The notes under the pieces were generated by a model. That model was not told where the DNA came from. It worked only from the letters and a program-made list of their open reading frames with translations, and did no database searches. A stretch of 64,000 nt of DNA from Macrostomum lignano (lineage: Eukaryota), in NCBI GenBank assembly GCA_002269645.1, contig NIVC01000870.1:1-64000 (forward strand). Direction: 5' to 3'. Positions 1 through 64,000 of this stretch are shown piece by piece. Position numbers and translations under genes: made by a program. The stretch's first letter is position 1; each line of letters opens with the position of its first letter.

Positions 1-520
1 CATTATCTCTAATGTCTCTTAAACTTCGATCAACCGCTTCCAGATCTTTTCTGTTAACCATCGATATCTCATCCCACACAATAAGCTCGGTTTTTCTGAA
101 GATGGACGCCAGTTTGGATTGAGCACCAACGGAACATACTTCCCTTTCGAATCTCATAGTCCTTACCGGAATCTTGAACACCGAATGTGCAGTTTGACCC
201 CAGGAAGCAGGTGTGGCCGCAATTCCGGAGGACGCTACAGCAAGAGCCATCTGCCCTCGGCTGCGGACAAACGAAAGGATAACTTCCAGCAAGTAGGTTT
301 TGCCTGTTCCAGCCGGCGCATCGACAAATTGCAAGTCACCAGTTTTGTTCGAAATGTTAGTAATAACTTGATCGTATATGCTTCTCTGTTCGTCAGTAAG
401 CAAAGGCAATCGTTCAGTTAAGATGTCAGACTGTTCCATCGGATCGAACTGGATTGGCCCAGCCTTGGGTATTTCGCTTGCTGCTGGTAGACCATAGTCT
501 GGTAGATTGCGACCTCCCAT
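1..520 (-). pseudogene. Helitron PIF1-family helicase N-terminal part (absent from the ORF track because it runs off the edge)
   Basis: Manual translation from ATG at 520: Walker A DAPAGTGKT (296-322), VASSGIAAT, GQTAHSVFKIP, Walker B WDEISM (59-76). Confidence 0.92.
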
Positions 521-528
521 GAACTTAA

Positions 529-1960
529 TCATCGACTGAAGCTCTCGAAGAACCAAGTCGTCACCTCGTCATCATTTAAACCCGAGTTTCGATAGCGCCA
601 ATCTTCACTCATGAACTCGGAGAAATCCCGCCACAGTTCAGTAGCATCAACTGGTTCGCCCCAAACTAAGATGACCGCGAATAAATGACGCAGGGCCTTG
701 GGCATTCGTGTCGGAGCGGCCTCATTCAAACTGAGTCTCCAGTGATAGTCGTGCTCCAATAGCTGCCGAGCAACGCATGCAGACCTATACGTCGTGTGTT
801 CGACTTCGTCCACAGTGCGCAAATGTTTGTAGCATGTGGGTCCTCTAACGTGCAGCAGCAACAGCCGGAGGTAAAACAAATCGCCCGTTCTTGGACTCAC
901 TGTGTACATGCGGGCAATGTTAGTAGTGCGTTTTACACCACGAAAGCCACTAACTGAAGTTCCTTGCTGAGCACGACGCCATTCCTTTGCTTCCTTGTGC
1001 CATACATAGTAAGATGGTGCTTCTATATAAAGCAACCGTTTAGCAAACTCGTCGACGCAACAGAGTTTGAAAATGCTGTAAGCATTGAGTCACTTGGTGT
1101 GCGTGCTTTGGCGCGTGCATTTTCTTCATTGAAGTAAACCGGCTGCTGACCTGGTAAATGAACGCAAAGTCTGATTACTGCTGGAAAGCGGTTGTGGATT
1201 TGGAAGCCTACGATTGTATTTACTGCTTCCATTGGGCCTATGTATCTGGACGATAAATACTCGGCGATTTCGTTGACCACGGTTGGTTCTGCGCGATGCT
1301 CCTGTGGCTGCTCCTGTTGTTCTTGTTGCTGTGGCATTCGCTGTTCTGATTGCTGTTCTCGTTGCTGCTGCTGTTGTTCTTGTTGATGCTGTTGTGGCTT
1401 GGGTTGCTCTTGTGGATCTTGCTTTTCATCGATTCTGGAAACTTTAAATGTTGCCATGTCACCACTCTTTAGCAAATATTTAATTATATATTTGACGGCC
1501 TTGACGGTCGCACATACTTCAACATTTAAGTGACATGCGAATTCTCTCAATAGATCATGATTATAAGGCACAACCCATCGATTGTCCATTTCAACCTGAC
1601 GACCGCTGCATTGCTTTGTGACAGTGAAGCCTCCCATCACAGGGGACCGTCTCCGGTAAAAAGGATAGCCGGAATCATTCACGAGCGTCTCAGGTAAAAA
1701 GTCTTTTGGAAAATTCTTCGAACAACTATTTTTTCCATGCAAGAACACCTAGGGTTGAGAGCTCCGCAAGGACCATGGATCATGTGTGTTCGAACCAGCT
1801 GATAAAGAACAGGCTGCTTGCTAGGGTCCGGGATCTCTGTTGAGACGAACTGATCATATTTGTCTGGTGTAACTCGATACTGAGGCCAACCAAAGAAGAA
1901 TGTGCACGTGTGGAAGGCCACGCTTCTGGTACTCCAATGCGCAGACATGCGCTTGAACTT
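529..1960 (-). pseudogene. Helitron Rep (HUH endonuclease) region split over three frames
   Basis: ORFs 1679-1948, 1023-1748 and 529-1035 carry STEIPDP, HGPCG, GYPFYRRR, DNRWVVPYN, HLNVEVC, NEIAEYLSSRY, RMYTVSP, YLRLLLLHVRGP. Confidence 0.9.
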
Positions 1961-2397
1961 CGCCGAAATTAGTTTTTAGCCGTTTGAGTAATTGAGCGAA
2001 CACGCGCGGCATCTAACCTGTCAGACCGTGCACTTATGGATTCGTTCTGTATACGCTTCCGACTATACTCTAGTTGTTTCTCAAGCCGCGAATTACGCTC
2101 CTCCGCTGTTTCCTGCCGACGACGCAATTTTGCTTCCGCGACTCTTTACTAACTCACTCTTTCGCTTCCTCTTCGGCATGAGCGACAGCACACCCGCGCC
2201 CAGGTATCAAAAACTAAGAGACACATTCACATGAAATTGTTGAGACCGGTCGACCGGTTCAGGCCGACAAATAATCGAACAACAAACAGAAGATCAGACA
2301 GGTCGACCGGTTCAGGCTGACAAACAAACAAACAAACAGAAGATCAGACAAATCACTCCAATCCAGCACGAATACGAATGAATCGAAGTTGAACAGA

Positions 2398-2442
2398 CTC
2401 ACCGGTTGAACTCACCGGTTGAACTCACCGGTTGAACTCACC
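2398..2442. repeat. 13-bp tandem repeat (ctcaccggttgaa) x3.5
   Basis: Directly visible. Confidence 0.85.
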
Positions 2443-3269
2443 TTAAAGAACTTCAAGGTTATAAAATCAATGCGAGAAAAATACACTATATAATTAGCTT
2501 TATATATTGAAAGACTTTATTTAGACTCGAGCCGCCGCTGCTGCTGCTGCTGATGCTGCGGCCGCGTAGTCAACTTCACGGACCACCATAGATATAAAAT
2601 TGAAAATTTAACTCTGACTGCGAGAAAAATACACTAATTAGATAGGCGAAATACAGTATTTCTCCAATTTGAGAGGCTTCACACTACGACATCAAAATGA
2701 AAATTAGACCACATAATCCCAGTAGAATTCCACATCGAATGAAACAAATTTGACGAAAATCTACCAAGTGGTTCAAGAGGAGATGCGAAACTTATAAACA
2801 AAGTTACAAACATTTTCAGATTTAGTATATAAGAAGAATGATGACAGTGTCAGTGACAGTGATGATGATAGTGACAGGTACTGCCGTTGGCTTGGTATTT
2901 GTAGGCCTACTATGAGCTTGCTTTGTTGGTTTGTTGTAGCTGACTGGTGGTAATGGTGCATACTGCAGTTGGTCTCGGTCAGTTGGTCGCGGGTTCGATT
3001 GTTGTCTAATTGACTGAATAACATCAGTTCTTGCATAAGAGCGATCTAGCTCGGTTGTCTGTCTCTCAATATGAATCGAGGTTACTCTGGCAAGAGATGT
3101 AGAATATGATGCTCTTGCAGCAGAATTGGATGTGGTGGCCTCGTGGCAAATGCGTTTACACTGATCTGGAGGTGGTTGCGTGAAGACACCATTCTTGAAT
3201 GCTGTAATAATGATTGGATGAGGGAAAATTTGGTATAGGTGCGTATATACAATGTATATAGAAACTGAA

Positions 3270-3485
3270 CTAGCAAACATTTAATCTAAACAGAAACCGA
3301 ACTAGCAGTCAATCAATCGAGAAACTGAACTAACAGAGAATCAATCTAAACAGGAACCGAACTAGCAGAGAATCAATCTAGAAACTGAACTAGCGAAGAA
3401 TCAATCTAAACAGAAACCGAACTAGCAGAGAATCAATCTAAACAGAAACCAAACTAGCAGACAGTCAATCTAAAAGACTGAACTT
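3270..3485. repeat. ~30-bp tandem repeat (aatcaatctaaacagaaaccgaactagcag), ~7 copies
   Basis: Directly visible diverged units. Confidence 0.8.
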
Positions 3486-4190
3486 AGAGTAGGTGATTAT
3501 CTTACCTTCTTTTACATAGCGCTCGACCAATTCCTGCTTACGTGATCGCTTCATTTGACTTAAAATGCAAGTATAGTCAAACAACTGGTGTAATGTAGAC
3601 TTGGTTTGAGTTATTGAATATTTTCTGTCTGTGTGTTCGTGTATAAAGTATAAAGAAGCATGTTGACATGGTTGTTGGTATATTATCTGTAAACCATCTG
3701 CTCAAGTTGGTGCGAAAATATTATAGGTACTCAAGAATAGATCATTTTATTATCTTTCTTCAAAAGGGTGATAATAATCGCAAGTTTTCAATTCCACATT
3801 TCGATAACACTTGAAATGTGTGAATAGCTTTGAAGTAAATTTAACTTGAATGAAATTATATGAAGTGTGTTTGTGCCACCATTGCTAGATTCGTTTACTT
3901 GTATTTTGGACAGGTGCATATGCAATTCGTCTGAATAATCAATTATTCGTTGCGTTTTTTTAACGTGCACATGAAAATTTAGACTGCGTAATAATAGCTT
4001 CAAAATCTTCAAAATCTGTCTCTTCAGCTGATGTAGTGTTGCCCGTCGGCATCCGCAGCAGGGACTGAGAAATATTATTAAAAAAATTGTATTACGGGAA
4101 AAGACAGGGAAAAAGCTATCATCGACAACAATTAAAAATCGAGACAATTGTAAACTTACGTGCATACTCGGCAAAGAAATCCGCTTGTCA

Positions 4191-4502
4191 TTAGAAGGTC
4201 GATTGTTGCTCGATTGTATAGTTATAGGGCGGCAGTTTAGCGTTAACACAGTGGTTCATAATTGTCTTTAGCAAATCTAGGTCTTTAGAAACAGCAACGA
4301 CAATAGCGGAATACATGTCGCCATCGTAGGAGACTCTAGTTTTAAGATCTTGGGTAGTTGTGCTATTTTCCGAAATCGAGCGGACAAGCGCATCAGTCAG
4401 TAGAGATTTGTCTTCTTCAGTTATGTAGAATGTTTTGTCTTTTAAAAAATACAGCAGCCAAAATGTTTCATTGCTACAGTTGGTGGGCTCCATCTGAAGC
4501 AA
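4191..4502 (-). pseudogene. Possible accessory ORF exon of the CMC element
   Basis: FWLLYF...V.YDG..YSA.VVAVS pattern recalls N-termini of proteins encoded next to animal EnSpm transposases; same strand, directly downstream of the transposase. Confidence 0.35.
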
Positions 4503-4625
4503 AATAGATGAGCAGAAAGTCTCGCTAATAGCAAATTTTAGCAGAAAGGTATAATTATAAATTCTGATTCAGACACAGGAATTCCAACACATTTTGTCAC
4601 AAAGCCAACATCTTTAGCTCTAAAA

Positions 4626-6889
4626 CTAGACTTCCTGTAGTAGCCAATTCCAAGCATTGCCGAAGGATGTGTGGCCGTCATCTGTTTTGTAGGCATAAAG
4701 ATCCTTGGTCATGGACAAAAATACACCAGAGACAAACTTCTTACAGATGGAAACGTGTGACACAAGAATAACTCTGTTATCACTTGTAAAAACTATGTTG
4801 TTAGGAAATTTGTCTGTCACATTAAAAGATGAAAGAGCAACATTAGAGTAAATGTCTCGAACTGCTAGAAGCTGATTTATTTTATTTTTTTTTTATTAGA
4901 GGCAGGGGGGTTGTGTGCACCCTGGCGCAATTTAAGCGTCATTGGCACACAACCGGCGAGAGGCATTACTGCCCATTCCGCCGACTCCCCTGAGCAGGCA
5001 TACAAGCGCGCGATACGTTACGCAGGCACACACTCACACAGGAGTGTACAGCGGCCCTAACTTTATTAATTGTTAGGCATGTACACTTCACTGCGCCTTG
5101 GGGGGTTGGCTCTCAAGGCCGTTAATTGCACAAGCGAGCCAAGCCAAGATTCCAATCCAGCCCCAAATTAATGTGGCTGCACTTGAAATCGAGCCTGGGT
5201 CGCGGCACACCAGAGCAGCTGCGCTACCGCTGGGCTACGGCCCCCTGTAGAAGCTGATTGAGTGATTGTTAAAATATTCCACTAGTGGCCCGAATTCTTT
5301 TTTTAGCAATGATAGATAATTTTCAAAAGGAAAAGCAGAGATGTCCTCAGCTGTTACAGTATCTCCTAAATAATCGCATAGGTGCAGCAGACAATGAAAG
5401 TTAAACGAATAAAAGCAGCGGTCAAATAGTTCCTCCACTTTGACAACAAATAGCTCAATCATTACACTGGCATATGACTTTAGATGAAGAAGTCGCGGCG
5501 AGGAGAGAATATACATGGCCATATGAAGGAGAAGAAAGTGCTGGTAATAATCATCTCTTAAGCTGTTGCGTAAAACAAATGGACCAAAGTATAGAAGCCA
5601 GCCTTGAAACTCGAAAGCCTTAAAATGGCACAGTTCATTTGTATGGCGTATTTTGCTCTGAAAGTCAGATGGAATACATTTCTGCAATGCTGTGACCTGG
5701 GCGTTAACATTCTTTAGCAGCTGCTGTGATAATTTACATTGAAGCCAAATGCCTTTGATGGATGTAAAATAACATTTCAAAAGTTTTTTAGTAACTCCAA
5801 GATATACCATATGCATTGTATCAGGAACAAAGCTATTTGAAATGAAACGAGACCCAACATTGGGGATCTTACAGATAGCATATTATTTTATTGGCCAGCA
5901 AGGTAGGATAGATCAGTTCTTTGATTTGCAGGATTATAACTACTAGGAGGAAAAACTATACGCTCACGAAAGTATTCTACTTGTTTTCGACAATACATGC
6001 AACCAGAGTAGCCACTGTGCCCAATGACTGACATAATAAAGCTACGAGCAGGAGCATCACATACGAAAATAATAGATCCAAGTTGCCAAACTTTGTCATC
6101 AATAAAAATGCCAGACGCCTTTAGTTGTTGTAATTCCTTAGTTAAATTATCCAAAAAAGGTTCAAATTTGGTTTTCCTACTCCACAAAATATGCCCACAA
6201 GGTAATGGATTCTTGAAACCTTTGATTTGCATTAAAATAGTCCATAAGCCAATAGATGAAGAATGAAAAAGTGGCAAACCATCTATGTTGATTTTTATTT
6301 GAGGAATAGTTCCTGACGCCATGGAAAACTTTTCTGGTGCCTGTTGAAAGGCATATATCAAATTGCTAGCCATAGACAAATATGCCAGATTATTGGATGT
6401 TATTAAGCCCACAAGATTGGTGGAACCACAGTTTGGTTTGCCCATTTTCTTAAGAAGAAACATAGACTCTGGTATACCTTGAACATTGTATCGATTAAGG
6501 ATTGCCAATAGAGCTGACATAGTTCGGTAAGGAAGGTTGAAAGTCAAATAAAACAAGAAAAGCTGTTCTGCCAATGTTAGCTCAGGTGCATCAGGCAAGG
6601 GAATATCAGATTCTTTTTCATTGCTTTCATCAAATAAGCTATCCAATAGATCATTAAAGCCTATTTCTTCATTTTGCTCTTCCATTTCTATGCTATTACC
6701 ATTGCTTTGTTCATCCAAGGATATAACAGTAGCTTCCATAGCACAAGCAGTAGCATCTTGATTATCTCGTAGATTAGTAGCTTCCAAATCATTAAGTCTA
6801 GTTAGTTCTTTTAAAATACTTTTAATCTTGCGATTTTGTACTCGAGCAGCACTTTTATTTGGTGACATATTAAATAGGACAATATCCAA
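4626..6889 (-). pseudogene. CMC/EnSpm-type DDE transposase, frameshifted and interrupted by a SINE
   Basis: Motifs INIDGLPLF, FVCDAPAR, GYSGCMYC, VPDTMHMVYLGV, FKAFEF..WLLY.GP, HFLLLH, NFHCLLHL, ISAFPFENYL. Pieces 5888-6889, 5235-5816 and 4626-4820. Confidence 0.85.
4878..5247 (-). mobile_element. tRNA-derived SINE, copy 1 (370 bp)
   Basis: A box TAGCCCAGCGG (5227-5237), B box GGCTCGATTTC (5185-5195), A-rich tail (~4878-4897), 12-bp TSD tagaagctgatt at 4866-4877 and 5248-5259. Confidence 0.88.
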
Positions 6890-9249
6890 TGGGTCAAAAT
6901 TATTTCTGGATTGAGTACAAAGCTTGCAAGTTAAAACGGTATATAATTATTAAATTTATACTTCTTTGTGATTTAATCTGCAAAGTAGAATAAATGTGTA
7001 ACTTACTCTTTAAGTTATTCTAAATAGTAAGCTAACTATTTTGATATTTTACATAATAAGTCTTTAGCTAGCCAAAAAACAGACAAATTAGATATAATAT
7101 TGACATTAAAAAAAACTTTAAAAATATTTTATAGATAGCAATAACACATAAACATATTAATATGCTACAAAATTTCTAAATACTATGGGCCCTTAAAATA
7201 TTGCAATCCTTTGTGAAATTGATGGTATTAGGCTTATAGCCATAGGCTATAACTAATGATTAATTAAATTTTTAAATATCTCTAAATTAATACACTGAAA
7301 TTACATTGCTTCAAATTATTATTTGCTTAAGATAGCCTTCTAGGCTAGGTTATTATACAATAGAGATATTATAGCATTCTGACTCTAGATTGTATCTTGA
7401 AATTTGATGTAGCCTTGTAGGATATAATTTTGTATCCAGATTTTTTTAATTTATAAAAAGTCCATGAAATGGGACTTTAAAATATGGAGTATTTATAGAC
7501 ATGGTTGCCATGCAGGCTCTTATTGTGATGGCTGCTATGCCTCTAGTATGGGGACTTTATATTTAAGGGACACAGCTGCCATGTCTATAAGCTCCAATAT
7601 TACAGAAATGGCGGCCATGTCTATAAGTATAGTCCTAATCAATATTAAAGCCACGGCCACTATGCCTATAAGCTTTTGCATTATAGACACAGCCACATGT
7701 CTCTAAGTGTGGCATTTAAAATATTGTATCCCAACCCTTAAAATTGCATCTTGAATTTTGGGACACAATAAGATTTTGCATCTTACGTAGCCTAGCCTAG
7801 TGAAAAAATCTAGCTATTACAGATCTAAAGAATTTTATAACAATTATAATTTGACTAGTCTATACTCGTAGGTCTAATTTTAGGTTTTGCCTAATTAGCT
7901 AGATATATAGCAATTTAGTGGGACTATAAATGAATATAGGAATATTATACAATTTTCCTAGACTCTAGAGGCTTCAATTCTTATAAGTTTATTACTTAGC
8001 TATTAAGTCACAAGTGAAATGGGCAATTTTGGGCAAAAAGGTTATCAATATAAAAGTAGTAGCCTTGTCTAATTAAAGGAATATTCTAGAATCCTACAAA
8101 TAGAATAGGCCTATGACAAAAGCCTTAGGGTCAAGTCTAACATTAGCCTTTGGACTAAATAGCCAGGCCAAAGTTAGACCTAGCTAGACCTACATAAACC
8201 CTCCTATCTTAGATATTATATTTAGCTTAAGGCCTTTGATTTCCATTGGCATTTCATGTCCATATAAAAAAATAAATATATTAAACAGTTTTCTACTGAT
8301 TATATTAAGGCACACTGGTATATACGGCTATTCAGGACAGTAGGCCTGTAGAAAATTTGTGTACCAACCAAAAAGTTATATAGTTTACAATAGTAAATAG
8401 TTCTTGTACTTAACAAGAAGCTTAACATACGCTCGTAGTAAGATTTTTATAAGTGGATGCAAAGACATGATGCGGCTGATGCCCTATACTATAGCATGAC
8501 CTAAACAATGCACCGAAATATGACGCCTGTTAATAATTCAAAAAAATATAGGTGACTACACTTCAAAAACTGGAGATTGTTCTGCATTGAGAAAAACACG
8601 CGTCATTTTAACAAGCTGTTTTATTTTTTGGAAAATTCATCTCATGCCTTGAATAATTTAGGATTTTACAATATAGGCATCTATATATATAAATTAAGCT
8701 AAAAGTATTAATACGTTTTTTTAAAACATATGTAGAGCCTATCCATCCTTGCTTTTAAATCTAGAACATGGATTTCAGTGATTTGATTCTGCATGTATTC
8801 CATGCAGATTGCGACCATGTAGAATCACCATTAATTCTTTTGTCGAAAAAATACAGTAATCACAGTCGATTAGTTATTTATTTGCATCTTTATAGTCTAT
8901 AATGCAATTTTTAAATAAAATTACCACAATGTCTGACATTTCTTAAAATCCATGTTACAATATGGAATCGATATGGAATCCACTTACCAATTTTCACTGG
9001 GAGCCTCGACTCAAGCATCCAGCTCACCTTCAGATTCTGCAGCTTCTGAAGACCCCCTAGGCCTCGTCCTCTTCAATGTAGAGTCAATGACTTGACTCAA
9101 GTGAGCTGATAGCAGACTCCGGCAGGTTCCCTTTTTCTGCTGGCTTTTCTTTTTCCTCTATTTGCTCTTCTTGATGGCGCAGATTACCTTCCAGCGGTTG
9201 TTTTCTTGTTTTCTTTTGTCATCGCTGACGATCCTATCCTCCGATCCTC

Positions 9250-9390
9250 TGCAGTGCTTAGCCGTCCCCAATGCACATAGATAGGGCTGCAGTTCTTAGC
9301 CGTCCTCAATGCACAGAGATAGGGCTCATATCTCTGCAGTGCTTAGCCATCCTCAATGCACAGAAATAGGGCTCATATCTCCGCAGTGTA
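9250..9390. repeat. ~45-bp tandem repeat (gcagtgcttagccgtcctcaatgcacagagatagggct...) x3
   Basis: Directly visible. Confidence 0.7.
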
Positions 9391-10934
9391 TTCTTCTCTA
9401 TACTTTTGCAGTGCCGCCTATCTCCCCAGTGCTAGTGCGGCAGTATCATAATTCGCCCTACTGCTTGTATTTTTCAGACTGCACACCGCATTCACACTGG
9501 GCTGTTAATCAGGACTGATGCTAGGCAAACGTCGAACTGCAGGTGCAATAGAGTCTACTTCCTGTTCGTTAGGTTGTGTGCTGCAAGCGGCTGGTGATGA
9601 GGGCCTAGCAGGGAGGGTGACAGGACGTAAGCCTGAGAAGGCCCATCAGAGTCCCCATCCTGATTCCAGGCCTGGGAATCCTGCGGAGTACCAGCCAACG
9701 TAGTCTCACCGTCATTGGAAAACCCGTCAAGGTCAGATATCAGAGACTCGGTTATCAAGGAATCCAGACGCCTCGCACAGTTGATGGGGCCCCTCGACAT
9801 AGCTTTGCTAGTAGTGCTAGTAGAGTGAGTAGTTCGTTGCGAGTCGCCGGAATTAATGCTGGAATAAATGTGAGGAGATTTCATTTCGCCCGAATAAAAT
9901 GTAAGACGGTCACAAAAAGATAGTGATCATTGATGATGTCAGCCTACCATGTAACGCAATTGGCCGTTGAATGTGACCATATCTCACACCTATCGTTATA
10001 TGAGTAGTTGTTTACATCTAGCTATCGTGAGTGGGTTCTAGATCTGTTAGAAATGGACTCCACGGGTATTAAATATGATTGATGCCATATCAGCTTTAAA
10101 GCTAGGAGCTTCCATTGAAGAGATTATATTTGGCGATTATTGTTCTGGGATGTTGGCCCTCAGTGTGTTTCTGCAAAGCGTGTAGAACAAAGTAAATTGA
10201 ACTAAATACGGAAACAAACCATACGTTATATACTTCGAGTATTTGAACAGCTAGATAATGAGTTCACATTTCCAGGTTAGAAATTAAAGTTAAAATTTAT
10301 TTTTAAACGAAGGTAATGGCATCAATAAGCTGGAAAAAAGAATACTAGCTATCCCGTATAAAACGAAATGGTCAGAAAACTGGCTGTGACCGTCCCACTT
10401 GTGACCGATGTCAGAATCGCTGGGACTGTTTAATGAGACCATTTGTGTTCATGAAAATAAGGGTCGCATGTTACTGTCCACTGTGACCATGCTTTGTGAA
10501 CTTTTTGGTCAGGGTCACACCGCTACCGTTTAACTGTGACCGTATTTATGACCATTTTGTTCAAGGTCAAAATTAGTAACAAGAAACTAATCTATATATT
10601 AAAACAAGCAGTTAAAACCCGTGTATTTTTAACCCGGGGAATTCCAATCCCCGGAACTATTTTTGCATGTATTCTGAAATCTGAGGTCATACTTGTTATA
10701 TACTTGTTAACAAAAACTTGTTAATAGTTAGTAGAATAGACGTAAAAATAAAATGGAGTACAATCGTGCAAAATAAGGATTTGAAGCAAACAGTTGAAAT
10801 TGTTGGCTGGGGTGCTGCGGAGAATTTCGGGCTATGTCTGTCTGACTCAAAAACATGTATTGGCAAACTCTGGCCTCTGCCTCTGACTCTCCCTACGTCC
10901 CTTGGATCCTTTGAAACTTTTATGTCCTGTGTTT

Positions 10935-11325
10935 CCTTTTTTCTTCTTTTTCCTCTCTCCTCTCTCCTCTCCTCTCCTCTCTCCCCTCTTCTCTCGTACC
11001 TTCCCTCATCTCTCTTCTCTTTCATCTTTATCTCATCTCATCTCTTCTCTCTTCTTTTCTCTCTCCTCTCCTCTTTCCTCTCTACTCTTTTCCCTCTTCT
11101 CTCCTCTCTCCTCTCTCCCCTTCTTCTTTCGTCTCTTCCCTCACCTCTTCTCTCTCGTCTATGATTTCTCATCTCTCATTTCTCTTCTTTTATCATTTCT
11201 CTCTCTACTCTTCTCATTTCTCTCTGCTCTCGTAGCTTTTTCTGTCTTGTTTCTCTGCTGTGTCAGCGCCTTCGAGATTAGAGCCTCTCCCTCTCATTCT
11301 CCCTCTCTCACTCTCATTATCTCTC

Positions 11326-11356
<31 letters not shown>
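10935..11356. repeat. CT-rich low-complexity polypyrimidine tract
   Basis: Directly visible; gives spurious L/S/F-rich ORFs. Confidence 0.9.
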
Positions 11357-11864
11357 AACAAAATACTTCAGGCTAAAGCAAATTAAGAGTTACTCAAGCG
11401 AATATGGGTCCCCCCTCCAAAGTCAATTGAGTACTTGCCCACAACGCTACTCGGTAGGACGAATCGAATGCAAACTGACGGTGCCATCGATCCAGCGGCT
11501 TGGACTCCTGCTGATTGTTTAGACTTTGGTAACACCGGTGGAGAAACAGGTTCGAATTCTCGTAGGAGATCAGACAGGCTGGCATCCGCCATCATTTCAG
11601 CCATTTTTTCCAGCGACTGGAACAGGCCTGTGCGGTGGCTGCTGCTCGAGCGTGGCTTTTTCATTCGTCTCTTCCGGCTCCAACTCGTGCTCCTCAAAAA
11701 AAGCCGTGTCCAATTTTGGCGGAGAAAGCCTTGTCCAATTCTGGCGGAGCAACGAAATCAGCGGCAGCACCATCAACGTTATAGCTATGTACCGGCGTCT
11801 GAAGACCGAGAGCACCAGCCGCTGGAACGTCAACGCTTGCAGCTTGATGGTCAATGGTGGCATG

Positions 11865-12600
11865 TCCAAGAGCAGCAGCTGGACGGTCGATGCCGGCAGG
11901 TCCAGGAGCAGCAGCTGGATGGTCGATGCCGGCAGGTCCAGGAGCAGCAGCTGGATGGTCGATGCCGGCAGGTCCAGGAGCAGCAGCTGGATGGTCGATG
12001 CCGGCAGGTCCAGGAGCAGCAGCTGGATGGTCGATGCCGGCAGGTCCAGGAGCAGCAGCTGGACGGTCGATGCCGGCAGGTCCAGGAGCAGCAGCTGGGT
12101 AGTCGATGCCGGCAGGTCCAGGAGCAGCAGCTGGATGGTCGATGCCGGCAGGTCCAGGAGGGTCTATGAAATTTGCTTGCGAGAAGTTTGCTTGCCGAAG
12201 TTTGCTTGCGGGACTTTTGCTTGCGGAAATTTGCTTGCCGAAGTCTGCTTGCCGAATTTTGCTTGCGGAATTGAGCCAGGAGCAGCAGCTGGATGGTCGA
12301 TGCCGGCAGGTCCAGGAGCAGCAGCTGGATGGTCGATGCCGGCAGGTCCAGGAGGGTCTATGAAATTTGCTTGCGAGAAGTTTGCTTGCCGAAGTTTGCT
12401 TGCGGGACTTTTGCTTGCGGAAATTTGCTTGCCGAAGTCTGCTTGCCGAATTTTGCTTGCGGAATTGAGCCAGGAGCAGCAGCTGGATGGTCGATGCCGG
12501 CAGGTCCAGGAGCAGCAGCTGGATGGTCGATGCCGGCATTTCCAGGAGCAGCAGCAGCAGCAGCTGGATGGTCGACGCTGGCAACATCAGCTGGATGCTG
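11865..12600. repeat. Compound minisatellite: 36-bp unit (caggagcagcagctggatggtcgatgccggcaggtc) blocks alternating with ~15-bp (gaagtttgcttgcc) blocks
   Basis: About 8 units at 11865-12160, then a duplicated block of 15-mers plus 36-mers. Confidence 0.9.
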
Positions 12601-14324
12601 ATATGCAGCAGCAAGTGCAGCGGAAATCAAATCAAAATTAGTACATATAGTTGAAATCATCGCAGATTGATTTCGCACACATTAAATCGTCTGGCTCAGG
12701 GTGCTGACCGGAGCTCGATGACGCTCGATCATGTTGAGTTGCTCCTGGTGGTGGGCGGCCTCCAGTACAGTAAAGCGGGCTCGTAACTTTAAATTTAAAT
12801 TTCTCATATGCAAATATTTAGCGTCTTATGTACCTACTTCAACCAAATCTATGTTAATAAAAACTGCCGCCATGTTTTCAGCTTTGCTATGTTTACAGTC
12901 AGCCACCCAATGTCAAATGTGTCCTTACTAACACAGTCTGTTAGAGCTAAGATTTAGTTGGCTAATCTAACTTAGTACTTAGGAGCAGTGCTCAACTAAG
13001 ACTCAATAGTTACTATAACTAGTCATGAACTAATAGTCTGTCAGGCACACCGGGCCGATCTTACAAGACAATACTAAACTGGAGCACACAGTCCGGGCTG
13101 AGTTGCAAACTCGGGGCAACCAGGAGAGCAGAAATTCAAATTGGTGCGTGCGGTATTTATATACCCGCAGAACAGTGCATTAAAACAACTGGTGGGCCTC
13201 TTGGCACAACGTTGCGGTATCCTATTTGTTTTCGCGTGTGCATGAGTTCCCAGTGAATTAATTGCGCACGTTAGTATACTCACTTTAGTCATTAGTAATA
13301 AATAATAATTCGCGTAGTTAACGATGAATTTCAGGAGCCTTACCACAATTGTAGCACATTATTATCAATATGAGCACAATAGATTATCCTGAGGCTATAA
13401 TATAACTTATAAAAATTATTAGAGCACAACCTCGGTGGAAGTTGAGTTACTAATGTCTAATTTTAATTCCCGCAATTAAGTTAAGTCAAAACTGTCTCAT
13501 CTGGTGATTAAACTGCTGGATAATTGATAATCAAAGGTCTAAGGCGGTTTGGGTTGGCTCTATAGCATACAGGGAAATATTATTTGGTCCAATAGCACCG
13601 GAACACGATTATGAGGCAAGCCGAGCGCGAGGAGGGAGAAGAAGAGCCTACACCAAAAAACACGAAACTCCCGCACCCAAAACCGCGCCAAAACTGACCC
13701 ACTAAAACCTCCAAACCTACTGCAAAACGTGGTAACCAAAATAGTAGAAAAGTAGATAAAATTATAGACAGAATTTTTCCTAGAACTGAACATAAAAGCG
13801 CTTTCCCCCTAACTCGATATTAATTACAAAAAATCAATTTAAGTACAATAAAAAACGGATAGAAACTAAAAATGTTATAGCATAATGACATCGTCACAAC
13901 GAGTGTATTTATCAGATACAAATCTTTCTCACGATGGATTAACTTGAGTAAGCAAAAAGTAGTTTATCAAGCCAATTGTTCATAGTCAGATAATGTGGGT
14001 AGAAGGATAATAAGTGAGAAGAGCGAGATAAAACTTTTTACCCACAGTCAGATTAAAATGGCAGGCAAAAGTACAATGAAATTGTGACTTAAAAGTAGAA
14101 CTTACTAGCAATCTACGCCCCCGTTGGGGAGCCAAAGAAATGCAATACACGTTTTTTTAATAAGCTACATATATCCTTGAAATCTTAAAAAATCTTCTGT
14201 CAAACCTTGTAAGCCTTGACATGTCAGTTATCCCCCCCCCACAAGCTTTAACATATCAACTTCCCCCTTGACATCTCAGCAATGCCCCCAATAAGCCTTG
14301 GAAATCTAAAAATATCTGTCAACC

Positions 14325-14388
14325 TTCTAACCCTAACCCTAGCCTAACCCTAACCCTAACCCTAACCCTAACCCTAACCTAACCCTAA
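14325..14388. repeat. Interstitial telomere-like (CCCTAA)n/(TTAGGG)n, ~10 units
   Basis: Directly visible; a degenerate counterpart lies at ~14760-14808 in a ~450-bp internal duplication. Confidence 0.9.
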
Positions 14389-15244
14389 AGCATTGAAATT
14401 TCAGTAATTCTCTCTAAGAGTCATTATAGCACTACTACAGCATTATAGCGATTCCCTGCAAGCCTCAACATCGTAGGGATTCCCAAATGAATCTCTTAAC
14501 TTCGACATGAAGCTTCTTTTATTTTTTACATTACGCTTTTTTATCAGCGATCCCTACCCTGAGGAGGCATCAAATAATGTAATAAAAAGTTTTCAATAAA
14601 CTACATGTAGCTTCTGACTTTAGCCTTGAAATCTCATTTATACCCCCGTGAGCCTTGACATCTCAGCTATTCCCCCCGTAAGCCTTGACATGTCAGCAAT
14701 GGCCCCCATAAACCTTGAAATCTAAAAAATCCCCTGTTAACCTTGAAACCGGATAAAATATAACCCTCAACCCACACCTGACCTAAACCTAACTTTAACC
14801 CAACCTAAAGCCTTGAAATCTCAGCAATTCTTCTCCCCTAAGCCTTGACATTTTAGTGATTCCTTCTTTAAGAATAACAGCACTATAACGATTTCCACCA
14901 AGCTTTGACATCGTAGCAATTCCCAAATGAATCTTTCAACTTCGACATGACTTTTATTTTATGTATACATAGTGCTACTTTTATTTTTTACATGAGTCTT
15001 CTTCTATCAGCGCCCCCCCGTGACATGAACTTTGAAGTAGCTTCTGACTTTTGCTTTGACATCTCAGAAACCCCCCCGTAATCTCAGTTATTCTCTGAGA
15101 GCCTTTACGTCTCAGTTTTTCTCCCCAGCACAGCATTATAATTGCATTTAATTTTTACATGAACCCTTCATGTCTGACATGACGTTTCTTTTATTCTACC
15201 GTGACGCTTCTTAATTTTTTAAATGACACTTTCATTAGTTTTTA

Positions 15245-16440
15245 AATGAGGCTTCTATGATTTTTTCTTGACGCTTCTATGATTTTTACATGACGCTTCT
15301 ATGATTTTTATATGACGCTTCTATGATTGTTTACATGACGCTTCTATGATTGTTTACATGACGCTTCTATGATTGTTTACATGACGCTTCAACGATTTTT
15401 TACATGACACTTCTATGATTGTTTACATGACGCTTCTATGATTTTTTACATGGCGCTTCTATGATTGTTTACATGACGCTTCTATGATTGTTTACATGAC
15501 GCTTCTATGATTGTTTACATGACGCTTCTACGATTTTTATATGACGCTTCTATGATTTTTTAAATGGCGCTTCTATCATTTTTTAATGACACTTCTATGA
15601 TTTTTACATGACGCTTCTATGATTTTTTACATGACGCTTCTATGATTGTTTACATGACGCTTCTATGATTGTTTACATGACGTTTCTATGATTGTTTACA
15701 TGACGCTTCTATGATTGTTTACATAAAGCTTCTATGATTGTTTACATGACGCTTCTATGATTGTTTACATGACGCTTCTATGATTGTTTACATGACGCTT
15801 CTATGATTGTTTACATGACGCTTCTATGATTGTTTACATGACGCTTCTATGATTGTTTACATGACGCTTCTAAGATTTTTTACATGACGCTTCTACGATT
15901 TTTTACATGACGCTTCTATGATTGTTTACATGACGCTTCTATGATTTTTTAAATGACGCTTCTATGATTTTTATATGACGCTTCTATTATTTTTTAATGA
16001 CGCTTCTATGATTGTTTAAATGACGCTTCTATGATTGTTTACATGACGCTTCTATGATTGTTTACATGACGCTTCTATGATTGTTTACATGACGCTTCTA
16101 TGATTGTTTACATGACGCTTCTATGATTGTTTACATGACGCTTCTAAGATTTTTTACATGACGCTTCTACGATTTTTTACATGACGCTTCTATGATTGTT
16201 TACATGACGCTTCTATGATTTTTTAAATGACGCTTCTATGATTTTTATATGACGCTTCTATGATTTTTTACATGACGCTTCTATGATTGTTTACATGACG
16301 CTTCTACGATTTTTTAAATGACGCTTCTATGATTGTTTACATGACGCTTCTATGATTTTTTTACGTGACGCTTCTATGATTTTTTAAATGGTGCTTCTAT
16401 GATTTTGTAAATGACGCTGCTATGATTTTTACATGACGCT
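15245..16440. repeat. 23-bp minisatellite (catgacgcttctatgattgttta), ~50 copies
   Basis: Period of 23 checked at 15745/15768. Confidence 0.95.
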
Positions 16441-17052
16441 TGTTTTTAAAAAGTCTTTTAGTTTTCCTGACGTTGAAAAGCTTTAATTAAAAAAATTATA
16501 CTTTATGAAAATTTGAACCATCGTCGCTGCATTTAGCAGTTCAGTCTGTTTACCTCTAGGCTAGCTCTCATCGTTTTGATAACATCAAAATTTGCACTTA
16601 TATAATTCAACACTTGAAAATCCAAGCATAGAGTAAATCACACGAAGCAGTTATGACATAATCAGTTTCTCAGTCAGTCAGTATCAGTTAACAATATGGT
16701 TACGCAATTTAAATCAAGTCTGGTGCTACGCTTCCACACTGCATTTTCAATTCAAGTCGGAGTTACAATTCAGTTATGATGCAATCTATTTCAGAATCAG
16801 AATTCAACCAGTCAGTTTTTTGTCTAGCATTCTTACAATACATTTCAAGTCGAAAAGTTTGCTTGACCTTTGCAAAAAAGCATGTTTTTCGAATATTTAA
16901 TGCCTTTAGCATCGAACAATTTCTTAGCCACGATGCATGTACAGTCACGGGAAAATTTCTGATCGAACAGTGCAAGTTCGAACAAAATCGGTCCAGCCAT
17001 TTTTTCTCTAATCGATCACATAGACACAGACAGACCATTTTTAGTATATAGA

Positions 17053-19015
17053 GTGGAACTCCTCCGTTGGAGGAGAAATCCGCTGAATTGAAATCCCCGG
17101 AATCCCATGGTTGGAATGTTGAATCTGCAGAACTCCATATCGTAACCCTAACCCTAGCTCTTGGGCCAGCGAAATTGAGCTACTGAAACGATCGCCTGCC
17201 CCCGTTGATGCATATGCATTGCGCCATCACTGTCGCAGCCCGGTTCTCACAAATGTACACTGCATTTAGCCGAATTTATTCATTTATGTCGGCCTTGTTA
17301 CTTGCAAGCGTACAGTAAAGATCAAGTCTATTCAATGCAAAACTAATGGCAGTGTTTAATTAAATTATATTTACATATTATATACATAAAATAATCAGAC
17401 AGCACAATCCGAAGCAACCTGTCAAGACGAAAAGCAGTAGAGACCATGAAAAGCACATCAGTGTTTGAAATTGACATCGGGAATAATTAAAGAAGAGCAG
17501 AGTAGCACCACACAAAGCAAAGCAGAATGCGTTACTCGCTAATGTCGGAGCAGAGCAAAAACAGCAACTGAACTTCATAAAAGCGATTGACTGACCCACA
17601 GCCAAGCTAGAGACCAAAGGAAAGAGGCGCGACTTCCTCCCGTAAGCACTACTGCAAGAGGATAATTTGACAGCTATCAATTTTGAGCTTCCTAATTTGG
17701 GTTACAACAATTTCTTCCTATTTCAAAGAGTCTTTGCCCCAAGTTGCTAATAACTTTTTGGCCCAGGTGGTCGCACATCTTTTTACATCCCTTCTGCCGT
17801 TAAAATTATTGAAATTGTAAATCGAAGCCGAGTTTCAGCTGAGCGAGCGGTCTGCTCCTGCTGACGCCGGGACTGCAGCCTTTCTTCACGCTGGACCTCC
17901 CCCTCATCGTCCAAGCGTTTATTCTTCGCTTCCCTTACCTTCTGCAGCCGAGCTTCCCGGTCAGCAGAGCTCTCCTCTCTGCGCTTCTTCTTCGCCTTTG
18001 AAGCATTCCGCGCACTACTCGCGAACGATGCACCTCTGCTTCGCTTGGGCATATTGAATGATGAGAAATGAGAAGCTATGAGAAAGCTAGAACCTAAATG
18101 AAAAATAAGTTATGAAGACTTTGACTTGAGAAGCATCAGTTTATATGGAATTCAATCATAGGAGAGTTGAAAAATCAATGAGCTTTCGCTATTTGGACTG
18201 TGTACACTGCGGTGATTCATTTATTTAATCTCAATATTATCTCCAGCCAATCACTCAATATGAAAATCAGTCTATAGCCCATGCACCTCCCCAAATGCAC
18301 AGGGAGAGTCTAGGCTTGTGCATTACACAGTCAGAATTGAAATTAATGAAACCCCTCCCCAGCCACTTAACGTTTTCACAATTGAAATCAAGAAATTTTC
18401 TATGACAAATTGCTCTGATGCAGTTGAGATTTCGGAACAGAAAATTATACCATTCTGTTCAGTTTTTCAAACTCTTTCCAACGGTGTGATTCACTTTTCT
18501 GTAGCTTCAAAATTGAAAGCAGAAATTAAGGTGCAAGTTTTCCCGTTTCTTACTTACAGAGCGCAATGTACACTCGGAGTTAAAATCAAGCCAATCCATT
18601 CTCGCGCAGTGTGCACCTCCACCCCATTTTAACACTGAGCAAGTAGGCAGGCCCGACCGCCGCCAACCAATTCTCGTCTCAAATGCCGGTACCCCTCCCA
18701 CAGCTGAAATGAAATACACTGCAGAGATAGGAGAAAAGTTGTGGCGCAACCATACAAAATAGCGCCAAGTGGCAAGTCCATGGAATGCGATAGACATCTG
18801 GTTGTCTGGTTTGTGCTGTTTTCTGCTTTTTTGAAGCAATTAAAATTGAAATTTGAAAATGAATTTTAAACTGTAGCATCGTCGGGACATTTGACATGTT
18901 TTGGTACCGGTTTGAAAGTTGAGTTGCAAGAATCCTAGGAGGAGATCGTCGACAAACCCGGCCCACCGGCCCACCCTACCACCGGACCACGACGTCAGCT
19001 TTAGTAAAGAGAGGA
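17053..19015 (-). mobile_element. Non-autonomous Helitron A retaining an STPR-like first exon
   Basis: 5' A|TCCTCTCTTTACTAAAGCTG at 19015; STPR-like ORF 17783-18052; perfect hairpin ctcctcc-gtt-ggaggag at 17059-17075. Confidence 0.6.
17783..18052 (-). pseudogene. STPR-like N-terminal fragment of a Helitron RepHel protein
   Basis: MPKR start with E...RE.RL repeats (EESSADREARL, EGEVQREERL), matching the N-terminus of the Helitron at 1-2.6 kb. Confidence 0.6.
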
Positions 19016-19288
19016 TGAATGGAGCGCCTGTATCTTTAGTGTTTAGAGTTTTTTCTGTAAGTAATTCATGTCCCTACAAAAAAGCAGTTAAAAGCGTACA
19101 GTGTAGTGACGCTCTAGAATAGGAGATAACAGCGATTGTCCAATCATGCAAGTCTGCAAGCGATACCCAATAGGAAATCTACGGAATTGATCGATGACGG
19201 CAATAAAATGTTACTTTCGCGATTTAAGAGCTGAGAGTATTTCACATTTGAATCTTTGAACCAGTAAACTATTTCTTTGCCTCGAATT

Positions 19289-22200
19289 ATGCAAAGCACA
19301 TTATTTCTTACAGTACTTCTGTCCAGTAAGTATCGATGCATCTTCACTGAATATTTGCTAAAATGATTGTTATAGCATTAATCATTTCCTAAAATCTTGC
19401 AGTTTCAACTGAAATCTGTCAGACTGCAATGGTCTTCAATAAAGTGGACAGAATCGTATTAGACTCGACTGCAAGTACCGAGCTTATCAACATAGCGAAT
19501 TCCGAATCAAATATTGACTGCCTAGCTAAATGTCAGTCAAAAGGATGCGCAGCTGCAAGCTTCATCTTGAAAAATGGTACTTGCAAGCTTTTGATCATTA
19601 ATAATGCTTCGAACAACCATGAGCTGCCAGATGGTTTTAGAGACAATGTTTTAATTTCAAAAAGCAACGACTCGAATTTGTGGAAGGCCGGGACGTTTGA
19701 TAAAATGCTGAGAATGAGAGCCAAAGTTAACATGACCTATTTGAGTAAGTATTTGCTCAAACACTGTTCTGTATTCACTTTTTTAAAATTCATTTTATTA
19801 TTTGACGAAATCAGAACGAACAAGTAAGACTGTAAGACTGGCAAGTAAGTAAACTTACTTTAACTAGACTAAGAAGCAGCTGTTTACACTTTCTAACGAG
19901 CAGAAAATACCATATTCTTTCCTGAACAGTAGAAATTAGCAGGATTCTTAATCTCTCATAACAAATTCACAGTTCTCAGAAACGATGATGAGGAAGAAAG
20001 TGAAGGCAACTGCCCACCCTGTGTATCTTTGTGAGCTGAGGTTTCAGCGAAATGGGCATGACTGCTTGTCTCCTCGCTGCCTGCAGGTCGACTATCACTT
20101 TTATTTGCATTAGTGCTCAAAATTACTACCTGTCAACTTTAGACAGCAGCTCTGGGAGGCTGGGCAGCGTGCAGCAGCTCCTCATCAACATTACCGGCTG
20201 CTACCGGATCGAGGTGGGCGGCGCCAGAGGCGGCCCTGGAAAATCTCGCCTTGGTGGTTTGGGCGCCACAGCGTCTGATTGTTTCTGGCTGAACGCTGGC
20301 ACCCGTCTGGCCATCGCGATCGGTCAGGCAGGAGCACCGTCGCTGTCGAGTCTAGCTGGAGCCGGCGGAGGAGGCGGCACCTTCGTGTACACGAACTCTG
20401 ACACTGTCTACAGGAATGTCTCCATCAGCAACTGGAATGTCAGCGACTGCATGCGGGATGGTAGTTCGGAGGCGGCGAGCTGCTACCTTCTTCTTGCGGC
20501 TGGCGGCGGCGGCGGGGCCTCAAATTTGAATGATGGTGAGTGTAATCAGAAATAAACCCGCGGGTACCAGTCTAACTATAACTTGGGCCAATACTACCAA
20601 ATCAGTCAATTAATTTGTTGCTTTTTTATTTGTTGAATGGAAAAACTAGAAAGGTTTCCATGTGCAATTTTGTTGGAAATATTGTTGTGGTATTCTACGA
20701 GCTAATCAGGCTAGACTGATATTTATATAATATAGAAGTGCATTAGGAGAACGCTGATGGAAGCAGCAGATAAAAGATGCAGGTTGCTGGCCCACAGGAG
20801 ACCCCAAAAGCCGATGGGCAGACCATACCAGAGCGCTGCACCAGCGTTCGTCGATAAGTCTATGTGAGCTCTGAGCTGCAGCAGCATCGTGGGGCTCAGA
20901 GCAATTTTTGCTTTGCTCGGGCGTCCCGCTTGCGCTTGACGCCCTGTAGCGCTAGGCGCACACTACTAGGCGTGGGTGAGTCAGGTCTTCCCGTTTGAGC
21001 CAGGCAACTGCATGTAGAGATCTGCATGAGGAATTGCCTCTTGTCAGGCCCTAAGAGTCAGCTGCGACGGTGAAGTCATCACAAGGTAGTTGCAAATAGT
21101 TTGGTGCCTGTTCCCTGCGGATCATCATTTGCTTGACCGCTTTAAAAAGCCGATAGTAAATGGTGACTTCTTTGGCGTCGGCTGGGAGAATATGTGCTTG
21201 ATTTGCACTCTCGGAATCATACCGTAACCCTTTCAGAATCAGAACTTAGCATTTGACTGTAGTTCCTCTTTTCACATGACTAGCTTGTTACGAGTATATG
21301 TCCGTCGCACGATAAGGCGGTCTCTGACATAATCTTGGGATTTAAAAGGCTAGAAACTGGTGCTGGTGGTGGTGGTTCACCGGTGATTCCTGTAGCCAGG
21401 AGACGCTGCTCTATCGTTTAGTTTTTTAATCTTCTCTTGTCATCGCATGTTCACTGGCCGGGTGATTGTCTTTGCGAATTCAGCAAAAATGTGAAAAGTG
21501 ACAAGTCCTGCGAAAGAATAATTGGTGTTAAACTGATGCACACTGACCGACCGTTTTTTTGGGCGGCTGTGCCTTTGGCTATTGAGGGCGTGTCTCGTTT
21601 GTGCTTTCTGGTGGCAGCAGGTCCGTAGCTAGCAGCGGAAAGTCGCCCACCGAAAAACTGTCGTGCTATTTTATACAGGTAACCTCGTCAAAGCGCATGA
21701 CCGTGACATCTCCACCAGTTCTCCAATATGAACACTTTACTCGTAGCACGCTGTAACCCCCATGAAAATTTATTGCTCTGCTACTAACGCCATCTAGCTC
21801 GTAGTAACAAAGTAATGTGCCTAAGCTCATTGGTGCGATCCTAAGGCTTAGAAATTTCATAAAGTTTCCATGAGCGTTCTTAAAAGGGGCTCTCAAAGAC
21901 GCACTTTTATTTATCGATCTTTCCTTTATAAATATATTTTTAGGCATCGCTGGCCAAGCTGGTACGTCCGGAACAAATTCCAAAGGTATTTTGACTAGCA
22001 GCGAAGGATTTGGCGGCTCCAATGGGAATCCGGGATACTTAGATCCGGAGAAGCGTTTCAGCACAAATGCGCACGGCGGCTGCGGCGCAGGCTGGCTTGG
22101 TCGTGCCGTAAATGCTCGAAAGTTGAGCATTGATGGCGACCACGGAGGCGGCCTCGCTGACGGCTGGCTGGGCGGAGTTACTGGTAACGATGGTACAGGA

Positions 22201-22434
22201 GGCGATGGGGGCTTTGGTGGTGGCGGTGGAGGCGGTAACAATGCTGGAGCTTCTGGAGGCGGCGGTGGTTTTAGCGGTGGAGGAGCCGGTGTCGGCTACA
22301 CCCAGGTCGGTGGTGGCGGTGGCTCTGTCTGCTTCGGAGGTGTCAGTTGCAGCATCAAAACTGCTGGCAACTCTGTTCGCGAGCAAGGCTTCGCGACCGT
22401 GCAACTGTTGAATTATCTGGCGTATGGTTGCTGA
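19289..22434 (+). CDS. Secreted PAN/Apple + ALK/LTK-like glycine-rich domain protein, paralog 1 (420 aa)
   Basis: Exons 19289-19325, 19403-19744, 20143-20535, 21944-22434; all introns GT-AG phase 1; total 1263 nt. Signal-like MQSTLFLTVLLSIS, PAN CLAKCQSKGCAAASF..C, GRD motifs YRIEVGGARGG, LAIAIGQAG, GGGGGTFV, LLLAAGGGGG, GGFGGGGGG, GGFSGG. AATAAA at ~22443. Confidence 0.88.
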
Positions 22435-24419
22435 TGAGATCGAATAAAAACTTTGTTGTAATACTTGTAAGTACGAGAAGTTTGGACTGCAGAAGTTATA
22501 ACTCAGAATTACGCTCGTAGCAACAAAATATTATACCACTTTATGAGCGAATGAACTAAATTGTCAGCCAGTGCAAGTCATTACATTAAGAATTAAGTTT
22601 GATTGATTTCATTGACGGTTCCTATGAATCTTGAACTCAATGCGCGAAAGTGAGCCTAGCACCCTCCTAGCCCTTTCGTAGCTTTAACACTTAAAAACGT
22701 CAATGATCGTTCGAAACCTGTTTCGATTACTTTCCTTCTCTTTATAGTTCTCTTTCTCTTATTATTTCATGATTTTCTAAAATGTATTCTCGTCGGTTGT
22801 GTGATTTTATGAATTAATTTCCATGTAAGGTATGTAATATTGTTCTTGACACTTTGCTTTCCTTTTAAATGTTTCTTGAAAGTTTCTTGTTACTACCTTA
22901 CGTAAGCTTTTTTGTACTGTAGGAAACCTAAAATGTTACGTAAATTATTAAATTAATAAATATACCACAGCCTACCGTCATATTTCCAACCCCCCCACAT
23001 GTTTAGCCCAAATGACTGATAAACAAAACAAAAGAACCAGCGCCTGGCTTTCCAATTCACTTCGTTAAATGAAATCCTTTTAAATTGAATAGTTATTTGA
23101 TGAAGTCCTGGACAAGCCTGTACAGCCCTGCGGAATAAAATCCTATCACCTTATCAAGTATTCATTCTTGTCCCATATTAACAGGGCTAATAAATCCTCG
23201 CTCTGGAACGATCTATTAAGGGAGAGGGCGCAGAAACGATCAGAGTTACCAAAATTTTCGCGAATGAACCGCATTCTATAGGTACTCGAGGTAAGTGGAA
23301 GAAACAGCGAGTCTGTTTTAATTGGAAAATGGCTATTAAATGCTATGCTGTGAAACTTTACTTTCCACTCCAAACCCAAAAAGTTAAAGATAATTCATCA
23401 GTTTTGTTTTTAGATTGCTACCAGACTAAAAAAGCCAACCTTTTTACGTCGAAAACCTTTCTATATTCCCATCTTTTTCCTGGCTCTAACCCTTTGCTAT
23501 TATCTTCTTATCTGCACTTTACGTTTTTCCAGCTCTCATCTGCCTTTTTAGCCTTTGCTGTTTTATTTCGTAGCTGTTTTGACGTTAGTAACGTTCATCG
23601 CCTTCTTACCCTCCGCTTTCGCAAAATCCCTATTTTCGCTTGATATATTGACGTTGAATGGTCTCTCCTCATGTGCTGATGTGAAAAGCATTTCCCTTAA
23701 TGCTAAGGCTACTACAACTATTCCACAGAAACTCTACCCCGTCTGATTCGCCATATTTTATCTAATGCAAAAAGTTCGTTTTATCACTTGATATTGGACT
23801 ATCATCACTCGCAACGAGTGCTTCAACAGCAGCTGCATCCTTGAAAACGGTCTTGTCGCGCTTTTTGCGAAATCATTGTATTTTTTGCTCATTCAACAGC
23901 TGCTTCAACTGCACTTATCGAGTCTGCAGATACAAAAGTGCCCGTTTAAATATCCTCATGTAGCGTTGGACTTAGCCGTTAACTCAAAATTCAACATTGT
24001 CATAATTTTTTAGAGCATGTGTCTGCATTTTCATTGCATCAATGTGGCCATTCTGGCCTATGACATGACATTTTCTATGACATTTTTATTTTAGTAGACG
24101 GAATACAAACAAAGCAACAGGACAAAAGATGCGCATACAATGTGTTTTTAAAAGTTAGTCAACAATTAGTCAGTTGAGTTGCCGTTAACGCGCCAAATTA
24201 TTCATTATCAGACATTGAGTCCGCTAGTTGTTCAGGCCTTAAAAATCAAACGTACAATTTTGAAATGTGCCAGAAAATTTGACACTGATCGTTGAAACGA
24301 GCAAAGGCGTATTCGGTTGGCCTTCAGCTTGATAAACTTCGCAGGTACCTACTGATTTCTTGATTGACATTACACCAGTAGGGCCCACACGCTTAACGCA
24401 CACGGTCGACGTACTAGCG

Positions 24420-25035
24420 TCAACGAACGGCTTCGGACATAGCTCTAAAGTCGGCGTCTCTCCTAATCCTTGAGTATCGTTCTACACTCACCGGGTTCTT
24501 GTGACCAGTGCTGCAAACGATCGCGGAATTCGAAAATCCATGCACCTTCAAAACAGTAACGTGCGTTACACGAATGCAAGGATTCGTGTATCGCTTAGAG
24601 AGCCCCAGTTTAGTAGAAAGTCGACTCATCAGTTGATCTATCGTGTTCTTGCCAACCGTACGGGAGCCACAGTACCAGCGCTTATCCGATATATCTTTCA
24701 AAACGTTGACACACGTTTCTTGTGTGTATGTGACTGGCCATAGACTAGCTGTGGGTACACGTTTCTTGACACACAAGCAACTCGATTTTAAGATTGTGCT
24801 GATTGTTTAGGCACTGAAGGTACATCTTCAATGCAGCAACAGGACAGCTCCTATTTTCAGACTCAGAGTACATGCGTGCTTGTTTAGTATCCTGGAACTC
24901 GGTCTTCTTCAGAGATGTCCTTGAGTTCTTACTCAGAAAGTCATGTTTCAGGGCGACATAGTCGCGCCCCTCAGAATCTTGTAGAAACGCGAAGCTTTCT
25001 AAAGTTAGAGTTGGTAGAGTTTCTCGTCTTTGCAA
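24420..25035 (-). pseudogene. Crypton-like (DUF3504/KCTD1-type) tyrosine recombinase fragment
   Basis: SCPVAALKMYL, WYCGSRTVGKNTI, YTNPCIRVT (canonical TNHSLRAT), TGHKNPVSVERY with the catalytic-type Tyr; frameshift between ORFs 24745-25035 and 24420-24776. Confidence 0.75.
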
Positions 25036-25596
25036 TCAAAAGTAGTAAATTAGATGAAACATGACCTCGTCTTGCAGTACGACTTATTAGACCTATCAAA
25101 ATAATTTATTGATTTATCGGTAAATAATAATCGCAGCAAATTCCTCTCGAGATTTAAGCTGATTAGCCAGCTTGTACTTAGGCAGTCTTGCATGATGGCA
25201 TCGTAATTAAGAATTGACAGGCGCAGTTAACTATGACTTGGTTGCAATTTCAACAATAAAAACAATCAATACGTTTTTTCTGAAAGCGCGACTAAATTCA
25301 ATCGTCTTTCTTGACATGCGCGCACTTATTTTTTATTGAAAAAAATTCGCATGCTTCAAATGCCGATAAAGCAATCCTGATATCAGTGTTTACGTCCGTC
25401 TAGTGTTTCATTAGTTAACTACGCATATTATCTTGGCCTCGCTCTCAGCCGTCACAGCCAATTCACTTTTTGGTGGTCCTGGACTGCGCAAAAGCAAACA
25501 GATTTTCCTTACACTTTGGTATAAATATAGAGCGCTCATCAGACAGCACTAGCAATACTATTTTTTATCAAAGATTTACCGACTATATACCAAACC

Positions 25597-26383
25597 ATGC
25601 AACTTCAAGTGTTTATATTGTCGATGCCAATGTTGTGCTCTGCACTGCCGTCACTGTACCCCGCACCAGCACAAGAGTCAGTGGGCAGCTCCTACTGGCT
25701 CGATCAAGGTCAGCGCGAAATTCGTCGTGTCGAACACGAAACTATCCGATCCTTGTTGAAAAGTCGTGCCAAGCACGTGGTATTGTTTATTGGCGATGGA
25801 ATGGGCGTCAGCACCGTGACCGCTGCTCGAATTCTCAAAGGCCAGTTAGAGAACTCGTCCGGCGACGAGGCTCAACTGTCATTCGAGCGATTTCAGCACA
25901 CGGCCCTGGCCAAGACTTACAACACTGACTACCAACTGCTGATAGCGCCGGTACCGCCACCGCCTTTCTAACGGGCGTGAAAACTCGTAGTGGCCTTCTT
26001 GGCGTCAATGGCAATGCCATTCGCGGTAACTGCAGCTCACTTACTGACGAGACTCGGTTGACTTCGTTTCTTAGAATGGCCGCCGATGAGGGTCGGGCAG
26101 TCGGCATCGTGTCCACCACTCGATTAACCCACGCGACACCAGCAGCGGCGTACAGCCATTCGGTTGATCGTGGATGGGAATCTGATTCGTCTTCGACGAG
26201 TGACGATCGGTCCCGATGCCCCGACATTGCCCGCCAAATGCTCCTGAACGCTGCTGACTATAAGGTCATCCTAGGCGGTGGCAGGCAAAACTTTTTGCCA
26301 GAAGAACTCAAAGGCAAGCGAAAGGACGGCGCTAATTTGATTCGCGAGTGGCAAGCTAAACAGGTGAGTTGAATAACAGGAAT

Positions 26384-26461
<78 letters not shown>

Positions 26462-28199
26462 ATAGGGTGCAATAGTGTACACCCTTAACGTACGAGCGTA
26501 CAGCCTACAACACGTTGAGTCGGCGACTGGCACCCCCGTAGCTAACTGCCAGTTCAAATGGAGGCTTATGAGTTCTGAGCTTTGGTGTACATGGCCTCTA
26601 AAGTGTTCACAGTGCTCAAGATAGCAGGAATCAGTTAATAAATAAACTTGATAAAGTTACTACAGTGAGTCATAAAATTCATGAAAAGTTATCAAGCGAA
26701 AAACACCTGATCCCTAATCCAGGGCAGTCTGAATTGCAGTCGTAGAGCCTACATCGAGACCCGCAACCAGCTGCTGGATCTGGAGCCAGACAAGGTCGAC
26801 TGCGTGCTGGGCCTTCTGTCCAGCTCGCACATGGAATACCACGCGGAGAATATGATGAAACAAAACCTATCAGAAAGACAGCCAAGCCTGGCAGAGATGA
26901 CCACTAAAGCTCTGGAGCTGCTGACTGTCTATGGCAAGGACACTGGACTCGTTTTGCTAGTCGAAGCTGGGCGAATCGACCACGGTCACCATGGAAACCA
27001 AGCTAACCGAGCGCTGCACGAAACAGTCGCACTGTCCGATGCTGTCGAAGCCGCTGTGCAATTGTTGAAGCAGAAGAAGCTTCTTGACGAGACGCTAATG
27101 ATTGTGAGAAAGATCATTTTTGCTCTATTTTGATGGTACACGTGTATTTAATTCTCACGATCCTGCACTTTTGTAGTTACTGAGCGCTGGTAGAGCAGAA
27201 GGTTTATGGAAGGGCTGCGCTGCGCGCTTACTTGAATGTAGTACAGAACTAAGATATCTTTAGCAAGAAGCAACGGAAGTGGTTTGACAAAAATGGCAGT
27301 AGTTGAGTACAACAACTTTCATTCCCTACTCAATCTAATTCCAATACAAACCATTTTTAGTATATGGAAGAATGCCAAAGAATGTGTTCTTGGGAAAAAA
27401 TGTCATTAGAAGATTTTTGGAAGGAGGACTTTAAATCAGAGATTTTTTACAAGAAAACGACTGGAAATGCTTGTAAGAAACAGCTTGTTTCGAAATTCAA
27501 ACTTTCTGTCTTTAAAGGTCACAGCTGATCACAGCCACGTGTTCACCATGGGTCACTACGGGTTGCGCGGCCAGCCAATCACGCAGCTGAAGTACAAGCG
27601 TAACGCCACAACTGGCCGGTTGCAGCTTGACAAAGCGGGCGACGATCTGCCCCTAACTGTACTTAACTACGCAGATGGTAGGGGGGCGTCAAAGTCCCGA
27701 CACGATAGATGGAGTATCAATGCACCTGCTGAGGACACCACAAAGGCCGATTACCAGTGAGAATCTGAACTAATTAATGTGATATATGCGATGCGTGCAC
27801 TGCATGAGGACGATTTCTCTAGAAGGCGCTGCGTCTTGGTGCCCACACCTTTCTACGAGTATTTATTTTTTAGGTGGAGCATCTATATCAACAAAAATTA
27901 CACTTGATTTGCTGCATATATCCTGCAGATTCCCAGCCATGATGCTGAAAAGTGGAGAATCTCACGGTGGCGAGGACGTTCCTGTATTTGCCAGAGGTCC
28001 GGGCTCTCACCTGGTTCAAGGGGTTCACGAGCAGACCCACGTTGCTCACGTAATCATGTACTCGGCTCACCTCGGCCCGTACGCCAGTTCGCAGCGAGAA
28101 TCTTTTCAGCCGACTGTGGCGCCCAACATCAAAAGCGCAATTTTTGTCAACGCTGCTTACATCTTCAAATTGGTGTCTGGTTTTGTCGGCTTCGTTTAA
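25597..28199 (+). CDS. ALP: Alkaline phosphatase (~552 aa if repaired), with a 1-nt deletion at ~25935
   Basis: Exons 25597-26363, 26723-27103, 27518-27756, 27929-28199. Motifs [18 protein letters not shown] (Ser codon 25944-25946), [31 protein letters not shown]. Signal peptide and hydrophobic, GPI-signal-like C-terminus. Confidence 0.93.
26387..26458. repeat. (AG)n microsatellite in ALP intron 1
   Basis: Directly visible. Confidence 0.97.
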
Positions 28200-29361
28200 T
28201 TTACTCAAGCGATTCATTTTCCTAACTAATTTTGATATGTTACGTAACCGATTCTTTTTATAATTTTGAGCTTTATATTTTGCCGGATTTCAATATAAAT
28301 CTATTTCACAGATTCAACGACTAATTGTTTACTTCTATACGATTTGCAACTTCAATTCGTATAATAACCTAAATAACAAGAATACCAATTACTTTCTTTC
28401 ATTTATCAGTTTCTTTTCTGTAAGCATGTAGTTCTTTTCAACTATTAATTACCAACTAATAAACGTTCTACCCCTATTCAGAATTTACAAAGCAAATTTT
28501 GGATGCCTTCATATGAGTAATTATACATTTTTGCGTTCTATTTGGTGCAAACTGCGTTCAATTAGGTGGGACACACGCAGCGGAAACGAGCCAAGCCGAA
28601 AGACTCTCTCACGTCCACCAAGCTGATTTTGAAATAAGGGCCTTATCCAAGGCACAGAGACTGTACATGCCTGACATCTAGAAAGTCTGTTCCGCTGTAC
28701 AGCCTGTCTGAACATCTGTTTGAATGCGTGCTTGCGTATTGGTGCGCTCAAGAGGCAGCAGAATGGGCGAATGATCAGAACTGTGCGATGATGTCGCCAA
28801 AGGCGCTGCTAGCTGTAGGGTGCCTGCAGTCCAGTGAATATTTTATTGTTGTCAGCACTAAAAAGTAATGAAAAAATCCATTAGTATAGATTACACATTG
28901 CTGCTGTCCAATACTGTGAATAGCTAACATTGCCGACAGTTGATTTTTTATCAGGAACGTGCAAAGTCGAGCGAATCCTTGATACTTCGTACATCAATCC
29001 TTAGCTAAAATGCCGTGTTTTGGACAGGAGAGGCTTCATAATTTTATAAAGTTTTTTGGGAGTTTGTTTAATCAAGAATCTTAACTAGCTCCTTTTGTAA
29101 CAAGTCTGTTTTTTAACGCACAAGTGTTTCAATGTCCTGAGGGGTTCATGGCCATAACTGCAGCTGTCAGCTTTAGCAATGGAAGAGAGCGAGTCTGCTC
29201 CTTGTTTATTCAATCTCCCCAGCAGACGCGGATAGGCTGTCAAGTCAAGTCTTTTACGAGCTCGTATTTTCCTAAACTGAGCCACCTCCGAGACAATTAC
29301 ATCCGGACGATTACATCTTCGATGGCGCGTCTGTATCGTGAAGTCATAAACGTCATTGTGC

Positions 29362-30189
29362 TTTTTTAGAGGCAGGGGCTGTATGCACCCTAACACGACA
29401 CTTTAGGTGAAATTGTCACATAAGCGGCGAGAGGCATTATACTGCCCATAACGCTGGCTCCGGCCTGAGCAGGCACACAAGCGCGCGGATATACGTGAGA
29501 AGTCATACGCACTGACACACAACGACAGCGGCCCTAACTTTATGTATCGTTAGGCATCAGGGCTTGGCATTGTTAGTAGCCCCAAGTATCCAGTACCGAG
29601 CAGTCTAACCCAAGGCTGACCGAGTACCGAGCATTTTACATGTAAAAAGCAGACGAGTACGAAGTACTCACCAGATCTTTATATAATTTATATCGCACAA
29701 ATGCAATACGTTGAGCAAACTCAAAAACGTAATTGAGCTGTGCAACTTCTTCTTTAAGCTTCAACTTCACCAGGAAAAATCACTTTTTTGAAAGTTTCTT
29801 TCCTAGACCTACCTTTTCTAGGAAAGAATATCGTGAATATTACTTTTTAAGTTTCAATCCCCTTCACCTCGACATCAAAACTTGACAGTTCAGTTGGGAA
29901 TGGTTGATAAAATTACTCGTCTAATACTCGTCAAAACTCGATTGTAAACGATCACCGTTTACAAAAACATTTTTGTACACCCAGTACCAAAGCACCGAGT
30001 ACCGAGTACTCGCCCAGTCCTGTTAGGCATGTACCGGTACACTTCACTGTAGCTTTGGGGTTTGGCCCTCAAGGGCATTAATTGAACAAGCAGACCCAAG
30101 CCGAGATTACAATTTAGCCCCTTAAATTAATGACCACTTGAAATCGAATCTGACGTAAAAACGCCGTGCTTGACCACTGGGCTACGGCC
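29362..30189 (-). mobile_element. tRNA-derived SINE, copy 2, interrupted by a hAT MITE
   Basis: Colinear with 4878-5247 (agaggcagggg, ggcgagaggcatta, cagcggccctaacttt, ttaggcatgtac, cacttgaaatcga, ctgggctacggcc); A box 30174-30184, B box 30140-30150. Confidence 0.85.
29558..30022. mobile_element. hAT-type MITE (465 bp)
   Basis: TIRs cagggcttggc / gcccagtcctg; perfect 8-bp TSD ttaggcat at 29550-29557 and 30023-30030; subterminal gtaccgag repeats. Confidence 0.88.
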
Positions 30190-31304
30190 TCCTTATCAAA
30201 AAGGTGCTTAAGTTTGTATCCTTTTTTACTTGTATGGAAATGAGGTTTATGAAAAGCGTTTAAATAATAAGCAAGTATAGCACCACAATCGGTCAGCAGT
30301 TGATGCAGGGACAGTTAGATAGTCTAGCGTTTGGAAATACCTCTTTTTTCTTCTGTTAAGGTACTTGAACTTATGTCTCGTGACGCTGAACGCGTATTTT
30401 TTTATTGTTCTTGTTGTCTCCTTGTACTCGCAATAGTTTCAACCAAAATGTTTGGTTGAAAAAAGCTGACGAGACAGTAGCCATCTGTCACTCAATCCCA
30501 CAATCGCTGTTTTGATATGCAGTTTTATTGCCACATTGAGGTTGCATGAGTGGCCTCAGTGATTGGCAGCTGTCCCTGATAAATGCTAAGCACAAAAAGT
30601 TGCAGTTTTTTCAGAACTTTTCAATTCAAGTTGAAGCCAAAGTCACTTACCGTGTTTTAAGTGCTGTTTAATAGATAGTTTCGTTGCACGATCGATTCCC
30701 TACTAGTCGAAAGTTTTTGAAAACATTTTTACTTCAAGGTACGAAGTTACACAAAATAAAATACTTTATCGATATGAATTTTCTCAGACTATTAATGGTG
30801 CTTTAGTAGTTAATGTACAAAACCTGTATACAAGTAAAATTTAATTTGCTACGTTAAAATTTGGTTAAGCGGTTGTAGTTATGGATCAACTGCAAAACTA
30901 TAGCAACCTATAAACAGTTAAAAAAACTCCAAAGCAAAAATTCGGAATTCTTGCGAATCTATCTGTCAGTAACTGTCAATATTAATAATAACTAAACTAC
31001 TAATCTTCTAGCCCAGGCTTTTGAGTGCGTGGCCTTTACTTGGCGCGGCCAGTCTATTTTTTGGGTAGTTTGCTTGTTTTGTTGGGCTTAGCCTCAGGGT
31101 TTGGGTGCTATTTACGGTGCGCCTGGTGTGCCCACGCCCTGCGTGCTTTTTGTGTTTTGTTGTGCTCCAAGAAAGCAAGCGCGAGACTTGACTTGAGTAA
31201 GAAACAGCGACATTAGCTACCTACGATAACAGAAACCTGAGAGCCCAATTGAGAAATCAGTCTTTGAAAAAGAGTCTTTAAGAGTTGCGAAGAAATTAGA
31301 AGCC

Positions 31305-31447
31305 GCGCTTTGAGACCTACGAGCCAATCAACAAACGTGCGAACCTGCGCTTGAGACCTACGAGCCAATCAACAAACGTGCGAACCTGCGCTTGAGACCT
31401 ACGAGCCAATCAACAAACGTGCGAACCTGCGCCTGAGACCTACGAGC
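31305..31447. repeat. 41-bp tandem repeat containing CCAAT (tgagacctacgagccaatcaacaaacgtgcgaacctgcgct) x3.4
   Basis: Unit starts at 31311, 31352 and 31393. Confidence 0.9.
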
Positions 31448-32037
31448 AATAAACGTACGAACGGCAATTTGGCCACTTGTAAGACGCCTGCTGCTTGAGT
31501 TCATTATTTTCTGGGGAGCTTGTTAGGCTGCAGGGATTTCTTGCCAGAGCGTCCTAACGCCGGGAGAGCATATAGCGTATTGTAGCACTGTACCGCCCGC
31601 ATAACATTTTAACGTATCGGGACGTCACAGAAACGTCTCGTATAGGTATTTAGTGTCACGTTGCCGATACGTAATTTTTTAGGTGACCATTACGTCCCCT
31701 GCAACGTTTTTAATCTACGTTTCTAATTGGTCCAAATTATACTTACCGATAACGTAAGGATTAGACGCTCCGACGCATGTGTTTGATGTAATATTGTATT
31801 ATATGTACTTGGGTGCAATCTATCAGTCCTGATTTTTTCTGACTGCGTAACTGATTAAGAAATTATTCTATATACTCAATCAACGTAACGTAGCCTCGGC
31901 TTCTACAGAATATTTGGGCCCAATAAAAATATAAAACTCCAATTATAAAATATAATCCACCAGTGCAAATTAAGTCAGAAATAAAAATAACCAATTTGCG
32001 TCTAGATTTAATAAGCAGAAAAAGTTCAACAAAAAGG

Positions 32038-32219
32038 CAGTGGCGCAGCCAGAAATTTTTCGGGGGGGGGGCATCTCAGCACCCACCCAGGGGAGGGGTA
32101 TAGGAGAGCGGTTTTTAATTCTCCGGAATTTCAGATGGAGAAGCATTTTTTTCAGGAATTTTTTTGGGGGGCGGGGGGTAAATTTCGGGGGGGTCCAAGT
32201 CCCCCTGGCTGCGTCACTG
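32038..32219. mobile_element. Short hAT-like MITE (182 bp)
   Basis: 15-bp TIR cagtggcgcagccag / ctggctgcgtcactg (1 mismatch); acaaaaag at 32029-32036 and 32220-32227 as probable 8-bp TSD (one extra G on the left). Confidence 0.7.
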
Positions 32220-32246
32220 ACAAAAAGACAGTTTACACTTGTATAT

Positions 32247-32835
32247 TAGGGCGCATTCACAAAGAAATAATTAAAAGCATTAGGGCGCATTCACAAAGAA
32301 ATAATTAAAAGCATTAGGGCGCATTCACAAAGAAATAATTAAAAGCATTGGGGCGCATTCACAAAGAAATAATTAAAAGCATTGGGGCGCATTCACCATC
32401 AAGTAACTAAAAGCATTGGGGCGCATTAAGAAAAAGTAAAAGCATTGGCGCATTCACCATCAAGTAATTTAAAGCATTAGGGCGCATTCACCATCAAGTA
32501 ACTAAAAGCATCGGGGCGCATTAAGAAAAAGTAAAAGCATTGGCGCATTCACCATCAAGTAATTAGAAGCATTGGGGCGCATTAAGAAAAAGTAAGAGCA
32601 TTGGCGCATTCACCATCAAGTAATTAGAAGCATTGGGGCGCATTAATAAAAAGTAAGAGCATTGGCGCATTCACCATCAAGTAATTAAAAGCATTGGGGC
32701 GCATTCACCATCAAGTAATTAAAAGCATTAGGGCACATTTACCATCAAGTAACTAAAAGCATTGGGCGCATTAAGAAAAAGTAAAAGCATTGGCGCATTC
32801 ACCATCACATAATTAAAAGCATTAGGGCGCATTAA
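32247..32835. repeat. ~30-34-bp minisatellite (aaaagcattagggcgcattcac...), ~18 copies in variant units
   Basis: Directly visible. Confidence 0.92.
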
Positions 32836-32836
32836 A

Positions 32837-33345
32837 TTAATCACTTTCACCATCGGCGTCTTCATCTAGATCTAAGTTACTCGGCCCAGCTTGATCCTCA
32901 TCGTGAGTGTCGCTGTTATTAAGGCTCGTATTGTCGTTGGCACTAGGATCAGCCAGGGCTGCCGCAGAATTGGGGTCAGTGACTTCGTTTTGAACCGCTC
33001 TACTGGTTGATTGCGCTTTCTTTGTCATCCTTTTAAGAATCTCGCCAATAAAAAAGAACGGCCTGTTTCACTTAAATAAGTTTTTAGGCAACAGACGCTT
33101 TAGTCTCTTGTTGCTGTGAACGACATCTACAAAAATTCAGCGTATGAAATTTAATTAAGAGATGAGAGTGATAATTTGTGGATTTTTGGTGTGAGTTTAT
33201 TGGGATGTAGGTTGTACTCACTAGAAATGCACTGGGCTACAGCTTCAGGAAGCGGCTTCTTTGATCCACACCCTTTGATATTAAAATGTTGGAGGGTTTT
33301 AGCGTTTGCTGTCGACAGCAGCATTGCAGTAACAGCCTCGGACAA
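32837..33345 (-). pseudogene. Spliced fragment resembling a BEN/DUF4806-like transposon accessory protein
   Basis: LLSTANAKTLQHFNIKGCGSKKPLPEAVAQCIS, gtgagt donor, ttgtag acceptor, then VVHSNKRL...FIGEILKRMTKK and an acidic tail; frameshifted. Family call is from pattern memory only. Confidence 0.3.
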
Positions 33346-34173
33346 GAAAATGCAGTTTGCAGATCGCTTGAAGCAGTAGCTCAGCTAAAATATAATTGAT
33401 GGAGTTTGTAATGCAAAAATACAGTAACAAGGAACAAGCAAGAATTTGCAGTAGTTGAACTAAGCTTTATTAGTTGCTCAGCAATCTTGGTATATTTCTT
33501 TTTGGGGGGCATTACATTGTGAAAGTATCCTGGAAAAATATTTAGTTAGGTATACAAGAATGCTTATTTTGATAAGATAATTGATATTTATATTTTGTTG
33601 CTATAAACAAACTTATATTTAATAGTATAAAATAAATAAAAAAATTACATTTTCAATTTTAAGAACAAATAAATAAAGGACTTCAATAAAATTTGTTTAA
33701 TTTCTAAATTATTAGGGGGCATATTTCTTGTTTGAATGCAAGCCAAAAGTCTACTATTATAGGGCCTACCTATATGCTATAACAACATATAGCTATAATA
33801 GTATAGGCTACTTAGAGAACAAGAAACCAAAAAATTGCCCACATCTTTTAATGTAACTGACTGATTTAATATTTAGTCTAAAGTATATTTTTATTAAGCT
33901 TAGCTAATAGGTCAACCTAGCAGTAAATATAAACAATAAAATAGACCCACTATACTATAGCACCCCAGGGCCAGGCCAGGCCCAAACTTAATACTTTAGA
34001 ATCCCAAGAGTCTAAGAGTTGAAGAAGAGTCCAGACCATGCCTAGGCCTACTCGGCTAATAAAATTATAGGTACGTATTAATTTATTGGCAAGCAAGCCA
34101 AATAATTACTGCAAACGCCTAGGCCCAATATTTTGTAATAAATTGGACTAATATTATAATAATATAAATTATA

Positions 34174-34775
34174 GGCAGTGCTTATCCCCACGGTACCGTA
34201 GGAATAATTTCTGTCTTATTCTAACGGTACCGTGCGAATAATTTTCTGCTTATCCGCACGGCACACTGACGAGATAGCTGCCCTATCTTCTACATATGCC
34301 GTGGGAATAATTTTCTGCTTATCCGCACGGCACACTGACGAGATAGCTGCCCTACACGTCCTCTGTTTTATTCCCTCTGCTTTACTAGCTGCCCTATCGG
34401 TTTTTATCTGCTACATATATATGCTGTGCGTGAATAGTTTATAGCTTATTAAAAGGGAATTTGAACTGAGGATACTAAGAAGCTGTTGATCTTGATGATG
34501 TATAAACTTGAATCAGTTCTAGACTAGTATATGCATGTGTAAATGCGTGTTATTCTGCTTTACTGATACCCTTCTGTATACTTATTCAACAATAATTCAA
34601 CAAAGTTGTTATACTGCACTCAAATCGTATGTACTAAACTTCCCACACGGCATATGTAGAAGATAAGGCAGCTATCTCCTCAGTGTGCCGTGCGGATAAG
34701 CAGAAAATTATTCGCACGGTACCGTTGGAATAAGACAGAAATTATTCCTACGGTACCGTGGGGATAAGCACTGCC
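34174..34775. mobile_element. Mutator/MULE-type MITE (602 bp)
   Basis: Long TIRs (~135 bp) starting GGCAGTGCTTATCCCCACGG; perfect 9-bp TSD taaattata at 34165-34173 and 34776-34784. Confidence 0.9.
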
Positions 34776-35590
34776 TAAATTATAAGCTAGTCAGTATTGA
34801 ATAAGTTAAATCGGGCTAAATTAGTGATCTTAACGCAGAGCACAGTTAGTAAAAGTGATGTTGATCAATAGTCATCTATTAGCACCCTTAGTCCCTTAAA
34901 TAAACTAAACTTCTACTGAGCATATACGACCTTAAGACTGACGTCTGACGGAGCTAGAGAACAAGCATGTGTATTGTGGTAGGTCGAGCTACCACTCCGA
35001 GCGAGATAATTTCGTCAGATGGTGAAATTTCTATGACTCCCTTTTTGTCACCCAGTGCGCCGCCCTTTGCCCCATCCCTCGCCCCATCTTTGGCCGAAGT
35101 CGTTTTTTGTTATTTCCCGTTTTCGTTGCAGTGTCGTCCGTTGCCCCATCGTTTGCCCCATTCTCTGCCCCATCCCTTGCCTTGTCGCCCCATCTGTTGC
35201 CCCATCCCTGTCCGGACGACACTTCCTCTATTTATATGGCCAATTCGGGCCGCCAGCTTTTATCTTCTTCTTCTTCTGGCCCTTTATTACCTGGTTCTTT
35301 GTACCTTCTCCTTTGTTTCTTTCTTTTGTTGGTTTAACTTAGTTTAGCGCTTTGATTTTGTTTTGGGTTAGTTAATTGGCACCCGGCACCGGCCGCGATC
35401 ATCTTCGTTGAAAATAACATTCTAATTTAATCAGTTAATATCATCTGCTAAAAGTAAATAAACATAATAATAATTCCTAATAACGGTTCGTTCGTTAATC
35501 GAAGCCCTTAATAGTTTGCTGGTAGAGTCGCTCGCTTGGCGAGAAGAATAAATAGAAAGCTTAATATCAACATTTGAATATGATTTCAAT

Positions 35591-35648
35591 TTCTAACAAC
35601 TTCAACGCGTTTCGCACGCCATGGTGCATCGTCAGGATTTTATTAGAA
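35591..35648 (-). ncRNA. Identical hammerhead ribozyme in the inverted 5' copy
   Basis: Exact reverse complement of 37831-37888. Confidence 0.85.
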
Positions 35649-35725
35649 CGATTTGAGAAATTGAGATTGAACTCGAATCTGTTGTCAGTAAGTGCCTCTC
35701 ACGCAGCAACACGGAGAACAATGAG

Positions 35726-37546
35726 ATGCACCACCCCCCTGATACTTTTAGGAGAAAAATCATTGCTGAATTTGAAAACTTTGTTATCAAAGCCACCAAC
35801 TGCCTTGTCAATAAGAAAAATAAACTCCAACACCGTACTCTCAAACAGTTAAGCAAATCTGACAAAATTAAAATCGTTAGTTACGACAAAGGATATGGCG
35901 TGGCCATTCTCAATACCGATGACTATAACCACAAACTCCACAGTATCATCCAAGACCAAACCAAATTCCAGTGCCTGGGCACTCATGACACTGTCACCAT
36001 GTCGCATCCCATCCTCAAAGCCGAACGATCTCTTCAAAATTTCCTCCGCAACCATATCAAACAACACATCGAACCAAACATCTATCAGCGTATCTTACCT
36101 AGTGGCAGTCAACCGGGACAACTCTACGGGGTTTGTAAAGTCCACAAACCTGACAATCCTCTTAGACCAATTGTCTCCATGGTCAACACCGCCGAATACG
36201 AAGTTGCCAAGTACCTGGATTCTCTTATCAAGCCCTGCATTCCTTCCAATTTCATGTCCAAATCCAACAAAGACTTCCTCAATGACCTTCAAAAGTTCAA
36301 CCCTACGCTCAACAGATCCGACTCTCTATGTAGTTTTGATGTTGTTTCTCTCTTCACCAACATCCCCCTTGATCTGGCCATTGACTATGCCACTGAGTTG
36401 GTGTACAACACGAACCCTCCCACCATGGCCAAGTCGTCCTTTAGAAAACTCCTGGGCTTTGCTACCTCTGGAATCTTTATGTTTGACAATAAATACTATA
36501 GGCAAGTTGATGGCTGTGCCATGGGAAGCCCCTTGGCCCCCACTCTGGCGAACGTCTGCTTGGCCCATTGGGAAACCGAAAACTGGATGTCTCTCAACTG
36601 TGCCCCCAAATTCTACAGGCGCTACGTCGACGATACGTTTGCCATCTTTGATCAGGAGCAAAAAATTGATCAGTTCCTCCACGCTCTCAACTCCACTCAT
36701 AAGAACATAAAATTCACGGTTGAACATGCTGTTGACCAAAGACTCCCCTTCCTGGACATTGACATTGACTACAGTAAGGAAACCCTCTCCACAAAAGTCT
36801 TCCGTAAGAAAAGCTTTACCAATCTCATTCTCAACTTCCAAGCCACTTGCCCCAGACAATGGAAAACTGGGCTCGTGAGGTGTTTGCTCCATAGAGCTTT
36901 CACTACCTGTAACACCTGGATCAACTTTGACCGGGAGGTGCAGTTCCTCACCAGACTGTTCCATCAAAATGACTACCCCGTTTGTCTGGTCCAAAAAATC
37001 GTCAACAAGTTCATCTCGGACAAAATCACCAAACAAAAACCTGAGCAATCTGTCACCACTGAAGAATTTGAACCCATTCTGCGTCTCCCCTTCCTCGGAC
37101 CTCCATCTCTAGCCTTTAAAAACAGAATGCGTAGGTTATTCTTTGCCTCTTTCAATCGTAACATCCGGGTCGTCTTCCACACGAACAAGATTGGGAACTT
37201 TGTTAGCAGATTAAAGTCGCGTGTTCCTTGTACTCTGCGTGCAGGTGTTGTCTACCAATTTAACTGCTCTGTGGACCAGAACGTCTCCTACGTGGGGAAA
37301 ACCAAAAGACACCTACACACGAGGATCAGGGAACACTGGCTCAAACCATCTGCTATACAAACTCACCTCCTTGAATGCACTAACTGCAATGACTGCAAAC
37401 CAGAAGAACACTTTAAAATCATTGACCAAAGCCATACTGACGCCAAACTTAGAATTCTCGAGGCCCTGCACATAAAAGCTCAGACCCCGAATCTCAACAC
37501 CCAATTACAACATAGTGGTGCAGGTCACGTTCTCCGCGTTTTCTGA
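35726..37546 (+). CDS. PLE reverse transcriptase + GIY-YIG endonuclease (606 aa, uninterrupted)
   Basis: DKG, LYGVCKVHK, PLRPIVS, SFDVVSLFTNIP, QVDGCAMGSPLAP, RRYVDDTF, LPFLD, YQFNC...YVGKTKRHLHTRIREH, EALHIK...PNLNTQ. The frame is open back to the inversion junction at ~35672. Confidence 0.96.
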   Translation: MHHPPDTFRRKIIAEFENFVIKATNCLVNKKNKLQHRTLKQLSKSDKIKIVSYDKGYGVAILNTDDYNHKLHSIIQDQTKFQCLGTHDTVTMSHPILKAERSLQNFLRNHIKQHIEPNIYQRILPSGSQPGQLYGVCKVHKPDNPLRPIVSMVNTAEYEVAKYLDSLIKPCIPSNFMSKSNKDFLNDLQKFNPTLNRSDSLCSFDVVSLFTNIPLDLAIDYATELVYNTNPPTMAKSSFRKLLGFATSGIFMFDNKYYRQVDGCAMGSPLAPTLANVCLAHWETENWMSLNCAPKFYRRYVDDTFAIFDQEQKIDQFLHALNSTHKNIKFTVEHAVDQRLPFLDIDIDYSKETLSTKVFRKKSFTNLILNFQATCPRQWKTGLVRCLLHRAFTTCNTWINFDREVQFLTRLFHQNDYPVCLVQKIVNKFISDKITKQKPEQSVTTEEFEPILRLPFLGPPSLAFKNRMRRLFFASFNRNIRVVFHTNKIGNFVSRLKSRVPCTLRAGVVYQFNCSVDQNVSYVGKTKRHLHTRIREHWLKPSAIQTHLLECTNCNDCKPEEHFKIIDQSHTDAKLRILEALHIKAQTPNLNTQLQHSGAGHVLRVF

Positions 37547-37830
37547 ACAGTGAGTGACACAGTCGTGCACGCTGTGTACACTTAGCTTGACGTTCAATTA
37601 CCTAAGCTAGCTACCGCCCCTGATTCTGCCTTTTGACCACTGGACAAGAATTGTGTACATTTGGTTTAACTTTCATTCTCAATCTATAATTCTCTCTCCT
37701 ACCTACTATACCTATGTATGTTGTTAAAGCCAAGTTGTAATCAATTGTTTTCAATCTTACCCTCCTTACCTGTGTACGTTGCAAAAACCAATATTTAATC
37801 AATCGCTTTCAATCTCAATTTCTCAAATCG

Positions 37831-37888
37831 TTCTAATAAAATCCTGACGATGCACCATGGCGTGCGAAACGCGTTGAAGTTGTTAGAA
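37831..37888 (+). ncRNA. Type I hammerhead ribozyme in the PLE 3' terminal repeat
   Basis: Stem I ttctaataaaatc / gaagttgttagaa (11 pairs, 2x2 internal loop); core CTGACGA 37844-37850; extra U; stem II gcac-catggc-gtgc; GAAA 37866-37869; palindromic stem III acgcgt; GUU triplet with predicted cleavage after 37875. Confidence 0.88.
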
Positions 37889-39362
37889 ATTGAAATCATA
37901 TTCAAATGTTGATATTAAGCTTTCTATTTATCCTTAATAGTTTAACTTGAGTCATTTGCCCGTGGGGCGTTAAACAACCAATTAATCTCATCTCCGAACG
38001 AGCTCTGAAATCTCAACGTTCCGTAATACGCAATTACAGTGGTGGCAGCGCTACTCTACTGATAGTAATCAGCTCAACAACTCCGAAACAGATTTACGGT
38101 GTCTAGACCATTGAGTCTAAAGTCTGAACGACCGTGCCGCTCACGACCGCTCGACTACGATTACGACTACCCTCCCCCCGGACTTTAGAACCCGGCAGTC
38201 GGAGTAAAACAGGAGGAAATAATTCGTTGCGATTCGTCTGCGCGATTTCCGGCTCTATTCGTGCGAACTCAACGTCGGCGGCAATTCAAACGTGGAATCC
38301 GCCCCACCTCACTGGTGTCAGCAAATTTAAAAAACCAACCAATATTCCAAGAAAACTTCCTCCGCCCCACCTCAGTATCTTATGTTGTGCTTCAAATTGA
38401 ATTTTTGTGAGGAACACGTAACACGCGATTGAACAAAAACAGTTCTGCTACTTTTATAGCTCAGAGCTTCTAAATTTTGCATTATTTAGGGTTATCCAAG
38501 TAAGTTGTGCATTTTTTTGGCATAAATACTTAATATTCTAAAGATAGCCCACTGCTGCCATGCCAACACAAAGCTAGCCCTTTTGGACGTATGAAATACG
38601 TAGTTTTTGATTATTTTAAATACGTATCTAAAGCGTCACGAAATTTCGTAATTAACTAAATTGGCATGCTGTATAGATTTTTCGCTCCTAAACTAAATTT
38701 GTACGACTTTTTGTAGCTGCAAAGGTGATTTTAAATGTTTTTTTTTGCGATAAACGATGTAGAAAATATTGGAGCAAAAATTAGGTAATTTTGTGACGTC
38801 CTAGCAACCTTACAGATACGTTAAATTGTTATGCGGGCCGGCTACTGTATACAGTATGTAAAACCTACAGTATCGAGACTAGAAGCACTCGAGAGTGTCA
38901 TCACACCTCGAGCCGCAGCGTGAACTCTGAGCGTCACAACACCAGAGGGATCGAATTATTATCACAGAGCGTCGTCACGCCTGCTCGTATCCATAAAAGT
39001 ACAAGACAGAGCGCCTGTATATTACGTATAATAAATATTGTACTCGGGACTGGGCACCCAAACCGACCCGGGTTACAGCAATACAACCGAAAAAAAAACA
39101 ATTTTTAAGGCAACTTGCTATTTTATTGCCCTAAAATCCAGTTTATCTTGTTAGGAATAAAAACAGATCGATGGCAAATAAAACAAAAATGAAATATTAC
39201 CATTTCATCCAATAACCACCAGCCAATCACATTCATTCTGCGCGGTTCCAACAGGCTAAAAGCGCTGAAATTCTGTAAACTTTCACTGTTAAAACTACTC
39301 TGTGAGAAATTTCCCCAACTCCATTTTCTCTGAATTCAAACTACTCAAACTACATTCAGAGA

Positions 39363-41327
39363 ATGACTAACTATCTTCTCGTTACAATCATTTTGTGCAT
39401 CTTGGGTAAGTACTGTGTTTGACTACTTTTTTCTGTCAACCAATAAAACAAAAAATAACGATAAAATTTTACAGCCTCAGCTCAAGCTCAAACCGGAACG
39501 CTATTCCAAAAATTTGTTGAGCCCATCCATCTCGATGCCACAGTCAGCAGCACCGTCATCAGTCTGACCGGCTCAGACTCAAAGATCGACTGCGCAGCTC
39601 GGTGCCAGAGTTTCCGCTGTGCCGCTGCGGTTCACATTCCGCTGAGCAGCGTCTGCCAGGTGCTGATCATTAACGACGCTTCTGAGGTGCCTGGACCGCC
39701 TGGGAGTCACGTGACTAGAGTGGTCGGAGCGCAGTCTGGGACTGCCGCGTGGAGGGCGGCTGATTTTGACGACATACTGAAAACCAGGACGAGGGTCAAT
39801 CTGACCTTTCAAAGTACGTGTTGTCCTTTTTGCATGCAACTAAATCATTTTCGTTAAACAGATGTAATAAATAGACCATTCAATGTAGACAATTAGGATT
39901 GGCCACCGGTTTCAATACGGTGGGAGCCGCTTAACACGAGGCTGTCGATTTCAATACACTAATTGGTGCTGAATTCAGCAAATCTGACACTACATTTAAG
40001 CATTCAAAAAAGGCACTTTGAATTTCGATTTCGCAAACCAAAAACCATTCAGACAGCAGCACTGGGAGACTGGGCAGCGTGCAGCAACTCCTCATCAACA
40101 TCACCGGCTGCTACAGGATCGAAGCAGGCGGCGCCAGAGGCGGCTTCCGCACATATCGAACTGGCGGCTGGGGCGCCACGGCCGCTGGCAGTTTCGGGTT
40201 GACCGCCGGAACTCGCCTGGCCATCGCTGTAGGTCAGGCCGGAGCTCCGTCGCTGACGAACCTGGCCGGAGCTGGCGGCGGAGGCGGCAGCTTCGTGTAC
40301 ACGAACTCGGACACTGTCTACAGGAATGTCTCCATCAGCAACTGGAATGTCAGTGACTGCATGCGGGACGGTAGTTCGGATGCGGCGAGCTGCTACCTGC
40401 TGCTAGCGGCTGGCGGCGGCGGCGGCGCCTCGACCTACAAGCACGGTAAGTTCGTTTTTCGAGAAGAGGTACATGTATACTGGCGCCAATATAGCTGGTA
40501 ACTCATCGCGAAATACACGAAGTTCTTGTTTTCAAGATGTTTTTTTTTTGGGGGGGGGGGGTGGAGGCTATTTCACAGAATCAATTTGCTTGCACATGAG
40601 GTTGCATACGCCTGTTAATTCAACTGGCATTTTGATTCGCCAGTCTTTCGTCGTCGCTCTATCAAAGGTCAAAACAACTAGCCTCCAGCGAAATATTTTT
40701 ACGATTTGTAAATGAATCGTTTCGTTCTTTTCAATGGTTGTAAATATTTTTAAACCGACGCAAGATAAACGAGTGGTAGAGCTATTGTGTCGCTGTCTAG
40801 TTACAACTTGCTTTTAATCTTTACTATTTATAGGTTTACCTGGGCAGTCGACAAACTTCGGTGCCGACTCATTTGGTACGCTAACGACATCCGTCGGACT
40901 GGGCGGCACCAACGGGCATCCCGGATACGTTGATCCCAGCAAGTCTTTTCGGGACAATTCTCACGGAGGCTGCGGCGCAGGATGGCTCGGTCGAGCCGTA
41001 CACGCCCGACGATCCGGCATCGACGGAGACCACGGAGCCAGCCTCGCGGACGACTGGAAAGGCGGCGCCGCCGGCAACGACAGCAAAGGAGGCGTCGGAG
41101 GCTTCGGCGGTGGCGGAGGAGGCAGCAACGATCCGGGCGCCTCCGGCGCCGGCGGCGGCTTTAGCGGCGGAGGTGCAGGCATCGGATTCGATCAGGCCGG
41201 TGGTGGCGGTGGCTCCGTCTGTTTTGGAGGCGTCAGTTGCCTCGCCGTCACCGCTGGCAACGCTGGTCGAGAGCAAGGCTTTGTGACCGCGCGGCTTTTG
41301 AACGATCGGTCGGCTGGTTGCGAATGA
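39363..41327 (+). CDS. Secreted PAN/Apple + ALK/LTK-like glycine-rich domain protein, paralog 2 (422 aa)
   Basis: Exons 39363-39405, 39475-39813, 40053-40445, 40834-41327; all phase 1; total 1269 nt. Signal-like MTNYLLVTIILCILASA, PAN CAARCQSFRCAAAV..C. Exon 4 has no Met in frame, so it is missing from the ORF track. Confidence 0.88.
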
Positions 41328-42091
41328 TTCCACGATGTGTCACTGAGCCGAAGTAGCAATGGAATTCCAAAAAACAACAACGCTTGATTGACAAGAAGTG
41401 AAACGTAATTTAACTCTCGATGCAAAATATACGAGCGTATGGTCTACTTTAATTTTCTATAGCTAGAACATTTTTATTGCAATAGTTATTCGTTAACCAA
41501 TCAGTCGATTCTTCTGTGCATAAAATTCCTCTAAAAATTTGCATATTGGATTCGAACATTTCCTGTTTTTTTATAAAAACCTTGCAGACTTGACTGAATC
41601 TCCTATTTAATACCATGCAGACTATGCTATTGCTGCCGGAAAATGCACACATATATATATATATACGAGTATACTCCTACTGTTGACTTTTATCTATGAC
41701 CAAAACCATAACACTGGGCGTAGCCATACTGTCAGCCATATAGACAGTTGTCTATTCCGGCATGTGAAAAACTTGTTAATTGATTATTTGCAACTTCGCA
41801 GACCTTGTTTGCCGCTCATTTCTGCGGCATATGCTGCCCTCAAATCCACAGACAGATCATGTGCTGTCTCATTCTTTTAAGGGCATCGACCATAGACAAA
41901 AGTGTCGGACAGAGAATCTATTCCTGTCCACTTTTAAGCTACGACGCTCGTAATCTTGCCTGGCAAAATTTTAGGGGTGTGGGGGTGAAACATCCAGTTC
42001 ATACCATAGACAAATGATTTTATCTGATCTGACCCAATTAACTGACAGTCACTATGTCTGGCTAAGAAAATGTCAACTTAATGGAAATATA

Positions 42092-42705
42092 CCTTTTTGC
42101 GATCTTGTTTGCCAGAACTGCAATCAATTTTGCCAAAACTGCGACCCAGTTTGCCCATAGCAAGCCAAGAAGAATTTTTGTTGAGAATTAATTCGGAACT
42201 GTGACGAAATAAACTGTAACAGTGAACAATAAACAGTGAGTTTATAATGGTAGACGTAGGCACAAATGCTCTCAATCATAGCATTGTTAAGGGACCTCCG
42301 CTTGGCACCTCCGCAAGGCAGAGACTCTATACGACCGGTTGCGTTGAATTGTCCAACTATGTAAGTCACGGTTCTTCGTGAGATGCCCAACAGCCTACCG
42401 AAACCTTGCCAGTCTTCTCCATCCTGATATGCTTGAATCAATCGCTGCCGGTCCTTCGCTGAAATCCTCTTATAAGGTCCACGCTGGGCTATTCTTTGAT
42501 CTTTCTATGTATGTCTGTGGTGTTTTCTTTGCTATGGGCAAACTAGGTCGCAGTTTTGGCAAAATTGATTGCAGTTTTCAAAGAGTTGTCTGTGGCTGAA
42601 ACTCTGGTCATGACTGAGCAGACTTGGCATAGACAGCAAAATTATAAGTGATATTTTTCCGCGGGCAAAATTGATTGCAGTTTTGGCAAACTAGATCGCA
42701 AAAGG
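42092..42705 (-). mobile_element. Tc1/mariner (IS630-like) deletion derivative with an HTH remnant
   Basis: TIRs cctttt(t)gcgatct.gtttgcca.aactgcaatcaattttgcc with TA on both sides (42090-42091, 42706-42707); internal IR 42116-42162 / 42530-42576; ORF 42124-42441 LLGISRRTVTYIV...GRIESLPCGG. Confidence 0.8.
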
Positions 42706-43340
42706 TATAATAGATATCACCCTAGCTGTAAAAAGTCTAAGTAAGAGTAAACTTAAGGGCAGACTCGAGGGGTATTCTCGAGTATGTCTATGGTGAACCA
42801 ATATTAAAAGCAAAGACTGCTGGTTTTATGCAAGCTAAGCGCCGTTCCTGAAAGCTGTCTCTTGCATCAGCAGTTTAGATTGTTGTTATAAAGAGCCCCT
42901 TGCCACAAAATAAACTTGATTGATAGCAGACATTTTTTATGTATCCAGATTTTTGCTGAATTTCATACTGGGTTTTTTAACAGAATCTACGTTGTAGGCA
43001 CGTACGAGCCTAGGTAGCAACAAGTCCGCACTTGAACAATAAACCACTCGGGTAAAAAACAAGAGACATTCAACCTTGTCTGTCATTACTCTGGTCTGGT
43101 GGTCTGGATTTTTACTAGCAGCTGTCAATTATTTTACAACTGAATTGGGCTGTTTAAATTTGCCAAAATCAGTAAACAAAATTCCACAAGATTCAATGTG
43201 AACAGTCTAAACTTTTCTGCTTCATTTTTTGTAAGAAATATCTATTCAATTCTTGACATGTATATTATACCTCGTAGATATAGTAGGTCCGTTTAGTGAT
43301 TATCAGTTTCAATTTTCCTTAATTGTTGACACGAGTACAG

Positions 43341-44370
43341 CCTCAACTAAAGGTCAAACCGAAAAGCTTTTCCTAAAAGTTGTCAAGAGTCCATCCATCT
43401 CGATGTCACAGTAGTCAGCAGCACAATCTGAGCAATCTGCCATTCCGCTGAGCAAAAATCCATACAGCTTGAAAGTTCTATGAAGCAGATGTCATTGTAA
43501 CTTTACGATTCAATATTGATATAGCCGGTCTACGTACGTTGGTTTTCTACGATTCTACTACTCATACTAAAACAGTATGTAATAATAATTTTTGAAATAA
43601 ACTTTCATAAATTTCATTAGCAAGATGAAAATACATCTCTTCTGGCAATATGAATCTGAAGTTCTCACCCTTTAAATTTCCAGTCTGCAAGTAAAGTTTG
43701 CATATACGATAAATTGCATGCATATACGAGCGTAGTATTAGTTCGCCAGCTTGCAAATGAAAATTCTGGAAATATAATATTGGATAGAGCAAACGGATTG
43801 GAGGGAGATAATTGAGATTGGGGGGAGAGGGTGGAGGTCAGAGGGAGAGGGTAGATCAGGGGAGAGAGGTTGGAGATATAGGAGGAAGAGTAGAGATCAG
43901 AGGAAGAGGGGTGTGGGGTGTGTGGAGATCAGTAATTAATTCGTTCGGGAAGTTTGAAATCGTAAACCCGCGGTTTCGTAAATTCATTCAATAATGTAAT
44001 TTTAAAACTTATTTATAACTTATTTCTCCAATGTTTCGCTGCGGCACGCTGCATGGACGATTCAGCACAACATCGGTTAGAGTTTTATAACTAAATTACA
44101 TTGTACATGTACAAAAGTTGATTCCAGCAAGTTCTAAATATATTTAAACAATACTCCAGGAGGCTGCTGTGCAGGGTTGCTCGGCCAAGTAGTAAACTCC
44201 TGACGGGCAAAAGTAGTGACAACGATCCGGGAGCTTCCGGTGGCTGCGGCTTCAGACGTGAAGGTGCCGCTTTGAGCTTGATGGAGGCGGAATTCCGTCT
44301 GCTTAGGAGCAGAGGTTGCTTCACCGTGACTGCTGGCAACGCCAGTCGAGATCAATTCTTTTGTGACTGT
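43341..44370 (+). pseudogene. Decayed third PAN/GRD paralog
   Basis: 43341-43460 aligns to paralog 2 exon 2 (acag|cctca...ccatccatctcgatg.cacagt); 44150-44370 aligns to exon 4 (ggaggctgc, caacgatccggg, ctggcaacgc, gtcgaga) with deletions and frameshifts; exon 3 not seen. Confidence 0.8.
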
Positions 44371-47300
44371 TTGAATCGAGTTGAAAAAAATTATGCTGCA
44401 TGTACTTGACTTGACTTTTTCAACAACTTTATTGAACTGCTACTCTAAAACAGTTTAACTTGCGATATTATAGAGGCGTGTATCAGTTATTTGTGTCTAT
44501 TTGTATGCTATGCAGCACAATTTTTTCTAACAGCGCTACATAAACACATGTTTGCTAATTTGATGGAGGGCATTCTTTAAAATTATTCCCTTAATTTTAT
44601 TGTCTCGTTCGTTGGGTACGAAAACGAAACATTTTTGTTCAAATTTAAAACAAGCTTTAAAAAGTTGAAAGTCACGCAATTCACTCAATCAAGATTGTAA
44701 TTTTATAAAATCAATTATTCAGATAGACTGGCTCTTAAAGATCAATTAATGCATCGCTGTACTATATCGTTGTGCAGCCATTTTCCATTTCTGACACTAA
44801 ACTGCAATATTTGCATATGCTGCCTATTCAAGGCCCATTCCATATAAGATGGACATATTTGGAAAATAGAAAAAAGTCAATATTTTTGCTTGTCATTGCT
44901 TTATCAGCCATTTTTTTACCAAATCTTTTTTGTATGAAATGTATACAATCTAAGAATAAAAAATGATAAAATGTTGGATTAGTATGTTATCAATTGGCAA
45001 AAAGTTATTTTTGTAAAAAAATGGACATTTTCTAGGCAAAAGACATCATTAGGTTTATGTATCTTTTAAAAACAAATAGAAGGCTTTAGAAGGTTAAAAC
45101 AAACTATATATAAAATTATAGTACTTGCATCATCAGATAAAAACATTAGCAACCATATAATCTATTATATTTTTAATATATTAATAGGCCTACCTCAAAG
45201 TTACTGAACTGACAGAAAAAAATTAATCTAGTAAGATAAAGTGACCATAATGTTACAACCATAAGACTGCCTTTTCTTTTGTATTGTTATAGGGGTCGTG
45301 GGGGAGGAAAGGTTATCCTATTGCTGACACCAAATTGTTGTAGGCCTCTTGGCTCTCTGGGGAATTATACTGCTGCTGTCTAATTTATTATAAGGGAATT
45401 GGGGGTTACTGGCTTTTATTTTATTACTAACACAAGAATTATTTTGGGAATTTCTTAGGATTTGGACAGAAATACACAATTTCTACTACTAATAGGAGTA
45501 AGCCTTAGGTTCCTCCTGGTGGCGTGGTGTGTCCAAGTGGCAAGACACTATATCTCTATTCTGAGACTATTCAGTCTGAGTATTTAGAGGGGGGAGGAGA
45601 GTAAAGGCTTCGCAATGGATCAGAGTTTCCTGGGAAACTGGTGCACTAATGGGGAATTTCTAATAACTAATAGGGTATGCCTGGGTTTATTTTTTGTGCG
45701 TAGAGTGTGCGTATGCACCTTAAATTTTAAAATTGCACCCTGAAATGGAAATGTAGGTGCAGTATAGGTGCAGTCTCATAACCTATTTTTCTATTAAAGT
45801 CTCATTCGCACTGCCTTAAAATTAGAAAAAAGAGAAATTACACTTTGAGCCTCAAAATTGCACCATGAAAATAAGCATAGGGTGTGATTTTGCACCTTGT
45901 TTCTGGCAAAAAAGAAAACCCTGGGGTATGCTAGCATTAGTAGGCAGAGCGTTTAATATTGCATTAGGTAAAAAAGCAGTATGCCTAATAGAAATGGGAG
46001 ATTCCTATAGGGAAGGGTAGGGATGTTTGAGCAAGGATCAGACTGTAAGTCTGAGGGAATAAGGCTGTACACCTGTGCAGACAGAATGTTTACAAAAAGG
46101 GGAAGGGAACGAAGGGGAAGTGCCTATTCTGTTGAGAGAAGGGGTGGGGGTAAGTGATTGCTCGGGGTAGGATTGTACGTCCTGGGGAGAGCAGGGAAGA
46201 GAAGTGCTAGGCACTCAAGGCTCCGTGTGAGAGGGAAGGTGGAATGCCTTTAAATGACTAAGACCAATTCCGATCTATTTATAGAACAATGTTCAACTGA
46301 AGTTTAACTTTAGCAGACTATGGTGGAGGAACCAGTCAAGTCAAGTTATCCTCTTCTTTGTTTATTTCTCTCACTTTTATAGCATTACAAATAAAAATGG
46401 CATATGTATTAAAACTAATTAAAGATACTAAATTAGACTAAAGGCTACTAATGATACTATTTCTTACTATTAACAACACTAAAAACATATTTTTATTTAA
46501 GCACGAAGATCTTTAATTGAATAGAAAAATAGTTGTAATTATAAGGCAACATGCACAAGAATAATAGGCTAAGAATAATGGCTCTTACAACTGGCCTTTC
46601 TGGCTTGAAAAATTGAATGAATGGTGAGTGAAAATTTTTTAAAATAGAGCAATATTCAAACAATACAAAAAACAAAAGTGTAGATTATGGAAGCGAAAAA
46701 ATGCACCTAAATGTTTCACACTTATAAAATAAATGTTTGTCGGTAATGTTACTACAACATGTTAAACTTGCTTGGTAGCCAATGTTGGTGTGGCCAGCCG
46801 TACTCTTGGCCAAGCCAGCGAATTTTGAGGCCAAGGCTCTATTCATTAAAACAATGAGGGCCATGGCGGAGGTCCGATAGCGCGTAATGCACAGCGCGCC
46901 TCCAGGCAGCAACTGCGTGCATGGGCTGCAGCTGGTGCAAATTGTTTAAAACCGGCCACAGAGTCTTATGCTGAGGGAATTTGCGCTCATCTCGGAGTCT
47001 ACCAGCATGGATCAAATAAAGTTTGATAGCCATAATCATGCGGCTATCAATAGCTTGTGTAAAATTCGTGCCAATCTCCTATAGAGGCTGACTCTGCCTG
47101 ACGAAACCGGCCATCAGAGGCAGTATACCAGAATCCAGCAGCTCCAGTTTGATCAGTGGAGCGGGGCGGGGATGCGGCTGGTTCATTGGCCTTACTCCGT
47201 AAGTCGGCGGCGGGGTTACTAGGGGTTTTGCAGATGGCTGCTTCAGTAGGGAACAGGAGCGGGGTCGAGACTGCTGTGATGATGGATGGGTCCGAGTCGC

Positions 47301-47426
47301 TTGTGGATGGATGGCGGCGGGGCTTTGTCCGTGGTCAAGATGATAGCTGACTTGGCATTGGGGGGTTGGCGCTGAATGGCAGCTGGGGAGATGGCAACTA
47401 GTACATCGGCGTGGCGCTTGAGCAGC

Positions 47427-47966
47427 TTAACTCACTCTTGGATAGATGGCGGGTGGACGACGGTGGGCGAGCATCTGACGTAGGCAGTGGTGTATGAGCG
47501 TCTGATATAGGCGGTGGTGGGTGAGCGTCTGAGGTGGACAGCGGCGGCGGACGGGTGACAACCAAAGCAATTCGGGGCTTTGGGATACTTCAGGGGCTTC
47601 AGCTATCTCAGCTGGTCTTTGCAACAATCTGTCAGCATTAGAGTGCTTTGCGCCACTGTGTTCAATGTTGAATCTGAATTCATTTGGATGCTCTATCCAT
47701 CTACCTAAAATTCCAGTTGCTTCAGTCTGTCTCATGAGCCAAATTATCGCTTTATGGTCAGTTTGGGCTAAGAATTTCTTGCCAATCAGATAAAATCTGA
47801 AATGTCTCATAGCATCGACAAGGGCTAACAATTCTTTCCAGGTAATGGGATATCGCTTCTCAGACTCTTTCATTGCTCTACTAAAATAAGCTATTGGTCG
47901 CTCTATGCCATCACTTTGGATTTGGCCAAGACATGCGGCAATCCTGTCATCATTGGCATCTGTCAA
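47427..47966 (-). pseudogene. Gypsy RNase H followed directly by a Pro-rich tail
   Basis: TDA, ERPIAYFSR, KELLALV, TDHKAIIWL, HSNADRL; no HHCC or DDE integrase motifs follow. Confidence 0.88.
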
Positions 47967-48133
47967 GCACCATCTTCACATTCTCATCATCAACATATTC
48001 GGGGTATGCTAACATTTCAATGGATATCATTCGCTGCTTTAGAGCTTCAAAGGCTTCATCATGCACTTTGCTCCATTTAGCTTGAAAATTTTGGACTCCT
48101 TTTCAAGTCAATTGGAATAGGGGGTGAGCCACT

Positions 48134-48766
48134 TCAGCATAATTTTTTTACAAATCGGCAATAATAATTGCATAGGCCAAGAAAACTGCATAGTTCTTTT
48201 ACATCTTTGGGATGGGGCCAAGTTCTGATAGCTTCTATTTTGGCTTCATCTGTTCTGATACCTTTTCGGCCAATCATGTGTCCTAGATATTTTAGTTCCT
48301 GATGAAATAAATTGCACTTTTTTGGTCTCAACTTTAGACCTGCAGCAATTAGTCGCTTAAACACTTCTCTTAGATGATCTAGATGGTCAGCAAAAGAATG
48401 GGAATAAGTTATTATGTCATCTATATAAGACATGGCAAACTTGTGTTGAATTCCTAATAGGACTAAATTCATTAGATGTTGGAAAGTTCCAGGGGCATTG
48501 GAAAGTCCTTGGGCCATCACTTGGTATTCAAATTGGCCTCTATTTAGGGTGGAGAAGGCGGTTCTATGCTTATCTTCTTCTTTGATGGGGACTTGCCAGT
48601 ATCCTGAATTCAAATCTAAACTGCTAAAATATTGGCTACCAGTTAAGTGGGAGAAGGTCTCTTGAATATTGGTGAGGGGGTAAGGCCTAGGGATAGTAAT
48701 TAACTCTTGAGTTGAGCACTTGGAAATCGCTAACAATTCTAATAGAACCATCTTTCTTGGGGACAA
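48134..48766 (-). pseudogene. Gypsy reverse transcriptase
   Basis: YPLTNI, FSSLDLNSGYWQV, TAF, MAQGLSNAPGTFQ, YIDDII, KYLGH, FLGLCNYY. Confidence 0.93.
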
Positions 48767-49350
48767 TTACTAGAGGGTGGAGTAGGTTAAATAGCAGGGT
48801 CTAATTAAATTTTTGGCTAAGATATCGTCTAATTGGGCCTCAACTTGCTTTTGCAAGTGTGGAGGGATGCGTCTAGCTGGGATTCCAACAGGAGTAGGGT
48901 CTTTAATAGAGATTTCGTGGGTTACTAAGTGTGTCAGGCCCATGTCTAATTCGTTCTAGGAGAAAGCTTCATGATTTTCTTTCATTAAGTTGATGACTGC
49001 TTTTCGCTGTTCATCTGACAATTCAGGGCCAAGGCTCACTTCATTAATCCATGAATCTTCTGTACATTGTGTCTGGTTAATTTTCGCAGAGGGTTGGGGA
49101 TTGGGAGACAGGGTTTTCCAATAGGTTAGGTCTTTAGCTTTCATGGGTCTGGCTAAGCCAATTAGGGAGGTTTTAGTTAGATTCACATCTACTGGGTGGC
49201 GATTAATTATCTCAACAATTCCTTTGCCTTCTTTCATAGTTACTAAAGTTGGAACCATTTCTAAAGATAAATCACGGGTTTGGACAATATTGCCAAAGGC
49301 TTCTATAGTCATGGGGATGCCATAATTCAATTCACAATTCTTGGCTAATT

Positions 49351-50013
49351 TTAGGGATATTCAGAGGGCACTGTTGGCTGGGATGATTGCTCTTTCTTGA
49401 GTATAGACTCGGCAAACTTCACGGGTAGGCGAGTATACTGCATGGGTATACAGGTACCTTCGTTAAGCAGTAGCATTCCTTTGGCTAGCTGAATGCTTTC
49501 ACATTGGGACAAGAAAAATTCCATACCTATGATATTCTGGCAATCATGTTGGCATAGGAGAAAATCAACGTTTATTTGGATATTGCCAAACTTCACTTGG
49601 GCGGATACTTCTCCTTCTAATTGGACTGGGGTACTGTCAAATGTACTAATGCTTTTGCTAGTGTCTCGGATTTGATCCACACGGAATAGCTTAGACCAGG
49701 TTGAGCAGCTCAGGAAGTTATTTCTAGCGCCTGTGTCTAGCAAGAAATCAATTGTTTCTTTCTGAATATTGCCAACAATTACGGCTTCATAGCCTTCTAG
49801 CTTAGTCAGGTTGATTTGGGATGGGGAATTAGTTTTCGGCTTTTGTCGCTTCCTTGAGCAGTTTTTAGCACTGGATATGGCATCATTGGTTTCAATCGCA
49901 TGGGATACATGGGGTGCAAGCGCAGTGGGTACATGGGGTGTGGATGCATGATGTAAATGAGCTTTAGTCGCATTGGTTACATGAGAGGCAGTCACATGAA
50001 GGGAATTGTACAC
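49351..50013 (-). pseudogene. Gypsy aspartic protease region
   Basis: FLLDTGARNNFLS...NIIGMEF. Confidence 0.85.
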
Positions 50014-51189
50014 ATGTGGGTCATGGAGGCATTTGGCATGGCATCATTGGTATCATCAAAGGCAAGAAGTGAAAAATTATTGGGGGAGGCAAATATCACA
50101 TTATTTACAGGCATTGGCTGTACATGGGAGGTTTTGCAGAGATAGGGTAAACTGTACTGGGGAGGTTGCCGGTATCTTGGCTGGGGGGAATTTCGAAATG
50201 ATGGGGAGGCCAGAGAGTAAGCAAAATTTTGGCCTGAGGGGCGTGGCCTCTTATCTTGACCCTGGCTTCTCAGTTTCTCAACTTCTGGGGGTCATGGGTA
50301 TAATGGAACTTCAGCGGCTCATATCTTGGATTGGAGGGCTGACGCTCAGCATTCCTTCTTGGGGGTTCACGCCTTGGCAGTTGGTTCATCAGCTAAGGCC
50401 TGTACTGCTGCTGAGGTTGCAGCCTGTACTGCTGCTAGGGTGGCTGTCTGTACAGCTGGGGGTTTGGCTGCCTGTACTGCTAAGGGGGTAGCTGTCTGTA
50501 CAGCTGTGGGTTTGGCTGCCTGTACTGCTGAGGGGGTGGCTGCCTGTACTGCTGCTGGGGGAATATTTGAGACGGTGGGGCGCATTGCGCTGTTTCGGCT
50601 AATTGCTTCTGCAGATTCTGGATGAGTCTCTCTTGATGGTCAATCTTAGTTTGCTGGTCAATGATCAATTGATCAGTTTGGACCTTATGCTCCTCTTTCT
50701 CATCCTTTGTCACTCTGATTCCTCCTTTGTGGTACATTTGATAAGCTGCTTCAATTCTGCACAGCATTCTGCGGGCAGCTTGGAGGTTGACAGGTTGAGC
50801 AAAGATTAGTCTGGGGATGTTCTCACACCTTTAATGAACTGCTCAACCAGTTCCTCTTCTCTCTGTTCAGCATCCATATTCAAGAATGCACAGGAGGCTA
50901 ATTCAATCAGGGCATCAGCAAAGCTGTCAATGGACTCATTTCAACATTGGCTTAGGTTTCAGAATCCTTTGCAAAATTCAGCAGAACTTCCTACTTTTCC
51001 AAATCTCTCTATCAGTCTCTCTTTGAACTCTTCATAGGGGAGATTCGTGGGGAGATTCAGACGTTAGACTGCTGCAAACGCTAATCATATAGCGCTAACG
51101 CTAATTTCTAATCATATAACGTTAGGTATCCCATTGGAACAAAATTCGCTTCCTCTGCAACCCTATGTAGGACAAGGATTTGCTACTCT

Positions 51190-51560
51190 TGTAGTGAATG
51201 ACTATCAGGCAGAGTGTCCAGCTCTTCTTGCAGTTGTGGTTGAGTCAGCTAGCTTTTGGCTGCCATCAGGCAGGCATGCACATTCTCCACAGGATTGAGA
51301 AACTACAAGTAAGGAGGCAATGTCACCAGGCGCCAAGCGGGCTGAAATTGATCTGGGATTGTCACTCCATGATGAAAACGGGCTCCATCCATGATCACAC
51401 AGAACTCCTTGCCATCAGGTACATCATGACTCTTCACACTTTGCACCAGATCATTGATGAACTTCTGGAACCTAGATGCCATCATAGTCTTTCCAAGGAT
51501 CATATGATGTAAAAGACAAGCTAAAACAAGTTACGATGACAGTAAAATGTGCATTGAATG
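51190..51560 (-). pseudogene. Tc1/IS630-like DDE transposase C-terminal fragment
   Basis: CVIMDGARFH and LPPYL*FLNPVE (canonical LPPYSPFLNPIE). Confidence 0.8.
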
Positions 51561-52378
51561 CATAGAATGATCAAATTGATGCCCCCAGGATTAAATTGAA
51601 CTCCGCTATGCTAATGAGTGTCAACCATAGAAAAGTTTCAGTCTTGCAAGTCTGATTTTTGTATCTATGATTAAATTGAAAGCTTGCAGTACCAACTAGG
51701 CCACAAAAAGGAATAGGAATAGGCATTATAACTTAGATAAATAATAATTGCATATAAACAAGCAAAACTATTTTTATCTAATATACCTAGATATTCATTT
51801 GTCATAATTCATTTAATAATTCATTATGAATTCATTAGTAATTCATAATTCATTTGACTGGTAGCAATAAAAAGTTTTTTCTATGCATTTGTCAACCAAA
51901 GCTTATAGCTTTCAAGTAAAATTTATTAACTATTATATTTATGTTACTAAAATGATATATATATAGAATTTGGGGGAAATAGCTTTTTTGATAAACAATA
52001 GAAAAGTAATGTTGCCAATGCATTTTGACAATTTTAATCATATTTGGGGCAGTTTATGAAGATGTTTACATAGTCAGTTATTTATATTTGAAAACAACCT
52101 ACAGAAAATTACCGGGCTGTCTTTCTATTTGGGTAGTCTAATTTTCTTTTTATGTATAATCAAAAATGCTCTTAAAATTGTAGTCACTAAATTAGAAACA
52201 AAATTATAATTGTTAGATAAAACTTTAGAGGCCTAAGTCCAAATATATGTGGTGCTAAAGCAAAACCTAAACAATGTTGCTTCATGCAGGCTAACTGGTA
52301 TAAAGAATTCTATTAAAGCTAGCATTTACATTATAGATTAGTTTAAACAATTGAACTCAATCCTCAGCTGTGCCACTC

Positions 52379-53160
52379 ATGTCAGATGAGTACACCAGCT
52401 TTGACTGGGTGGATAGAACCGACTCAGTTGATAACCAGCCTCAACAGCAGCAGCAGCTTCGCAGCCTGGCAACCCCGGGTCTCGAACCTCCATCCCGTGG
52501 TCGACGCTTAGTTGAAGGCATTCAACGGCTATTCCGTCAGCAGCAGACTCTGTCCAATGCCGCATCGACAGACTCATTGGACTCGGGTAGTCAGGAAATG
52601 CAGAAGCAACAACAGCAAAGCTATTTGCACAGACAGAAGTACTGGATGCCTGACGAGAATTGCAATCAATGCTACGAATGCAATCAGAGGTTTGGCCTGT
52701 TCGTACGCAGGCATCACTGCCGAGTCTGTGGCAGGATCTTCTGCGACAAGTGCAGCAGTTACTTGGTAGATGGTCGCTTTATCGGCGCTGCTTCTGGCAG
52801 CATGCAGCGAGCCTGCGCTTTCTGCGCCAAAAATATCAACGGCGATGACGACAATTGGCATCAGCAGCAACAGCAGCAGATGTTGCAGCAATCTCAGACT
52901 CAGCAGCAACAACAGCAGCAGCAGCTGATGTCTTCTAGTCAGATGTCGGGCATATCTGCTTCCGAATCTACTGGCTCTTTGACTAATATTGTCACCGGGT
53001 CAGCGCAGCCTCTTCTATGACCAATATCGGGTCTTCTTCGTCGCCTTCGCTGCTGCCGGGGGCTCAGTCTTCTCTGGCATCCATGGCGTCAGTGAATACC
53101 GCTGGTCTGGTGGCTGCGACCGACACTGGCTCTCTGTTGTATACGGCATTCGATTCTCCA
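52379..53160 (+). CDS. PIKFYVE: PIKfyve exon with FYVE zinc finger
   Basis: [28 protein letters not shown]. Confidence 0.93.
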
Positions 53161-54292
53161 GTTAGTTGTGTACAATAATTCTTTTCCAAACCTATTACTG
53201 ACCCTGTATGATCACCTTTCACCAAACTGAAGAGAATCGCCCTTCACCAAGCTGTGAAGACAACCGCCTTCACCTAACTGTGAAGAGAATCGCCTTCAGC
53301 AACCCAGGAAAGAATCGCCCATCACTAATCTCAGTAAAGAATCACCCTTCACCAACCTCAGTAAAGAATCACCCTTCACCAACCTCAGTAAAGAATCACC
53401 CTTCACCAACCTCAGTAAAGAATCACCCTTCACCAACCTCAGTAAAGAATCACCCTTCACCAACCTCAGTAAAGAATCACCCTTCACCAACCTCAGTAAA
53501 GAATCACCCTTCACCAACCTCGTAAAGAATCGCCCTTCACCAACCTCAGTAAAGAATCACCCTTCACCAACCTCAGTAAAGAATCACCCTTCACCAACCT
53601 CGTAAAGAATCGCCCTTCACCAACCTCAGTAAAGAATTACCCTTCACCAACCTCAGTAAAGAATCGCCTATCACTAACCCCCATCTAATTGCCGTCCCAT
53701 CTTGCCACTCCGCAGGGCTCCCGCCTGCCCCAGCAGCCGCCATCGCTGAAGTTCATCCTGACGGTGTGGAACTCGGTCGTGTCGCCAAGCGACGGCATCA
53801 GCCTACAATGGCGCAAAGACTGCGGATCGTATTTTTTCGGCAAAGACCTGCTAGATTGGCTGCTGGTTGGCGGGCATTGCTACTCGCACGAGAATGCCCT
53901 GAACTGGGCGGCTGTGTTTCTGCAGCATCGATGCTTTGCACCGGCGGTGCCTACTGCGGCGACTTCGACTGCCGGTTCCGCGTCTGCCACTGCCGCTTCT
54001 TTAACGGCTTCGACTTTATCAGACAGCTCTGCATCAACGACTCACGGGTTGTTTGGAGTCGGCGGAATTGAGTTTAGCGACACCATGTTGTATAGGGTGC
54101 TTCGGTGAGCTGAGCTATGTTAATTCCCTGTTATTTTCTCTGTCCTCTGTCTGTTTCGTTTGTACTTTTTCTGTAGAATCTGCTGTCTTTGTCCGTGTAG
54201 TCTGTATTGTCTGTCTGTACAATCTGCATTTTGTGTCTTTAATGTCTTTACAGACTACGTTGTTTGTCTGTCTGTCTGTCTGTCTGTCTGCC

Positions 54293-54331
<39 letters not shown>

Positions 54332-54382
54332 GTGTCTCTGTCTGTCTGCCTGTCTGTCTGTCTGCCTGTCTGTCTGTCTGCC

Positions 54383-54447
<65 letters not shown>

Positions 54448-57400
54448 TTTCCTCTGCTTGTGCTTTATTCTATTTGCCATATTAAATCTGCACTTCTTGT
54501 TCGAGTCAATAGATCATTAATAAAGTACACTGAGTCTACCATCCGCCCTCATCTCTCAGAGGCTACCGTCCAGTGCAGCTGGCCAGCAGCTCCACCCTGC
54601 TCAGTCCATCCTGGCTGAACGACATCGCCGAGCCGTCAACGCCCACCGCCGCTGGCGCCATCAGCGCCGCAGATTCGCCGGAACCTTCGCCCAGGGCGAC
54701 TCCGGCTCCGTTGGAGACAGCACCGGGTGCCGAACCCGCTGGCACCGAGGATGAGGCGCCTGCCGAGCAGCAGCAAGTGCTGGACGAATCCGATTCAGTG
54801 CCCGACGATGGCGGCAAAATCAGAACGGAATCTGCCGTCTCGGACGATGGCGCTGCCAGTCAGCTTGTTGATCAGCGACCGCCTGAGGCGCAAACTGAAG
54901 CTCTGAGACAGGCGTACGATGATCACCTCAGAGATCTGGTGCGGCAGGAGGCCAGTAAGCTGCAGGTGAGTCTGGGCACTTCTCTGTCAGTGCCCTCCCA
55001 GATCCTCAGTTGCTGGCCACCAGCCTCCCAGATCCTCAGTTGCTGGCCACCAGCCTCCCAGATCCTCAGTTGCTGGCCACCAGCCTCCCAGATCCTCAGT
55101 TGCTGGCCACCAGCCTCCCAGATCCTCAGTTGCTGGCCACCAGCCTCCCAGATCCTCAGTTGCTGGCCACCAGCCTCCCAGATCCTCAGTTGCTGGCCAC
55201 CAGCCTCCCAGATCCTCAGTTGCTGGCCACCAGCCTCCCAGATCCTCAGTTGCTGGCCACCAGCCTCCCAGATCCTCAGTTGCTGGCCACCAGCCTCCCA
55301 GATCCTCAGTTGCTCGGCCACCAGCCTCCCAGATCCTCAGTTGCTAGGCCAGCTTCCCAGATATTCAATCCTCTGTTTTAAGGTGATTGTTAAAATGTTA
55401 TAAACAAACTTTATCCATAAAAATTATCTCAGGTGTCCCTCAGCTGGTCTGATGTCATCTGCGACTTAGCGAACCGGGTGGCCCAGCAACTGCCTCGCAA
55501 CCAAAATCCGCTCGACAGTCTGCGAGTGAAGCTGGCCAGCAGCGGCCGCAAGACGGACAGTTTCGCATTCGCCGGGCTGGTGTTCGCTAAGAATGTGCTG
55601 AGGAAAGGCATGCCAACGGAGCGGGGGCCTGGGGCCGCGGTGTTGCTGCTGGCGTGCTCGTTGGAGTTTGAACGCAACGAGAATAAGTTGACCTGCTTGG
55701 AACCGCAGATGATGCAGGTAACAATCTCTCAATTGTTATAAATGTATCTTTAAATTTAAAGCTACTATAGGATGAGTGTTATAATATCTGGAATTTAATG
55801 GGATTTCTATTTCCATAATGATGGGATTTCTATTTTCTAGAAATATCTTCCTCTGTAAAGTCTAATTCTGTGGTCATTCTAGAGAATATTATACTTAGAC
55901 ATGACCATTTTCCCAAAAGAAATATCGACTCAGATGAGATCTCTGTAAGCTTTCTTAGAAATATCGACTCAGATGGGATCTCTGTAAGCTTTCTTAGAAA
56001 TATCTACTCAGATAAGATCTCTGTAAGCTTTCTTAAAAATATCGACTCAGATGGGATCTCTGTAAGCTTTCTTAGAAATATCCACTCGGATGGGGTCTCT
56101 GTAAGCTTTCTAAGAAATATCCACTCGGATAGGATCTCTATAAGCTTTCTTAGAAATATCCACTCGGATAGGATCTCTGTAAGCTTTCTTAGAAATATCC
56201 ACTCGGATAGGATCTCTGTAAGCTTTCTTAGAAATATCCACTCGGAAAGGATCTTTATAAGCTTTATTAGAAATATCCACTCGGATAGGATCTCTGTAAG
56301 CTTTCTTAGAAATATCCACTCAGATAGGATCTCTGTAAGCTTTCTTAGAAATATCCACTCGGATGGGGTCTCTGTAAGCTTTCTAAGAAATATCCACTCG
56401 GATAGGATCTCTATAAGCTTTCTTAGAAATATCCACTCGGATAGGATCTCTGTAAGCTTTCTTAGAAATATCCACTCGGATAGGATCTCTGTAAGCTTTC
56501 TTAGAAATATCCACTCGGATAGGATCTCTATAAGCTTTCTTAGAAATATCCACTCGGATAAGATCTCTGTAAGCTTTCTTAGAAATATCCACTCGGATGG
56601 GATCTCTGTAAGCTTTCTTAGAAATATCCACTCAGATGGGATCTCTGTAAGCTTTCTAAGAAATATCCACTCAGATGGGATCTCTGTAAGCTTTCTTAGA
56701 AATTTCCACTTAGGTGGGATCTCTGTAAGCTTTCTAAGAAATATCTACCAAGATAGGACCTCTGTAAGCTTTACAATAAATGTCCACCCAGATGGGATCT
56801 CTAACATTTCTAAGAAATGTTCGCCTAGATCTCTGATATTTGCAATATTGATGCAATCATTCACTAGTAAGATCCCCACCCCGGTCACCGCAGGAGACGC
56901 AATACCTGCGCCGTTGCGTAGATCGCATCGCAGAATTCAAGCCCCAAATAGTAATGATTGAGCGCAGCGTGGCTCTCACAGCTCAGGAGTTCCTGTCCGA
57001 TTTAGGCGTCAGTCTATTTGCGAATGTTAAACCATCGGTGATGCATCGAGTTGGTCAGCTGTGCGGCGCTAAGATACTGGACTCAGTTGATCGTCTGACG
57101 GACCGATCTCAACTGGGCTGCTGCGGCTCAATGTCTGTCAAGATGTTGAGCATGGGCCAGGGATTGTTGAGCAGACCGTGCGTGTTTCTGAGCTCCATTG
57201 GTCCGTCAGCTTATCAATCTGTAGTGCTTTACGGTAGGCGCCTGGCTCAGCTCAAGAGAGTCAAAGCTGCCGTTATAACCGCTGTGTACTGCAGATACGC
57301 TGTGCGTATGGAATTGGCTTACGCATTGGATTGTAAATTAAGACCGCCACAGGGTATGCTCATGATGCTGCTAGATGAGGACGAGGAGCGAGTCAATGAG

Positions 57401-60003
57401 GAGCAAGAAAAGGATCAGCTTCCTGAGGATAATTCACAGCGCGAGTGAGTTTTGCTTTGTGATTTTTGAAATACCTTCATTGTAATTTCACCTGAAGGTT
57501 CAGGATACCAGGTAGTGGCTTTACCTGAAGGTTCAGGATATCAGGTAGTGGCTTTACCTGAAGGTTCAGGATATCAGGTAGTGGCTTTTCCTGAAGGTTC
57601 AGGATATCAGGTATAGAGGCGATTCCTGAAGGTTCAGAATATCAGGTAGTGGCTCTACCTGAAGGTTCAGGATATCAGGTATAGAGGCGATTCCTGAAGG
57701 TTTAGAATATCAGGTAGTGGCTTTACCTGAAGGTTCAGGATATCAGGTATAGAGGCGATTCCTGAAGGTTCAGAATATCAGGTAGTGGCTTTACCTGAAG
57801 GTTCAGGATATCAGGTATAGAGGCGATTCCTGAAGCTTCAGGATATCAGGTAGTGGCTTTACCTGAAGGTTCAGGATATCAGGTAGTGGCTTTTCCTGAA
57901 GGTTCAGGATATCAGGTATAGAGGCGATTCCTGAAGGTTCAGAATATCAGGTAGTGGCTTTACCTGAAGGTTCAGGATATCAGGTATCGAGGCGATTCCT
58001 GAAGGTTCAGAATATCAGGTAGTGGCTTTACCTGAAGGTTCAGGATATCAGGTATAGAGGCGATTCCTGAAGGTTCAGAATATCAGGTAGTGGCTTTACC
58101 TGAAGGTTCAGGATATCAGGTATAGAGGCGATTCCTGAAGCTTCAGGATATCAGGTAGAGGCGATTTTTGCTAACTAAATTTTCTATTGAAAACAAATTT
58201 GCCAGTTCTTCAGTCAATCAATCCGTCGTAACCATGGCAACGGATGCAGACGTTTCCACAGTATCCGGTCCAGAGGATGACGCCAGGCAGTCTGAATCCG
58301 TTCGGCTTCGTGCACCGGCTGCCGATTCTCAAGCATCCGCGAGGTCGTCCGCCATCCTCCGGCATCACTCTGTCCCCGTGATGGACTCGTCGGATCCTCT
58401 GCAGCAGCAGCCTGCGGACGAGCTCTACGAAGCTGTTGTGTCTCTGCTCGACGGGGAGTGAGTGAAAATTCAGCTTGGGACTTTCTATCAAGCACTGAGA
58501 TGCCTAGGTTCGATTCCATTGGTTTCAAATGAAGTGGCACCCCCTCTCAAATGAAATGGCGCCCCTCTCAAGTGAAGTGGTGCCCCTTTCAAATGAAGTA
58601 GTGCCCCTTTCAAATGAAACAGCGCCCCCTTCAGAAAAAATGGCGCCCTTCTCAAATGAAATGGCGCCCCTCTCAAATGAAGTGGCGCCCCTCTCAAATG
58701 AAATGGCGCCCCTCTCAAATGAAATGGCGCCCCTATCAAATGAAGTAGTGCCCCTTTCAAATGAAATGGCGCCCCTCTCAAATGAAGTGGCGCTCCTCTC
58801 AAGTGAAATGGCGCCCTCTTCAGAAAATATGGCGCCCTTCTCAAATGAAGTGGCGCCCCTCTCAAATGAAGTGGTGCCCCTTTCAAATAAAACAGCGCCC
58901 CCTTCAGAAAAAATGGCGCCTTTCTCAAATGAACTAACGCCCCTCAAATAAAGTGGCGCCCTCTCAAAAAAGGCGTTCCTCTCAAATGAAATGGTGCCCC
59001 TTGAGAAAAATGGCGCCTTTCTCAAATGAAATGGCGCCCCTCTCGAATGAAACAGCCCCCTGCTTCTCCAATCCCTCTGCACCATCTACTTACGTAAGTA
59101 GTATCATAAGCTAATTCCTGTCTCTGTCTGCATGGCTGCACCAACTCCCAACTGCAGAGACGCCAGCACCGCCACAGAGGCAGCGACCGCAGCCGCCAAA
59201 GAATCCGCAGCGGCCGTTCGATCCTCCGCCGCCGTCTCCACCGACGATTTCCGTCGCCAACTGGCCGCCAGCATTCTGTCGCCGTCTCCGTTTGTCCGCC
59301 TGGCCGAGCCGCACCTGGAGACCCCGGCTGGTCGATCCGGTTGCCTAGCAACCCATCTGCGTCGTCGCCTATCCCCGCCGGAAGACTCCTCGGCTCTGGG
59401 CAGATTTGTCGTAGCCGAATCTGAGCGCTACGCCTCGCTGATGTCAGCTCGGATGCGCGACTGTCCGCCGCGCCTGGCTCTGCACTCGTTTCAGTCTCAA
59501 CCGATCCGGACCGCCTTCCAGTCCATGGAGTTTCGCGATTCGCTGGCCGACTACCGGCGCTCGGATTTGACTTTGATCAGCTGCGGCAGCAGCAGCAGCG
59601 GAAATAATAATAAGGATAGCCAGCAGCAGCAGCAGCAGCAGAAGTCACAGGTGCAGCCGCCCATTGACATGTTTAATTTGCTGCTGCACCAGCGACTCGG
59701 CTTCTTGTTGTGCGCCTATGCGCCTGGGGCGCCGAACTTTCCCAGGCCTTGCCGAGACCCGCAGCTGCGGACGGTGAGCTAGGCTCTAGGAAATGGGAAT
59801 GTCTGTCTGTCTGTCTGTCTGCTTGTCTGTCTGTCTGCCTGTCTGTCCGTCTGTATGTCTGTCTGTCTGTCTGTCTGGCTGTCTGTCTGTCTGTCTGCCT
59901 GTCTGTCTGTCTGTATGTATGTCTGTCTGTCTGTCTGGCTGTCTGTCTGTCTGTCTGTCTGCTTGTCTGTCTGTCTGCCTGTCTGTCTGTCTGTTTATCT
60001 GGC

Positions 60004-60036
<33 letters not shown>

Positions 60037-60165
60037 GCTTGTCTGTCTGTCTGCCTGTCTGTCTGGCTGTCTGTCTGTCTGTTTATCTGGCTGTCTGTCT
60101 GTCTGTATGCCTGTCTGATTGTCTGTCTGTCTGTATGTATGTATGTCTGTCTGTCTGTCTGTCTC

Positions 60166-60206
<41 letters not shown>

Positions 60207-63200
60207 ATGCCTGTCTGATTGTCTGTCTGTCTGTATGTATGTATGTCTGTCTGTCTCTCTGTCTGTCTGTGTGTCTGTGTGTCTGTCTGTCTGTCTGTAT
60301 CCTGTCTGATTGTCTGTCTGTATGTCTGACTGTCTGTCTGTCTGTATGTCTGTCTGTCTGTCTGCTTGTCTGTCTGTATGTCTATATGTCTGTCTGATTG
60401 TCTGTCTGTGTCTGTATGTCTGTCTGTGTCTATCTGTTGTCTGGTCCTATGGTCCTAGTCTGTATATCTGCCTGTTTTGTCAATGTATCTATCTTATGGG
60501 TAAATGATTGAACATCACACAATATCCCGCTTAATCAATCAGGTTGACATGTACGGCAGAGGCGACGTGAGATTATTGGACTTTCTGGAAGTTTTCTGCT
60601 TCCAATCGGATCGAATGTAAGCTATCACACCCATTTACGGCACTCCTACCGTCACTCTCTTCTTTCACTCTATCAGTCACTCAGTCACTCCGCTTTGTCA
60701 ATACAAAACTGTCGCTTTACCTAATGTCACTCCTACTATCACTCTCACTGTCTCCCACTATTACTCTCACTGTCACTCCTATCACTCTGTCACTCATACT
60801 ATCACTCACTGTCACTCCTACTATCACACTCACTGTCACTCCTACTATCACTCCCACTATCACTCCTACTGTCACTCCGCCTGTCAATCGCCAGATGCAA
60901 TGAGGTGTCGCACGTGCGCAGCCCGGACCGTCAGGCCGGTCACCTGCTGTGCCACCTGCCCCTAGCAGAGCACACCCGCCGATTCGTAGCCGAATCTGGC
61001 TACGTCACACTTGTGATTCGGCCTAGCAAAGCTGCTACTGACGGCCTGCCCTCGTTGGATCAGAATACAATCTTTGTTCGGTCTTGGTGCAAACGATGTC
61101 GACCGCAACAACAACATCAGCAGCAGCAGCAGACATCGCAGACCGCAACCCAGCTGACTCCACTCTCAGAAGATGCCAAAGCGTTGAGTTTCGCTCAATT
61201 TCTCAGATTGCACTTTAGCGAGCATCGGCTGTCGACTTCCGCTTGTCGGCATTCTATGCACGCCGAGCATGTTCAATATTTTTACAAGGCCGGTCTAGTG
61301 GCCTGTTTCGAGTACACTCCTGTCTGTTTGAGATCGATTGTGATGCCTACTACTGCTATTGTTGTGCCGCTGGACATTACTAGGCAATTGTTGGAGTCTC
61401 AGGTGAGTTTCAACCCTTTTGTAAGTCTTTTCTTAATCTTGAAATGTTACATTACATCTAAGAGTGTTCTAACTGGTTGAGTTCTTACGAGTTCATTGCT
61501 ATATCTTCACAGATATTTCATTATCTCATCTATTCTCACCCCATTCTCAGCTTCTCTTAATCAATTATCACCCCATTCTCAGCCTCTGGTCATCTATTCT
61601 CAGCCCATTCCGAGCCCCTCGTTATCTATTCTCAGCCCTTTCCCAGTCTCTCGTCATCTATTCTCACCCCATTCTTAGCCTCTCGTCATCTATTCTCACG
61701 CCATTCCCAGCCTCTCGTCATCTATTCTCACGCCATTCCCAGCCTCTCGTCATCTATTCTCACGCCATTCCCAGCCTCTCGTCATCTATTCTCACGCCAT
61801 TCCCAGCCTCTTGTCATCTATTCTCACCCAATTTCCAGCCTCTCGTCATCTATTCTCACCCCATTCTCAGCCTCTCGTCATCTATTCTCAGCCCACTCCC
61901 AGCCTCTCGTCATCTATTCTCATCCCACTCCCAGCCTCTCGTCATCTATTCTCAGCCCACTCCCAGCCTCGCGTCATCTATTCTCAGCCCACTCCCAGCC
62001 TCTCGTCATCTATTCTCAGCCCATTCCCAGCCTCTCGTCATCTATTCTCACCCCATTCTCAACCTCTCTTCATCTGTTTTCATCCTTTTCTCAACCTTTT
62101 CTCGTCTATTCTCATCTTTTCTTACCTCACTTTGCCGCTCATTATTTATTCTCACCCTATTCCCTGCCTCTCCTCATCTATTCTCATCCTATTTTCAGCC
62201 TCTCCTCATCTATTCACACCCTATTCTCAGCCTCTCGTTTATCACCCTCTCGCCATCCATTTTCTCCATCTAATCTAATCTAGCCCATCCATAGCATCTG
62301 TGCTCAGCTTCCTGATCTTCTAACCATGATTGTTAACACAATTATTAAGTGTCACTTTCATTTAGTATCTAAAAAGTCAGTCAAAACATATCCGTATTCA
62401 ACCCAATCTCATCTCATCCATCTCAGGTGAGCCGCCTCACCACAAGCGGCTACCGCCTGCTAGCGGACATCCAATCAATCTACGTGACTCGCGCCTATGC
62501 TCAGAAGGACACAGTTAGCCGCCTGAACTCCATTCACTCCGGGTGCAACGCCGAGCTCAGAGCATTCTTCGATGTTGACAGGCTGACCGCCGGACCAGAA
62601 GCTGCTGCGGTGGCCTTCGCTCGCAAGGCTGTGCTGTTCAAACAGTGGCTGACAGCCCTGATCGATCGGTGGCAAGGCCTGCTGCAGGAGGCTCTCATGT
62701 TTGAGTCCTCTGCAACTGGGCCTGCTCAACCAGCTGCTGCTCAGGCTCCGGCTGCTGCACCTTCTGCATCTGCTGGGACAGCATCAACAGCCGCCTCGGC
62801 GACTGCGGCGCCAGATCCTGCTGCTGCACCCGCGCCAGAGTCTGGCGTGTCGCCGCCAGCGCAGTCTGCTGGCGCTGAATCACTGGAGCAACAGCAGCAG
62901 CAGCAGCAGCCGCAGATGCAGCGCAAATCAAGTAGAAGTGTTCTGGCTAAACGGCCGGCTTCTTCTCATGTGCCTGCTGTTCAGGTTAGCTGGCTGTTTG
63001 TTTGTCTGTTAGGGATTTGGGAGCTCTTTTAGCCTTATCTGAATGAGTTTCGACAATAATTATGGCCCAGAAACTGGGGATCTGGGAGGTTGGTGGCCCA
63101 GCAACTGGGGATCTGGGAGGCTGGTGGCCCAGCAACTGGGGATCTGGGAGGCTGGTGGCCCAGCAACTGGGGATCTGGGAGCCTGGCCCAGCAACTGAGG

Positions 63201-64000
63201 ATCTGGGAGGCTGGTGGCCCAGCAACTGAGGATCTGGGAGGCTGGCCTAGCAACTGAGGATCTGGGAGGCTGGCCCAGCAACTGAGGATCTGGGAGGCTG
63301 GTGGCCCAGCAACTGAGGATCTGGGAGGCTGGCCCAGCAACTGAGGATCTGGGAGGCTGGTGGCCCAGCAACTGAGGATCTGGGAGGCTGGCCCAGCAAC
63401 TGAGGATCTGGGAGTCTGGTGGCCCAGCAACTGAGGATCTGGGAGGCTGGCCCAGCAACTGAGGATCTGGGAGGCTGGTGGCCCAGCAACTGGGGATCTG
63501 GGAGGCTGGCCCAGCAACTGAGGATCTGCGAGGCTGGTGGCCCAGCAACTGAGGATCTGGGAGGCTGGCCCAGCAACTGAGGATCTGGAAGGCTGGCCCA
63601 GCAACTGAGGATCTGGGAGGCTGGCCCAGCAACTGAGGATCTGGGAGGCTGGTGGCCCAGCAACTGAGGATCTGGGAGGCTGGCCCAGCAACTGAGGATC
63701 TGGGAGGCTGGTGGCCCAGCAACTGAGGATCTGGGAGGCTGGTGGCCCAGCAACTGAGGATCTGGAAGGCTGGCCCATTAGTTGAAGATCTGGAAGGCTG
63801 GCGGTTGCCTAGCAACCGAGGATTAGGTACACCAGCTAAGATGAATCCACAAAGACCCCACCTCCGTGCAGGTGTCTATACCCCGGCCAGACATTCTGCC
63901 CAGCACGGAGACCTACTTTGTGCCTCCAATGGTCAGTCAGCCAGTCTGCGTGTACGCCAATGACCCCAGTTCAATCATTGCATTCGCCCTGAGCTCGCTT
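52379..64000 (+). CDS. PIKFYVE: PIKfyve/Fab1 PI3P 5-kinase, 5' part (kinase domain lies beyond the window)
   Basis: Phase-consistent exons 52379-53160 (FYVE; 1-nt deletion ~53005), 53716-54104 (DEP), 54560-54965, 55433-55717 and 56894-57444 (CCT-like), 58206-58457, 59158-59773, 60543-60616, 60895-61402, 62427-62984, 63872-64000 ([19 protein letters not shown]). Confidence 0.93.
53320..53680. repeat. 27-bp intronic minisatellite (aacctcagtaaagaatcacccttcacc)
   Basis: PIKfyve intron 1. Confidence 0.92.
53716..54104 (+). CDS. PIKFYVE: PIKfyve exon with DEP domain
   Basis: [21 protein letters not shown]...[12 protein letters not shown]...EFSDTMLYR. Confidence 0.8.
54264..54446. repeat. (TGTC)n microsatellite
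   Basis: PIKfyve intron 2. Confidence 0.95.
54993..55350. repeat. 30-bp intronic minisatellite (cctcccagatcctcagttgctggccaccag), ~11 near-perfect copies
   Basis: PIKfyve intron 3. Confidence 0.95.
55915..56810. repeat. 39-bp intronic minisatellite (agctttcttagaaatatccactcggataggatctctgta), ~22 copies
   Basis: PIKfyve intron 4. Confidence 0.95.
56894..57444 (+). CDS. PIKFYVE: PIKfyve exon, CCT/chaperonin-like domain
   Basis: [41 protein letters not shown]. Confidence 0.9.
57490..58165. repeat. 33/35-bp alternating minisatellite (cctgaaggttcaggatatcaggta...) with 68-bp higher-order dimers
   Basis: PIKfyve intron 5. Confidence 0.92.
58525..59060. repeat. 21-bp minisatellite (caaatgaaatggcgcccctct)
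   Basis: PIKfyve intron 6. Confidence 0.92.
59790..60440. repeat. Degenerate (TGTC)n microsatellite
   Basis: PIKfyve intron 7. Confidence 0.95.
60650..60880. repeat. ~21-bp degenerate repeat (ctactatcactctcactgtcact)
   Basis: PIKfyve intron 8. Confidence 0.8.
61560..62260. repeat. 32-bp minisatellite (cccagcctctcgtcatctattctcacgccatt)
   Basis: PIKfyve intron 9. Confidence 0.9.
63062..63777. repeat. 27/30-bp minisatellite (ggcccagcaactgaggatctgggaggct[ggt]), reverse complement of the intron-3 repeat
   Basis: PIKfyve intron 10. Confidence 0.95.

Follow-up and report, generated by a model that had tools for sequence, protein, structure and literature searches.

Work on the TNF-like/glycine-rich (TG) domain has so far dealt almost exclusively with its role in the oncogenic receptors ALK and LTK, in which it binds the cytokine. 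In these receptors, the TG domain is preceded by MAM/LDLa, and they own an EGF-like module, a transmembrane helix, and a kinase. The EGF-like module belongs to the ligand-binding region (PMC10605310). In phage Pam3, a tip composed of a TNF-like and a glycine-rich part recognizes the host receptor and resembles SCD-2 of Caenorhabditis elegans (PMC9608196). In the literature we found no description of a kinase-less PAN-TG family and no expression or functional data on any member of it. At the locus described here, the TG domain occurs with no receptor attached, as part of a compact protein that is predicted to be secreted. The features identified in the window, meaning the whole 64 kb stretch of DNA that was analyzed, are as follows:

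19289..19325, + strand: gene 1 exon 1, with the ATG, the hydrophobic leader (MQSTLFLTVLLS), and a phase-1 donor (sequence reading)
19403..19744, + strand: gene 1 exon 2, the PAN-like module in one phase 1-1 exon, with the pattern C-x3-C-x4-C-x11-C
20143..20535, + strand: gene 1 exon 3, first half of the TG domain, with the TGCYRIE strand and a lineage-specific Cys-loop insertion
20381..20488, + strand: near-identical tract encoding the conserved Cys-loop insertion, 96% identical to 40291-40398 of gene 2 (pairwise comparison)
21944..22434, + strand: gene 1 exon 4, second half of the TG domain, with the last strand GFATVQLL, the end ...LAYGC, and the stop codon TGA
22443..22448, + strand: AATAAA polyadenylation signal of gene 1, 9 nt past the stop (direct sequence reading)
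39363..39405, + strand: gene 2 exon 1, leader MTNYLLVTIILCIL(A) and phase-1 donor
39475..39813, + strand: gene 2 exon 2, PAN-like module (AF2 model, Foldseek, PAN_1)
40053..40445, + strand: gene 2 exon 3, first half of the TG domain
40834..41327, + strand: gene 2 exon 4, second half of the TG domain, with the end ...SAGCE and the stop codon TGA
43336..43424, + strand: exon-2-like remnant of a pseudogene, with the acceptor retained, an in-frame TAG, and the PAN cysteine core gone (blastn)
44148..44367, + strand: exon-4-like remnant of the pseudogene, with deletions and several stops (blastn, tblastn)

An earlier note on this DNA had described two intact four-exon genes with introns all in phase 1 and a pseudogene, and the exons, the frames, and the decayed copy were all confirmed. 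Gene 1 (19289-22434, 420 aa) and gene 2 (39363-41327, 422 aa) lie on the + strand and encode proteins with 64% identity; every intron is GT-AG and phase 1. The splice choices are supported by gap-free alignment with relatives over both junctions, and both the NSS motif of the exon 2/3 junction and Gly259, whose codon is split, lie in conserved alignment columns. Each of the two proteins begins with a hydrophobic leader, continues with a PAN-like module that has four cysteines, and closes with a complete TG domain; the stop lies 12-13 codons past the last TG strand. In gene 1, an in-frame stop is found 24 nt 5' of the ATG, and the highest 19-residue hydropathy of the protein lies at residues 5-23. 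The signal peptides of both genes were predicted from hydrophobicity and the -3/-1 rule only; cleavage of the gene 2 leader between ASAQA and the following Q would agree with this rule. The proteins have 6-8 N-glycosylation sequons, and the cysteine count of the mature protein is odd (11 in gene 2). The C-terminal Cys and the Cys of TGCY, which the note had suggested may pair in a disulfide, co-occur in the flatworm-type clade; however, a third clade-specific Cys is present in HGGC.

Single-sequence searches of Pfam and PDB resulted in sub-threshold matches only, and profiles were therefore needed. Gene 2 reached 10 bits (E 0.86) with PF12810 (ALK_LTK_GRD), for which the gathering cut-off is 24.5 bits, and gene 1 gave no match. 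Relatives that are linked to the window proteins at E 1e-18 to 1e-22 scored above this cut-off (P0027 with 34.3, P0112 with 28.2, and P0087 with 26.5 bits). A family profile comprising the window proteins and their relatives matched ALK (7nwz, E 2.3e-11), SCD-2 (7lir, E 5.5e-9), and LTK (7nx0, E 1.3e-5, over nearly the whole chain). The structure was modeled on a proxy, the M. lignano relative P0004, which is 43-48% identical to the window proteins. The AF2 model of P0004 had a pLDDT of >85 within the TG part, and its 21 best PDB matches were all TG domains of ALK, LTK, or SCD-2 (E 3e-11 to 7e-7, TM 0.5-0.65). The likeness extends to ALK (7nwz/7n00/7ls0), LTK (7nx0/7nx1), and SCD-2 (7lir), with a TNF-like plus polyglycine fold and a TM of up to 0.65, at a sequence identity of about 22% (19-25%). 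It is thus well supported by the models that the TG domain is a TNF-like beta-sandwich bearing a polyglycine lattice, a fold predicted to be shared with the ligand-binding region of ALK and LTK and with the distal tip of certain phage tail fibers. The complete ALK/LTK-type glycine-rich domain claimed before was therefore borne out by the profile (E 2e-11), and also the structural comparison with ALK/LTK ectodomains that had been proposed gave a match for the P0004 proxy in Foldseek (E 3e-11).

Unlike ALK and LTK, the window proteins lack an EGF-like module, a transmembrane helix, and a kinase, and they have PAN instead of MAM/LDLa upstream of the TG domain. A tblastn search of the whole 64 kb window with an ALK kinase domain sequence gave a best E of 1.2, and none of the motifs HRDLAARN, DFG, and SDVWS was present in the six frames. 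With 120 family proteins as queries, several of them EGF-bearing, tblastn matched only the two genes and a low-complexity repeat of the window. By a hydropathy heuristic for transmembrane helices, the strongest 19-mer was the N-terminal leader, and the one other 19-mer of ≥1.6 lies within the PAN module of gene 2. No EGF, transmembrane, or kinase exon was found within the 64 kb. The statement that the genes end after the TG domain without these parts holds, as the stops directly follow the last strand and the kinase tblastn gave nothing better than E 1.2. Downstream kinase exons were rejected as candidates, since neither the kinase nor the family-protein tblastn searches pointed to any across the window.

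If the gene models were incomplete, further exons would make the two genes genuine receptors of the ALK type or multidomain proteins of larger size. A canonical AATAAA is indeed absent within about 400 nt of the gene 2 stop, which would fit with this view. Against it, gene 1 has its AATAAA 9 nt past the stop, both stops are at the same structural position as in the cnidarian and Macrostomum proteins, and kinase or EGF coding potential is absent from the 64 kb. Moreover, the + strand gene that comes next after gene 1 encodes an alkaline phosphatase and has a leader of its own. We consider incomplete models extremely improbable.

The assignment of the N-terminal module is less clear-cut. PAN_1 (PF00024) scored 15.3 bits (E 0.018) for gene 1, which is below the gathering cut-off of 21.4 bits, and 13.8 bits (E 0.052) for the domain of gene 2 alone. 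Three of six flatworm-type N-domains were matched by PAN_1 (best E 0.0017). The pattern C-x3-C-x4-C-x11-C is invariant across all relatives, and the cysteine register aligns with that of coral PAN_1 domains; profile-profile alignment of the exon-2 module with coral PAN by hhalign gave a weak match. The AF2 model of gene 2 exon 2 had a pLDDT of 78.6. In Foldseek its top 26 PDB matches were PAN modules, at marginal values (E 0.02-0.5); leading the list, with a prob of 0.9-1.0, were the HGF N domain, plasminogen PAN, SML-2, and factor XI A4. In a PAN core of the HGF N-domain type, two disulfides between four cysteines hold a helix against a sheet. Gene 2 has only the four cysteines in this module; gene 1 adds an N-terminal Cys18, which has no C-terminal partner in the module. 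The cysteine pair for the Apple-type third disulfide, which connects the N- and C-terminal ends in six-Cys domains, is thus not present in the module of either gene. Of the PAN/Apple domain that had been claimed, the PAN-like part stands, based on the Cys core, PAN_1, and marginal Foldseek matches, and the Apple part does not.

The layout of leader, PAN, and TG domain ending at the last strand was found in M. lignano, the corals Porites, Pocillopora, and Stylophora, the anemone Actinia, and the jellyfish Rhopilema. Kinase-less PAN-TG proteins of M. lignano include A0A1I8GEH1 (P0001), A0A1I8HRN4 (P0004, annotated as 'Apple domain-containing protein'), and A0A1I8I814 (P0003). They share the leader, the four-cysteine PAN-like module, the motifs NSSTGR, TGCYRIE, and HGGCGAGW, and the Cys of the C-terminal tail. 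P0001 is 45% identical to gene 2 (95% coverage, E 1.8e-66), family members are 45-49% identical in aligned columns, and the family has at least 14 Macrostomum entries. The window genes differ by a Cys-loop insertion of about 22 residues (NSDTVYRNVSISNWNVSDCMRDGSS[DE]AASC), which is missing from all Macrostomum and cnidarian relatives, and database searches gave no near-identical match.

The cnidarian proteins with PAN and ALK_LTK_GRD (Porites P0027, Stylophora PFX14163.1 = P0112, Pocillopora P0031, Actinia XP_031570383.1 = P0087, and Rhopilema P0091) are likewise secreted and kinase-less, with a C-terminal TG domain and a terminus just past the last strand. The anthozoan members pass the Pfam cut-off for ALK_LTK_GRD and three pass that for PAN_1, with the proteins of Porites and Stylophora above both. 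In TG columns, the window genes and this secreted family share 41-52% identity. The NCBI models for Nematostella and Actinia stop at the same structural position as gene 1 and gene 2, the TG proteins of Nematostella that are named 'loricrin' being without PAN. Phase-1 exon boundaries are also present in a coral locus, but there the TG domain is in one exon instead of two. In the coral proteins, PAN and TG are further separated by an additional module of about 55 residues, and some of these proteins have EGF repeats there. The cnidarian TG loops are longer (GDSVEVKGGQST...), and the three clade-specific cysteines are absent from the cnidarian proteins, although one coral protein retains the first-strand Cys. 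Metagenome proteins of about 300 aa were among the closest matches. A bacterial origin of these was rejected on the basis of one checked cluster, P0018: in the Tara metagenome contigs the upstream exon is a Porites-type spacer module, so this is cnidarian DNA in which the single-exon TG domain was called as a gene.

The TG module as such is much more widespread and was found in about 4,900 protein clusters (~4,930 at 50% identity), which include bacterial surface proteins and viral proteins. None of 10 sampled top TG matches had a kinase domain. Partner domains were EGF, C-type lectin, FN3, and an SprB/T9SS tail; two listed relatives had Ig domains, and in one of these a collagen-like stretch was seen by eye. 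Among viral models (BFVD), 100 matched at E≤1e-3, the best with E 7.7e-16 and 28% identity, and Pam3 gp24 (7ypx) gave a structural match with E 0.05. The fiber proteins of phages and giant viruses also have a C-terminal TG-type head, which in viruses is the receptor-binding tip. They differ in being trimeric, on helical, collagen-like, or other stalks, and in having no PAN and no introns. This distribution over bacteria, phages, and giant viruses marks TG as a widespread extracellular binding head. As a side observation, three PF12810 proteins are mentioned in the literature for the fungus Drechmeria.

The family had been proposed to be lineage-specific. This was not upheld, since leader-PAN-TG proteins also occur in M. 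lignano, corals, an anemone, and a jellyfish, and the TG domain in ~4,900 clusters; a family that occurs in a flatworm and in cnidarians is not a lineage-specific invention. Judging by the available relatives, the compact secreted family dates back to the ancestor that cnidarians and bilaterians have in common. The identities to ALK, LTK, and SCD-2 (19-25%), compared to those to the cnidarian proteins, argue for an ancient paralogous lineage and not for a shed or truncated copy of a receptor.

A soluble ligand trap was one of the two functions suggested before. As a decoy, the secreted TG domain would sequester the ligand of an ALK-type receptor and damp its signaling. The fold of the ALK/LTK ligand-binding region, the predicted leader, and the lack of a signaling part are in line with such a role. 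However, the low identity to the receptors speaks against it, as do the old separate lineage and the missing EGF-like module. The family is expanded, with 14 or more entries in Macrostomum, and the tandem copy and the pseudogene at this locus show birth and death of its members; this would be unusual for a dedicated cytokine trap, and TG is common in bacteria and viruses, which have no ALK system. We therefore regard a decoy as very unlikely. The other suggestion, a recognition or adhesion effector, is compatible with everything seen.

Both intact copies are under purifying selection, as dN/dS between gene 1 and gene 2 was 0.18 in exon 3 and 0.24 in exon 4. The dS was 0.52 for exon 3 and 1.0 for exon 4, and exon 2 was saturated. 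The DNA identity of the two exons 3 was 84-85%. Within them, the tract 20381..20488 is conserved also at synonymous sites, yet the flanking introns cannot be aligned, and together with 40291-40398 it is probably a gene-conversion tract. The third copy (43336-44367) has decayed. Its exon-2-like remnant is 82% identical to gene 2 (39470-39553); the exon-4-like remnant matched gene 2 exon 4 in three blastn pieces with 76-77% identity and in tblastn with 42% over 57 aa. No remnant of exon 3 was left in blastn and tblastn comparisons with the intact copies. Judged by its sequence, with an intron-sized gap kept, stops, deletions, and a missing exon, the third copy is an unprocessed (duplicated) pseudogene.

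On balance, we favor the view that the locus holds two tandem functional paralogs and a third copy that is dead, that all of them belong to an old eumetazoan family, and that the proteins act in secreted recognition or adhesion. By means of the leader, which the mini-exon encodes, the protein would enter the secretory pathway and be N-glycosylated there, and the PAN exon would provide a divergent module whose four cysteines may form two disulfides. Once outside the cell, the protein would be soluble and could bind through both of its modules, PAN to a glycan or a protein and the C-terminal TG 'head' to a second extracellular partner. Two binding modules would imply a role in recognition, cross-linking, or adhesion. 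The protein would not be a receptor, and also the low identity to ALK and LTK makes a decoy for ALK ligands unlikely. The 22-residue TG loop, which would be closed by a disulfide and glycosylated, is near-identical in the paralogs, probably by gene conversion. This lineage-specific loop is a candidate for a specificity or stability element.

A different use of the same protein would be as a structural secretion product, for instance in mucus, rhabdites, eggshell, a cuticle-like apical matrix, or a temporary adhesive. In this case the polyglycine lattice would make the core rigid and resistant to proteases, and intermolecular disulfide cross-links would be possible through the odd cysteine. The odd number of cysteines in the mature protein and the clade-specific C-terminal Cys fit with such a product, as do the many N-glycosylation sequons and the expansion of the family in Macrostomum. 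PAN modules are also common among invertebrate apical matrix proteins. However, with only two domains in ~400 aa and neither repeats nor low-complexity spacers, the protein is compact, and the conservation of TG between cnidarians and the window genes (41-52%) suggests a specific interaction and not bulk material. We consider a structural product a possible but rather unlikely explanation, and a soluble recognition or adhesion protein remains the best, though unproven, reading.

The locus offers an entry point to the questions of what TG bound before it was coupled to a kinase and how the ALK ectodomain was assembled. Speculatively, secreted proteins with a TG head could be an ancient class of soluble recognition proteins in animals, following a logic like that of C1q-domain and fibrinogen-related proteins, in which a variable N-terminal module is combined with a conserved jelly-roll-based head. 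The fold is shared with the fiber tips of phages and giant viruses; the ALK/LTK ectodomain would derive from this pool through phase-1 exon shuffling, and the gene-converted, disulfide-closed, glycosylated loop would determine the specificity at this locus. We assign a low probability to this scenario. Relatives are available in Macrostomum lignano and Nematostella, and RNAi and in situ hybridization are routine in Macrostomum. The automatic names 'receptor protein-tyrosine kinase', 'loricrin', 'PE-PGRS', and 'lysozyme-like' in this family are artefacts of a domain rule or of glycine richness.

Some minor observations concern the rest of the window. An Rfam search revealed no RNA genes in it. 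For a PIKfyve-like exon the database search gave no match, and the best database match of the alkaline phosphatase exon had 54% identity.

The DNA of the window is eukaryotic in character, with spliced genes and numerous transposon remnants. An earlier note had described two intact genes of four exons each, with all introns in phase 1 and products of 420 and 422 residues, together with a pseudogene. Exon mapping bore out both gene models, including the C-terminal ends, and located the remains of the third copy:

19289-19325, 19403-19744, 20143-20535, 21944-22434 (+): gene 1, exons 1-4; 420 residues, ending ...LAYGC*
39363-39405, 39475-39813, 40053-40445, 40834-41327 (+): gene 2, exons 1-4; 422 residues, ending ...SAGCE*
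43336-43424: pseudogene, exon 2 remnant; 82% identity with the first part of gene 2 exon 2, acceptor kept
44148-44367: pseudogene, exon 4 remnants; identity with that exon about 76%, several stops and deletions

All introns of both genes had GT-AG borders and interrupted the reading frame after the first codon base, and the two products were 64% identical. The choice of splice sites was supported by the alignment of the spliced proteins with relatives from other animals, which was free of gaps across both junctions and placed the glycine of the split codon and the junctional NSS motif in conserved columns. Gene 1 had an in-frame stop 24 nt 5' of the ATG and an AATAAA 9 nt 3' of the stop codon. 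In the third copy, the exon 2 remnant meets a TAG, similarity to gene 2 is lost thereafter, and no trace of exon 3 was found. This copy is dead, as the note had claimed.

When the window proteins were scanned as single sequences, the Pfam family ALK_LTK_GRD (PF12810, cut-off 24.5 bits) gave 10 bits for gene 2, below the cut-off, and no match for gene 1. A phmmer search with the window proteins against PDB sequences returned only a match with E 0.65 to SCD-2, the ALK-family receptor of C. elegans. Such sequence searches penalise glycine-rich composition. For the TG domain (the TNF-like/glycine-rich module known from ALK/LTK ectodomains), we built a profile from both window proteins and 38 relatives and ran it against the PDB, where it matched ALK-family ectodomains only (human ALK, E 2.3e-11; SCD-2, 5.5e-9; LTK, 1.3e-5, spanning chain residues 31-314 of 322). 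The fold was modelled on a proxy, the M. lignano protein P0004 (A0A1I8HRN4, database name 'Apple domain-containing protein'), which is the closest complete usable relative and 43-48% identical to the window proteins. The pLDDT of the TG part was mostly 85-97. The best 21 PDB matches of the model were all TG domains from ALK, LTK or SCD-2 (E 3e-11 to 7e-7, TM 0.5-0.65, identity 19-25%), and the match that followed was the fibre of cyanophage Pam3 with E 0.05. From the profile matches and the matches of the proxy model, the C-terminal domain of the window proteins is predicted to be a complete TNF-like plus polyglycine module, which agrees with the complete ALK/LTK-type glycine-rich domain proposed before. 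In both genes the stop codon lies 12-13 residues past the last TG strand.

The N-terminal module corresponds to exactly one phase 1-1 exon. Its cysteine pattern C-x3-C-x4-C-x11-C was invariant and aligned with coral domains that score above the cut-off of Pfam PAN_1 (PF00024, 21.4 bits). The window domains themselves stayed under this cut-off (E 0.018 for gene 1 and 0.052 for gene 2), and PAN_1 matched three of six flatworm-type domains. When the translation of gene 2 exon 2 was modelled (pLDDT 78.6), the best 26 PDB matches of the model were PAN modules, with E values of only 0.02 to 0.5. The top matches were the HGF N domain, plasminogen, the PAN domain of a fungal copper oxidase and the Sarcocystis lectin SML-2; Factor XI A4 and leech antiplatelet protein followed a few ranks lower. 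Of the PAN/Apple assignment in the note, the PAN part was accepted with moderate confidence, and we call the module PAN-like. The label Apple was rejected, since the third disulfide, which defines Apple domains, is missing.

At the start of both proteins, a separate mini-exon encodes a hydrophobic stretch 9-13 residues long, and the relatives have leaders of a similar kind. The end of the gene 2 leader (ASAQA|Q) is compatible with the -3/-1 rule, and the leaders are probably signal peptides. No second transmembrane-like segment was present beyond the leader in either protein. A kinase was searched for in all frames of the 64 kb without finding coding potential (best tblastn E 1.2, zero kinase motifs), and EGF-containing relatives used as queries against the window found nothing besides genes 1 and 2. 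Within these 64 kb, the lack of EGF, transmembrane and kinase parts was therefore confirmed.

The best database matches were M. lignano proteins, with at least 14 Macrostomum entries among the matches listed; P0001 (A0A1I8GEH1) aligned with E 1.8e-66, 45% identity and 95% coverage. The PAN-TG layout (leader, PAN-like module, TG domain) was shared with the same end point by proteins of Porites, Stylophora, Pocillopora, Actinia and the jellyfish Rhopilema. Those of the four anthozoans scored above the Pfam cut-off of ALK_LTK_GRD. For PAN_1 this held for Porites, Stylophora and Rhopilema, so that Porites and Stylophora passed both. Many of the closest matches were metagenome proteins of about 300 aa. 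In the Tara contigs of one such cluster, P0018, the upstream exon encodes a Porites-type spacer, so that P0018 is the single TG exon of a cnidarian gene; its exon boundaries were also in phase 1. Contrary to what had been proposed, the family is not lineage-specific, given that the layout occurs both in M. lignano and in cnidarians; judged by this distribution, PAN-TG is an old eumetazoan family. A literature search on the kinase-less PAN-TG family found no paper. We concluded that the window genes are a real feature, which the note describes rightly, and new members of a known but uncharacterised family.

The note had also suggested soluble ligand traps. A decoy for an ALK-type ligand is unlikely, because the TG domain shares about 22% identity with ALK/LTK, yet 41-52% with cnidarian secreted proteins, because the window proteins are without an EGF-like module, and because the PAN-TG family has expanded and is turning over. 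Most likely, the protein is secreted and glycosylated and would use its two binding modules in recognition, cross-linking or adhesion; the main rival to this role is a structural secretion product. Because the count of cysteines in the mature protein is odd (11 in gene 2), there is room for an intermolecular disulfide. TGC, HGGC and the cysteine in the C-terminal tail are common to the Macrostomum relatives and the window proteins, while cnidarians do not have the full set, although one coral protein retains the first-strand cysteine. From this co-occurrence, the pairing of the C-terminal cysteine with TGCY that the note proposed is plausible.

The dN/dS values between genes 1 and 2 (0.18 for exon 3, 0.24 for exon 4) indicated that both are under purifying selection. 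Synonymous divergence was uneven, at roughly 0.5 for exon 3 and 1.0 for exon 4, and had reached saturation in exon 2. A tract of about 108 nt in exon 3 (20381-20488 versus 40291-40398) was 96% identical, synonymous sites included, and the flanking introns could not be aligned between the paralogues. Short-tract gene conversion is the simplest, and a probable, explanation. The tract codes for a lineage-specific Cys-loop insertion about 22 residues long, NSDTVYRNVSISNWNVSDCMRDGSS[DE]AASC, with two cysteines and two N-glycosylation sequons, which was missing in all relatives compared and in ALK.

An exhaustive search by profile retrieved 4,930 clusters at E<=1e-3, of which 1,246 reached E<=1e-10. 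Many are giant proteins, in which the TG module occurs in up to nine copies. None of 10 sampled top matches had a kinase domain. Partner domains in the sample were EGF together with C-type lectin in some and FN3 in others. The sample also included surface proteins of bacteria, which carried either SprB repeats plus a T9SS sorting tail or DUF285 repeats. Predicted viral structures gave 100 matches at E<=1e-3 (best E 7.7e-16, 28% identity), among them phage virion/tail-fibre proteins and collagen-like proteins of giant viruses. In phage Pam3, the tip, which is TNF-like plus glycine-rich, is the end proposed to bind the receptor, and the tip's likeness to SCD-2 has been noted (PMC9608196). The TG module is a very widespread extracellular head. 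Kinase-less TG proteins, phage proteins included, have been named automatically, for instance 'receptor protein-tyrosine kinase', 'loricrin', 'PE-PGRS family protein' or 'putative lysozyme-like protein' (P0006, P0010-P0014, P0019, P0031 and BFVD matches). What these names mirror is the domain rule or a high glycine content; they are no guide to function.

Further features were observed around the PAN-TG genes:

11435-12641 (both strands): minisatellite with long ORFs in several frames (QLDGRCRQVQEQ... and PGPAGIDHPAAA...), the source of spurious low-complexity tblastn matches to glycine-rich queries
24420-25035 (-): two adjoining ORFs just 3' of gene 1
25597-28200 (+): multi-exon alkaline phosphatase gene that has a hydrophobic leader of its own
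31305-31454: tandem array in the inter-paralogue spacer, 41-nt period, 3.7 copies
32245-32835: tandem array in the same spacer, 34/61/95-nt period, about 18 copies, 77-84% matches
35726-37546 (+): intact 606-aa ORF between the paralogues
47427-50013 (-): ORF series with an RVT_1 match
52370-63032 (+): large gene

The ORFs at 24420-25035 may resemble the C-terminal part of a DUF3504/tyrosine recombinase (Crypton-like); a Pfam scan of one of them (24423-24776) gave no match. The alkaline phosphatase is the next plus-strand gene after gene 1 and lies between the PAN-TG genes. Three of its ORF pieces matched Pfam Alk_phosphatase (E 2.5e-17 to 1.6e-31), and the best database identity of exon 1 was just 54%. 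The 606-aa ORF encodes a reverse transcriptase domain (E 2.6e-11) and, at its C-terminal end, a GIY-YIG nuclease that scored slightly under its cut-off (21.6 against 22.6 bits, E 2.8e-4); this is the domain pair of Penelope-like retroelements. The series at 47427-50013 (RVT_1 E 2.2e-30, with protease-like and RNase H-like stretches by eye) looks like a broken LTR-retrotransposon pol. In the large gene, one exon matched the FYVE finger (E 5e-18) and another was Cpn60/TCP1-like, under the cut-off (27.8 against 34.3 bits, E 1.4e-6); together they suggest a PIKfyve/Fab1-type lipid kinase. Used as a homology query, the Cpn60-like exon gave no match. The introns of this gene are rich in micro- and minisatellites, which appear as repeat-coded ORFs at 54.1-54.6, 54.9-55.4, 55.9-56.9, 58.5-59.1, 59.7-60.3 and 63.0-63.8 kb.
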